64,000 bases of DNA from Cyanophora paradoxa CCMP329 (Eukaryota; Plantae; Glaucophyta): contig QPMI01000175.1 in the NCBI GenBank assembly GCA_004431415.1, positions 1 through 64,000 of the forward strand, in the 5' to 3' direction. A program made the translations under genes and the position numbers. The notes under the pieces were generated by a model, which ran no database searches, was not told where the DNA came from, and was given only the letters and a program-made list of their open reading frames with translations. Numbering within the stretch: position 1 is the stretch's first letter; each line of letters starts with the position of its first letter. Positions 1 to 64,000 of the stretch are shown one piece after another.

Positions 1-2590
1 GGCAAACGTACGACGTCAACGGCAAGGCCCAGGCGCTGGCCCGCGTGCCGCCACGTTCGCTGCAAGAATCTCCTCGTCTGCATCGGCGATGACCCGTGCG
101 ACGGGTTCCTGCGGCCTCCAATCGCGCCCTCCAAGGTCAGCCTGGCGGCGACGCTCGCGGAAATTCTGGACGACGTGCGTGAGCGGAGGATGCGCGCGGC
201 GGCGTTCCGGGGCGTCGATCCCGCCGCGCTGCTCACGCCGATGGAGCGCGCGTTTGCGGAGATGGCGGCGCTGCCGACGGCGGTTCGCCGTTACGGATTG
301 GAGCGCCCCGAGGCGGCGGCCGACGCCAAGTTTCGCGCCATGGGAATTCGTCAACGGGCTGGAGCTCGCGGGGGCCGTTCTGACGGGGCCTCAGTGGAAG
401 GAGGTGGCGAATCAGCTCAAGGGCGTGCAGGCCGCGGCGGCGGAGAAGCTGCTGGTGATGCCCATCGTCCTGGCCCCGTCCCTGCACCATTCGCCAGGGG
501 GAAGATCGAGCGCGCGATGCGCACGGGGCGCGCCGTCTCCCGCCCCGTCGCCTCCGAGCAGCTCGGCCCCTCGGGGGTGCCGCTCGGAGCGCACGGCCGC
601 GCCGTCTGCGTGACCACCTACGACATGCTGGCCGTGCAGCGGGCGATCTGCGCGCGCCGCCACCGCCTGGAGGCCTGCGCCGTCGGCCCCGGCGACGCGG
701 CCGACTCGGTCTCCCTCGCCCGAACAAGCTCTGGCGCGTGTGCAAGGCGTTTGCGCGCACCGTGCTGCCGCTGCGCGCGAGCTCGGGGTCCACGCGGAGC
801 GCGCGGGCCGCATCATCAATCCGCTGCACGAGGACGCCCACCACGCGGTGCGGAGCGCGATCCGGTACATCGCGACGCTCGCCGAGGCGAGCGGCGTGCG
901 GCTCCTCGAGACCGTCCTCTCTTCGTGCGATCGAGGCCTCTTTGGGCGGCTCTTCGACCCGAAGCTCCCACCCGCGCAGCTCGAAGCAATCGCGGCGCTG
1001 CTGGTGGGGGAGGCGCCCCTCTTCGGCCCGGCGTGCGACGCGCGCCGGCGGATCGTGATCGGCGCGCGGTACCTGGCAGAGGGGCTCCCGGACGGGCACC
1101 CCGAGGTGCGGGCGTACTGCGAGGTGGGGCTGCCCCGCGGCGCCAAGGTGCCGAGCCTCGAAGACAAGATTCGAGGGTACGTCGTGGACCTCGCCAAGGG
1201 GGCGGCGGCCAAGATGGGACTGCGCCTGGGGGCCATCGCCAAGGATGGGCGGACGGTGCGGCGCAAGGCCAAGGGGGCGGGGGCGGCCGCGGGGGCGGGA
1301 TCCGGAGGCGGCGCCGGCGACGGGCCCCAGCGAACGACGCAGAGGGCCGCCGAAGCGAACCCGGACGCCGGCTGGATGGGACTCTGCCCCGTAACGATGG
1401 CCTTTGCCACCGCCTACGCCGTCAAGTACCGCTTTGCCGAGGGCAACTACCGGAGGGCCGTGCACGCCGACGCGGCGCCCGCCGCCACGGCCGCCGCCGG
1501 GGGCGAAGCCGGCGCCGGCGCCGGCGCCGGCGATCGCGACGACGCCTGCGACTCGGACGACGAATCCGAGGTCGATCCGGGCCCCGAAGTCGAGATCGCA
1601 AACGACGAGGACGACGGCCAGGACGGCGGCTCCGAGGGCGACGAAGAAGGATACGTGGAGGGAGACGCGTACCGCGCTGCGGCGAACGCGCTGCGGGCCC
1701 GGATTCCCGCGGCCGGGCAGCTAGCGCTGCAGCTCGAATCTCGGGACGCGCGCGGCGTCGCTGGCGGCGCCGCGCGCATGGAGATCGGCGATGCGGCGGG
1801 CTCCAAGGGGCCTTGGGTCGCCGACGCCGTGCTGCACTACGGGACGGCCAACCTGACGGCCGTCTGCAACGCCGCGATTCGCGAGAGCGCCCGCCCCGAG
1901 AGCAAACGGAAACCCCTCTCCGCCGTCTTTGGCGAGCGGCACCCGCACTGTGGTGCGGGCCGGCGGTCCAGGCGCTGTCCCCGAGGGGGACGCGAACCGG
2001 CTCGCCGAGGCGCTGCGCGCGCTGCGCGGAAACGAGGCGGCCCTCTGCGAGGCGGCGCGGCGCGCTCACGGGGCGCTGCTGAACGCCATCTCGACCCACG
2101 CGGCGGACGCGGACCGGCGCCACGCCGAGACGTCGCCCGCGGTCTCGACGCAGGCGATGCGGTTCGCTGCTGCCGCGCTCTCGGGGCGCGCGCACCAGGT
2201 CCTGGAGCACCCGTCGGCAGGCGAGTCGGACGTGGCGTGGTTCCTCCGCGGCTCGCCGACGCCGCCGCGAGCGGGCGGCGCCCCGCGGATGCTGCGGCAA
2301 CGGGGGCCGCGAGTACGCGTTTTTCGAGGTCGGCTCGATCTTGTGGGGCCTGTGCGCGGCTTCCCTCGTCGGGAGCCCGTGATACGCAGGGGCAAGGGAA
2401 ACGGCCTGCGCGTCGTGGCGGACTGGGTGGCGGGGCGCTCCCTGCCGAGATGCAGCTCGTGGATCGCGATCGCCTGCAGCTCTCAAAGGACCGCGGGCCC
2501 AAGTACGACATCCGCTGGCACGTCGGCGTCAAGGGCGCGTGGGTGCCGCGCGACCTCTTTGCTGCGCTGGGCGTCGGCGTTTCCTTTTGA
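1..2590 (+). pseudogene. Large intronless ORF of unknown function, broken by several frameshifts (5' end outside the window)
   Basis: Protein-like text switches frame near ~335, ~490, ~725-780, ~1945 and ~2440: ...FVNGLELAGAVLTGPQWKEVANQLK / FARGKIERAMRTGRAV / ELGVHAERAGRIINPLHEDAHHAVRSAIRYIA...acidic tract... / NRLAEALRALRGNEAALCEAARR / EMQLVDRDRLQLSKDRGPKYDIRWHVGVKGAWVPRDLFAALGVGVSF*. TGA at 2588-2590. The breaks could be decay or sequencing indels. Confidence 0.5.
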
Positions 2591-2907
2591 GTGCCACGCC
2601 GGATTATAATTACCATCGCAAACTGCGCGGACCTTTGAGATCTGTACCGATTTATATATAGATATATAGATTTCGATCTCGAGTACTAGCTATGGCTATA
2701 GTACACGTGACCTGAACGCGCACGCGCGCGTATGTACGTAGCTGTGCCCATGGCCATGGTCGCGTGCATCCTCTTCGAATGCTGTAATACTCTATGTATA
2801 TACGTACGTGTGCGTGTAATTATAAGGTATCGGTATCGATATCCATATCGATATATATCCGACCAAATCAACCAAATCGAAGCGTTGCAATTGCGGTCCT
2901 TGAGCGC

Positions 2908-3262
2908 GGCGCTGGCGATATGTAGCAGACGCCGTCACGTTGCAGCTGGTATATACAAGTACAGAGGTCCGCGGTACAGAAGTGCCTGATAGGTAGTATA
3001 ATACTACGCGGGTCATGCATTTCATTTGTGCACGTGTGGATTCAATGATTGTATCGACTCGAATGGTAATTGTGCTGGGCGCTGGCATCTATATATACAA
3101 AGCGCACGCCGTCACGTTGCAGCTGCAGCTGGTATACAAGTTCAGAGGTCCGCGGTACAGAAGTGCCTGATAGGTAATACATCATATTACTACACGAGTC
3201 ATCATGGCATGCGTGGATTGTGTCGACTCTAATATTAATATACATTGTGGTGGGCGCCGGCG
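2908..3262. repeat. Diverged ~177-bp tandem duplication downstream of Rep
   Basis: ACGCCGTCACGTTGCAGCTG...CAGAGGTCCGCGGTACAGAAGTGCCTGATAGGTA occurs at 2929 and 3106. Confidence 0.8.
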
Positions 3263-3515
3263 GGCCGGGGGTACGTTTACATGGTTGTGCTCTTCACGCG
3301 CTCAATTTGCATCAGTACGCAGCCTTATGCCTCGATCGCGACTCGCTATATAGTGCTTCGCAGCGCATTCCGTTTAAATCCGTCAGGCCCATGCCATGCA
3401 TATGGCCAGTCGCAGGTTGATCGCAAATCATCGAGTCATCAAATTAAATTTAAAGGTGCGCAGTTGCACGTGCGCATACGTACTACGGTATACGTATACA
3501 CGCGTTTTAGACAGC

Positions 3516-3521
3516 TTTATT
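3516..3521 (-). terminator. AATAAA polyadenylation signal overlapping the Rep stop codon
   Basis: The minus strand reads TGAATAAAG, a compact stop/poly(A) overlap common in small DNA viruses. Confidence 0.5.
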
Positions 3522-4336
3522 CAGACAACAAAGGCACACGATGTAACCCTGCGCTCAAACGCTGCGTATCGCTCCGGCGGGATATTCAGGTACCAGGACC
3601 GCGGCTCCACGTTGCTCGTGATGTAGATCGCTGTGCTGTTAAATTCCACGAATCCTCCTTTGATGGGAACCTTGTGCGGATAGCGGTCGCATAGCTGTAG
3701 CATTTCCGTGAACGGAATGTAGCCGTCGTAATCATCGATAAGAACGATAGGTTGATTCTCGTAGCCGTCCCACCATGGTCCCTCGGGCTTTTTGTAGATT
3801 TCAGAATTCCCGTACGAATCGTAGATAAATCGGGTCTTTCCTGTTCCAGGCGGTCCCCACCGAATGTGGATTTCCGTTGGGCGAGTGCGAGGCGGCTGCG
3901 AAAATGCGACAATGTCGCGGATCCCGCTTCGGTACCGGCAGTACAGATCGGGGTACTCGAGGGCGACCTCGGAGATTTTTCGTTTCTCGCTCTTGATTTC
4001 GTGGACGAGCTGCGCGAGATCCGTCCTCTCCCCTTGTTTCTTTGGCTCTCCGAACTCGAACGGTCCGTCTACGTGCGTTGCATCGTTCTTCTTACAGTAG
4101 GCAATCGCATCTTGCTGCCGGCCCTTGCGCGGCTCCCAGTGTATAGTGGGGAGGCGTTTCCTCAGCTCGGACTCGCGCTTGGCCTTTGAGAACTCGACGT
4201 AACCTTGGAGGTGGGGCGTTCCGGATGCGCCGACCTCCTCGCTGTAAACGAGGTACGTCGCGTCGGTGAAGTCGCTCAAAGTTAGACGCCTCTGCGGATT
4301 GTTCCACGTGAAGCAAAAGTTGCGATGGCGCGACAT
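3521..4336 (-). CDS. rep: CRESS-DNA-virus (circovirus-like) replication initiator protein, HUH endonuclease + SF3 helicase, 271 aa
   Basis: Starts MSRHRNFCFTWNNP. Motifs: RCR I FTWNN, II PHLQG, III YCKK, GERTDL linker, Walker A GPPGTGKT, WWDGY, Walker B IDDY, motif C ITSN, Arg finger AFERRV. The ORF is uninterrupted and intronless. Confidence 0.97.
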   Translation of the reverse strand: MSRHRNFCFTWNNPQRRLTLSDFTDATYLVYSEEVGASGTPHLQGYVEFSKAKRESELRKRLPTIHWEPRKGRQQDAIAYCKKNDATHVDGPFEFGEPKKQGERTDLAQLVHEIKSEKRKISEVALEYPDLYCRYRSGIRDIVAFSQPPRTRPTEIHIRWGPPGTGKTRFIYDSYGNSEIYKKPEGPWWDGYENQPIVLIDDYDGYIPFTEMLQLCDRYPHKVPIKGGFVEFNSTAIYITSNVEPRSWYLNIPPERYAAFERRVTSCAFVV

Positions 4337-4422
4337 CGAAACTCGAAACGCGCCGCAGACCGTCGGACGTGACGGGCGCCAAATGAAACCCCAAAGAATT
4401 GTTATGGGGGAGGGATGGGGGC

Positions 4423-5680
4423 CTTGAGCGGAGCCTGGACGTAAATGGGAAACGCAGTACCCCCGGGGCGGGCGAGCTGAGCTTGGCCAGAGGGAGAGAC
4501 GGGGCGAAGGGGGGCTTGAGCGGAGCCTGGACGTAAATGTGAAACGCAGTACCCCCCCAATGGCCTGGCCGATGGCCAGGCGGGCAGCTGAGCCTACGCT
4601 TGGCCGGAAGGAGAGGAGGGGGGGGGGGGGAGGGGCGGGGGGAAGGCGGGGGGCGGAGGGGGCGGGCGGAGGGGCGGGCGGAGGGGCGGGCGGAGGGGGC
4701 GGGCGGAGGGGGCGGGCGGAGGGGGCGGGGGCCAGGGCGGCGGACGGGGCGGGGGCCAGGGCGGCGGCGGGGGATCTTTGCAGCTCTACGGTCACAATAT
4801 GAACGCTGATAACATCAATGCCCCCGTTGACGTTTTGAGTCTCTCTTTGCGATCGCAGCCATCTGGATCTGGCGCTGGTAAATAAAGCAGATGGCCGTGG
4901 GGGGGCCCTTGAGCGGAGCCTGGACGTAAATGGGAAACGCAGTACCCCCAGGGGGGCGAGCTGAGCTTGGCCGGAGGGAGAGAGGAGAGAGAGAGAGAGA
5001 GGGCAGCTTTGAGCAAAGCCTGGACGTAAATGGGAAACGCAGTACCCCCCAGGGGGGCGAGCTGAGCTTGGCCGGAGGGAGAGAGGAGAGAGAGAGAGAG
5101 AGAGGGCAGCTTTGAGCAAAGCCTGGACGTAAATGGGAAACGCAGTACCCCCAGGGGGGCGAGCAGAGCTTGGCCGGAGGGAGAGAGGAGAGAAGAGAGA
5201 GAGAGGGCAGCTTTGAGCAAAGCCTGGACGTAAATGGGAAACGCAGTACCCCCCAGGGGGGCGAGCTGAGCTTGGCCGGAGGGAGAGAGGAGAGAGAGAG
5301 AGAGAGGGCAGCTTTGAGCAAAGCCTGGACGTAAATGGGAAACGCAGTACCCCCCAGGGGGGCGAGCTGAGCTTGGCCGGAGGGAGAGAGGAGAGAGAGA
5401 GAGAGAGGGCAGCTGCAGCTTTGAGCGAAGCCTGGACGTAAATGGGAAACGCAGTACCCCCCAGGGGGGCGAGCTGAGCTTGGCCGGAGGGAGAGAGGGA
5501 GGAGGGAGCCCCTTGAGCGAAGCCTGGACGTAAATGGGAAACGCAGTACCCCCAGGGGGGCGAGCTGAGCGTGGCCGGAGGGAGAGAGGGAGGAGGAGCC
5601 CCTTGAGCGAAGCCTGGATGTAAATGGGAAACGCAGTACCCCCAGGGGGCAAGCTGAGCGTGGCCGGAGGGAGCGACGGG
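4423..5680 (+). repeat. Module 1, A-array: 10 copies of core CCTGGACGTAAATGGGAAACGCAGTACCCC in ~90-108-bp units
   Basis: Cores start at 4434, 4526, 4919, 5019, 5122, 5223, 5324, 5431, 5523 and 5613. Units carry GCGAGCTGAGCTTGGCCGGAGG and (GA)n linkers. The first core is ~100 bp upstream of the Rep ATG. Confidence 0.95.
4618..4772 (+). repeat. G-rich (GGAGGGGCGGGC)n tract with G-quadruplex potential
   Basis: Many G3-G12 runs between A-array cores 2 and 3. Confidence 0.7.
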
Positions 5681-5684
5681 AGGA

Positions 5685-5722
<38 letters not shown>

Positions 5723-5725
<3 letters not shown>

Positions 5726-6080
5726 AGAAATGCAGGACCCCAGGCGATCTCCCCCCTCCCTCTCCTCCTCCCATCAGCCAAACGGAGCACATGATCGGCG
5801 ATAGTCATTATGAGCAATATTAATATTACCTGCAGAACTGAATGCGTATGGTCCCAACCTAGAATGCCTCATGATCATCTTATCTAGAACTTCCAGCTTC
5901 TGAGCCTCACGATGCGCATCTAGATTTAAATTAGCCCCTCTTTCTCCTATGATCCGTCTCTCGCTTTTCCTGCTTGGAATGTCTTTCTTGAAGTTTCAAG
6001 CTCATGATCGATTTCGATATATATTGCCGCTGTCCAAAGTCGAATCTTTTGTTGTAAAAACAAACTTCTGGCAACTCTCC
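5723..6080 (+). promoter_or_regulatory. Conserved AT-richer spacer of the module, containing TAATATTAC (5821-5829); candidate origin / nick region
   Basis: The same spacer recurs inverted at ~10100-10460 (TAATATTAC at 10353-10361, minus) and ~22035-22355 (CAATATTAC at 22252-22260, minus). No convincing stem flanks the nonamer. Confidence 0.45.
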
Positions 6081-6502
6081 TCTGCAGAGAGGAGGGCCCC
6101 GGGGTACAGCGTTTCCCATTATCGTCCAGGGCTCCCCTATGGCGGGCGGGGGGCGCTCCGGATCCGCAGAGAGGAGGGCCCCGGGGTACAGCGTTTCCCA
6201 TTATCGTCCAGGGCTCCCCTATGGCGGGCGGGGGGCGCTCCGGATCCGCAGAGAGGAGGGCCCCGGGGTACAGCGTTTCCCATTATCGTCCAGGGCTCCC
6301 CTATGGCGGGCCGGGAGCGCTCCGGATCCGCAGAGAGGAGGGCCCCGGGGTACAGCGTTTCCCATTATCGTCCAGGGCTCCCTATGGCGGGCGGGGGGCG
6401 CTCCGGATCCGCAGAGAGGAGGGCCCCGGGGTACAGCGTTTCCCATTATCGTCCAGGCCTCCCCTATGGCGGGGGCGCCTCCGCAGAGAGGAGGGCCCCG
6501 GG
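6081..6502 (-). repeat. Module 1, B-array: 5 x 82-bp units with the core in inverted orientation (CCTGGACGATAATGGGAAACGCTGTACCCC on minus)
   Basis: GGGGTACAGCGTTTCCCATTATCGTCCAGG at 6101, 6183, 6265, 6347 and 6428. Its reverse complement matches the A core at 27/30 positions. Confidence 0.95.
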
Positions 6503-6947
6503 CTTTCACGCGGGCCTTCCGAATCGCTTTATATATATTATATGGTTTGATAGGCGTGCCCGTCGCCAGCCATGTATATATCATAGTATTCAAACTAGGC
6601 CTCGAGCTCTTTATATCATACCGTCGGACCTATTTACAGCAAACGTGGGAGAGGACCCTGCGAGCGCACCTATGTCTAGCTCTGCTGTGCGATGTCGTGT
6701 CGAGGCCTCGGTTCCTATCGAAACGGGCGTGAGACGCGGAGAGGTATGGGGGGCGCGAGGAGGGGCGCCGGCGGGCAGGGTGGGGCAGGGAGGGGGTGGG
6801 GGAGGGGCGAGGAGAGGGGGGAAGGAAGGTCAGAGGGAAAGGGGGGCGGGGAGAGAGAGGGGAGGGGGGCGGGAGGCCCTAGGGGGGGCGGAGAGGGGAG
6901 GGAGGAAAGGGGGAAAGGGGAGGGAGAGGGTGTCGGACCTCGAGCTC

Positions 6948-7250
6948 GGGCCCCTACCGCGCGCCTGGCGGGTTCCGGCCGGCGAGAGGCGTACCCCCCG
7001 CTCCCCGTCGTTTCTGCCGGCCGGCGTCGGGACGGGGGACGGGGCGAGGGGGGGGGAAGAGGGCGCGGGGCGGGCCCCTACCGCGCGCCTGGCGGGTTCC
7101 GGCCAGCGAGAGGCGTACCCCCCGCTCCCCGTCGTTTCTGCCGGCCGGCGTCGGGACGGGGGACGGGGCGAGGGGGGGGGAAGAGGGCGCGGGGCGGGCC
7201 CCTACCGCGCGCCTGGCGGGTTCCGGCCAGCGTGAAGCGTACCCCCTCTC
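6948..7250 (+). repeat. ~124-bp tandem repeat (~2.4 copies)
   Basis: GGGCCCCTACCGCGCGCCTGGCGGGTTCCGGCC recurs at ~6948, ~7072 and ~7196. Confidence 0.85.
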
Positions 7251-8850
7251 TTCCCGTCCGGCGCAGCTGCAGAGCCTCGTCGAAAGCGCCGCGCGGCGAG
7301 CTCGAAAGAGACGGGGGGGGGAAACGGTATCGGACCGGCGGAGCGAGGACACTCGAAGAGGCGGCGGGGCGACCTCGCCGGAGCCCGGGCGGTCGCTCCC
7401 TGGACGGGCCGGACGGGGCCGATCGGCGAGGTCGCCCGGCGCCGCGCCTCGGCTCGCTCGGCCGGCTCGCCGGCCGCCGCCGCGCGGCGCGGGCTGATAC
7501 GCGGGGCGCGCGCGCGCGGTCGGCGAGTCGGCGGCGGGCTTTGGGGCGCGGGCGGGGTCGTACCGAGCGCAGAAGCCCCGCGCCTCGCGGCGAAATCAAG
7601 CGTGGCATCCGCTCGCGCCCCGCGGGCCGCGGGATCTCCTGCGCCGGCGAGGTCGGCGCCTGCGGCGGGTCCGCCGATCAGATCGTACGTATACGCCGCG
7701 AAGCCCCGAATTGGGGGGCCGCACCGGCAGCCTCGATTGCAACCTATGTGCGACCTGCTCCCCGTTCGAGGGCGCGCGACGGGCTGCCTGCGCGCGAGCC
7801 CGACCTGGGTGAAAGGCGCCGTTAACGTTGCTGCGACCGGATCGGAGCGGCGGCCGGGGCGACCGAGCGGCCCGGGCGGGCGGAAACCGCAGAAAACGCC
7901 CGGAAAGGATGCGCGCTGCGCGTTGGTCACACCCTACCGGCTGGCGGTGCCGGCGATAGCTCTGTAGCTAGCGGTGCTGTACATGTCGGGCGAGGCGAAC
8001 CGCACGCGAGCCGCGCGGTCTCGGCGCAATCGGACCGGCGTGGGCGAGCTCGAGCCTGCCTCTGCGTCCCGGGACCGCCGCAAGAGTCCAGAGGCAGGAA
8101 GCCGGCGAGAGAGGCCGAGGTCGGGCCGCGCACGCGTACCCGCAGTCGGCTCCGACCCCGGCCTGCGCCGGGGCCGACCTACGTATACCGGACGACTGGA
8201 TCTGGGCGCAGCAGCCGCACGAGCTCGCCGGCGGCTCGAGCGAGCTCCCGGAGCGCCGCGCCGCCTGGTCTCGCCGCGCGGCGGCGCTCGATTGCGCGAT
8301 TCTGGGCCTGCGGGCGAGACAGGCAAGACGGACGACATCAAGGGGCAGCCGCCGCATCGGCGACCTCCCCGAGCGCACCGTAGCTCTCCTAGCGCCCCGC
8401 AGCCGCGCCGCGACCGCGGCCGGACGCGCTTCCTCGCGCCCGCGCAGCGCTCTAGATCTGCTCCCGAGCCCCGGAGCGCCGAGGCGCCGATGGAGGTCGG
8501 ATCGGGTCATCTCGCGCCTCTGGCGCCTCGTGCGTGGCGGAGCGCGTGGAACGACCGCCCGCGCCGGTCGGCCGCCCTTGCAATTGCCTCTAGATCTAGA
8601 TCTCCGCAGCGCCGCGCGCGGCGCTCCGAGCTCTGCGAGGTGCGCCGGCCCCCGGCCTCGCTCCTTCTCTCCTGGGATCTTACTCGGCTTGGCGGGGTGG
8701 CAGCGAGCAGAGGGCGGGCGGCGGAACGTGGTGGGAGCGTCTCGCTGCAGGTGGCTCTCCACGGGCGAGGCCCGCCTTGGCCCGCCGTCTAGCGTTCCCT
8801 CGCCTTGCGCCCACGCTTGACCTCGGTGCGTTGTAGGTGGCGTCGACGGT

Positions 8851-9622
8851 GAGCTGGCCGGATCCCGCCACCTCGAGCGAACCCGGGCGGTGCGCCCCGT
8901 CCCCGCGCGCCCCCGCCCCGTGTTCTAGATCGGGCGCGGGCGCGTTCAGAGGGGGGTACGGGGCGAGCTGACCGGATCCCGCCACCTCGAGCGAACCCGG
9001 GCGGTGCGCCCCGTCCCCGCGCGCCCCCGCCCCGTGTTCTAAATCGGGCGCGGGCGCGTTCAGAGGGGGGTACGGGGCGAGCTGGCCGGATCCCGCCACC
9101 TCGAGCGATACCAGAAGGCACGCCCCCGGCCCCCGCGCCCCGGCCCGTGTTCTAAATCGGGCGCGGGCGCGTTCAGAGGGGGGTACGGGGCGAGCTGGCC
9201 GGATCCCGCCACCTCGAGCGATACCAGAAGGCACGCCCCCGGCCCCCGCGCCCCGGCCCGTGTTCTAAATCGGGCGCGGGCGCGTTCAGAGGGGGGTACG
9301 GGGCGAGCTGGCCGGATCCCGCCACCTCGAGCGATACCAGAAGGCACGCCCCCGGCCCCCGCGCCCCGGCCCGTGTTCTAAATCGGGCGCGGGCGCGTTC
9401 AGAGGGGGGTATGGGGCGAGCTGGCCGGATCCCGCCACCTCGAGCGATACCAGAAGGCACGCCCCCGGCCCCCGCGCCCCGGCCCGTGTTCTAAATCGGG
9501 CGCGGGCGCGTTCAGAGGGGGGTACGGGGCGAGCTGGCCGGATCCCGCCACCTCGAGCGATACCATGCGCTCGAGGTTCGCCCCCGGCCCCCGCGCCCCG
9601 GCCCGTGTTCTAAATCGGGCGC
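8851..9622 (+). repeat. 113-bp minisatellite (~7 copies), cut by module 2
   Basis: GAGCTGGCCGGATCCCGCCACCTCGAGCGA...GTGTTCTAAATCGGGCGCGGGCGCGTTCAGAGGGGGGTAC recurs at ~8851, 8964, 9079, 9192, 9305, 9418 and 9530. The last unit stops at TAAATCGGGCGC, immediately before module 2. Confidence 0.92.
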
Positions 9623-9628
9623 AGAGGA

Positions 9629-10476
9629 CGACGGTATGATATAAAGAGCTCGAGGCCTAGGTTGCATACTATGATATCGATATATACACGACTGGCGACG
9701 GGCACGCCTATCAAACCATATAATATATATAAAGCGACTCGGATGGCCCGCGTGAAAGCCCGGGGCCCTCCTCTCTGCGGAGGCGCCCCCGCCATATATA
9801 GGGGAGCCCTGGACGATAATGGGAAACGCTGTACCCCGGGGCCCTCCTCTCTGCGGATCCGGAGCGCCCCCCGCCCGCCATAGGGGAGCCCTGGACGATA
9901 ATGGGAAACGCTGTACCCCGGGGCCCTCCTCTCTGCGGATCCGGAGCGCCCCCCGCCCGCCATAGGGGAGCCCTGGACGATAATGGGAAACGCTGTACCC
10001 GGGGCCCTCCTCTCTGCGGATCCGGAGCGCCCCCGCCCGCCATAGGGGAGCCCAGGACGATAATGGGAAACGTTGTACCCCGGGGCCCTCCTCTCGGCAG
10101 AGGAGAGTTGCCAGAAGTTTGTTTTAACAACAAAAGATTCGACTTTGGACAGCGGCAATATATATCGAAATCGATCATGAGCTTGAAACTTCAAGAAAGA
10201 CATTCCAAGCAGGAAAAGCGAGAGACGGATCATAGGAGAAAGAGGGGCTAATTTAAATCTAGATGCGCATCGTGAGGCTCAGAAGCTGAAAGTTCTAGAT
10301 AAGATGATCATGAGGCATTCTAGGTTGGGACCATACGCATTCAGTTCTGCAGGTAATATTAATATTGCTCATAATGACTATCGCCGATCATGTGCTCCGT
10401 TTGGCTGATGGGAGGAGGAGAGGGAGGGGGAGATCGCCTGGGGTCCTGCATTTCTCTGCCCCCGCCCCCCCCCCCG

Positions 10477-10520
<44 letters not shown>

Positions 10521-11042
10521 CTCCCCCTCCCGTCACTCCCTCCGCCCACGCTCAGCCTGCCCCCTGGGGTACTGCGTTTCCCATTTACATCCAGGCTTCG
10601 CTCAAGGGGCTCCTCCTCCCTCTCTCCCTCCGGCCAAGCTCAGCTCCGAGGCTCGCCCCCTGGGGGTACTGCGTTTCCCATTTACGTCCAGGCTTTGCTC
10701 AAAGCTGCCCTCTCTCTCTCTCTCTCTCCTCTCTCCCTCCGGCCAAGCTCAGCTCGCCCCCCTGGGGTACTGCGTTTCCCATTTACGTCCAGGCTTTGCT
10801 CAAAGCTGCCCTCTCTCTCCCTCTCTCTCCTCTCGCCCTCCGGCCAAGCTCAGCTCGCCCCCCTGGGGGGTACTGCGTTTCCCATTTACGTCCAGGCTTC
10901 GCTCAAGGGGCTCCTCCTCCCTCTCTCCCTCCGGCCACGCCCAGCTCGCCCCCCTGGGGGGTACTGCGTTTCCCATTTACGTCCAGGCTTTGCTCAAAGC
11001 TGCCCTCTCTCTCTCTCTCCTCTCTCCCTCTGGCCAAGCTCA
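9629..11042 (-). repeat. Module 2: inverted copy of module 1 (tail, 4 B cores, spacer, poly-C, 5 A cores)
   Basis: Reverse complement of ~5270-6626. B cores at 9808, 9890, 9972 and 10052; A cores at 10566, 10663, 10764, 10867 and 10958. Confidence 0.95.
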
Positions 11043-11352
11043 AGCACCAGCTCGACACGAATACTAGCTGTAGCACTCTTGTCATCTATCTCCTCCTGCA
11101 GTCAGCATCCCAGTATCCGGTAGGCGAGGAGCGGGGGACTGTTGTCAAGTGTGTACGAATGCAACAGGCTTTCCAAAAAAAAAGCCTATCAAACCATATA
11201 AGATAAATATAGCGACTCGGATGGCCCGCGTGAAAGTGCGGCTGCACTGCATATGAACCTCTGTGCGACACGCGTACGCTCGAGCTCGTGCGTATGCCGG
11301 CGCCGTCTACATGTATGTACTACGGGATACGGGATGCGCGAGCTCCATTCGC

Positions 11353-12462
11353 CTACTCTCCGACTCGTAGAGCATGCGCGTCGCCGTCGGCGTCCACCTC
11401 GACGCGGATCGCCCCCGCGTCACCAGCGCGCGGCTCGCCGGAGATCGCCGAAAAATCCTCTGTGAGTTCGCGCATCACCCGCAGCTTCTTGCTCACCCCG
11501 CTGCTGCGGCACTTGGACTCGAGGAGCATCTGAAAAGCTTTGGCGACGTTTTCGTTCGGGAATCCGTGCGCGACGGCCCGAATCTTCCAGGGGCCTCGGT
11601 CGCGCGTCATGTCCAGGAGCCCCGACCCGCGCAGCTCCGCAAATTTGCGCTTGAGATTGCAGCAGCAACCCACGTAGGCAGAGCTGGGCTTGGCGCCGCC
11701 GAGGAGAAACACGACGGGCTGCTTGCAGCCAAATTTCGCGGAGAGCTCCGCCGCGCCCGAGAGGGATTGGGCGGCGGGGGAGCTCTTGTCGGTGCGCATG
11801 CCGTCCACGTCGCCGCGGGCGGGGCCTGCCGGGACACCCGCGCTAGCGCTGTGGGCGCCGGAGTCCGAATTAGAATTCGGAGCTTGCAGATCCGGCCCGA
11901 TGACTGCGCGCGCCGGAGATTGCGCGCGCGCATGCGTTTGCTGATCATGATCATGACTGGCCACTGGCGCACCGCGTGTACCCTCTTGATCGGTGCAGAC
12001 GTCGACGTTGCGCGCCGAATCCGGACCGGTGCTCCCGGCCTCCTCGCGCTCGCGCCTGAGCTTGTCGCGATCGGCGTCGACATCTGCGCGGTCCGACTCC
12101 GGCTCGCGATCGGCCTCCCGATCCGTGGACGCGGTCGCAGCGGTAACTGCAGCTGCCGCCGCAGCCTCGGGCTTGAGGTCGCCCTCTTCCGCGCCGCCCG
12201 TGCTCGCGCACGTGCTTGCAAGCGCCGACGTCGGCACATGCACATGCACATGTGCATCGGCACGGACGGGCTCGAGAAGATTGTCCTTGCCTGACAGCGG
12301 AGATCCAGATTCGAGCTCGAGCTCGCGATCGTCGATGCGCGTACCGCCAGAGTCGATGTCCCTATTTTGTGCGAGCGTCGCGACAGCGCCTGCAGCATGC
12401 ACGGGAAAAGTGCGTGCGTCGAGGGCGGGGGGGCCCAGGGGGCTGGAAGGTCTGCTGGCCAT
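11353..12462 (-). CDS. SLX1-like GIY-YIG nuclease-domain protein with a long low-complexity N-terminus (probably catalytically degenerate)
   Basis: The C-terminal VVFLLGGAKPSSAYVGCCCNLKRKFAELRG...RDRGPWKIRAVAHGFPNENVAKAFQ aligns by eye with the SLX1 pattern VYLL..YVG.T.NP.RR..QHNG...RPW....V.GFP....AL.FE. Intronless. Start chosen at MASRPSS (12462); the ORF is open to 12663. Confidence 0.7.
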   Translation of the reverse strand: MASRPSSPLGPPALDARTFPVHAAGAVATLAQNRDIDSGGTRIDDRELELESGSPLSGKDNLLEPVRADAHVHVHVPTSALASTCASTGGAEEGDLKPEAAAAAAVTAATASTDREADREPESDRADVDADRDKLRREREEAGSTGPDSARNVDVCTDQEGTRGAPVASHDHDQQTHARAQSPARAVIGPDLQAPNSNSDSGAHSASAGVPAGPARGDVDGMRTDKSSPAAQSLSGAAELSAKFGCKQPVVFLLGGAKPSSAYVGCCCNLKRKFAELRGSGLLDMTRDRGPWKIRAVAHGFPNENVAKAFQMLLESKCRSSGVSKKLRVMRELTEDFSAISGEPRAGDAGAIRVEVDADGDAHALRVGE

Positions 12463-12846
12463 GCATATGGTCGTGCACGTGCCAGCGGGATTAATATTCT
12501 TGCGATGCGTGCCGGACTTGGTCATCATCCGATCCGCACCACAGCACCCGTGGCCTCGACGTCTAGATCTGGCCATAGGCGGGCCCTGGGTGCTTATAGC
12601 CACGTGCACCGACGTCGCCTCCCAGAGTCTGCTCTCGCCCCGGGCCGAGCTCGAGGACGACATCTACATTCCAGCCCTGCGCGTTCTTATATTATGATGA
12701 CATCGCATGTATACATATTGAGTATACGTTTGAATTCATTGTTTCAATCAACACGTGCCCACGCCTTTGTCGGCGTTGCAACTGGCCCTCTGGCACCGGG
12801 ATATAAGCGTGTCGAGCACTGCCATCCATCATTCCACAGTCCGGAA

Positions 12847-13353
12847 ATGCAAGCCAAGACCTGCCCGCACCCTTTCGTCGCGTCCACGCCCGAGGGGCCG
12901 GTGTGCACCGTCTGCGGCGCGTGCGTGGGCGTCGCGTTCGAATTCGAGTTTGAGGGGCGAGGATACGCAGGCTCTAGGGTCGTCGATTCGTTCAACGAAC
13001 GCGACGCGCACGGGCCCGGAACCGACGGCCGCGGCGGCGGCTCGACGACGTCGCCCAATTGCAAGGCCCACCGAGACGGCCGAGATCTAGAGCTGCTGAC
13101 CGCCTTGCGCGAGACGGCGGAGCGCATGTCGCTCCCACGGCCGAGGAGCGCCGCGCGCCGGGCCCTCGGCATCCTGAACGAGTCGGGGTCCCACGTCAAC
13201 TCTGACGCGGAGCCGGATGGCCATGGCCATGGGCGCACCGCCGGCCGCGCGTACGGGGGCCTCGCCCTCCGTGCCGCCCTCTACGAGGCCGCTCGGCTCC
13301 GTGCCGTGTCTCGCGCAGACCGTACCCCTCGCTGCTCGCATATGCACGCGTAG
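12847..13353 (+). pseudogene. Short TFIIB-like gene, copy 1 (Zn ribbon + first cyclin repeat only)
   Basis: MQAKTCPHPFVASTPEGPVCTVCGACVG...LLTALRETAERMSLPRPRSAARRALGIL...LALRAALYEAAR, then an early stop. TATA-like GATATAAG at ~12800. Confidence 0.65.
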
Positions 13354-13768
13354 CCTTGTACACGTGTGTCGAAATTTTCATTTAGACGTGGAAACAAACC
13401 GTTTGAACGGAATTCACCTGCTTTGTTCTCGTCACACGACCGTGCATGCGGCAGCGATTCTTCGAGTCGTTGGCGTCGTGCACGTGCACGTGCACGCGGC
13501 CCATGCATATGACCACGTGCACATATGCCGGGTCGCCAGCGCTGATCGTATAATGCGTATACATGAGCACGCTCGAGGACGACATCTACATTCCAGCCCT
13601 GCGCGTTCTTATATTATAATGACATCGCATGTATACATATTGAGTATACGTTTGAATTCATTGTTTCAATCAACACGTGCCCACGCCTTTGTCGGCGTTG
13701 CAACTGGCCCTCTGGCACCGGGATATAAGCGTGTCGAGCACTGCCATCCATCATTCCACAGTCCGGAA

Positions 13769-14269
13769 ATGCAAGCCAAGACCTGCCCGCACCCTTTCGT
13801 CGCGTCCACGCCCGAGGGGCCGGTGTGCACCGTCTGCGGCGCGTGCGTGGGCGTCGCGTTCGAATTCGAGTTTGAGGGGCGAGGATACGCAGGCTCTAGG
13901 GTCGTCGATTCGTTCAACGAACGCGACGCGCACGGGCCCGGAACCGACGGCCGCGGCGGCGGCTCGACGACGTCGCCCAATTGCAAGGCCCACCGAGACG
14001 GCCGAGATCTAGAGCTGCTGACCGCCTTGCGCGAGACGGCGGAGCGCATGTCGCTCCCGCGGCCGAGGAGCGCCGCGCGCCGGGCCCTCGGCATCCTGAA
14101 CGAGTCGGGGTCCCACATCAACTCTGACGCGGAGCCGGATGGCCATGGGCGCACCGCCGGCCGCGCGTACGGGGGCCTCGCCCTCCGTGCCGCCCTCTAC
14201 GAGGCTGCTCGGCTCCGTGCCGTGTCTCGCGCAGACCGTACCCCTCGCTGCTCGCATATGCACGCGTAG
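13769..14269 (+). pseudogene. Short TFIIB-like gene, copy 2
   Basis: Near-identical to 12847-13353. Confidence 0.65.
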
Positions 14270-14571
14270 CCTTGTACATGTACACGTGTGTCGAAATTTT
14301 CATTTAGACGTGGAAACAAACGGAATTCACCTGCTTTGTTCTCGTCACACGACCGTGCATGCGGCAGCGATTCTTCGAGTCGTTGGCGTCGTGCACGTGC
14401 ACGCGGCCCATGCATATGACCACGTATGCCGGGTCGCCAGCGCTGATCGTATGATGCGCATACATGACCACGCGCGAACTTGGAACTTTGATTTCTGACG
14501 CGGTCGGCCCGATTGCAGCGAGGGATAAAAGACGACGCGATCTCTCTCGTACCGCATTTCACAGACCGGAA

Positions 14572-15540
14572 ATGGAATCCAAGACCTGCCCGCACCCTTT
14601 CGTCGCGTCCACGCCCGAGGGGCCGGTGTGCACCGTTTGCGGCGCGTGCGTGGGCGTCGCGTTCGAGGGGCCCGGCGCTGCGCACGTACACGCGGGCATG
14701 GGGGAATGTGCGTGGAATGCACATGGGCAAGCACGTGCACGTGTGCTTTGCAACGCCAATGCGGCGCGCTCGCGGGCGACGGACGCCTCGGCCGCGGCGC
14801 CGGCCAGAGGCGAGCTCGAGGGCGGGGCGCGGTGCCGAGCGCGCTCCGCGTGCGCGGACCGCCAGAACCTGCTCGCGACCGTGCACGATATTGCGGAGCG
14901 CATGTCGCTTCCCGAGAGCGTCGCGCTCCAGGCCTTTGAAATTCTGTGCGAGTCCGACGAGCGCACGGGAATCGTCAACGGGCGGCGCTACGACGTCCTC
15001 GCCATCGCCGCGCTGTACGCCGCCGTCCAGATTCGCGGGATCCCCCGCCTCCTCCGGGAGTTTCTGGAGCAGGGCGACCTGTGCGCGTGCGGCGGCACGG
15101 CCTCTTTCACTCGGGGCGAGCTGCAGCGCATGATCCGCTCCCTGAGCGCACAATTCGGTCAGCAAATGGTGGCAGGGTACGGCATGACGGAAGAGATCAT
15201 CCGTTCCATAGGACGACGCATTGAATTCGACCGAGCGACCATTGCCCGCGCGCAGGAGCTCTTCCGAACCGCAGCGAGCCGTGCCCCCCGCCCATTTTCG
15301 AGGTCGCCCGAAAGTCTCGCCGTCGCCGCCCTGGCCCTTGCGAGCAAGCCGTCGACGCCGCGAGCGCAATCGACGTCGGCTTTGACCCGACGCTGGAGCT
15401 TTCGCAGGATCTCGCACGCGGCGGGAGTCTCGCCGACGGCGGTGCGCGCGGCCGCGCGCGATTTCAAGGAGCGGTTAGCGGCGCAGGACACTCGGCCATG
15501 CCCAGCCGCGGCCGGCGCCGCGGGCGCCGCCGTACCGTAG
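14572..15540 (+). CDS. TFIIB/TFB-like transcription initiation factor, intronless, 322 aa
   Basis: Zn ribbon CPH-x(11)-CTVCG. Cyclin repeat 1: VHDIAERMSLPESVALQAFEIL...GRRYDVLAIAALYAAVQIRGIPRLLREF. Cyclin repeat 2: IARAQELF...RSPESLAVAALALA...SFRRISHAAGVSPTAVRAAARD (HTH). Confidence 0.88.
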   Translation: MESKTCPHPFVASTPEGPVCTVCGACVGVAFEGPGAAHVHAGMGECAWNAHGQARARVLCNANAARSRATDASAAAPARGELEGGARCRARSACADRQNLLATVHDIAERMSLPESVALQAFEILCESDERTGIVNGRRYDVLAIAALYAAVQIRGIPRLLREFLEQGDLCACGGTASFTRGELQRMIRSLSAQFGQQMVAGYGMTEEIIRSIGRRIEFDRATIARAQELFRTAASRAPRPFSRSPESLAVAALALASKPSTPRAQSTSALTRRWSFRRISHAAGVSPTAVRAAARDFKERLAAQDTRPCPAAAGAAGAAVP

Positions 15541-15682
15541 TGCGCGTGAGCGAGGCGGCTGGCGATATCGATGGCGATCGCGCGCGAGGCTGAGCTCGCG
15601 CATGCGTGTGATCGCGAATCGCGAGGCTCGGGGAGGAGGGCAGGCGCGCTTCTACAGCTAGCCATATGTATTTATGCAGATG

Positions 15683-16050
15683 CCGTCGCCCGCCACGACA
15701 CCGCCCTCCAGCGCCGCACCCCTCGAGCTCTCGAGGGCGACGAGCTCCTCGGCCCCTTTAAAAACACTTGTCGGGGCGTACCAGATCCTCTGCGCGCACC
15801 CCGCCGTCCGCATCGCGGTCCTCGCCGACGTGGACGCGTAGAGCTGTAGATGTAGGCCCGTGTATCCGAGGCCCCGCGTGTAATCGATATCGGAAATCGG
15901 ACTCGATTTCGTTGCGATTAATTGGACTCTTGAATGCCAGTACTAGTGGAGGCGCTGTGCACGCAGCCGCCCTCGCCGACGTGGAGGCGTAGAGCTCTAG
16001 ATCTCCTGTGCACTCACACTCGCAATTGCAATCGACTCTGTTGGGCCATG
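15683..16050 (+). repeat. Orphan duplicate of the 3' end and downstream region of the helicase gene
   Basis: Matches ~16925-17263 (GAGGGCGACGAGCTC...GTACCAGATCCTCTGCGCGCACCCC...GACGCGTAGAGCTGTAGATGTAGGCCCG...GACTCTGTTGGGCCATG). Confidence 0.85.
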
Positions 16051-16380
16051 GCGTCGGGCCGACGCCCCCGATCGGGAGCTCGTCCGATGGTCTCTGAATT
16101 CGCACGCGCGTCCGCGTGTAGCTGTATATAGGAGTTCGAACGCGGGCGCTCGTATGATCGTCGACGCAGGGCCGTCCGATCATGAGCGACCGCGAGGGGC
16201 GTACCCGTCCCCGTCAACTCTTTGGAAATTCGAATTCTCGCGGGGCCCGCCGCGGCCCGCAGTATAAAAGGCGGCCCCGAGCGAGCTCCGCACTGCAAAC
16301 CGCGGCCGTGCACCCTAGCACGCTCGCACCCGTCGCGTCAACGTTTCCAAGTTAGCGCGACGCGCCGAGCCATCACGATC

Positions 16381-17064
16381 ATGGCGATCGCGACGCCGCG
16401 TTGGAACATCGACCTCGCAAACCCTGGCGACGCGGTGTACGTCGGGCGCGCCGACACCGTTCTCGTCCGCGTGCTACGCGACCAGGGCTTTGCCGACAGG
16501 CGGATCCTCGCCGTCTTCGCCCTCTACGGCCGCGCCCTCGTCGGCGGAGGCAACGACGGCTTCCGAAAGACGGCGCTCTCCATCGAGGGGCTCACCGTCA
16601 CGGGAAAGACGCTCGCCGTCAACTGCCTGACCACCGTCGCCAAGCTGCTGCTGCCCGGCGGGGCCGACGCCGTCGTGGATGTCGGCGAGAAAGAGATGAA
16701 GAACCGCAAGTTTGCGCAATGGACCACGACGCGCTGCGAGACGGCGCGCGCGCTCGTCGTGCGCGAGGAGCCGCTGTTCTCCACCGCGCGCCTGGGCCGC
16801 ATCTGGGACGGCGTGACGAAGACGCTCGTCGTCGTCTCGAACAGAGGGCTCGCGTTCCAGCGCGCCGCCGCCGCCGCCGCCGCCTACGAGCACCGCTTCC
16901 TCCGCATCCGGTTCGGCACCCCCATCGCCGTCCACGACACCTCCCTCGAGAGCCGCATCCCTCTCGAGGGCGACGAGCTCCGCGGCGCCTTTGTCGAGGC
17001 GTACCAGATCCTCTGCGCGCACCCCGCCGTCCGCATCGCGGTCCTCGACGACGTGGACGCGTAG
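16381..17064 (+). CDS. Stand-alone SF3 (D5-type) helicase/ATPase domain protein, 227 aa
   Basis: YGRALVG, Walker A IEGLTVTGKT, Walker B-like LVVREE, motif C VVVSN, then HRFLRIRF and HDTSLESRI..E, the order seen in the C-terminal domain of D5/P4-type primase-helicases. TATAAAAG at 16263. No primase domain. Confidence 0.7.
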   Translation: MAIATPRWNIDLANPGDAVYVGRADTVLVRVLRDQGFADRRILAVFALYGRALVGGGNDGFRKTALSIEGLTVTGKTLAVNCLTTVAKLLLPGGADAVVDVGEKEMKNRKFAQWTTTRCETARALVVREEPLFSTARLGRIWDGVTKTLVVVSNRGLAFQRAAAAAAAYEHRFLRIRFGTPIAVHDTSLESRIPLEGDELRGAFVEAYQILCAHPAVRIAVLDDVDA

Positions 17065-18027
17065 AGCTGTAGATGTAGGCCCGTGTATCCGAGGCCCCGC
17101 GTGTAATCGATATCGGAAATCGGACTCGATTTCGTTGCGATTGGACTCTTGAATGCCAGTACTAGTGGAGGCGCTGTGCACGCAGCCGCCCTCGCCGACG
17201 TGGAGGCGTAGAGCTCTAGATCTCCTGTGCACTCACACTCGCAATCGACTCTGTTGGGCCATGAGCGATAACAATCGACTCTGTTGGGCCATGAGTGATA
17301 ATTGTAGGCCGGGGAGGCAAACTTAGAGGTCGGTTTCTGTCGACGTCTCTGCGCTGGCAATTGTTTGCGTAATTGAGAACATCGACTTGCAATTGCGAAA
17401 CATACATATGCATATGTGCGGGTTGAGCTTGCAGATGTCTAATCGATAACAATAATACATCGCAGCAGCTGTAGCTGTAGCTACAGCTATCTAAATGCGT
17501 CGGATGTGAATTCGAGGTGAGCATGAATTCGAGCGAATTCAACTCTGAGCATGAGCAAACATCGAATTATGTAGCCAGGTAATAATGTGAGCGTTCAAAT
17601 TAATAATATTTGAATGTGGCCAGGTGCAGACATACGAAACCGTCCATGCATCTGGGAGCCCGAGCGCGGCTAAAAGCAGGCGTGCCGGACGCATGTGCAG
17701 GCCGTTCTAGACGTGCGAGGTGGCACAAAATCAACGCGTGCTCCAGCTCGCCGATCGCGGGTCGAGCTCCCCGCAGTGCACGTGCACCCCGGTTTATATA
17801 GCTACGCCCGCACACGCATACAATTGCAAGGAGCCCAAGTCAGCAGCAGCGGTCAACGTTGCACCCGCAACCGTTGAACGTCGACGCAGTGAAACGATCC
17901 ATGATCCCACTGCGAGCCTCGCGCTTGAATTCGAAGCGACGCACCCGCACACGCCGACCGTGATCGCCCGCTTCAAATTCAGACGTCGACGCGAATTGTA
18001 AAACAGCAAGATACAAAACACATACAC

Positions 18028-20776
18028 ATGTCGACTGGAAAGGGCCCCGCCGGCGCCTCCGGATCCGGATCCACCGCGAGCCCGAACTCGAAGCGGGGCG
18101 CCGGCGTCGCGGCCGCTGGCGCTGGGCCCTCGAGCCCACCGTCCGCCCACGCTCTCGCGCTCGCGCGGCCGTCGTTTGACGGCCGACCGGCCAAGGTGCA
18201 GCTTCCGACGTTTATAAGCATTGGACGGGATCCGAGCCGTGCGTTTCGCCCCTCGTGCGCGCGGTGCGGCCTGGAGAGCGTGACGCCGCCGGCGTACCTC
18301 CTCCCCTGCGCCGCGGCCCGCGTCCTGGCCCGCTCGGGGGCCTCGTCCCTCGGCGAGGCGCTCGAGACGCACCCCAGCCCGACGCTGGAGGACCTGCGCG
18401 GGGGCGCGTCCTCCTCGTTCGTGTGCCTCACGTGCGCCCTCACCCTCGTCTCCGGCGCCGTACCCGATCGCCATCGCGACCCATGGCCACCCGCCGCAAA
18501 CGCGGATGCGGGGTCGACGTCCAATTTGAATCCAAAGCCGACGACGACGACGACGGAGGACGCGCCCGCGCATGCCCGCCGCTCGTTCACGTGCCCCGCG
18601 TGCAAGGAGGGGCACAGGGCCCCGGAGGATCTGCTGACGTCCTCCCGCATCGACGCCTACCTGGCGTACATGTCCTTTATCGAGGAAGGGGCCGGCAGCG
18701 CGCAGAGCTGGATCTCGTCCGAAATCGTCGCCAGGCAGGCGCTCGTCTCCGTCTGCGAGCGCGTCGCGCAGCTCGAGCTCGAGCTGCAGCATGCGCACGC
18801 GCAGCAGACTCTGAGTTCCGGATCCGCCGGCGCCGATCGCGATCCGCCCACGCACGCGCCGGCCTCGGAGGCGTCCGGCGAGCCCAAGGGCGCGGATCCA
18901 GAGGTTCCTCCGAAAGAGGCAGACGCGACGGCCTCCACCTCCGTGGCCAGCGCGAGCTCTGCGCATGCAGGCGATTGCAAGCTCAAGGCCGCCGCAAGCT
19001 CCGATCCCGATCGCGCCGGCCCCGGCTCGAGCGCCTGGAAGGGCAAGGCGCCGGTGACGCGATCTCCCGCCAATCCGAATTCCACCGCGGACCCGGCCGC
19101 AGCCGCAGCGCCCGCCCTCCCCGCAGACTCGAGCGGGAGCGCTGCGAGCGCTGCAGGGAAAGATCCGGCGGCGGATCCGGACGATGGTCGCGCCGCCGCC
19201 GCAGCTGCAGCGACGGAGAGGCTGCGAAAACGAAAGAAGCCGGATTCGGACGCGGCGGCGGCCGTGGCCTCCAGCTCCAATTCCGGCCCCAGCGCTGCTA
19301 GCTCGAGCTCGCGATCGCGATCGCGATCGGCCACGGGGGCCGGGGGCCGTGGGGCCGGGGCCGCGGGTGCCGGTACCCCCGCGAAACGCGCGCGCAGCAA
19401 GTGGGGGGCGGGGAGGACGGAGCGCAAACCCTACGAGAGCGACAAGCTCGTCAAAATCCTCTACTGCGCGTACACCCACCCCGCAGAGAATCCGGAGGCC
19501 TCGGGCTCCGAGGAGGAGGCCGGGCCGCCTGCGGCTTCAGCGGCAGGTGCAGCCGACCAAGGGGCCGAGGCGTCGACGGATCCCAAAGGCGCGGCGGCGG
19601 CCCCGGCGGCGGCGGCGCTGCAGCTGGCGGGGCCGGTCGCGAGCTCGAGCGGCGGCGGAAAGCGGGGGGCTCGGGGGGCCGACAAAGGGGCCCGTTCGGA
19701 CGCCGACGCGTCCGATTCCCCGTCCGCTTCGAATTCCAATCCGGGCTCGGGCTCCGACTCGCGCGCCGGCAGCCCCGATCACGACGTCGATCCCCGCGAG
19801 GCCGAGCTCGCGGCCGCGTGGGAAGCGGCCCTCGCGACGGCCGCCGAAGGCCCGCAGGGAGACGAGGACGAGCTCGAGGGGGGCCTCGAGGGGGCCGCCG
19901 CGGGGGAGGACTCCAAGGTGGACCCCGAGAGCCTGCCCGCGTACGAGATGGGCCTGTCGGCCGGCGTGGACATTGCCCTCGTCGGAAGGCGCCTCGACGG
20001 AAACGCCGAGGCGCGGGCGGAGCTGCTGGAGCGCGTCCAGCAGCTGGGGCGCGATCGGATCCGGGCCATCATGCTCGTCGCCGCCGCCGTGCTCGGCGCC
20101 TACGAAAAGTACAGGGACCAGCACGGAAACAACCGAAAGCTTTGGGGGTACTGGAGGAAGACGCACGTCGAAAGCAAGTACAATTCCATCCTCGGTACGT
20201 GATCGTGAGGGTGATCGCTCGCGCACGTGCACGTTTTGAATTTTGGTTTCGATTCGCTTTCGTTTCGGTCGAGATCGTCAAGTCGCTGAGCGCACGCCGC
20301 GCACTTTACGATTTCCGGGTTTCTCGCCTGCATTTAAATCTATATATATAGATCCGCGCACATCTACGCATCCCCGTTTACGCTGACTCGCAAATTTACA
20401 CGCCGGCGCAGAGGCGGTCGGCTTCCGGCTCGAGCTTCCCGCGCAGAGGACGGAAATCTACACGGATCTGAGGAACCTCGCCGAAACCATCCGCCGCTTC
20501 CCGGGCCTGGCTCGCGTCACGGGAACGGGAATCAGCGCCATCGACTTTGTCTCGACCGTCCCGCTTCTTCGAACCGCCGACGCCGAGGGCGCCAAGCGCG
20601 TCTCGGCGCGCATCTTGGACGCCGTGCGGAGCGCCGAGGGCTACACGTTTGACGAAACCGTGCTGGCGCTCGCCTCGGGGCGAGACGAAGACGACGACAA
20701 GGGGGAGGAGGGGGGCGGAGAACGCGGCGACGAGGCCTCCGAGGCCGGATCCGCGTCCGGGTCGGGAGGCGGGTGA
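18028..20776 (+). CDS. RING-finger-like protein with long Ala/Ser-rich regions; 2 exons (18028-20194, 20412-20776)
   Basis: Cys spacing CARC...LLPC...CLTC...CPAC resembles a RING with insertions, followed by a coiled-coil and an NLS-like RKRKK. Intron G|GTACGT (20195)...CTGAC branch (~20383)...GCAG| (20411) restores an in-frame continuation ILEAVGFRLELPAQRTEIYTDLRNLAETIRRFP...*. Confidence 0.6.
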
Positions 20777-21050
20777 CGCGCGGGCCAATAACTACATATC
20801 GTAGTATGCGACCCGTGTTCGAGATTCGGTTCTAGTCTGAATTTTCGGCGGCCGGCGGCGGCATGCAGCATGCACATGCCCACGATCGCGAGTCCGAGTC
20901 TCCATCTCGCCGCACGCGCTCAATGGATCGAATACTCATTTCATTTGTATACGTACACAGGGCGGGCCGGGGAGCGAGACCTCTTAAGCTTCCGCCCCCG
21001 CCCCCTCCCCGCCGCCGGCTACATACACACACACACACGTGCACGGCATC

Positions 21051-21754
21051 ATGAGCACCTCCACGCACACCGCATGCGCACCCCACCTCGCGCTCTCGCC
21101 CCGGGCGCTACCCCCGCAGACTCTACATCTGCCGCCCCGGCCCGCTGCGCGCGCGCCGGCCCCGCCCCTGGATCTCGATCTTGGTCCCGCCCTCGTGGCG
21201 CGCTGCACCCCCGACGGCGAGAGCGTGCCCCTCTGCGCCGCCCTCGTGGGGTACTCGCGGCTGCTCGGTCGGTGCTCGAGTGCAGCGACGCCGTCGCGGC
21301 GGCCGGGTCCGGATCCGGGACGGTCCCCGTCGACCTCCCCGCCTCGGCGGCCACCGTGCGCCTCGCCAACGCCGCCGCGTTTGGAACGTGGCCCCCCGAG
21401 CGCGAGCCGCCCGACCTCGGGGCGTACTTTGAGCTCCTCGACCTGCTCATGTTCCTCGACGCGTACCAGGGCCCGCTCGGCAGCCGCATCGTCCAGCGGG
21501 CGGCACGCCAGCTCTCCACCCAGTACGCGTCCGACCCGGGCGCGGTCCTGCGCGCGCTGGACGCCCGCTGGGGGCGCCGCGGCGCGAGCTCGAGCTCGCA
21601 ATCGGCGGGCGCCGCGCGGGCCCGGCCCCCGAAGAAGCGCAAGCGACCGGAATCCCCGGGCCCCGCGGATCCAGATCTAGAAGAGATCGAGCCCGGTCGC
21701 GGATCGAACCCGAGGCCTCGAGCTCTCTATATCTGCAGGGCGCCCCGGCCATAG
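21051..21754 (+). pseudogene. SKP1/BTB(POZ)-like gene with one frameshift; 3' end runs into module 3
   Basis: CTPDGESVPLCAALVGYSRLL / (frameshift ~21268) SVLE...VPVDLPASAATVRLA...LGAYFELLDLLMFLD resembles the SKP1/POZ fold, followed by NLS-like PPKKRKRP. Confidence 0.5.
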
Positions 21755-22812
21755 GGGAGCCCTGGACGATAATGGGAAACGCTGTATCCCACGCCCCTCC
21801 TCTCTGCGGAGCGCCCCCGCCATAGGGGAGCCCTGGACGATAATGGGAAACGATGTACCCCCGCAGATCTCCTCTCTGCGGGGCAGCCCCCGCCATAGGG
21901 GAGGCCTGGACGATAATGGGAAACGCTGTACCCCGGGGCCCTCCTCTCTGCAGATCCGGAGCGTTCCCGGCCCGCCATAGGGGAGGCCTGGACGATAATG
22001 GGAAACTTCGTACCCCGGGACCCTCCTCTCTGCGGAGGAGAGTTGCCAGAAGTTTGATTTCACAACAAAAGATTCGACTTTGGACAGCGGCAATATATAT
22101 CGAAATCGATCATGAGCTTGAAATTAAAAAGCGAGAGACGGACCATAGGAGAAAGAAGGCCTAGGGCTAATTGAAATCTAGGTGCTGATCGTGAGGCTCA
22201 GAAGCTGGAAGTTCTAGATAAGATGAGTATCGGGACCGTTCGCTTGTGCAGGTAATATTGATCATGATGACTATCGCCGATCGTGTGCTCCGTTTGGCTG
22301 ATGGGAGGAGGAGAGGGGAGGGGGGAGCTCGCCTGGGGCCCTGCATTTCTCTGCTCCCCCCCTCTCCCGTCTCTCCCTCCGGCCACGCTCAGCTCGCCCC
22401 CCTGGGGGTACTGCGTTTCCCATTTACGTCCAGGCTTTGCTCAAGGCCGCCCCTCCCCCCTCTCTCCCTCCGGCCACGCTCAGCTCGCCCCCCTGGGGGT
22501 ACTGCGTTTCCCATTTACGTCCAGGCTTTGCTCAAGGCCGCCCCCTCCCCCCTCTCTCCCTCCGGCCAAGCTCAGCTCGCCCCCCTGGGGGTACAGCGTT
22601 TCCCATTTACGTCCAGGCTTCGCTCAAGGCCGCCCCTCCCCCTCTCTCCTCTCTCCTCCGGCCAAGCTCAGCTCGCCCCCTGGGGTACTGCGTTTCCCAT
22701 TTACGTCCAGGCTTTGCTCAAGGCCGCCCCTCCCCCTCTCTCCCTCCGGCCAAGCTCAGCTCGCCCCCCTGGGGTACTGCGTTTCCCATTTACGTCCAGG
22801 CTTTGCTCAAAG

Positions 22813-22852
<40 letters not shown>

Positions 22853-22932
22853 TCCCCTCTCTCCCTCCGGCCAAGCTCAGCTCGCCCCCCTGGGGGTACT
22901 GCGTTTCCCATTTACGTCCAGGCTTCGCTCAA
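21737..22932 (-). repeat. Module 3: more diverged copy (4 B cores, spacer, 6 A cores), same orientation as module 2
   Basis: B cores at 21761, 21832, 21905 and 21987; A cores at 22405, 22496, 22588, 22682, 22771 and 22893. The spacer is homologous with indels. Confidence 0.95.
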
Positions 22933-23279
22933 GTCCGCCCTCTTAGACGCGCGCCTCCTAGACAGTGCCCGGGGGGTATGCGTGCGGTGTGGTCATTGCT
23001 GCACAGAAGCAGCGGTGCTCTCGCACGAGGGAGAGGACGGCGAGTCGGGAGAGAAACAGGAGGGGGGAAAGGGGGGGGGGGGGAGAGAAGGGGCGAGGGA
23101 GGGCGACGCCAGGCTCGCCGGCTCTCGGCCAAGCCCGGAGCTGGCCACGGCCGCGCGCGCCGGTGAGGCTCGGCGTGGGGGGGGGGTACGGGGAAAGGGG
23201 GGCGAAGGAAGAGGAGGGCAGGGGCGACGGACCGAGACGGGCCTCTGCGCAGACCGTTGTTGGACCGCCGCCGTCGCGA

Positions 23280-24540
23280 TCAGGAGGCCGTGGGCTCCGT
23301 CGCAGGCTCGCCGCGGATGCGGCGGGCGAGCTGAATGTCCTGGACGGACCGGAGCGCGCGGGGCAGGGGGTCGGGCGCAGGAGGCTTGGTGGTGGCGGGG
23401 GGCCGCACCTTGGGCTGGATGGTGATGCGCCTGCGGTGGATCGCCAAGAGGTTCGCCTCCTCAAAGTGCTTGATGAGTTGCTGCGCAGAGGGGGGCAAAG
23501 CGAGCGTGGGAAGCGCGCCCTCGGGGTCAAGGGGGGCGGGGCCGGGGCGCAAACGCGGCGGACCATCTCGCTGGCCTCGCGCAGGCACTCGATGGCCTCG
23601 CGCGTCCAGCGGAGCTCGATCTTGGGGTCTGCCCCCTCCTCGTTCTTCTCCTTGGCAATCTCGCTCCCGATCTCCTGCACCTGCGCCGCGCGGGCGCGAA
23701 AACGACGTGGCGGGGAGCGCGGGGGTGCGGCGGGAAAAGGGGGCGGGAAGGCGGACGAGGCGCTTAAAGGGCGCGTAGGGGATCAGCGGGTTCGTCGTCT
23801 GCGTCCGCGGTCTCAGTCGAACGATCCCGGGGCCACGGGGCCCGGGCCCCGCGGCGGCGGGCCGGCGGCAGCGCGGCGGCAGCGCCCACCTTTTGGTACT
23901 TGCGGATCTGCGATGCGACGCGGGATCAGGCGGCGCGCAGGCGCAGAGTCGGCTCAGCTACGGTAGGCTCGGCATGCATGCGCACCTCGCGGAGCGCCAC
24001 CGTGCCTTTCCGTCGCCGCCGCCGCCCGACGACCGGCGCGGTACGCGCGTCAGGAATCGGTGAGAGCGAGCGAGAGAGAGAGAGAGGCCGGAGCGGCGCG
24101 CGCGGGCGGGGTGCATCTATAGCTAGCTATAGCTGCGTGTATGCGTGCATGCATGCATGTGGCGTAGCTTGCATTGAGCTAGAGCGCGGCCGCGGGGCGG
24201 GGAGGGAGACGACCAGGGCGGTAGCGGTGCGGCTTCTTCACCTGCGGTGCGCATGCGCACACGTTAGACGCGCCGGCCGCGGGATGCGGCGCCGGCGCTC
24301 CGGCTGGGACGCGACGCGCGCTGCGACATCACGCACCCCGCCTGCCGCCGGAGCCGAGCGGCGGGCCGCCTTGGTAGCCAGCTTCTTGCGCGGCGCCTTG
24401 CCGCCGGTGCTCTTCTTTGCCTGCGAGAGACGGCGGACATGAGACACGATGCATATGATCGGCTGCAAGGCGGACGACGAGGACGAGGAGAAGAGCGCGG
24501 GGCGGGCGCTCTCGCTCACCGTCTGCTTGATGCGGGCCAT
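23280..24540 (-). CDS. CENH3: Histone H3 variant with CenH3/CENP-A hallmarks (9 short exons)
   Basis: Spliced product: MARIKQT|[28 protein letters not shown]|[10 protein letters not shown]|TVALRE|IRKYQK|[14 protein letters not shown]|[39 protein letters not shown]|[24 protein letters not shown]|[19 protein letters not shown]. It has an extended loop 1, Q68>K, F84>W and T107>A. Confidence 0.85.
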
Positions 24541-24706
24541 CCTCCGAGAGCGTCTGCGGGTGCGGACCTCGTGGAGCGCGCCGAGGAGCCGACTCGCTCG
24601 GGGTCCCTTTTCAACGCGCGCACGCGCACGGGGCGCGCCGAGAGAGCGACGCCGCGGCCGAGGAGCATGGCTATTGGCGTGGAAAGCGCCGCTCTGCTCG
24701 CAGGAC

Positions 24707-24921
24707 AAAAGTCTCCCGCCGGGATTCGAACCCATGATTCGAAGATGAGAGCCTCCCGCAGAACCGCACGCGTACCCCGGCCCGCACGAAGAAGGGTGCC
24801 GGCAGCCTCTGCGCGTTCATCCCTGTTGATAGCCGCGCTCTCGACTCCTGGCGGTGCGTTTGGGCCGGCGCCCGCCCTAGGAACGGTTTCCGAGGGGGTC
24901 CCCGGGGGCCGCCGGCGAGAC
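24707..24921 (-). ncRNA. Candidate Pol III structured RNA ending in a tRNA-Glu(CTC)-like 3' part
   Basis: The minus strand ends GGAGG-CTCTCAT-CTTCG-AATC-ATGGG-TTCGAAT-CCCGG-CGGGAGA-C-TTTT (anticodon arm, variable loop, T arm/B box, acceptor strand, terminator). No D arm at the expected position. GTCTCGCCGG at 24921 can pair with the 3' end. Confidence 0.4.
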
Positions 24922-27900
24922 CCGATTTCCGATCCGCTGGGCACCGAGCTCGAATTCGGCATGCAGGGACCCGCTTTACTCTTAAAAAGTGGCTTAGTGC
25001 GGATCGGATCGATCCCGCTCATTTAACAAAACGATAATCAAAAGGCGCGAGGAGTACACATCGCTTGCTTCATCGGCTCACCCGCGGCGCCGGCGGCGCG
25101 CTAGCTACACGCTTTCGCTTGTCCGAGGTACTCATCTTCGAATTCTGCAGCCGTCGCCCCATCCTCGGCAGCTGTAAGGCGGCGCGCAGGGACTCGAGCT
25201 CTCAACTATGGCGTCGCCCGGCGGGCCCAGCGCAAGCAGCTCTGAGCCAGTAGGTCCGTCCCGGAACCGCCCCTCGGACCTGCCTGGGCGCGCTGTCTTC
25301 CGATCCTGCTAAAAAACGTGTTTTCGGGGCGACATTTTGGCACTATGTTCACTATGCCCGCCGGCCATGGGCTCGGATCGGGCCGGGGCCTTTTTCAAGC
25401 GATCGCCGGCGCCGCGTCCGTCGTCCGACGGTTCGCGCTAGCGATCTCCCCGGAGTACTCGGTACCAGGGCCTAGCGATCGCCGAAGCGATGAGAAGGCT
25501 CTATAAGCGCTTGCAGCGCCGTGCAGCGGCGTGCACCGTGCAGCGGCGTGCACGTGGCCATGGATGAGCGCTAGCACTGCGGCACTGCGGAGGTGTTCGC
25601 AATTTGCGAGTGCACGTGTCCGGATCCTCAATGATTTCTCAAATTCTCATCGACGATCATGATGTCGACGGCGATTCGTCCGACGATGGTCGCATTGGTC
25701 GGCGACCGCGAATCGCGATTCGATCGCGAGTTCGGAACGCTCATGATCATTGATCACGGCTCTGCAAAGCAGTGCAAACTGCCGAGCCAATCAACAGTTT
25801 TGTGTACAGGCGATTCGAATTCAGCTTGAATTTTTTTAAGAAGTTCGTTCGATTTCGATCGCGAATCGCGATTCGCGATCGCACGAATTCGAAATTCGAA
25901 TTCGCCGCGCCGGCGCCGGCCGGCCGGCGCCGGCACGCAGCCGGCCGCGGCGCTGCCACGCTGGCCCGGCCGGGCGCCGGCGCCGGCGCTGCGGCGGCGC
26001 CGCCGGCCGGCGGCCCGCGGCCGGCGGCGGCCGGGCCGGCGACGGCCGCCTTGGCGGGGGGGTACGTGAGCGTTGTGGATTCAAGGAGGGTCGCACAATT
26101 CCAAAGAAGCGCTCCGGACCCGCCCCATCGATCGACATCGCGCCAACGAGCGCTCAGGTGCAGGCTCCCGTGCAGCGGCTTTAGTCGAATTCGCACGCGA
26201 ATTCGAAGCGCACCCATCCCGGCGGCGTTGGCGCTCGCGGCGTCTACTAGTACTACAGCTCTACAGGACGCCTTGAGAAGGCGGTCAGACATTAGGCGCC
26301 AGTTCGGTTTGTCTCTCAGGCAGCGATGGGTTCATACAGAAACGCAGCGGATAACTCATCGAGGCCGCCAGCCGCTCTGGCTCGCTTTCACGCAGCTCAA
26401 CACGAGTTGGCGCAACACGGGGAATCCACTGCCGCCGAGTGCAGCGAGGCTGTCCGTTGCGGCTCTGGATCCTGCAGCAGTTGCGAGAGCAGCGCCGTGT
26501 CTACAGGCGCGCCCGCCGCGGAGGCGGCCGCAACGTGTCCCGTAAGCCAACTGGCGGATCACCTCGAAACAACAGAGCAAGGCCGGTTGCTATTGAACGA
26601 GGTTCGCATTTTAAATGCTTCCTTTTCAGTCTGCGGGTTTCTTTGGCCGCGCCAAGCCGCCTGGATGAAACGTCGTGATTCCCGCGGCACTCGCCTGACT
26701 CATTCTCGCAGCTGTGGCGCGGTATCCACGCGGAATCTTCAAAGGACAGTTCAAAGCAAGACGGCCTTGATTATGACCGGTGAAGCTCCTGCCGAGCGTC
26801 AAGCGCGGGAGCTTTCTCTGAGCTGGCTCGTGCTTGCAGGTACTGCCGGGCCCATTTCGCAGTCCAGAAGGCTGTGTTCGTCGGACGCATTTCAATTCAG
26901 CAAGCTGCGAACCGGGCCAAGCAGGACTGGCGCCACGACAGCGCCGGAAATAACTCGGTGAGCCCTCCGCGCAGTCTGCGCTTCGCATGAACCAACGAGG
27001 GGCCGCCCAGGTCTCCCGCGCCTGCTTCCTCCGGAGCGTGCTCTCCATCGCCGCACAGCGCGCCCTTGGAGTCTGCTCTGAGCCGGAGCAGCTCGTCAGC
27101 AGGTTGGCGCCCTCGTCGTCGCCCCGCTCCCCGCCTTGCTCACCGCGCGCCCCGACAGCGCCATCTACTTTCTGCACCAGCTCGTGGAGGTGCTTACTGT
27201 CGAGCGCGCCGGCGCCCGCCGCCTCCGCTCCACACAAGGTCCGCCCAGCGCTCGAACCGCAGGATTGATCCGCGGCCGAGATTTGATCCGCGCGCTGCAG
27301 AGATAAGCGAGGGGCAGTGGACCCTTCTGACGGCTTCGGGGGCCCGAGTTGGGGGATTCCTTGACTCGCTCGCCCCCGGCGCCGAGGAGCGCGAGGCGGC
27401 CTGCGCGCCGGCCGCCGCCCCCACGGCATCGCGGGTGCGGGCGGCCCCTCGCGCTCGCCTGCGCGCGCGGCGGCCTCTGACGGCCTCGGCCCCCCCGCAG
27501 CGTCCGCGCCGCCGCGCTTTCGCCCCGCTCGTCGAGCGCGAGCTCCACTGGCTCGCCCTGGGCAACCGCCTCTCGGGGCGCTCGGGCCGCTGCGACGGTC
27601 CGCCACGCCTGCCCGCCGCCCGCCGCCCCGCCCAACGCGCCCATCCTGACTCGCTTGCGCCCAGGCGGCCGCTAAACTTTCGAAAGTTTCTCTTTCGGTG
27701 CCTTGGTGCAGCGCACCCTCGTGTAAAGATTTATTACTCTGTCCAGACTAGGTCACAGTTTCACTCAGATATAAACAATGCTAGGGCGCCCGCGCAAGAT
27801 GTTTCTTGCCGGAACCCAGCATGTATCTCCATTCTTTTGAGTCAGTTTCATACGACAGACAACCAGATAATGCAGCAGATGTCTTTCCGCAGCTATCATT

Positions 27901-28367
27901 TCGCTTGCAATGGCAAGCACTATCAGAACATCAGAACCTACGTATGCTCGCGCGCTGCGCGAGGCTCCAAAGTCTGCTCGCCTCAGGGCCTGGCCCAGTT
28001 TCAGTATCCTAGCATTTCACTGTGTGTCCGCATTTCACGTCTGCGAAGTTTGCTTTTTTTAGTCATGTTGGAGGCCTCGAGATTCACTAGTGTCCGCCCT
28101 GGTCACTCTGCAGGATGGCATTGCAGCTCGCTGCTTCTGAGAGCGCTGAAGTCCACTTCCACTTTAGTTGTGCAGTTTACTGCGAGATTAGTTCTTCCAT
28201 TCTTTCTTAAGTCATTTATAGTAGCGTAGGAAGTCGTGTGCTCGCGTCGGCATCGCTTCCCCCTCTGTCTTTAGCCTAGTGCAATAAATGAGTGCCACGC
28301 CTTAAACGAGTGCACAGCTTGCTGCGCGTCTTCGAATTCGATGTCCACGTACACAGCGCGCTGGCGA

Positions 28368-31300
28368 TCACGCCTGCTCGCGCGCGGCCTCGGGCGCCGG
28401 GGAGCCCAGGAGGAGGCGCCGGAGGGCGCGGGCGGCCCAGCGGTCGGCGAGGCCGGCGGCGACGCGGAGCGTGACGTCTACGCCGGCCTCGCGGGCCCCG
28501 TCCGCCCCCGAGAGGGCCGAGAGCGCCGCCACCGCCTCCCCCGAGCCGCCGCCCGCGCCGGCCGCCGCCGCCCGCGCCAGCAGCCGCCGCACGCTCCCGT
28601 AGCGCTCCCCCTGCCGCCAGCGCGTCAGGCGCCGCCGGCGAGCGAGGGGCGGGGCACGGGGCGCGGCCGGGGCCGGGGCAGGTGCCGGCCGCACCGCCGT
28701 CTCGGGGGGCCCGAGGTCCTCCCCGCCTCCTCCTCGTCCTCCAGCGCCGCCTCCTTCTTCGCGGGTCTGCCCCGCGCGCAGCGAGCGGGCCGATCGGATC
28801 AGACGACGGCGGCCCGAAGCGCGCGCGCGCCGGCGACGGACCGTTCACGTTTGGCTGGAGGAAGGCCCGCGCGAGGGCGGCGGCCGACTGGACGGCGGTG
28901 CGCGTGTGGGCCTCGCCGGTGCCCAGCGCGCGCCCGGCCTCCCGCTCGCGCGCGGCGGCGGCGGCGGCCTCGCGCTCCTCCATCTCGATGGAGGTGCCGC
29001 GGGCGACCTCGGCCATGAACGCCTCCCGCACCGCCTCGAGGTCGCGCCCCAGCTCGAGCCCGCCGTCCGCCTCGAGGCGGGCGGAGAGGGCGTTGGCGGC
29101 CGCGTAGGCCACCCGCACGGGGTCCCGCGCCACGTGCTCCGCCACCACCAGCGAGTCCTGCACCCCCCGGGACAACCCCGCGGCCGTGAGGCGCCGGCGC
29201 GATGCGATTGGAGGGGGGCGCGGGCCCACCAGCGCGAATCGGTCGATCAGGTCGGTCACCTCGGTGGCCACGACGTGCCGCGCGTCGGCGCCCCTGCCGC
29301 CCGCGCGTCGGGCCGGAGCTCGAGGCGGCGGGAGGACTGAAGGGGGGTACGCACTCGGAGGAGAGGAAGAGAGAGGCCGCGTCGTTGACGACTGTCGAGA
29401 CGCTGGCGGGGGCGGGCGTCGGCGGGGCGCGCCTCCGCCCCGGGGGGAGGGGTACGCGGCGCACTCGAAGTCGGGGGTGGAGGAGGCCTCGGAGAGGAGC
29501 TGTGGCGGAGAGAGTAAGGCGGGGTACGGGGCGGGGCGGGGCGGGGCGGGGCGGGGCGGGGCGTGGGGCGCGCCTGCTCGAGGCGGCCCCAGCGGACGCG
29601 CTGGTTCCGCTCGTCAAAGACGAGGCCCCGCAGGCAGCCGCGCAGCTCGGGGTCGCTCAGCAGCCTGCACGGGACGGGGGGCGGGCACCGCGCTCAGCCG
29701 GCGAGGGGGCGCGCGGGGAGGATGCGCCGCCCACGGACCGGCGGGCGATGTAGGGGTACGCGGAGCCGAGGATCTTGAAGTCGGGATCGGCGCTCAGGGC
29801 CTTCGCGGCGGGGGGCGGGGCATCAGCGGGAGGGGTACGCGGGGGCCGCGGGGGGTGCGGCGGGCGGGCGGACCAGGCCCTCGAGGACGCCGAGGCAGCG
29901 GATGATGGAGGCGTAGAAGGGGGGTACGTGGAAGCTGAACCGGAACATGATCTCCCCCAGCTCGTCGATGACGGTCTGCGAGCGGGGGGTACGGGGCAGG
30001 GCGGGCGGCGTCAGCCGGATCGATCAGAGGGGCCGCGCCCCCGGCCCCGGCCCCTGCCCCTGCCCGATCTGCGGGGCGGGGCGGGGCGGGGCGGGGTACC
30101 TTGAAGTTGAGGGTGCCGACGTTCTGGCCGAGGACGTCGGGCAGCGTGCGCCGCATCGCCTGCGTGCGGGGCGTGAGGCGCGCAGGAGAGGCGAGGCGAG
30201 GGGCGAGGGGACCTGCGTGATGGGCGACGTGTCCACCTCGTCGTCCAGGAACCCCAGCCGCTTGTACAGCTTCCCCATCTGCCCCCGCCGGCGGTCGGCG
30301 CCGGCGCGGGCGGCGGGCAGGCGGGCGGAGGTGGCGGCACCTTCTCGAAGTCGCGGTTCACGAGGTGCGTGATGGCTGCAGGCGGGCGGGCGGCGCGGTG
30401 AGTCGGGGCGGGGCGGGGCGGGGCGGGGGGGGGCGGGACGGGTGGTCGCGGCGCGGGCAGCAGCGAGGAACAGGGGGCGTGCGGGGCCGCGCACCCTCCA
30501 GGAGACCGTACCTGCGCGGCGCGCCGGCGTTCGGTCAGTCAGTCGGGCGTTCTCCGAGTGCGTGCGGGGGCGCGGGGGCGGGGCCGGGGCGGGGCGGGGG
30601 CGGACCGCTGGTAGGGCTCGACGTAGGAGACCATCCCGAAGTCCAGGAAGGCCAGCTTGCCTGCGCCGCCGCCACCGGCCCCCGCCTCGCACTGGCGCGA
30701 GAGGGAGGGGAGGGGGGGGGCAATGAAGGCGCCGCGCGCACCGTCCCGCATCGCGAGGAGGTTCCCCGGGTGCGGGTCGGCCTGCGTCCCGGGGGCCCCG
30801 CCCGCTCAGTTTGGGTGAGGAGAGAGAAGGTGTGGACGAGGGGGAAGGGGGTAGGAAATGGGGCACGTGGAAGAAGCCGTTCTCCAGGAGCTGGCGGATC
30901 GAGCACTGGATGAGAGCCTGCGGGGGATGCGGGGCTCAGAGAAACGCGGGTGACCAAGAGGAACAGGGGAGGGAAAAGGGGGTACGGGCGCGCCTCGATG
31001 ACGGGCCGGATCTCGAGCCCCTGAGCCGCGATCTCGTCCAGCGCCGTCAGCTTCGTGCCCTCCACCCTGCGCCCCGCCGGCCGGTCAGCCGCCGCGAAGG
31101 CAGCCGGGGCGGGGAGGAGGAGGGGACGCGGCGCGCCATTCCATGGTCAGCACGCGCTTCTTGGTGTGCTCCTGCGGCGCCGGGTCGGATCGAGACAGTG
31201 GCTCGGGGGCTCGGGGGGGGCGGGCGGGCGGGCGGGGCGCGGCTCGCCCAGTATATCTTGGGCACGTGGATGTTGGGCAGGCCGCCGTAGAGCTCGTTGA

Positions 31301-32622
31301 ACTTGTCCGCGTTCTTGCCCTCCAGCTCGTAGTCCAGCTCGTTGAAGAGCTGCTGCTCGAACTCCGCCACGATCACTGCCGCCGCGGGCTCTTGGGGGGG
31401 TACGCGGCGCATCGGAGGGCGGGGGGGACGGCGGCGGACCCTCGAGATCGAGGTCCAGGTCCCTCCGGACGGCCTTGATGAGCGCCGCCAGGCCGCGGGC
31501 CACGCCCTTGGCCACGAAGATGTCTGCGGCGCGGTTCGGGGGGTACGGGAGTCCCGGGGGGGTACGCCGGACCCAGGGCGATGCGCTCGCGGACGTCGGG
31601 CCGCTGCAATTTGATCGCGACCTCCTCGCCCGTCGCACGGAGCGTGCCCTGCGCGCCCGCAGCTGAGTGCGGGGGCCCCGGGGCGGGAGAGAGTAAGCCG
31701 GGTGCGGCACCTTGTAAACCTGCCCCAAGGAGGCAGCCGCGACTGGGTCCGGTCCTATGCTACTGTAGATCTGCGACAGCGGTCTCGCCGGCGGCAGACG
31801 GGGAACAACGGGGGTAAGCGCGCACCTCTGTGTGGGGTACGCCCAGCTCAGCCTCGATCAGGGCGAAAGCGAGGTCGTTGGGGTACGGCGGCAACCGGTC
31901 CTGCGCGGGCGCGTCAGGAGGGGAAAGCGAGGCGGCGGGCAGCGCTCGCCTGCAGTGAAGCCATCTCGTAGAGCACGGGAGGCGGGAGCAGGTCCGGCCG
32001 TGTGGAGAGCGCTTGGCCGACCTGCGGGGACTCCTCAGCAGGTCCGGGCAAGGGGCAGATCAATTCATGCGCGGCACCTTCACGAAAGTCGGGCCGAGCT
32101 TCGCCAGCGTCATCGCGAAGTCTTTCCCGCGCAGCCGCTGCATCTCCGGACCCCGTCGGCCGCGCTGCAGGTCCCAGAGGACACGCAGCAGCAGGCCTCC
32201 AAAGGCCGTGCCGATCTCCGCGCTCCGCCAGAGCAGCTTTGGCATCTGGCGGCTAAAGGAGAACTCGTGGTCCAATTCCCGGAGGCGGCTTGCCGAGCGC
32301 TGCAGCTGGACCTCGCTCCCCGCCCCGTCGGGATCCGTACGCGTCGTTGCCGGCGTGCCGACGATGCTTGAAGACGACGAAGAAGTACTCCCCGGCGCCC
32401 CCGTGCTGGGGCGCGGCTCCTTCACCGCTGACGCAACCAGCCGCGCGGGCGCGTGCCGCCTCCGCGGGGGGGCACGCCTTCGCGAGTTAGACGAAGCTGC
32501 TGCAAGCTCAGTTCGGAGAACGGTGTCGGCCGCGGGGACAAATTGTACGCACGCGGAACGCGGCCGAAGAACCGGCGGGACCCGCCGACCGCAGCCGACG
32601 CGGCTATTGTAGGAGCAAACAT
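28368..32622 (-). CDS. ABC1/UbiB-family atypical protein kinase (ABC1K), ~25 exons; start approximate
   Basis: Exons give LAKLGPTFVK, GQALSTRPDLLP, LQ-DRLPPY, PVAAASLGQVYK, EVAIKLQRP, ELDYELEGKNA, HVPKIYW, VLTMEW, GFFH-ADPHPGNLL, LAFLDFGM and VPPFYASIIRCLGVLE. Confidence 0.92.
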
Positions 32623-32708
32623 CAGAGCGCACTCGCCGGTCAGCGGAGGCGGCGCTGGGCGCTCCGCCGGCTTCATCCTGCTGGATTGTGGCGCCTGTAC
32701 CCGGGAGA

Positions 32709-35280
32709 ATGCAGGCTGCCGGCAAGCCGCCGCCCGCGGGCAAGGTCAGCAGCTCTGTTTGTCTTCTGGAGCTCTATCTGACACTCTTCGCGCCGCCAGA
32801 GCGGCACCGCGCCTCTGCCGGCGCCTTATGCCGGTATCTTTCGAGAGCTGCGCTGCGCACTCTCCGGCATCCGCGTAAGCACAGCCCAGATGGTAAGTGC
32901 TCGCTCACGTATGCACCCCTCGCGCTAAGCGCTCTCAGAGGCGGGAGTTCAAAACCTTCGCAACGAACCTGGAGACCCACGTTGAGAGAACCTTTGCTAT
33001 CGACTTCAGGCACGTTGGACAGCTGCAGCAAGTGCGTTTCGCCCCACTCGTCTTCATCTCGGGCCCGAGTATGCGTAAAAGCGAGATTTGATCGCGCAGC
33101 TGTACAAGACGAACGCCGAGAACCGCGGGCTGATCAAGCTCTTGAGAGAGGAGGTGGCGAGAGCGCAGGAGAGCGAGGAGAAGGCGCTACAGGACATGGA
33201 GGAGAGCGCGGCCTGGCTCGCACATCAGCGAGAGCGGTCACAGAAGGAGGCGGTGGCGCGAGAGCAGCTACGCGGAGCGCTCGCTTCGGTGGCGACGACG
33301 CAGCGGCAGTCGCACGAGTCGATGCGCGAGCAGTTCGATCAGGAGAAGGCGCGCCTCGCGGAGGACTTTGCGCTGCTCCGCCGAGTCATGGTGGCCGCGG
33401 AGGCCGCCCGAGCGGTGTGCAGCCTTTTAGTCAAGCTTTTGGTCGCCTTGGCGCTCTCAAGTTCGCTCAAGCTTCCGAGCAGGCCGACGTGCGAAAGGTG
33501 CAGCAAGAGGCGAGCGCGGCGCTGGAGGCCGAGACGGCGGTCCGCGATCAACGCCCGCGGTCCTTTTTCGTGCCGTCGCTTAGCTGACGACCGCGCGGAT
33601 TCGGAAACTTCGCAGAAGCTGCTGGCTTGCACGGAGGCCGCAAACGATGCAGCACGGTGTCTCCAGGCCCGCCTCGATGCAATGCAGTCTGCGCTGGAGG
33701 TAAATCTGGCCTTTGAACATCAGAAGGCTCCTTCAAACACTTCGCAGGCGGCACAGAAGCGGGCGGAGGGCGCAGAGGCGTCGGCGCAGGCGGCCAAAGC
33801 GCACTCCGCGCGGGCCGACCGCCTGAACCAGGTGCGTGCGCATGCGTGCGCCCCGCCCCGCAGAGCGAGGCCAATCCCGCGCGCAGGAGCTTCTGGCGAA
33901 GCTCGCGCAGTCCGAGTCGCGCCTGCGAGGTCCGTGCGCTGCTGAATTCTCAGAGCTTCTGCTATGCGTTCTCGCGCCGATCTGAGGGTCGGTCTGCAGC
34001 TCTGGAGCGGCGCTCAGGGCCCGTTTGTGTGCAGCCGGCGCCTGCGGCCGCCGCTCCGCTGGCCGCGGCGGCGTCCTCGCCAAGCGCCAGCAAGGCCTCT
34101 GTGCCTGTCGGCACGCAGACGACCCTCACCGTCCCCCCTGGCAACAAGGTGCGAGCCCCGTCTCCCCGATCGCTCTGATCGTTCGATGATCGCCCCGCGC
34201 GCAGCGCCTGGTGATCGCCAGCCCCGCCCTGGCGCCCAGGAGCCCCCTGCGGAGCTCAAGCGCCCCGGGCAAGGCGCCCCCGCTGGTGGCCATGGACGCG
34301 GCGGGGCCGCCACTGAAGTCTCCCAACTTCCGACCCGCGACTCCCCCGGCGCCCGCCCGCGGGTCCCGCTGCCGCAGCGCCCCCAGCAAGGCGTGCCCCC
34401 GCACCCCCGCTGAAGCTGAAGCTGCAGCCGACGCCACCCCGGCTGTCCCTCCTTCTGCCCCGCCGGCCGCTTCTTCGCCGGCTCTGGTGCCCCTGCCCGC
34501 TCCGCCCCCTTCAGCCGCTTCGAGTTCTTCCCTCCCGCCGACGAACACGCAACCATGTACCCCTGCGCCCCGCGCGTCCACCCCCTCCACGCCCCACGCG
34601 CCCGCCCCGGCGGCGCCTCCGCACGCGGCCGCTCCTCCGCCCGCACCCGCGGCCGCTCCCGCGCACCCGGCGCCGGCGGTGGCGCCACGTACCCCGGAGC
34701 CCTCCCCAGCCTCTTTGGCCCCTCCTAGAACCCCCCTAACCCCCACCTCGCCGCCGGCGCTCTCCCCGGCGCCTCCAAGGAAGGAGCAGCCGAAGGCGCG
34801 ACCCGCGCTCTCCCCCGAGGTACGCGAATTCGGAGCCTCGCAGCCCGCTTCCTTGCCGAGCTCTCTAACCGACCCCTCTTCTCGATTCTAGATCCTCGCC
34901 GCCTGCGACCGGGAGGCGGTCCCCCTGCCCCGCCCGCCCCGCGCGCCGCCCTGCGCCCCGGACCCCATCGCCGCCTCGTGCGTCGCGATCGCCGCCGCGG
35001 GCGCGGAGAAGCCGAAGCCCTGGGCGAGGTCGGGGCGCCCCTGCGGCTGCTCGGGCTGCATCGCCCCCTCGGGCCCCTGCTCCATCGCCCCCGTGCGCGC
35101 GCCTCTAAAAGCTTCCAACCCGCCTCGCCCGGCGGCCCTCCAGCCAGCGAGGTCGCTGACTTCCTGCGGCGCCGGCAGGTCTTCCTGGCGCTGGAGCGCG
35201 AGAGGGAGCGGCGCAAGTCGAAGCGCGGGGCGCCCCGGGCGGCCTCCGCGGAGCCGAAGCGCAGCAGGACGCTGGCATGA
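32709..35280 (+). CDS. Hypothetical coiled-coil + proline-rich protein, multi-exon; boundaries approximate
   Basis: Exons REFKTFATNLETHVERTFAIDF and LYKTNAENRGLIKLLREEVARAQESEEKALQDMEE, a long Pro/Ala exon, and a final EVADFLRRRQVFLALERERERRK...*. Divergent from ABC1K. Confidence 0.55.
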
Positions 35281-37158
35281 ACCGCACGTTAACGTGGAAC
35301 CGAAGTTGAACCGAATCAAATGAAATCGAAAATCGAAATCAAAGCAAGGCCTAGGGCCGAGAGGAGAGAAAGGGCTAATAATAAGGGAGGATCCTCGAAG
35401 CCTCGAATAATTGGGGAGGAGGATCCGGAGAGGGCCCCGTTTGAGGGGAGCTCGCGATCGAGCTCATATGCATATTCTGGGACGTACCCCCCCACGCCAC
35501 CCCACCCCCCCTTGGATCGCTGTCAGCGAGATGCGCTACCTTGTATGCGTCGAGTGCGCATGCGCACGCGGTTCCTTACACTTTTAATTTGCTTTAGAAA
35601 TCCGCCAGGATCCAGCTCCATTTTCGCGCCGGTTTTTCGCGGCCGGCTCTCCTTGATCATTACCCTGGCTCGCGCAGTGGCTCGGAGTGCGCTGCGAGCG
35701 CATTCGACTTCGTCACTGAGAATCTCGTCCGGGCGCCGCGGGACGGCGTGCGCACCGGGCCCGCGCGAAGTTCTTCCGGCGCCACCGCCGGCTTGCAGTT
35801 GATAGTGGCCGATGTTATCGCCCCGCAGCTCATCCTCGCGACCGTGGCCGAGTCGATCGTGGACGAGACTGGAGTGATTCCCTTCGCCCCGGGTCCGCGC
35901 CTCTCGTCCCATGGAGCGCCGCCCGCGCTTGAAGCAGGGCCCCGGGCGTGATGGCTGTGCGTGCGCCGTGCACGTGGCCGATTTTGCATGCGCACGCGCA
36001 GAGTACGATGACATGGGCACCGCAATTACCAAGTACCGGGATCAGGTGCTGCTGCCGATTAGATGTAGAGCTCGAGCGCTGAGCACTAGAAATCGATTGC
36101 TTAGCTACTGCATTTTCGCAGCTCAGGGAATCGGTGCGAAAGCGGGCGGTCGGGCTCCTGGAGAGCTACGAGAAGCGCGCCCGCGAACTCGGGGTGCGTT
36201 CGAGTTTTCTCAAGGACGCTAGCGCTGCTAGCGCTGCGCATGCCAGGCTGCTTTTAGATCTAGCTTAAACAATGCTTGCTCTGGATTCATCCTTCTCAGG
36301 TCGCTGATGTCCTCACGGTCATGCTGGAGGGCAACGCGAAAGACGAGCTTGTCCACCTCGCCGAGAAGGCGCGCCCGCTTGGAAATTTTGAAAGGCTTTA
36401 AGGCGCAGTTTTAATTTTGCGCCGAATTCGAACCTGAGGCTTTTGCAGGAGCGGCCGGATATGTGCGTCGTCGGGAGCCGTGGCCTCGGGCCTGTGAAGC
36501 GCCTCCTCCTCGGCAGGTGCGCACCCATACGCGGCCGCCCGGCACGTTGCTCAGTTGCTCAGCCGCTGAGCCGGCGCCTCGCAGTGTTTCCGATTATCTG
36601 GCGCATCACCTCCCGATGCCCGTGCGCATGCGCATGCGTAGCGCTCCGGATCCCGAGTCCTGCGGCCCGGACAGTTGCGGTCGACGTCTGAGCTCGAGCG
36701 CCCGCCGCGCGGCGGACGTGCGCAGGTCCTCGTCTTCCGGGCCCCCTCGGGGTACAACCGGGAGGACGTGGGCGAGGCCGAGGCGGCGGCCGCCTCGGCG
36801 CAGGCCGCCGCCGAGCGGGCCGCGACGCCCCAGGGGCAGGCGCACCGCGCCGAGCGCTTCATGGAAGAGGCGCGCATGATATCGATCATGAAGTTCCAAC
36901 CTCTGATATCGCGATCTTCAGATGCAGGGCAAGGGAGGCGCGCCCGCAGCGGAGGCCGGCGGGGAGCAGAAGACGGTGGAGGCTTGAATTGAACAGAGCA
37001 ATAGCACGGGACAATAATAATGCAACTAAGCTCGAGCTAGCATGTAAATACAATATATATAGCACTGTATCTGATGAAAGAGAATGAGACAGAATGTGTC
37101 CGTCGCGTGCACGCAGACGGATAAGAGGGAGGCGGGAAACGGGTGGAGTGCTCGGAAG

Positions 37159-37199
<41 letters not shown>

Positions 37200-37211
37200 C
37201 GGAGGCGGGCG

Positions 37212-38528
37212 CTACCTCATGACGGCGGGGGTGAAGCTGGGGCGGGGCGCCGGCTCGTGCCAGGTGGGGGAGGGCGGGGAGTTGGCGCTCGGCATCGTGA
37301 TGCGCCGGTTGGGGCCGCCGCCCAGCGGCGGCAGCCGGATCTTGCCGGGCGCCAGCGTGCCCCGCAGGTCCGGGGACCTCCGCTCGAGAGGCCCGGGGCC
37401 GGGCGAGGTGGGGGAGAGGGAGGCGGGCGGGGAGGCGGCGGCGAGGGGCGAGGAGGAGGAGGCGGCGGCGGGCGGGGGCAGCGGGGAGCGCCGGAAGTCG
37501 CGGGCGCCGAGGGCGGAGGGTATCTCGAGCTCGGGCGGGGCGCCGGGCTTGCCGGGCGAGGAGTAGCGCCGGTTGGCCGGCTTGCTCTCCGGCGGGGAGC
37601 GCGCCGAGGTCGGAACGAACGAGTTCGCAGAGGAAGAGGGGGACAGCGCGGCGCCGCGGGGGGAGTTCGGCGACGGGTACGGCCCGGGGCGGCCCCGCTC
37701 GCCCCCACCGCCCGCCTGGGCAACCTGGGGGCGACCGGCCGGCCGCTCAGCCCGGCCCGGCCCGGCCCGGCTCGGCTCAGGGGCGGGGCTGGATGGGGCG
37801 GACCTGGACAAAGCCGTCGTAGGCGAGCTTGATGCCCACCCTCCAGTCGAGCATCGCCTGCGCAAGCTGCGGGGGAAGGAGGGGGCTCAGGCCGGCCGGG
37901 CCGGGCGCGCGGGGCGCGGGGCGCGGGGCGGGGCGGGCCTGGACGAAGCGGGCGGCGGCGATGCAGGCGCCGCAGGCGGCGGGGAAGCCGCCGAAGGTGC
38001 TGCGCCCGCCGAGGATGTCGCGGCCCGAGGCGCTCACGCGGGGGACCTTGAGGACGTCGAGGCAGCGCGCGGTGTCCACCTCCAGCTCCTTCACGAGGTC
38101 GCTCGCCTGCTTGTGGGAGCGGTTCTGCTGCGGGATGCTCTCCACCGCCTGGCCCTCCTGCAGCGAGAGCTTCATGGAGACCAGCACGCCCGAGAAGAAG
38201 AGCATCAGCGCGCTCGAAGAGGACGCCAGCTCCGCCTCGATGCTGCCCCCGCGCCGGCCCCGCCTCAGCCCCCGGCCGGCGCGCCGCGCACGAGCCCCCG
38301 CACCTGATCCCGCCGGTGCCCGCGGATCGCAAGAGCGCGAGGCCGGCGAGGCCCCCGGCAGCCGTGATCGCTGCGGGCGCGAAACTCTGCTTCAGCAAGT
38401 TGCGGCAGACGCCTCAAGAACGCCCCACGCACCGGTTTCGACGTGAACGCCACGGCTGTCGCGCAGCTGCCGCGGAGTCAGCGTCCGCGGACGCAGCCAA
38501 GGACCGCATCAAGTTTACCTTTTGCATG
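37212..38528 (-). CDS. Hypothetical protein with a helical N-terminal part and a Ser/Pro-rich tail; start uncertain
   Basis: Exons SIEAELASSSSALMLFFSGVLVSMKLSLQEG...AARFVQ, LAQAMLDWRVGIKLAYDGFVQ and VAQAGGG...PSFTPAVMR*, separated by short GC-rich introns. Confidence 0.5.
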
Positions 38529-38925
38529 ATCACTGACACGAGCTTTTCACCAAGAGCCGTGAGGTTATCGGACTGGCCACTTGTTGCAGGCGGAAGGCCA
38601 GGGCCGGAAACCCGTGAAGGGCTCCGCCCCTGCTCCTCGGGCGCGTGCATTGTTGAGCTAGCTCAGCCGGCGGTGGAGCGCGGTCAGCTGGCCACTGCTC
38701 ATGCGGGGAGCCCGATCTGGGCGAGGGCTGGCTGTTCGGCGCCCCGTGGTCGAGACAATTCGCCTGCTTTTGCGCTCTGCTGGCGTTGCTAGTCCACCTA
38801 CAGGGCAGCGCCGGCGAGTTAAGCAAGGATTGCTTTGGGGGTACAGGCGACTGAACTCGCTGTGGCCTGTTCTTCGTTCGTGGCCGGGCCGTACTCGTTC
38901 GCACTTCTTCAGTTTCGGGAGCGCC

Positions 38926-40987
38926 ATGGGAAAGGCCAAGAAGGAGAAGGCGGTGAAGGGCGAGCGGTTCAAGCCGACGCCGGTGGTGAGCATGCAGGAC
39001 ATCGAGCGCATGCAGGAGAGTGGAGAGCTGACGGAGGAGGACTCCCTGCCACTTCTGGAAAAGGTGCGCCCGCGCCCGAGGGTAGCGCTCTTCGGCCGCT
39101 CGCGGCCGCCGCCGGGCGCTGGCTGCGCGGGGTCCTTAGCTAAGGCTGACGCAACCTCTCGCGCCGCTCGCCGCACGCCGCAGATGGACAGCGTACACGA
39201 CGGCGATCGCGAGAACGCATGCGCGTTCCTGGCGAACATCGTCCTGCAGGGCGAGCACGAGCGCCAGATACTCCTCCGCGAGAACGTCATCCGGAAGCTC
39301 TCCTCGCGCGTCATCGACACCAGCGTCGCCGTCCGCGCCGCCGCGGCCGGCGCCCTCCGGTCCGCGCGGGCCCTCACTTCGCCGGGCGCCCGGCGCCGGG
39401 CCGAGGGGCGCGGGCGGGCGCGCAGGAACCTGAGCCTGTGCCTGGACCACGAGATCCGCGACCGCATGGTCCACGACGACGCCCTCACGCCCCTCATCGT
39501 CGCCCTCATCCAGGCGCGCGCCGCGCTCGAGCTCTGCCCCCCGCCGCGCCGGCGCCGCTGAGCCCGCGCCGCCGGCGCCCCGCAGGCGATCGAGACGCTC
39601 AAGGGCGAGGCGGCGCAGGGCGACCCGAAGCTGATGAAGAGCGCCCAGACGCTGGCGGAGAACCTCGTGGCGTGCTTCTGGCACCTGGCGGAGAGCTCCG
39701 AGCGCGCCGTCGAGCTTCTCTGCGCCCAGGAGCGCGCCCTCGACGCCGTCGTCGAGTTCCTGCGGCCCGGCGTGCCCCCGGAGCTCCTCCTCACCGCCGG
39801 TGCGCGCCGCCCCTCGGGGCCGGGCGACGGCCGCGGGCGGGGCGGGGCGCGGCGGGGCGCGGCGGGGGCCGACGGGGGCGGCGGGGCGGCAGCGCAATGC
39901 GTCCAGGTGCTCACCGACGAGAACCCGCGGATGGTCGCCTACTTTGCCGCCCGCCCCGCCCTCCTCCTGGCCCGCCCCGCACCCCCCCGCTCAGACCGTC
40001 CCGCCTTGTACCCCTGACTCATCCCCCCGCAGTCCCTCTCCGCCCTGACGCAGTCGACGGACGAAACGGTCGACGTCCTCACCCGAACCGTCGCCGCCGG
40101 TGACGCCACGCGCCCCGCAGCCCCCGCGCCGCGGCACGCTCGCTGACGGGGGTACAGGAATCGCGTACAACGTGCGGGATGCGGCGCCGGGGGCGGACGT
40201 TCGGGGGCCCGTGGTGGGGGTACTGGTCCGGACCCTCGAGTGGGACGCGGTGGCTGCCCTCCCCGACATCCTCCCCCGCCTCCAGTCCGCCGTGCGTACC
40301 CCCCTGCGTACCCTGGCTTGCCCGCTCGCGTACCCCGGTCCGACCCGCCCTGGGGGGTACAGGAGCCCTACGAGAACGGGGTGGGGGCGGCGGGGGACCT
40401 GTTCCCGGAGGCGTCGGCGTGGAAGCGCGCTGTTAGTGCCCAGGTCCTGGCCGCCGAGCTCCTCGCCAACATGTGCCAGGAGGGGTATGCGCGCCGGGCT
40501 GGCGGACCGCGCGCGCACCCGGGCCCATGGAGATCTGACCGCGCGCCGCGGCCCAGGGCGGAGGACGAGGGGGAGGAGGGCGAGGAGGAGGAGGGCTGGG
40601 AGGAGTCCGCGGGGGACGAGCCCGCGGCGCCCCCCGAGGCCGGCCCCGCCGACGCCCCCGCCCTTCCCCCGGGTACGCGGTTTCCTTCGCGCAGGGTAGC
40701 GACCCCGAGGCCTGAGGCCGCCCGCAGCGGCGGCCGCCGCCATCGCGTCCAGCGGGGTACCCCGGCTCGTGCTCGCGAAGTGCCGCGCCGTACCCCCCGC
40801 CGCCCCGGGCGCGTCCCCCCTAGTCCTCGAGGTGCGCCGAGCGCGTGCAGCCCCCGGCCAGCATCCTCCAAAATCCTGAGACTCCGGTACCCGCAGGCCC
40901 GGGAGCAGCTGCGAACCCTCCAGCTCCGGTCCCTCGCGTGCCTCGGGAACATGCTCCAGGCGATGCCCCCGGCCGGTGCGCCCCCAC

Positions 40988-41018
<31 letters not shown>

Positions 41019-42019
41019 CCCCACCCCTCCCTCCCCTCTCCTCCCCGCTTCGCTGAAGCTGTACCCCCCATGCGGCAGCCTTTGGGGAGCTCGGGGGCGC
41101 GTGGGAGGCGCTCGTGCAGACGTGCGAGGCGGTCGCCACGGGGAACGACTCCGAGGCGAGCGTGGGGGAGAGGCGGCGCACCCCGGGATCGGTCCCCCCG
41201 CCTGACCCCGGGGCGCGGCAGGTGCTGGAGGCTGTGACGCTGGCGATGTGGCTCCTGCTGCGCTGCGGGGGCCCCAAGTCGCCCATCCCCGTGCGCCCCG
41301 CCTCCGCCTCCCCCGCGCAGGCCGGCCCCGCGCCGACGCCGACGCCGACGCGGGCGGGCCGCGGCGGGCAGTTCGTGGGGGAGAGCCACCTGGCGGGGAT
41401 GGCCAAGATCGCCAAGCACCCGTGCGCCCCCCCCCCCTTCCCTCCCCCCCGCCCCGCTCAGCTGAGCGTTCGCCTGGGGCAGGTGCGCTGAGGTGCGGGA
41501 GAACGCGCTCCGCATGCTCGCCGCCGTCGGCACGCGGCCCCACGACCCCGCCACCAACGCCGTCCGCCGCCCCTCCCGCCCGCCGCCCCGCCCCGCGCCC
41601 CTCGACCTTGCGCTGCGCTGGCAGGCGCTGGGGCGGGGCCTGCTGGAGGCGGCGGAGGGGGACGCGTCGCTGGCGTGCGCGGCGGCCGCCCTTGACGCCC
41701 TCTACGACGTCTACGCCGAGGAGCAGGCACGCCCCCGCATCCCGCGCCCTTTGTTCTGTTTAGTCTGAGGGCGCCCGCAGTACGACGCAAACGTGCGGGC
41801 GCTGGAGATGGTGCCCCGCCTCGAGCGCCTCCTCCCCGCCCTCAAGCAGCGGGTGAGCGTCGTGTTCCTTGCTCGCCCTGCCCAGGCGCCCGACCCGACG
41901 GCCGCCCCCAGATCGCGGCGAGCAAGGGCCCGGCGGAGCGGGAGGCGCGGGAGCGGGCCCGCGAGGCGCGCCTCAACCTGCCCCGCTTCATCGCCTACAA
42001 GAAGAAGCACATGCGATAG
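38926..42019 (+). CDS. HEATR3: HEAT/ARM repeat protein HEATR3 / Syo1 (uL5-uL18 symportin), multi-exon
   Basis: MGKAKKEK..RFKP, LPLLEK, DRENACAFLANI, VRAAAAGALR|NLS, MVHDDALTPL, an acidic loop, LDALYDVYAEE and C-terminal ARLNLPRFIAYKKK match the Syo1/HEATR3 layout. Confidence 0.85.
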
Positions 42020-42227
42020 CCGCCGCCGGGCCGGGGCCCCGCGCCCCCGTTCTGTCGCCCGCTCCTGTCTCGATCCATGCAATATTGACGGCGCTCCGGA
42101 TCCCGGGCGCGCTCGCATGAAGCTTGCGGGAGCCCTCATGTCGGATGCGAATTTCTTCTTCACGTAACATAGCCCTCCACCGAAAGCAATCACACCGCCC
42201 CGCGGGGGGGGGAGGGGGCCCTCGAGC

Positions 42228-43358
42228 TCAGCGGGCGGGGGAACGGCAGGCGGCGCCGGCCTCGCGCTCGAGGGCCGCCCTCAGCCCGCGGATGCGGGCC
42301 TGCACGAGGCCCCCGGGGGCCCGCGGGCTCTCCCCCGCCCCCTCCGCCTCCGCCGCGGCGCTCGCCTGCGTGCCGCCGGCGCCGGCCGCGGGGCGGCGTG
42401 GGGGCCCCGGCGGGGCGGGGCACGATGTCGGCCTGCCGGGCCTGGGGCAGGGGGGTACGACGTCCGAGGCGAAGAAGGAGCGCGGGGCGGGGCGGGGGCG
42501 ATGGGCCCCGCGAGGGCGCCCGGCAGCTCGCCGCGCGTCGGGCGCCGCGAGGAGCCGCCCCCGAGGACGGCCTCCGCCTGCGCGGCCCGAGTGAGCACGG
42601 GGCGAGGCGAAGTTCGACGGGGGCGGGCGCGAGTGCGGCGGGGGCGGGCGGGCCTGGACGCGCAGGGCGGAGAGGCGGCGGGCGGCGATCTCCTGGCGGT
42701 CGCGCTGGGGCACGCAGAACGAGGCCAGCGAGTCCTTCCGCGGCGGCAGCTGCTGCCCCTCCGCCTCCCCCGCCCCCACGGCAGGAGCCGCCGGCGCGGC
42801 CGCCGCCGGGCCGTACGCGTCGGAGTCGCCGTCGGGGAGGGACGGCGCGAAGGGGTCGACGTACGCGTCGTCCGCGCCGCTGGCGCTGGCGGCGCTGCGG
42901 GCGGACGGGGAGCGGGAGGAGTCGACGGGCGCGGGCGGCGGGGCGTGGGCGGCGAGCTCGGGGTCGACGGCGCAGGCGCCCAGGAGGCCCTCGATGGAGC
43001 GCAGCGTCTCGACGAAGGAGGCCATCACGTCCCGCGTCGACTCCTCCCGCTCCTTCGCCTCCCGCAGCGCGTCCTCCACCTTCGCCTCGATCCGGCTCAG
43101 GATCGGGTGCAGCGCGCTCAGCACCGTCTCCGCCACCATCGAGACGGCCGCCTCGCCGAGCGCGTCGCCCGGCGCTCCGTCCTCGGGGAGCGGCGGCGTC
43201 GGCTGCCGCGAGCGGCCGTACATCTCGCCAAGCGCCGATCCGCTCAATGGCTCGCCGTCGTCGCCGGCGGCAAAGTGCGAGAGCTTGAACTCCTCCTCCT
43301 CGACCTGGTCCATCTGCCGCCGCAGCGCCTCCCAGTCCTCTATGTTTGCGGCAGCCAT
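42228..43358 (-). CDS. Hypothetical protein
   Basis: Long first exon MAAANIEDWEALRRQMDQVEEEEFK...ILSRIEAKVEDALREAKEREE (coiled-coil), then 2-3 short exons ending LVQARIRGLRAALEREAG...*. Confidence 0.55.
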   Translation of the reverse strand: MAAANIEDWEALRRQMDQVEEEEFKLSHFAAGDDGEPLSGSALGEMYGRSRQPTPPLPEDGAPGDALGEAAVSMVAETVLSALHPILSRIEAKVEDALREAKEREESTRDVMASFVETLRSIEGLLGACAVDPELAAHAPPPAPVDSSRSPSARSAASASGADDAYVDPFAPSLPDGDSDAYGPAAAAPAAPAVGAGEAEGQQLPPRKDSLASFCVPQRDRQEIAARRLSALRVQARPPPPHSRPPPSNFASPRAHSGRAGGGRPRGRLLAAPDARRAAGRPRGAHRPRPAPRSFFASDVVPPCPRPGRPTSCPAPPGPPRRPAAGAGGTQASAAAEAEGAGESPRAPGGLVQARIRGLRAALEREAGAACRSPAR

Positions 43359-43617
43359 CCCAACTGCAAGCGCTTGCCGCTCCGCTCGCCGCTGGAGTCG
43401 CTCGTGCTCGGGTCTAGTGTCTCGCTAGCGCTGCTTGCCGGATGGTCGCTGCGCTGCGTCTCTGGTCTGCTCAGCGGCTTGTAATGAACGCACAGGTCGT
43501 ACGCGAGCGCGCTGTGCTGCCGCATGGCTCCGGGAAGCGGACCGGCGCAAGCCGACGCGAATCGCTGCTTCTTCAATTCGTGTACCCCAAGCGAACTTGC
43601 CAACTTCGAATCCAGCG

Positions 43618-45007
43618 ATGTCGGCGGCGAACGCGGCGCTGCTAGACCGCGCCCAGACGATACTCGAAAGGGCCAGACGCCTGGCCGTCGCGCTCAAAAC
43701 CGAGACGAGCGCCGACCGGCCCGCAAACGCGCTCGTGCGAGCGGTGCGCGTCCTTGAGGGCGTGCGAAAGACGGCGGATACGCTACTTGCAGCGCGTGCC
43801 AGGCGGTGAGCTCGCGCAGCGTCGAGCGGGGGCGGTCCGGCTCATGCATGTCGTCGCCTGCAGGCTTGGGCGCCTGCGGGACGGCGAGCCCGACGCCGCG
43901 GTCGAGGAGGAGGCCGAGGAGGCTCTTGCTGATCATTCCGCGCTGCTGGATCGCATGGAGGCCGCGGCGGGGCTTCGGCCGGCCGTGGGGGGCGCGGAGG
44001 AAGCCAGCTGCAGAGGCGGGCCGTCGGCCGCGTCGGCCGCAGCGGCCGCCGATCTGCGTTACATCGAAGAGCTCGGCGATTCGACGGCGCCGGACGGACT
44101 GGAGGAGGCGTCGCGCATGCGGTGGCGCGCCCGCCCGCCTGCGGCGCGCGATCGAATTGGTCTAAGTGACCGCGCCGCTGAGCGCGCCGCAGGCTCGCCG
44201 GGGCGGTGCGGGAGCTGCGGGCGACGGAGCGCGATTGGGACTTCCAGGCTGAGCTCCTCGCCGACCAGGCACGGCACGGCGCGGCTTAGGGCCGAGCGCC
44301 CCCTGAGCGCGCCCGCCTCGGCAGGTGGCCGTGGCAGGGAGCTCGGGGTACACGCGCTCGAACTTCGCGTACGGGAGCACGCCCTTCTCGACCTTCCGGC
44401 GGGCCCTGCGCGAGGTGCCCGCGGCGCGCGCCGCCGCCGCCGACTGCGCCGCCGGCCGCGGTGCCTTCCTCGTCTTCGGCTCCAGGTGACCGTTCGCCTG
44501 CCCGCACCCCGCCTCCCCCCATCTTCTCACCCGCCCCGCGGCTCCAGCGTCGGGTGGCTCCTGTTCTACGCGGCCGCCCTCCTGGGGCCCCTCGCCGACG
44601 TGGAGGGGTACGAGATCCTCCCGTGCCTCGCGGCGCGCGCGGAGGCCGTCGCCCGCCGGGAAGGCTGCCCCGCCCGGATTCGAACCGTGGTCGGCGACAT
44701 GCTCTCGGCGGACGTCTCGCGGGCGCGCCTCGTCGTCCTCGCCTCGCTCTGCTGGGACCCCGGCCTCGCCAGGAAGGTCGGGGCCCCTCCCCTCCCCGTG
44801 CTGGAGGCCCTAGGGGCCCCGCTGAGGCCCGCGCAGGCGGCGGCGAAGCTGGCGGGGGAGCTCCCGGCGGGGGGTGCGGTGGTGGACTACCAGCGGGGCC
44901 CGCTGCGGGAGGCGGGCCTGGAGGAGGTGGGCGAGGTGCCCGGGGCCGCCACCTCGTGGGACGAGGGCGGCGGGCACCAGTCCCTCTTCATCTTCCTCAA
45001 GCGGTAG
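43618..45007 (+). CDS. Class I SAM-dependent methyltransferase (DOT1-like fold)
   Basis: NFAYGSTP, FLVFGS|SVGWL (motif I), VEGYEILP, VVGDML.ADVS, LVVLASLCWD, VVDY and ATSW occur in DOT1-like order. Confidence 0.65.
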
Positions 45008-45339
45008 CGCCCCGGCATGCATACCGCAGCTGCTCTCCTTCGAATTCTGCAAGCATATGCTAGATCAAAACAAGAATGATAGGATAGGTCCGACTAGGCA
45101 GGGGCTCTTCCCAGTTGCTTATGCTTGTGCTAGATTGCATTGGTTCAAATCCGCATCATACATCATCATGGTAGCTACACACGAAATGAAGGCGCACTGC
45201 GCGTGGGCGCGAGCGCGCCCGTTCATAGTACCGAATACGCAAGAAACAGACAGGAATATACTGCGGTTGGCAGACTGGCCTAGAGAACAGCCGGCGAGGC
45301 TGGGGCCGAGACCGGCGGTTTCTGGGCCGGGCCGGACAA

Positions 45340-48300
45340 CTACGAGGGGCTGAAGGTGTGCCGCCCGCTGATCCCGGGGGAGCTCGCGACGGAGCTGCCG
45401 CCGGTCCGTGCGGCCAGCGGCGCCTTGGCGATCAGGCCTGCGGGGCGGCTCAGGCGGGGCGGCGGCGAAAAGGCTCCCGGCGGGGATCGGACCCTCGATC
45501 TCGGACATGGAGGCCTCCCACTCGGCGCGGGTGCGGACGAGGCGCTCGTTGAGGCGCTCGAGGTTCTCGCGGAGCTCGGCCCCCGCCGCCGGCTGGCCCG
45601 AGGAGGCCGAGGGGGCGTCCATGGGCGAGTGGGGCATGCTCTGGCGGAAGGGGGCGGCGAGGGAGGAGGCGGGCCGCTGGAGGCGGGGCGTGGCGCCCGA
45701 GGAGGAGAAGGCGAGCGAGCGGGCCGTCTCCGGCACGAGGCGGGCGCTCCCCGTGGGCGTCCCCGCCGAGGGCGGGCCCGTCGCCGACCCCGCCCCCGCC
45801 ATCGAGAAGTGCCGGCTCAGCGTGCCCCCGAGCGACCCGCCCCGCGCCTGCGCCAGGATCGCCCCCGGCGGGGGGTACGCCGAGAGCCAGTCGACCGAGG
45901 CGCGGCCCGAGGCGGAGGGGGGGAGGAGGGGGGCCGCCCCCGCGGGGTTGCCGGCGGGGGACTGGGCGGACTGGGAGGGGGAGGCGCCGGGGGGCGGCGT
46001 GGGGGCGGCGAGGGGCCGGGCGGCGGCGGCGGCGAGGGCGCGCGCCGAGTCGAGGGCCCAGTTGGCCGGCGGCGTGCCCGGCACGCTGGCCGAGCGCTGG
46101 AGCGCATCGTCGGCGGCCGCGGCGGCGCCGGCGCCGGCGGAGGAGGCCGGCGAGAGGAGCGCCGCCGCGTGGGCGGCCCCCGCCCCCGCCACCCCCTTCA
46201 GCGCGGCCACCTGCCGCAGCAGCCGCCCGTTCTCCTCCTCCGCGCTCTTCACCTTCGCCTGCGGGGGTACAAGCGTCGGTCCCCCGCGCGCCGGCACGAA
46301 GCGGGAGGGGTGCAGCCGCACCTCGAGGCCGCGGATGCACTCGCGGAAGCGGCCGGCGGCCTCGCCCGCGGCCGCCAGGCTCTGGGGAGGAGGCATGCGG
46401 TCAGGAGGGGGGTGCAGCGTCGTTCGGACGAGCAGCAGAAGGGGGGTACCGCGAGGCGGAACCTGGAGAGCTCCTCCTCGAGCTGGGCCACCCGCTCGCC
46501 GCCGCTGTGGGGCCAGCGGCGTCAGGGCGGGTCGGGGGACAGGGATGGAGGAGGGGTACCGGGACGCGAGCTCGTGGAAGGATGTCGACTGCTGCTGCAT
46601 GCTGCGCGGCGGGGAACATGTCAGACCGAGAGGCGGGGAGAGGGGGCGAGCCCGTAATCGGAAAAGGCGAAGCGGAGGGGAGAGAAATTTGCCCCGGGCC
46701 CGGCCGCGGGATGCACGGCACTGCCGTAGCCTCCGGCGCCCCAGCCGGCCGGACCCGGGATGGCTCTAGCATACCACCTACGCCCCGGCGCGGCTTGGAT
46801 CGCGCGCGAAGCTATATAAGTATGCCACAGAAGCCGGCGAGAAGGGAAAAGCCGAGTGCGAAGCAGAGAAGCGGGAGGGAGAGAAATTTGCCCCGGGCCC
46901 GGCCGCGGGATGCACGGCACTGCCGTAGCCTCCGGCGCCCCAGCCGGCCGGACCCGGGATGGCTCTAGCATACCACCTACGCCCCGGCGCGGCTTGGATC
47001 GCGCGCGAAGCTATATAAGCATGCCCCAAAAGAAGAAGAGGAGGAGGAGAGGAGGGCAAGGGAAGAGGAAAGCGGAAGGGAAGGCGGCGACACGACACGA
47101 TGCGGGGCGGGGCGGGCCGGACGCGACGCACGTGGCGAGGTCCTTCTCGAGCTCGGCGACCTTCTCGCCGCCGCGCTGGGCGAGCACGCGGTACTGCTCC
47201 GCCTGCTGCATCGCCCTGCGCGAGGCGAGGCGAGGCGGGCTGAGCCGCGGGCGAGGCGAGGCGAGGTGGAAGGGGGAGGAGCGCACAGGCCGGCCTCCCG
47301 CTCCAGGCTCGCCACCCGCTCCGCCAGGCTGCGCGGGGGCCGGCCGGGTGAGGCGCGCGGCGGGGCGGGGCGGGGCGGGTTGCGGGATGCGGGGCGGCTG
47401 GCGCACCGGGCCTCCTGCTCGCGGGCGGCGGCGGCCTCGGCGCGAGCCGCGGCGGCCTCGGAGCGGGCGGCGGCCAGGTCGCTCCTCGCCGAGGCCGCCT
47501 CGCCGGCGCGCTCCTCGGCGACCCCGCGCGCCTGCTCCAGCCTGCGGGGCGCGCGCCTGCTCGGCGCGGGGGAGCAAGGCAAGGGCGCGCTGCGGGGGCG
47601 GGGGCGGGGGCGCACTCGGAGGAGAGGCGGGAGACCTCAGCGGCGAGGCGCGCCGACTCGCCTCTGTTGCCGGCCGCCTCGTGCTCGAGCTCCTTCATCC
47701 GCCCCTGCGCCGCCCCGAGGCTCGCCGCGGCGGGCGGGGCGGGCGGGGGCGCGGGGGCTCGCCTTGAGGCGGACGAGGTCGTCGAGGCGGGCCTGGACGC
47801 TGTCGCGCTGCTCCCGGAGCTCGCTGTTCTGCGCCGCCAGCACCTCCAGCTGCACCCGCAGCGACTGCCCCGCCACCGTCGGCCCCGGCTGCCCTGTCGG
47901 AGGACCCGGACGGACCTTGAGCTCGTCTTTGAGGGAGGCGGCCTCGCCCTGGGCCCGCGCGAGCTCCTCGCCCGACGCGTGCGCCGCCGCCGCCTGCAGC
48001 GGCAGCGAGCCCGCGCCCTGCCCGTACCCGCCCCCGCGCGCAGTCATCGCCTCCTCCACCGGGTTCAGGCGCCCCTCGGGGAACCGCGGGTCCTGCGGCG
48101 CCGCCCGCGTCAGGTGCCGCGGCGCGGCGCTGGCTCGACCACAAGGCGGGCCCGGCTTGCCTTGGCGGAGAGGCGCTGTTGCTTCTCCAGCTCGAGCTGC
48201 GTCTCCAGGCGCCGCATCTGGCGGCGCGGCGCGTCGGAAGGGGCCGTGCAAGTGTGTTGGGGAACCCCGGAGGCGGCCCCGGGCGGACCTTGTCGATGAG

Positions 48301-49518
48301 GGCCTGCCGCTCCGTCACGAAGCCGCGCCAGGCGTCGGCCGTGAGCTGCACGCCCCCGTTCCAGGACTCCTCCACCGCCACGCCCGGGATGGCGAGCGCC
48401 TTGCTGACGCCGGACGCGGCCGGCGGCGTCTCCGAGTCGGTGATCATGCGCCATATCGAGGAGAAGAAGCCGTCGTCCTTCTTCGGCTCCTCCTTCGGCT
48501 TGGGCACGGGCGCCATCCACTGCGCGCGCGAGGCCTCCGCCGCCGCCGCCAGCGTGGGGTTCGGCGGGGCCGTGATCGGGCCCACGGGCGAGCCGGCCGA
48601 CTGCACGATGGCGTTGTTCGAGGCGACGAGCGCGCTGCGCGGGCGGGCGGGGGTGAGAGGCCGGGCGCGCGCGCGGGGCGGGGCCGGGGGCGGGCTGCGG
48701 CGCGTGCGCACTCCTCGACGCTGCCGAGGCGCTGCTGGAGGGCGGAGCACTGGGAGCGGAGGTCGTCGCGGGCGGCGCAGGTGGCGGCCCAGGCGGTGGC
48801 GAGCCGCCGCGTGTCCTCCGCCTGCTCCCGCTGCAGCGCCTCCAACTCCCGGTCCACCTCGCGCTCCTGCGCCGCCAGGTCCAGCGCCCCGCCGCTCGCC
48901 GACCCGCGCGCCGTCGCCGATCGCCGCCGCTCCGCCAGCCCATCTGCCCGCGGGGGTCGGAAAGGCGCCGACTCGGCAGCGGGTGACGCGAGGCTCGGAG
49001 GAGCCGATGCGAACCCTTCGCGTGCCGCATGTTGCAGATGGTCGACGCGCGAACGCAGATGCGGAAGAGTGCGAGGATGAACGGGTCATCCGGCGGAATC
49101 TCGCGCGGCCGGGTCACGGGCGGCTGCGGCAGGGGTTGCTGCGGCTGCGCGAGAGGTTCAGGCGGGCCGTGGCGGAACAGCAGAACCAACGAACCGCGCT
49201 GCTCGTCAGCGAGAATATAGGGTTGCACGCGGCAAGCGAGAGAACGGAGTCCTCGAGCGGCAAAGGATCGAGAGTTGGCAGCGGCTGAGGTGCTGCCGCT
49301 GGAGACCAAGAAGGCTGCGCGATCGACTTTGATGGCCCATTCTGGGCGAGCGGCACGGGCGGCGGCGGCGGCGGTCCGGGTGGCGGTCCCGCGGGTGTCG
49401 CGGCCGGCAGATGCCCCCCTTCGTCGAAACCGTGCGAGTGTCCATCCGCTCGAGCGAGGAGGTTGAATGCTGCACCGAAGTGCATGCCGGGCTGCCCGGC
49501 ATGGCTCTGCGGGTTCAT
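45340..49518 (-). CDS. Hypothetical long coiled-coil protein, multi-exon; start approximate
   Basis: Many heptad exons (VDRELEALQREQAEDTRR, MRRLETQLELEKQQ, LRVQLEVLAAQNSELREQ, MAQLEEELSR, LRENLERLNERL) with short introns. Confidence 0.6.
46678..47019. repeat. Two identical 143-bp structured units (period 199) inside one unusually long intron
   Basis: 46678-46820 = 46877-47019, with dissimilar purine-rich linkers. Confidence 0.9.
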
Positions 49519-49861
49519 CGCGAAAGCTGTGCACTCCGCGAGCAAGCTGCTGGGTTTCTCACTCCGGCATCGAGGCCTATACTGCGGTACTGCTGTCAGC
49601 GCGTTCCAGGCTCCTGGGTAGGGGTACCGGTGTTTCGATCTTGCCTCTCGGCCGCCAGCCGGTCAAGCGAGGCGCTTGCCGTCGTCGGGTTCTACTGACA
49701 TGCAACATCAACAGCTCCCGCAGCAGCAAGATGCAAGCAGCCCAGCCCTGAACGCCTCAACCTCCGAGGTCAGGCCGCGCCCCCTGCTGTCAGGCTGCAA
49801 CGGCTGGCTCGGCGGATCCCGGCCTTGCTTGAATGCTCTGTGTAGTATTTGATACGGAGCC

Positions 49862-52203
49862 ATGCAAGCTGCGGTGCTTCCGGTGCCGGCGGGGCCAGAT
49901 AAGTTCTCGAGCTTAGCCTGGCCGCCCAGCGCCGAGGCGGGGGCGGAGCTCCAGTTGACGACGATCCGCGACCTCGAACTCGACCAGAAGGACTGCGACG
50001 CCTCGCAGCAGCCGGGCCCGCTGGCCGTGGATATCGATTTCAGGCCTCGAACGTCAACTCCCGCTGCGGCCGCCGCGGCCGCCGTTGCGCACGAGGAGGG
50101 GCTGCGGCGGCGGGCCCCTCCGCGAGCGAACACCACCCCCGTACGCGTCGGCGACTCGGACCGCCGGGGCGAGGCGCCGGCGCAGCGGGCACCGATATCG
50201 ATGGCGCCGGCGCTCTCGGCGGCGGAGGCGCGGGCGCTGGCGTCGGGGGCGAGGCCCCTCGAGGCGGCGCGCGGCGACCTCCGCATCGCCGACTTCCCTT
50301 TCATCCACGGCGCCCTCAAGGCCCGCCCCGGCCCCGCCCCGCCCGGCCCTTTCGCGGCGCTCTGACCCGCTCCGCCCCCCGGCCCCCCGCAGTTCTCTGG
50401 CCTTGTACCCCTCTCCAAGAGCTCCTCCATCAGCGGAGTCTACTACGTAGCGATGTATCTTCTCTCCGTGCGGCCTCCCCGCTCCGCTGTCAACCTCACG
50501 GGGCCGGCCGTCACGCGGGGCCGCGGCGGCAGGGCATCGCGCCGGTGACCTGGTGGCTCGTGTACGTCTGGATGGGTGAGCGAGGGCCCGTGGCGCCCTT
50601 TCCCGAGTGACCTAACCCACTGACCTGTGCCCTCCTTCCGCAGGGAAGCCGCTCCACATCACAGTGGGCGTCCTCGGGGTACGCACGCTCGGGGACAGGG
50701 GGGTACCGGAGCCCGCGCGTGACGCGCGGGCGCCCCGCGCAGAGCGCCTCGGTTCTGTGGAGCAACGCCTTCGCGGCGTACTACTTCCGGCAGCCGGCGC
50801 CGCACGTCGCCCTCGCCCTCTGCGCCCGCATGATCAGGCGCGGCCGCCCGTGGCTGCGCTTTTGAACCGCGCGCTGGCTTCCTCTGAAGCGCATTGCAGC
50901 GAGCGGCGGCGGGGTACGCTCCGGTCCGTCATGGGGACCGTCCACCGCCTCACGGCGTTCCAGTTCGGTGCGCGATCCGCAGCTGGCCCCCGCCGTTTCT
51001 CAGCGGCGCCTTCGAATTCACCCCTGCGCCTGCTCTCTCGGCGTCCGATCGCCCCCCCAGCCGCGTACTACGCCCTCATGGTCATCTGGTGGCTCTACAG
51101 CACGCAGCAGCTCTACGCCCAGTACCCCGCCGTGGTCCGGATCCCCTTTGCGAGCGCGCCCTGGCTGCATTGCTCGCGCACTCACTGCGCGGTCGCGGCG
51201 GCGGCGGCGGCGGGGGCCGGCAGGTGGCGGTGTCGCTGGCCGGGCACGCCCCGGGGGCCCTGGGACTCCTCATGTTCCTGCCCCTCCTCGCCCTGCAGAC
51301 CCAGCTCTTCGTCTGGTGCGAGCTCGCACATCGATCCTCCAGCTTATTAATATCAAACTCCACCAAGCTCCGGCTGACTTCGTAGCGTGACTCTTTCGCA
51401 GGTGCTTCGGGGAGATCGGGGAGGCCGTCCGAAGCGCCGAGTCGACGCCCGAGGAGGTCGAGGCGGCCCTCCAGAGGTCCTAGAGGCTGCGCGCCATCCT
51501 TGCGGGGCGCCGCGGTCGCCGGTTCGAATCCGGGGCGGGGCAGGTTCCCGGCCGTCGCGGAGCTCGTCGCCGCGACCGAGCGGCTCTGGCAGTGGCACTT
51601 CGCCCCCGTCACCGTGCGCCCGGCCGCAGCCGCAGCCCCCTCGAGCTCCGTTCGCTCGTCGACGCTCGCCTGCCTCGCCCGCCTCGCAGGCGATGGCGGG
51701 GTTCGAGGCCGTCTTCATCGCCTTCGCCTTCGCCGACTCGGGCTTCGACGCCGTCCTCTTCTGCTTCGCCGCCATCCTCCTCTCCCTGTCCGCCCGCCCG
51801 CACCCCCGCCCCGCCCCGCCCCGCCCCGCCCCGCCCTGGGCCTGCCCCGACTCGCCGCCCGCCCGCCGGCAGGTGCGTCCTCGCGCTCGCAGCGGTGGCG
51901 CGGGTGACGTCGGCGGCGGCCGGCGTGCGGGAGGCGGCCGGCAGGCGGCTCTGCCCGGGGGGGGCGCCCGGCAGCGGCCCGGGGGCGGGCGAGCGGGAGG
52001 CGCTGCAGGCCTTCCTCGCCTACTACGGGAGCCGCGAGCACGGCTTCCGCCTCCTCGGCGTCCTCGTCACCCCGTGCGCCGCCTGCCTCGCAGCGCCCCG
52101 GCTAGCCATGCGCTTGCGACCCAGCGCGACGGCGCTCGGGCGAACCTATTATAAGATTTTCGCTTCTTTAATTTTTGGGCCCCACTGGATCTGGCCCCGC
52201 TGA
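49862..52203 (+). CDS. Multi-pass membrane protein; candidate gustatory-receptor-like / DUF3537 7TM ion channel
   Basis: Soluble N-terminus, about 7 hydrophobic exons, and C-terminal LAAVARVTSAA...EREALQAFLAYYGSREHGFRLLGVLVTP...RTYYKIFASLIF. Confidence 0.55.
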
Positions 52204-52579
52204 CTCGGTGCCGGCGCGCGGGCAGCTCGCTCCTGGTGAGGGTGCTCTACGTCGGGGTCTCCCTCTCAAGCCTCCTGCTCCGCGAGGCCCTCCGGCGCTA
52301 GCTATAGCCCCCGGCCGTCGGCCCCGCCGCATTGGTGTTGTCGGAGGAGGGGCGAGCCGGTGTGCCCCGGCTCCGAATTCGAAGTCCTGCGAAGGCGTGG
52401 CGAATTCGGATTCATAGTATACGTGTAGTATATGCGCGAAACGTCGCAAAATCAAATTTTCGCAAAATTTCGCGCAATGGTTATTGTTTTCATGATCAAT
52501 TTCTAAATTATTCCGGATCCGTTTCTCAGATGACACTGACATCAGCTGATCAACTGTTTTATTTATCGTGGCATGATAG

Positions 52580-55500
52580 CTAGCTGTAGAGCGTTCCGGG
52601 ACATTTGGTTCCCGTGCTGGCGCCGACGGCCGGGCGCGGGCCGGCGGGAGGCCTAGGGCCGTCGGGAGGCAGGAGGGAGGGCGCGTGCTTCTCGATCTCC
52701 GCCAGCAGCACGTCCTTCCGCAGCGGCCTGGGGCCCGGCCGGGGCCGGGCGGCCGGTCAGGGCGGGCGGGCGGGGGCCCGGGCGCATGCGCACTTGACGA
52801 GGAAGCCGTCCATGCCGGCCTCCCGGCAGCGCTCCGCGATCGCCCCCGCCCCCACCGCGTTCGCCGTCTGCCCCGCCGAGGCTCGGCCCCCCGCCCGCCC
52901 GCCTCGCGCGAAGCTTTAGTTTGGAGAGCGCGCACGAGGGCGAGGATGGCGGAGGGCGGCCCGTTCGTGAGCCCGGCCGCCTCCTGCGAAAGACGTGCAT
53001 CACAACTCAAGCACGATATCGATATCAATGCATTCCAGCGCCGGCGCACCAGCTTCCGTATCTCCCGCGTGGCCTCCACGCCGCCCAGCACCGGCATCTG
53101 CGGGCGGCGTCAGACAAGGCGGCGGGTACCGGTGCCTCGTCTCTAGATCTGCGGCGGGCCTCGAGGTCCATGAGGACGAGGGGGAAGGGCGGGGCGCCGG
53201 CGGCCGCCCGCCCCCGCACCGCCTCCACCGCCTGCGCAATCAAGCTCGGGCCCGGGGGCGGGGCGGGGCGGGGCGGGGCGTGGGGGCACGGCGAGGCCGT
53301 GGACGGCGGGGGCGGAGGGGAGGCCGGCCTTGGCCAGCATCGCCGCCGCCACTTTCCGGCTGCCCCGCCGCCCTCAGCCGCGGCGAGGCGCGACGCGGGC
53401 GCCGGCGGCGGCCGCACTTCAGATCGACGTCGTCGACGACGCTGAGCGCGCGCGTTGGAGGGGGAGCGGGTGAGATCGAGCTAGAGGGGCGGGGGCAGCG
53501 GCAGGGCCGGCGGGCCGGGCGCGCACAGCACCGCGGGGGCCGCGGGGGCCGCGGGGGGCCTTGAGCTCGCGTCCGGCGGCGATGGCGCAAGTGGCGCACT
53601 CGACGGCAAAGCGGCCGGATGCGCTCCGGGCTCGGGGTGCGCGCTCGCGGCGGCCCCCGCGGCCGCATCCCCATGGCCAGCAACAGTCGCATGCGTAGCG
53701 TCACTCATGATCAATTTCGGAATGGACGCTGCAAGCGAAAACATCTCATGATCAGTCGGCGCGTAATATCTGTGTACGTGCAGTTGACAGTTTTTGCGAT
53801 CGCACTTTCTTGCAATTGGGGCTCCGGATCCTGCTTCAATTCATGATCATTTTCGCGGTTGCTCTCGCGGATTTGCGGGGCGGTCTCCTCCCCCGGGGTC
53901 GTGGCCGGAGTCTGCGAATTGGCGCGATCGGCCTGGAGCACCGACGTGCCCGCTTCCTCGAGCTCGTTCTTGTGCTGCGGATTCTCGCTCGCCGCGGCCG
54001 CGCCAGAAGTCTTGGCCAGATCCACATCTAGAGCCTGCACGCGCACTGTAAATTTCGATTTCGCGCCCGCGACATCGACCGAATTCGAGCTCGAAGCTTC
54101 GAATTCCGCGCGCGCGGGCGCACGGCGCGACGGAGGGCCGCGGCGGCGGCGCGGAGGGCGGCCTCGAGGCGGTGCAGGCGGACGGGCTTCGCGAGGCGGG
54201 CCGAGTGCACGGCGGCGCGCTCCAACGTTGGCGCCGGGGCGTGGTCAGCCGGGGGGCCCGCAGCCGCGATGTCGACGGCGCTCGAGGTCCTGCTCGAGGG
54301 CGCGATCGAGCCCTCCCGGGAGCGCTTCCTTGCGCGCGCCCGCGACACGGCCGCCGACAGCCGGACAAGCGCGAACGCCCTCCTGCGAGCAATTCGCAAT
54401 CGCATGATTCGAAAATTGCAATACAATCGATATCATGCATGCACATGTGCGAGAAAAATCGAAATCGCGAATTTCAATTGCGGAGCGACGCACCCTCGCG
54501 GATTGCAGCGGGAATCGATGTCCGCGTCTGACAGAGAGGCGTCGGCGAGCAGCGCGAGGGGAGCGTCCCGCGAGCGGCCCCCGACGTCGAGTGCGGCCGG
54601 GTCGGTCTCGCAGGGCCAGCCGAGGGCCCGGGCGTAGGACCGGAGGATGGCGGCGACGGCGGGGTCGGGGTGGAGGACCAGGACCAGGACCCGCATCTGC
54701 AGCTGACCGCGGCGGCTCCAGTCAGCTAGCGCTGCGCGGCGATCGCGATCTCGAGTCGAACAACGGGGAGAGACCGGTGGGGGAGTGCCAGGGCCGGCGT
54801 CGAGGTCGCGACCGGCTTCGCCAGCGTGGACCGGAGTCGCCGCAGCATCCGCGGCCGGGCTCGCCGCACACGAGCTCGAGGGGACCGGTCTCCAGTCGTA
54901 CGGGGCGGAGGCGGCGGCGAGGCCTCCGAGCGAAGGGACCTCCGCCGGACCCGCCAGCGGCTGCTCCCGATATCGATCGCCGAAGTCAACATTTAAATCG
55001 AAGCCATCGCGTTCGAATTCGAATTCGAATTCGAATTCGGATTCGAATTCAGCGCTTGCAATTGCGCCCGTGTAATCTAAATCTGTATGGTTCGCTCACC
55101 TGCAGTTTCTCGAAATCTCGCTCGGTTGCAGCTCCCGCATCAGCTCCCGGTGCGCTTTCGAATTCATGATCAAGCTCGGCAGGCTGCAGTTCAGCGGTCG
55201 CGCACGCCGACTCCAGCCGAGGCAGTGATACCTACGCCGTCGCATCTCTTAGACGGTTGCGTGCTTTAATTTCGGCGTGCGCAAACGGACAGATCGCAGG
55301 GGGAACAGACACGCGTGCCTCGAAAAAGAAAGTGCTGCCGTGGCCTGGCTGCGAGGTGACGCCGATCGATCCGCCCATCATCTCGACCAGCCGCTTCGAC
55401 ACGGCGAGCCCCTGCAAATTCGAACGATAACACGGCTACGGATTAAACGTTGAGGGAACTGTATATTTAATTATACAGATGAAAACAGAGCGCACCATTC

Positions 55501-58500
55501 CCGTCCCTCCAAAAAGGCGAGTAATGCTCTGGTCGGCCTATCGAGAAGATATCGATGTTCGATTATTGGTCTTCCTTCGGAGCGCGCCTAAACCGTATAC
55601 ATATATAATTGTATAAAAGCGCGCCTGAACGTAATCCTTGAAGATTCGGTGCAGCCCCTCCCTGCGCATATGCATGCCGCGCGGCATTAATATTCGCGTA
55701 AGAGCGCTTGTCGCCCGGCATTCGCGTAAGATCGACATCGCTTGCGGGCGACTCGAGACGTGCGCCGGCCGCGGCAGGAATCAATATTAATACTCGAATG
55801 CATGCGCACTCTGCGATTCCAGGGCCCGTGTCCGTCACCGAGACGCGGAAGGAGACCTGCAGCCGCACGCGCGAATTAGTTATAAAAACAATTATATATA
55901 TTTATGTGCCGAGGCAGATTTTAGAGCAGCTCATGATCAGCAGTTGCGTCGCCAACGAACGTCAACAGGAATCTTGTTTATAATTACGTTCAAATTATAT
56001 ATTTTATACTTAAGCGCACTCGCACCTGCTCCGAGCTGACGGAGAGGACGGAGACCGACACGATGACGTGCCCCTTGTGCGTGAACTGCGCATTCAGAGA
56101 TGCGACGTGAGCTTGCAATCGCGCTTCCTTTGTGAAATACAAGCTCGAGCTCGATCTGTACAAGTAGCAGACCTTCACCCCGTTGAAGGTGAGATTGGTC
56201 ACGATCTGCTTCAACCTGCGCACATGCACATGCGTGCGCTCAGCCCCGCTCTCACCGAGCATGCGCGAGCCGCGACAAAAGCTCGCTGCCCGGTGGCTGC
56301 CGCTGCCGCTCGCCTGCAGGGGTCGCCGAGGAGCGGGAGGGGCCCGGGGGCGCCAGAGTCGGACCCGCGGGGGTCGCCGGCGCCCTCGCCCTCGCATCCG
56401 CCCTCGCCCGCCGCGCCCTCGCGCCAGCGCCAGTGCGGGGGCACGTGGGCCGCCAGCTCCACGCCCTTCGCGAACGCCGCCGGCGCCACCGCCTGCACAG
56501 AGCGGCGCGGGATCGCACGAGGCGGCGCCGGCCCCGCAGAGTCGGAGGCCGGCCTCACCTCGACGACCTCCTCGACGACGCCCCGCAGGTCGAAGGGGAT
56601 GGACTCGAGGACCAGCTTGCCCGCCTGCGCGGCACTCGAGCTCGTCTTCTAAATAAAAGCGCCTTCGCGTTTCGCACGCATGCGCACCTCGATTTTGTGA
56701 AGCTGCAGGAGCGCGAAAAGAGGAGATGATTGTGACGCGTTTCAGTTCTCTGATATTTAGATTTCTAGATCCCGTTTATGGCGGCGTCGGAACATCGATC
56801 ACTTCACACGCACATCAAGCAGGTCGTTTACGATTACCAGCATCTTTGCACGATAAAGAGCACGCGTTCAGAAATACAGCGCAGGTCGGCGCTCAGCATA
56901 TGCAAGCGGGGTTAGCACACTTGCTCAGATGAGATTCGCATCGAATCCAGAAGATCGCGCTGTGCACCGAATTCAAGAGGTGCGATGGCGCGCGCGCACG
57001 ATTGCTGGATGCAATTCTGACAAATCGAAAGGAGATATTAATATTAACTCACCTGCTCCTCATTAAGGGGGGTGTCTTCGAGGAGCTCGCCCATCCCCAG
57101 CACTCCATTCAGCGGCCTGCGCAACGATTCAAAGATGGAGCGTCGCATTAGACGCGCCCATGGCCAGCCGCCTTTCGCGGGGCTTGAGTGTGAGATCTAG
57201 ACTTCGAATTTCGCGGAGAGCTTGATCATGATCTGCGAGGGAAGCTTTAAATTAAAAGCGCACGTTCTCAGCTCGTGGACGGTGTAGGCGAGAAACCGGT
57301 TCCTCGTCTGCGAAAAAAACACATAAGCCCTAGGTCCTATCGAAAGGAAGGCATCCCTATCGGTACCTCGTTGACAGCGTCGGCCTCGATGCGCCGGCGC
57401 TGCTCGGTCACGTCCTGCCCGACGATGATCGCCCCGACCGCGTCCCCGCGCGCGTTGCGGCGCGCCGTCGCGCTGATGAGCAGCCGCAGAGGCCCCGCAT
57501 GGTACGTTTCCTTGATCTTGGCGAAAGAATCTTCCACCGAACGCCGAGGGGGCTGTTCGAACGCCGGCATCGTTTGTAATTGATATATCGATCATGTTCA
57601 CGATTAAAATCGTCGAAAACCATAATTATGAAGCCTTGTATACGTATTACCCGGCCCCCGCACCTGGACGGTGAGAGTGATTTCCATCGGCTCGTCGGGG
57701 CCCTCCATGTCCTCATTAGAGTTGTTCATAGCCTGTAGAACATGCATATGTTTATATGTTCGATGAAGAAATTCGATCGCGATCACCGCAAATGGAATAT
57801 ATATATAGACGTCGCGACCGCACCCTTAAAACCAGAGAGCTTGCGGCGCCCCGGTCGGCATCCGCGACAAGGTCCAAGAAGGGTTTCCCGATGACAGCGG
57901 CCTGCGCATGCGCGCGTCGATCTCCGAGTCAGCGCTCTAGCTAGCGGCAGCGATTTGACGTAGCAGTTTCAAGCTAGATATAGATCCAGATCGGCGCGGG
58001 GGCGGGCAGGACCTCAGAGAGGCCGGTGACGCGGGCGGCGGCGCGGTTCCAGCCGGTCACGTGGAGCGCCGTGTCCACAGAGACGAAGGGGCACGCCGCG
58101 TTGTCCACGACCCGCTGCAGCTCGTCCCGCGTGATCCGCGCGCTCAACTGCGGCGGCGGCCGCGGTTCATATTTCGAATTTCCACGCTCGCAAATGTTAA
58201 TATCAGCGTCTCATTCAATATTAATATTCGATTTCCGACGCACCTCGCTCTGGATCAGTGCGGTCTCCATTGCCTGGCGCATCGTTAGGGTCCGAGCTCG
58301 ATCGCGAGGTCACGCGTCTTCGAATTCGGCTGCATGCGCAGGTATATCGATGTTCTCGCGCCGCGGACCTTGCGCTGCGAGATGTCGCGCACGATGAGGA
58401 CGCGCAGGGTCTGGTCCTCGTGCGCCATCCAGCCGACGGAGATCTCCACCGGGATGGCCTGCGAGCAGTAGAGACCCTGCTCGGGGATTCATCTCCGATG

Positions 58501-60873
58501 CCTTTGCTGGCCGCGCGGATATGATGTGACCTACCAGATCTAGAGGGCTCTGCGATCGAACCAGAGCGCGGCATTCCATCGTCACCCCCTCCGAATGCTG
58601 CGACACGCGAAGACCATATGAGCAATGAGAAACCAACAACGCGCGGAAGGGTGCCTGGTCGGCGAGGAACGCGGCGAGGGCGCCGCGCTCCTCCTCCGCA
58701 ATGTACGCCATCACCGAAGGCCGCGACGCGAGCTCCGCCTCCACGACCTCTGCGACAGCAGAAGGCCAATTCAATGTGGGAGGAGGCCAATTGAATGTGG
58801 GAGTGCGGTATGTAATAATTATAATAAGTTACCACTGCTGCATGATGATGCCGAGTAGAACAGCCGCCGGGCTTCGAATTCGCGTTTGCGCGTCGCGGAA
58901 AATTAATTCATAGCAGGAAATGGATGTTGGGGGATTTAGATCTGCGCACCCGACGCGTTCATGTGAAGAGTGGAGCCGGACTCCCCGAGGACGACGAGGG
59001 CGTCGGAGATCGTGCTGGTGACCTTGACGGCCTGCTGCAGCTTCTCCAGGGCCTCGCCGACCTACAAATTCGAAGCATCATGATCCATTGTGCATTGATA
59101 TTGATCACTAAAACATCGATCAAAATTCATACGCGGTCAAGCTCGGTGATGAGAGAGTGCACGCGGCCCGCGGAGGGCGCTGAATCCTCTGCAGCGGGAC
59201 GCGCCCCTGAGCCGGCTGTGCCTCGCCTCCCCCCTACGTGCACAGCAGCTGCAGATCTAGAGTCCAGAGTTGATGCGCCGGCGTCAGAGTCGCCGGACTC
59301 TAGATCCCGATCCCGATTCTCGGTAACGGACACCGGTACCGGCACCGCGGCCGGCGCCGTCGAAGTTGCAACCCCCGAGGAGTTCCGGCGACGCAGAACT
59401 CCGCTTTGAAGCGCGGAGCTCCGCGATTGGACGGCGGTCCGCGATTGCACGGCGGTCATGGCAGACGCGGGAACTGGAGGCCTTGACTGGACGTCGATGG
59501 CGACGTCTCGCTGTCTCGATCGGCTCCAAGTCGCACCAAACATCGCTCCCGCGCTTGGGTCGTGACGCGATCCGGAGCGCGGAACCGACGCGGGAGCGCT
59601 TGCGAGCGGGCTCTTCACGTCCAGCGAGAAGAAGGAGAGGCGGTCCAGCTCCCGCTGGAAAGAGCGCATCGTCCTCCCAACCTGCGATGCGCTTGCAGTT
59701 AAAATTAAATCACTTCAATTCGAGCTTAAACGTTGCAGTTAGTCGATCATGCCATTAATCAGCTGCAGCCTGTCCGACGCAAAGCGCATGCACCTCGAAG
59801 ACGAGAAATCCACCAAGGAACAGCACGAAAGCGCCAGAAACGGTCGCCACGATCGTTATTGCTATTTTCGACTCCTCGGCGTGTTCGTTCAAATCTGTCG
59901 CACAGACGAGTTACAGGCTTGCAATCGGTACCGGTCTAGGACGTTAGCGCCCGGAGAACCTGCAAATTAAAAGCACTCATATACATGATCACCTTGGCTC
60001 GGAACGGCGACGCCGAGGAGCAGATGCAGAGACTCGTCCGGCGGGTCCCCGGGCTCGCCAATGAGCTTCCGCCAGCGGACGTCGTAGCGCTCGCCGTTGA
60101 GCTTGAACGTCGCCGCTTCCATGAAGCCCCTGCCCGCATGGATGCTGGCATCCACAGTGGATCGATTCGGGCTTGGAAGATTCATCTGCGTGATGTCTCC
60201 CGGCAGCGTTGCCAGGAGCGCCTGCTCGCAAATTAAACAGCGGCACCGGTACCGCGGCTACACATGCATTGAATTCGAATTCGAAGCTATAGCTATATAT
60301 ATGCATATGTACATGTAGCGGGTATTCTAAAGAGCACCTTCAGCTCGGGGTCTTGGATCTCTTCGGTGGGGACGAAGTCCACCTCGTTGCCCTGGGTAGG
60401 AACCAGCGGCACGCTCCGCATGAGCACTTCCGGCCGCTGCGGACGCGGGAGATTACACGCGGGCCGGGGAGCGGCGCGCGGTGAGGATCCGGAGCGCCGC
60501 TTTCAGATGTCGCGCGTGCACGGCGGGGCTTGAACTAAATTAGCTATAGCCAGCGGCCAGCGGTTACTAAATTAGGGCTTGAATTAGAGCCAGCGGCGCT
60601 AGCTATAGCTATAGCTGACGTATGAGAGCCAACGGCGCTAGCCGACGAGAATCGCACCCTCCAGGCCACTGCGCGTGCAGTCCCGTTTTGATCGTTTCCC
60701 ACTAGCACGGTGAATCCTGGAGCGAACAGCGTGATCGTGAACTCGAGCTCGAGCTCGTTTAATTTAATTTGAATTTTCAAATTTGCGTCACCCGCGGGCG
60801 CACCATTCTTCCCGACCCGAAGCGCATTGAAATATTCGCGAATCCCACGATAGGTCATCGTCATCTTCGCCAT
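52580..60873 (-). CDS. Hybrid sensor histidine kinase (PAS-HisKA-HATPase-REC), many exons; start approximate
   Basis: PAS: [30 protein letters not shown] and [10 protein letters not shown]-box: [11 protein letters not shown]|[13 protein letters not shown]-box: [15 protein letters not shown]|FT. G1: VTDTGPGI. G2: GGTGM|[26 protein letters not shown]. Receiver: VVDD, VLMDLE|[24 protein letters not shown]|P. Confidence 0.9.
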
Positions 60874-61956
60874 GAATATTAATTGTTGTGCATTCGATTT
60901 GAGATGTTACGCATGCAGGATGGCAGAGACTGCAATTACAACTCTAGCTTCGCCCCGCACTTGCAAAAAATTGCGCGCGCGCACCACACCGCGGATCCGA
61001 CTGGATGGCGGCTGTGCCTCTATCCGCCGAGGCAACACGTCGGGCAGAAGGGTGGAGTTCAAGATTCCGCGAAGCTCCGACACTCGTTTCGCGGTGGCGC
61101 TCTCCGCGTAAAGTGGCGTCACGTACGGAAAGCCTGTTTCATCCAGCCCGGCTGCGAACTAGAGAGCGATATCCACTGAAATCTACGACGATTCTAATAG
61201 AAACAAGCAGGGGGGCAAGCCCCCCCGCACCCCCCCATTAACTGATGATCGATATCATGACCGTCGGACATAGCTATAGCGATCGCACGCGAATTCGAAA
61301 GAAACTTACACGCAGAAATGAATTTTTTCGGAGGAGGGCCTTGTGGGCCTGCGCACGCGAATTCGAAAGAAACTTACACGCAGAAATGAATTTTTTCGAT
61401 CTGCAGCTGCAGCTGAACTTCAATCCAATCGAGAAACGCGCAGCGTTGACGTCAGCGCCATACGCGTCGCGTCGGCCGCGCCGACCTCGATCTAGACTCT
61501 CAGATCTTGAGCTTCGGAAGCGGAGCTTCGGAAGATCTAGCTATAGATCGGAACTGTTACAATTAGCTATTATATATTTCGAATCTTGCGCAGTTTGCCA
61601 GAACGACGGACGTTTTCAGGAGAAAAGAATTCGAATAATCTTCAAATATATACGGTCGCGGCCGCCGGGCACTTCACGATCCGGAGCGGGTGCTCATAAG
61701 CAGCGGCTTCGACAAAATCAGGATCACTGCTTTCGCGATCGCAATCGCTGCGTTGACTTCGAATTCGAATTCACCTGCTGATGCGCCGCAGTGCTCCGTC
61801 TGCACAAGCTTAAGCATGCGCAGCAGCGCTAGCTACATGCGCAGCAGCACTAGTATGTACGCGGTTGCTAAGCGCAACTGCAGCAACGACAGCTGCTGCT
61901 GCTGCTCATGAATCATGATCAGCGGGCCTGCAGCTAGACTGCAGTGCACGGTGTGT

Positions 61957-62075
61957 TTCGGTTACTTTCCGTTACTTTTCGCTATCCGCCACTTAAGCTG
62001 TCCGTTACTTTCCGGAAACGTCCGTTATAATTATCCGCCACTTTCCGTTACTTCCGTTATCTGCCACTTTCCATG
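61957..62075 (+). repeat. Cluster of ~10-bp degenerate repeats (CCGTTACTTT / TCCGCCACTT)
   Basis: About 8 interleaved copies in 120 bp. Confidence 0.6.
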
Positions 62076-64000
62076 CACGCCACTGGCCAGCTTAAACTGC
62101 TGGGAAAAACTCGACTCACGCGACAGTCGCGCGGCTCGCGCCACGCCGTGACGTCGACGGCGCCGCGTGGCGGCGGCCACGGCCAGCGCGCGCCGCAGCG
62201 CGCCGCTGCGCGCGCGGCGCTACCGGTACCCGCGGGCCGCGGTGACACACTGTGACACGTCAACCTGAGTGAAGGAAAATCCGGTACGTCCGATCGGATC
62301 GAACCGGTAGTACTACGGTAGTAGTCTGGTACTGGCGAAGGCCGAGGGGTACCGGACCGTCGATCGGATCGATTCGATTTTAATTTGTTTTATAGAAGTT
62401 GCCCGACAGTTCACTGAAAGAGTCCTAGTCAAAGTCGACGTCGTGGCCCGGGCTCGCGCCGCGGCGATTGCGACGTCGCGATCGGCTCATGCAATTTGCG
62501 AGCACGTGCACGTAGTACCACCGTACTACCACGTACTACGGTACCGTAGTACTACGATCGCGTCCGCACGCATTTGGCGCGCACTACGACTGCGAATCCA
62601 TGTGGCATGCATTAAATTTCTCAGAGTCTTTAAAACCCAAACTGGAACCGGTTTTCGATCGATCGATTTCGATCCGCGCGCGGCTGGGCAAAATTAAAAT
62701 TGCGGTTTTTAATTAAATTAACGTGCTGACATTTTGAGTTTAGTTTCACTTGGGGTAATGTGTCTGGCGTTATCGCAGCAGATTTTCGAGAATAAGCGCG
62801 GTACCTAATTGTAAATCTGAAGTCAAAATTTAATATTTAATTTGTGATTCTGATGTAATTTACGTTATGCCACACTGTGTTCTCATATGCGTTGACACAA
62901 CCCTAAGGTAAGTTTTCTGACCTCAATCAAACTACCGAGGATTTTTGGCTCGGCCGTCCCGTGAAGACTGAGTTTTTTTACGGGTGTCCGCATGCGTCAT
63001 AAGTAATAAGTTATAACTTAGTATCGTAGAGTGTAAAAGCGCACCGGGAACACGGGCGACCACTCCTGAAGTACAATTTAAGTTTTAGCGCGACAGATAT
63101 AGATTTATTCTTTTACTTACGGGTTCTCTAGCTTTCAGTGCGGCAACGTAGGAAGGTCTGACGCGCTGATCCAGCGTGGAATTGTACGTTATTGAGAAGT
63201 GCACAAAACTCCCGTTTCGGTCGATGCACGAAGCGTACTGATCTACGATCTACCCAAGCAACCCTTGTTCATCAAGAGAAAAATGCGGCAAAGTGGGAAA
63301 GTCTACCTCCTGCCCAGGGTATGACGAGTTCAGGCGCCAGAAGATTACTGTAATTGGGACAGCCGCTTCAGGATGCCTATCGATATCTGTCGTCAGAATT
63401 TGCAGCGCTAGCGGGCCAGGACGAAAGCATTTCATGATCAGCTAATTATATAATTATAAGGCCGCACAGTTGCATAAAAGAAGGGTCTCGTTCCCTCTTA
63501 ATAACCAGGTTCTCGCGATTGGGGAGCGCTGCCGAGATTGCACATGTGGTCATGATCAAAAATACTGGTACTGGCGAATTAAACTGAAGATTTGGGTGGC
63601 GGCCGATTGCATTTCGAATTCGCACCGAACTGATCCGATACTGCAATCAGAAAAAGTGCAATGGATCGCTGCTGGCGATCGCGTATAGGCACCGAGACGA
63701 ACTGGAGCTCATTTCCCCCGCCGCCGGCCAGGACCGCCAACAAGTCTCCGGCGAGCGCTGGGAAATCAGAGGAGGTGAACTCTCTGCATGCACGGTACAA
63801 GGCCGTGTCGGATCGAGGCTGCGATATCGATGTATCTGACACGATCAAACTTCGCACCGATCGCCCAGATTGCGGACAATTCTTGCAGCGAGGCGAATAG
63901 ATGTTCGTTCAGAGATGTTCCGAAGACTCCAAAAGTACTGCGCATGAGCCCGGATCATATGCATGATATCGATCTTAATGAGCGCTCCCATTCCAGAGCT

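Follow-up and report, generated by a model that had tools for sequence, protein, structure and literature searches.

A virus-like DNA island in Cyanophora paradoxa, over 23 kb long, includes a gene for a rolling-circle initiator (Rep) and modules of converging repeats (Table 1). The explanation that we favour, with about even confidence, is that the left 23 kb of the window (the whole stretch of 64,000 nucleotides analysed here) form the right-hand portion of a virus-like dsDNA element that is integrated, has multiplied recently, and has captured an intact cressdnavirus Rep. The converging arrays would then be the element's own predicted protein-binding sites, most plausibly for an initiator helicase of the UL9/CyRepA1 type, and the nonamer found in their spacers would be incidental. 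The island likely bears such a second, herpesvirus-like replication initiator, which the first-pass annotation of this DNA had overlooked and which is likely better suited than Rep to replicate the island.

Table 1. Features of the island (positions in the window).
Feature	Position	Strand	Details
C-terminal ~830 residues of the 2000-aa protein	1..2590	+	gene crosses left window edge; frameshifted in window copy
Two diverged ~97-bp direct repeats with nonamer-like AT hairpins	2929..3202	+	downstream of Rep; hairpins form no canonical origin
Rep, cressdnavirus type (HUQ Y1 nuclease + SF3 helicase)	3521..4336	-	271 aa, intact
Module 1	4406..6626	+	10 A-cores (4434-5633, +), 361-bp spacer (5723-6083, 45% GC), 5 B-cores (6110-6457, -), ~125 bp flank common with module 2
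Nonamer of module 1, TAATATTAC	5821..5829	+	in spacer; best flanking stem 3 bp
Fourth converging-array module	6947..9622		3 C-cores (+, 124-bp units), 1592-bp spacer (75% GC), 7 D-cores (-, 113-bp units); common 37-bp core
Module 2	9629..11042	-	4 B-cores (+), spacer, 5 A-cores (-); near-copy, in inverse orientation, of module 1 inner part
Nonamer of module 2	10353-10361	-	in spacer
GIY-YIG-like ORF (probable)	11353..12663	-	C-terminal part weakly like SLX1-type nucleases
930-bp tandem duplication (95.6%)	12649..14477	+	holds incomplete copies of the beginning of the TFIIB-like gene
TFIIB-like ORF	14464..15540	+	Pfam TFIIB E 2.9e-10; NCBIfam E 2.2e-8; PDB match
Short SF3/D5-type helicase-like ORF	16381..17064	+	Atlas features 0.92 to DUF5906/D5 clusters; other contigs carry near-identical models
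Spliced gene, function unassigned	18028..20775	+	homologues only among Cyanophora gene models
Module 3	21731..22943	-	4 B-cores (+), diverged spacer, 6 A-cores (-)
Nonamer of module 3, CAATATTAC	22252-22260	-	in spacer

Extent, copy number and cargo of the island

The island continues to the left of window base 1, and multi-copy DNA also extends left of module 1. Module 3, which is inverted relative to module 1 and ~82% like it, is likely the right end, beside a host gene for a histone H3 variant. In runs X1 and X6, the depth of the Rep contig was 652 and 804, and that of cargo contigs 400–459 and 476–553, respectively; the median baseline depth was 80 (16 incidental contigs) and 91 (14 incidental contigs). 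Rep-bearing and cargo contigs are about 8–9 and 5–6 fold baseline, although contig depth is not the same as copy number and the baseline contigs are only assumed to be single-copy. The 1.6–1.7 fold surplus of Rep over cargo could reflect GC bias or extra Rep copies, either being sufficient. Near-identical C. paradoxa gene models were found on four other contigs (tig00021071, tig00021072, tig00000262, and tig00001007), on two of which the SF3-like gene adjoins the unassigned spliced gene. P0129, which agrees with the window at every one of 722 residues, was taken as the window's own model and excluded from the copies. There are also diverged sister families (P0126–P0128, and a contig with depths of 310 and 385).

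The deepest listed core column reached 100–123 fold baseline, near the expectation for 5–6 elements with 13 B-cores each, and therefore the cores probably do not form a large genome-wide family. Contig depth places Rep, cargo, and modules at ~5–9 copies, with near-identical models on four other contigs, and the modules would therefore travel inside one large element; similar in depth, the three appear to move as one unit, likely a single element with ~5–9 copies per genome. The first-pass annotation had suggested checking that the modules co-occur with Rep and are no genome-wide repeat, and the core depth, fitting the island copies, agrees with this. Its proposal of dispersed modules on which Rep acts in trans was not supported.

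The 2000-aa protein, represented by copies P0130 and P0131, resembles in its middle part a CyRepA1/UL9-like SF2 initiator helicase. In P0130, the NCBIfam match to CyRepA1 had an E-value of 3.5e-7, under the curated cut-off, and hhalign gave 96.2% (E 2.4e-9) for a CyRepA1/UL9-like helicase; the matched stretch, residues 917–1183, is almost wholly left of the window. Herpes_ori_bp was matched by two of the three CyRepA1 proteins, and the only PHROG match of P0130 was 'replication origin binding' (E 0.34). Motifs resembling AEP primases at the N-terminus were read by eye only, and profile libraries produced no match for this domain.

Among the other cargo genes (Table 1), the ORF next to module 2 is probably GIY-YIG-like, as five of its six PDB matches were SLX1 or UPF0213 proteins (E 0.2–1.6), with no Pfam support. 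The SF3-like ORF likewise had no Pfam match. No capsid, packaging ATPase, polymerase, integrase, or VLTF genes were seen among the window ORFs scanned (part of 144 ORFs), the element running on to the left; neither viral contigs nor phage sequences matched the TFIIB-like, SF3-like, and 2000-aa proteins. Rfam yielded 20 matches to structured RNAs, every one below the gathering score and mostly hairpins of G/C runs, and these were rejected. Two single-sequence folds had pLDDT of 32 and 45.

The cargo of TFIIB-like, SF3-like, and probably GIY-YIG-like genes appears to be of virus type, which argues for a virus-like dsDNA element, and we take the element to be viral in origin. Against this stand the capsid, packaging ATPase, polymerase, and integrase genes not seen among the ORFs scanned, the viral contigs that matched neither the cargo proteins nor the cores, and the unassigned gene, which is spliced as in host genes. 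Giant-virus insertions have been described in C. paradoxa (PMC12344493), capture of Rep by large dsDNA viruses is on record (PMC10193959), and in some mriyaviruses AEP and UL9-like SF2 domains are described as adjoining an HUH gene (PMC11253617).

Rep and the spacer nonamer

As the first-pass annotation had claimed, the island encodes an intact HUH-SF3 Rep. It matches Pfam Viral_Rep (E 5.8e-17) and RNA_helicase (E 6.5e-13), and motifs I, II (HUQ type), III, Walker A, Walker B, motif C, and the arginine finger are all in place; its Y1 nuclease and SF3 domain also confirm that it belongs to neither Helitrons nor Replitrons. The HUQ type is described for circovirus/nanovirus-like Reps (PMC10288648). 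In a quick tree of 120 Reps (SH-aLRT support only, midpoint root), the island Rep (P0001) pairs with P0002 (support 99) and next with an Arizlama virus Rep (96), outside the circovirus and cyclovirus clades. Both relatives, 69% and 46% alike, are unclassified cressdnavirus Reps; P0002 comes from a 1.7-kb contig. The GC3 of Rep is 0.69, compared to 0.77–0.93 in four neighbouring ORFs; Rep may have joined the element later than its neighbours. No variant letters are listed for Rep in two DNA runs, and no capsid gene was matched beside it among the ORFs scanned (the same part of 144). A 231-base contig of depth 2.4 covers Rep in a run whose RNA nature is a guess.

The nonamer had been put forward as a conserved nick site, on the strand opposite Rep and with the polarity of geminiviruses. 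As module 2 is a near-copy and module 3 a homologue of module 1, it is one homologous site counted three times. We found six NANTATTAC in the window with 0.63 expected, and none of 100 whole-window shuffles reached six. If the sites are taken as four independent ones and the sequence is shuffled locally, 1.29 are expected, and 7 of 200 shuffles reached four. The excess over chance is mild, and the motif was chosen after the fact. The best stem is 3 bp at the three spacer sites, in line with the earlier caveat that the nonamer has no stem, and also at 2784–2792, whereas 20 of 21 viral control loci (17 of these close relatives) have stems of at least 9 bp. No exact or one-mismatch nonamer site in positions 1–23,000 has a stem longer than 8 bp; there is an AT-only one at 17,608. 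In the spacer alignment, which the first-pass annotation had proposed, 146 of 332 nine-base windows are invariant across the three copies and the nonamer is not, being less conserved than much of its spacer; the T-to-C change in module 3 falls in a short AT-rich tandem, where the alignment has a 6-bp gap. The strand is opposite to Rep in module 1 but not in modules 2 and 3. A geminivirus-type origin is not matched either, with a Viral_Rep domain, an HUQ motif of the circovirus/nanovirus-like type, TAATATTAC lacking a hairpin, and a polarity that fits module 1 only. Hence, the supposed cutting site, without a hairpin and missing from the fourth module, is likely incidental, which also favours the virus-like reading; the mild excess of NANTATTAC and the core close to the Rep start point the other way.

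Could Rep nevertheless drive the island? It might bind the arrays as amplified iterons and nick the nonamer despite its lack of a stem. The nonamers of modules 3 and 2 share a strand and are separated by 11,899 bp, and release from nick to nick would circularise the cargo and help the island to spread. HUH-initiated replication has been proposed for mid-sized dsDNA viruses (PMC11253617), Rep is intact with no variants listed across copies, one core is close to its start, and NANTATTAC is kept in three spacers, while a shuffled spacer contains one in only 1.85% of 2000 trials. However, besides the short stem, the ordinary conservation of the nonamer, and its absence from the fourth module, the multi-copy unit reaches beyond the nonamers, and the depth of the cargo does not exceed that of sequence lying outside the predicted circle, a weak point as ssDNA may be missed. 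Moreover, CRESS virus iterons are short and origin-adjacent, unlike a 30-bp core in units of 82–101 bp. We consider both the nicking itself and its fuller version, in which a mid-sized dsDNA virus-like element independently recruited a complete cressdnavirus Rep as the working initiator and spreads through an 11.9-kb circle, quite unlikely.

Converging arrays and their possible readers

The 30-bp core has 34 matches in the window at up to three mismatches, with 0 expected, all of them within modules 1–3. The repeat units of A and B type (82–101 bp) are otherwise unlike, yet the score of their common core was reached by none of 1000 shuffles, and the cores face inward. Module 1 has the ten cores followed by five inverted ones that the first-pass annotation had described, and the distance of ~100 bp between Rep and the array proved to be 98 bp from the Rep start to the first core; the two Rep-proximal cores are set apart from the other eight by ~370 bp. 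The spacer of module 2 is identical to that of module 1 in 353 of 355 aligned columns, and the homologous spacer of module 3 in 283 of 308, with 55 gap columns.

All three previously proposed modules are thus real, but a fourth one, located between modules 1 and 2 and built on a different core, had been missed. Its 37-bp core, common to the C and D units and also facing inward, has a score reached by 5 of 1000 shuffles, and its 1592-bp spacer has no NANTATTAC. The A/B and C/D units do not align significantly (31–877 of 1000 shuffles). The pattern TGG-N18/N22-GTACCCC, chosen post hoc, is common to both and occurs at none of the 47 sites outside the island at which GTACCCC alone is found. The A/B core is absent from viral contigs and prokaryote genomes, and the C/D core from viral contigs; a lone metagenome match to the A/B core, inside an unrelated bacterial-type coding stretch, was taken as chance.

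Converging arrays match the design of foldback elements, and the modules might be non-autonomous foldback- or MITE-like DNA transposons with inward subterminal arrays, nested in a silent island and then copied along with it. The design is common to two families with unrelated cores, the fourth module is enclosed by long inverted arms, namely modules 1 and 2, and a 10-bp direct repeat (4359 and 6620) flanks module 1. Such transposons are defined by common termini, terminal inverted repeats, and target-site duplications, whereas the outer A-ends of the three modules have no terminal sequence in common, a search for terminal inverted repeats found none, and at modules 2, 3, and 4 no short duplication coincides with the ends. 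Module 2 has 7 of the 10 'duplicated' bases, further 10-bp matches turned up among the 26 comparisons, and the core depth leaves little room for free module copies, which makes this origin rather unlikely.

We see a distinctly small chance that a viral insertion is decaying here, that its arrays are minisatellite expansions without function, and that host segmental duplication made the copies. Rep insertions copied in this way are described (PMC3198968), the cargo contains local tandem duplications, and array ends vary between modules. Against this, the 30-bp and 37-bp cores are kept, facing inward, between units otherwise unlike, and a cargo gene has several diverged families on separate contigs.

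Under the favoured explanation, a virus-like element with its own initiator, the protein with the UL9-like helicase would bind the inward-facing arrays and open the spacer, priming would be provided by its AEP-like domain, and Rep would be a passenger or an accessory rolling-circle module. The spacer of the fourth module, at 75% GC, is a poor unwinding element and argues against this explanation.

Comparison with known systems

The island appears to be a virus-like element that multiplied recently and has two candidates for its replication initiator, a herpes-like and a rolling-circle one, and it suggests that a glaucophyte alga is a likely host of an unclassified cressdnavirus lineage. The arrays offer defined sites of 30–37 bp in a culturable haploid alga, and which initiator reads them is directly testable. 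Inward-facing binding sites around a spacer are found in herpes simplex oriS, with UL9, and in foldback transposons; the island differs in that its cores are 30–37 bp, lie in tandem arrays, and are only predicted binding sites. If the UL9-like protein reads the arrays, this helicase family would gain a candidate origin in an element of a protist. RAYT/REPIN systems consist of many dispersed non-autonomous targets outside the nuclease locus; the core depth of ~100–123 fold baseline in the two runs would fit confinement of the cores to island copies.

Unclassified cressdnavirus Reps (P0002, Arizlama) have the same domain layout as the island Rep, which is, in contrast, chromosomal, with no capsid found and no stem-loop origin. 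CRESS Reps without capsids are also described on the larger replicons of avipoxviruses (PMC10193959) and, geminivirus-like, inside a Tuber melanosporum transposon (PMC3198968). By these accounts, poxvirus copies are often inactivated and the Tuber ORF is interrupted, while all catalytic motifs of the island Rep are intact; no transposase was found beside it. Like the island, Helitrons and Replitrons are eukaryotic and multi-copy with an HUH Rep, but they are described as having, respectively, a two-tyrosine Rep with an SF1B helicase and no helicase (PMC10288648), as opposed to Y1 and SF3 here. Should Rep read the arrays, eukaryotic mobility would have arisen from HUH enzymes along a third route.

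Two comparable kinds of protist element, both reported from C. paradoxa, are endogenous Polinton-like viruses and insertions of giant viruses; the island resembles them as a large multi-copy insertion with TFIIB-like, SF3-like, and probable GIY-YIG genes (PMC12220804, PMC12344493, bioRxiv 10.64898/2026.06.19.733378). The island differs by its CRESS Rep and four converging arrays, with no capsid, integrase, or pair of terminal inverted repeats shown. The mriyaviruses have an HUH protein described as nearest to a rudivirus protein (PMC11253617), whereas the HUH protein of the island, compared by description only, is a complete cressdnavirus Rep that brings an SF3 domain of its own; the island is also integrated and multi-copy, with no capsid, ATPase, or VLTF genes seen in the window. 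If Rep did release an 11.9-kb circle, the island would be a large mobile element of eukaryotes that runs on a CRESS Rep, a parallel to mriyaviruses that stands apart from Helitrons and Replitrons. As in the mriyavirus account (PMC11253617), a UL9-like SF2 helicase with a putative AEP-like N-terminus stands beside an HUH gene, together with an SF3 helicase gene and no DNA polymerase seen; the UL9-like helicase, a feature of a subset of mriyaviruses, is present on copy P0130.

Rep gene, cargo and edges of the island

We interpret the island, i.e. the left ~23 kb of the window together with a part left of base 1, as an endogenous element of viral type, in which an intact Rep has been captured and the converging arrays are unexplained. 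The intactness of the Rep, stated in the first-pass annotation, is borne out by a Pfam profile search, in which both Viral_Rep and RNA_helicase matched, and by a complete set of nuclease and helicase motifs. The geminivirus analogy drawn there does not hold, as this Rep carries the HUQ signature, assigned in passages of PMC10288648 to most Arfiviricetes and not to the geminivirus class. Its phylogeny was addressed in part, with a quick-method tree of the best 120 matches: it branches with its relative P0002 (support 99), then with the Arizlama virus Rep (96), outside both circoviruses and cycloviruses. P0002, a 271-aa Rep of equal length and 69% identity encoded on a 1719-bp contig, may represent either the virus lineage from which the Rep came or another insertion in a glaucophyte. 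The GC3 of the window Rep is 0.69 vs. 0.77–0.93 in four neighbours, which fits a later capture.

The window holds only the end of a 2000-aa protein known from P0130, a gene model from another island copy, so the element extends at least 3.5 kb further left. Residues 917–1184 of P0130 resemble CyRepA1 plasmid replication proteins: the 32 plasmid records matched were all cyanobacterial, and 15/15 of those listed align to this region. The hhalign comparison with CyRepA1 yielded 96.2% (E 2.4e-9), the NCBIfam CyRepA1 match (E 3.5e-7) is far below the cut-off, and two of three CyRepA1 proteins matched Herpes_ori_bp. The N-terminal region has AEP-like motifs, read by eye only; no AEP domain was matched in the libraries searched.

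The remaining cargo comprises a TFIIB-like gene (Pfam, NCBIfam and PDB matches), an SF3/D5-like gene (Atlas feature score 0.92), a gene weakly resembling SLX1, and one spliced gene with no assigned function. A 368-bp direct repeat (90%; 15683–16050 and 16922–17263) places the 3' end of the SF3-like gene both before and after it. No capsid gene, as previously noted, and no polymerase or integrase is found among the window ORFs scanned, and the cargo proteins matched no viral contigs.

The end of module 3, likely the right-hand limit of the island, adjoins a host histone H3 variant gene, followed by host-type genes. In this variant the tail resembles that of H3, loop 1 is long, and RW replaces the usual RF, as in centromeric H3. 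At 55,000–64,000, where GC drops to about 50–60%, long ORFs are few and short palindromic words many, there is possibly another degraded insertion.

Coordinates of the main features in the window
Feature	Coordinates	Strand	Description
C-terminal ~830 residues of 2000-aa protein	1–2590		known from copy P0130
Rep ORF	3521–4336	-	
Module 1	4406–6626		10 then 5 cores, facing inward; core-pattern search
Fourth module, + cores	6966–7231	+	3 copies of a different 37-bp core
Fourth module, - cores	8853–9550	-	7 copies of a different 37-bp core
Module 2	9629–11042		4 then 5 cores, facing inward; core-pattern search
Module 3	21731–22943		4 then 6 cores, facing inward; core-pattern search
Spliced divergent histone H3 gene	~23,250–24,540	-	Pfam Histone E 1.4e-4, one exon

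Converging arrays and the nonamer

The three converging-array modules were confirmed by core counts: a 21-base pattern with up to 3 mismatches yielded 34 A/B core matches (0 expected), all confined to them. Module 2 repeats module 1 almost exactly, in inverted orientation (spacer identity 353/355), and module 3 is a diverged homologue (283/308, with 55 gap columns). Such modules could be nested foldback-like transposons, which we consider unlikely, or neutral arrays multiplied through segmental duplication, which seems less likely still.

The nonamer, the putative Rep nick site, lies where it was originally placed; since modules 2 and 3 are copy and homologue of module 1, it is, on sequence grounds, a single ancestral site. 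Under Rep-driven nicking, the nonamers in modules 3 and 2, which share a strand, would bound a predicted 11,899-bp circle. The excess of nonamer matches in the window (6 vs. 0.63 expected, 0/100 shuffles reaching 6) favours this reading; when the matches are counted as four independent sites, local shuffles predict 1.29, and 7/200 of them reach four. Cargo depth not above outside depth argues weakly against abundant circles, and we rate nicking the least probable of the readings weighed. Also in favour of nicking, the nonamer is present in 1.85% of shuffled spacers (2000 trials). The caveat that no stem surrounds it was justified: the 71-base stretches at the three sites form less stable folds than their shuffled versions (z +1.2 to +1.6), and the best stem is 3 bp, compared to at least 9 bp in 20/21 Rep-bearing viral loci, although this control amounts to about five independent cases, one (6 bp) short, because 17 of the loci are close relatives. 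Neither does the nonamer outlast its flanks, as 146 of 332 nine-base spacer windows are identical across the three copies, its own not among them; the longest invariant run, 62 bases, is near the B array. The position opposite the Rep strand, the supposed geminivirus-like polarity, is true of module 1 only.

A fourth module with C and D cores (alignment score reached by 5/1000 shuffles) is located between modules 1 and 2, and NANTATTAC is absent from its 1592-bp spacer. Hence the converging-array design recurs with a second, different core and can do without the nonamer.

An exact 20-bp motif occurs at 6598–6617 (+), 9638–9657 (-) and 21714–21733 (+) (0.03 copies expected), each time adjoining a B array; the module 3 copy is flipped relative to the array and directly abuts it. 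This could be a recombination or end site. Past the other end of module 2, after a run of A, a 53-bp near-copy (11184–11236) of the B-side flank 9706–9758 forms a direct repeat bracketing the module plus about 140 bp. A 10-bp direct repeat (4359–4368 and 6620–6629) flanks module 1, ending where module 2 similarity stops, a possible, if weak, target-site duplication.

Copy number

Sixteen listed DNA runs each contain 72–81% of the words sampled from 3400–6700. In two sequencing runs, X1 and X6, respectively, the depth was 652 and 804 for the Rep contig (no variant letters listed), 487 and 559 for DNA upstream of Rep, and 400–459 and 476–553 for cargo contigs. Incidental short-match contigs among the matches listed, assumed single-copy, gave baseline medians of 80 (n=16, range 60–102) and 91 (n=14, range 71–112). 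The resulting folds, about 8–9 for Rep, 6 for upstream DNA and 5–6 for cargo, are estimates, as contig depth is no copy number. Independently of depth, near-identical proteins among C. paradoxa gene models on tig00021071, tig00021072, tig00000262 and tig00001007 indicate multiple copies in this likely haploid, 99.94-Mb genome (PMC6704402). Remoter relatives are found on three further contigs; depths of 310 and 385 were recorded for a sister contig about 80% identical.

The module 3 spacer bin is at 6.6 and 8.4 fold, with module 1/2-type spacers maybe uncounted. The deepest core column among those listed reaches 123 and 100 fold, near what 5–6 elements would give at 13 B-cores per element, with sister families added; this is far below an abundant dispersed repeat and lends no support to the earlier view of the modules as dispersed Rep targets. 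At 2646, 2790 and 21266, short-read contigs of both runs show insertions relative to the window, so some window frameshifts are likely assembly errors.

Nature of the element and known systems

The initial interpretation as a whole is thus partly supported, its observation being confirmed. Ahead of the three rivals we place, as most likely and with moderate confidence, an integrated dsDNA element resembling a virus; the arrays would be putative binding sites for the element's own initiator, with Rep as a passenger or accessory. The analogue is UL9, which works with inverted boxes; the fourth module, with its GC-rich spacer, is a poor match to this proposal.

The literature searched holds no description of a CRESS Rep or of this island in Cyanophora, and supplementary tables of PMC10193959, PMC12344493 and PMC12220804 may list the locus. 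As far as the excerpts of the following sources go, giant-virus insertions (PMC12344493) and a Polinton-like virus (PMC12220804) have been reported in C. paradoxa, and PMC11296320, PMC5862659 and PMC6668415 offer general background only. A truffle transposon carries a geminivirus-like Rep, with segmental duplication of Rep insertions possible (PMC3198968), and avipoxviruses have captured CRESS Reps (PMC10193959). In some mriyaviruses an HUH gene accompanies an AEP-SF2 (UL9-like) protein (PMC11253617), and related mid-sized virus groups have HUH genes plus integrases (bioRxiv 10.64898/2026.06.19.733378).
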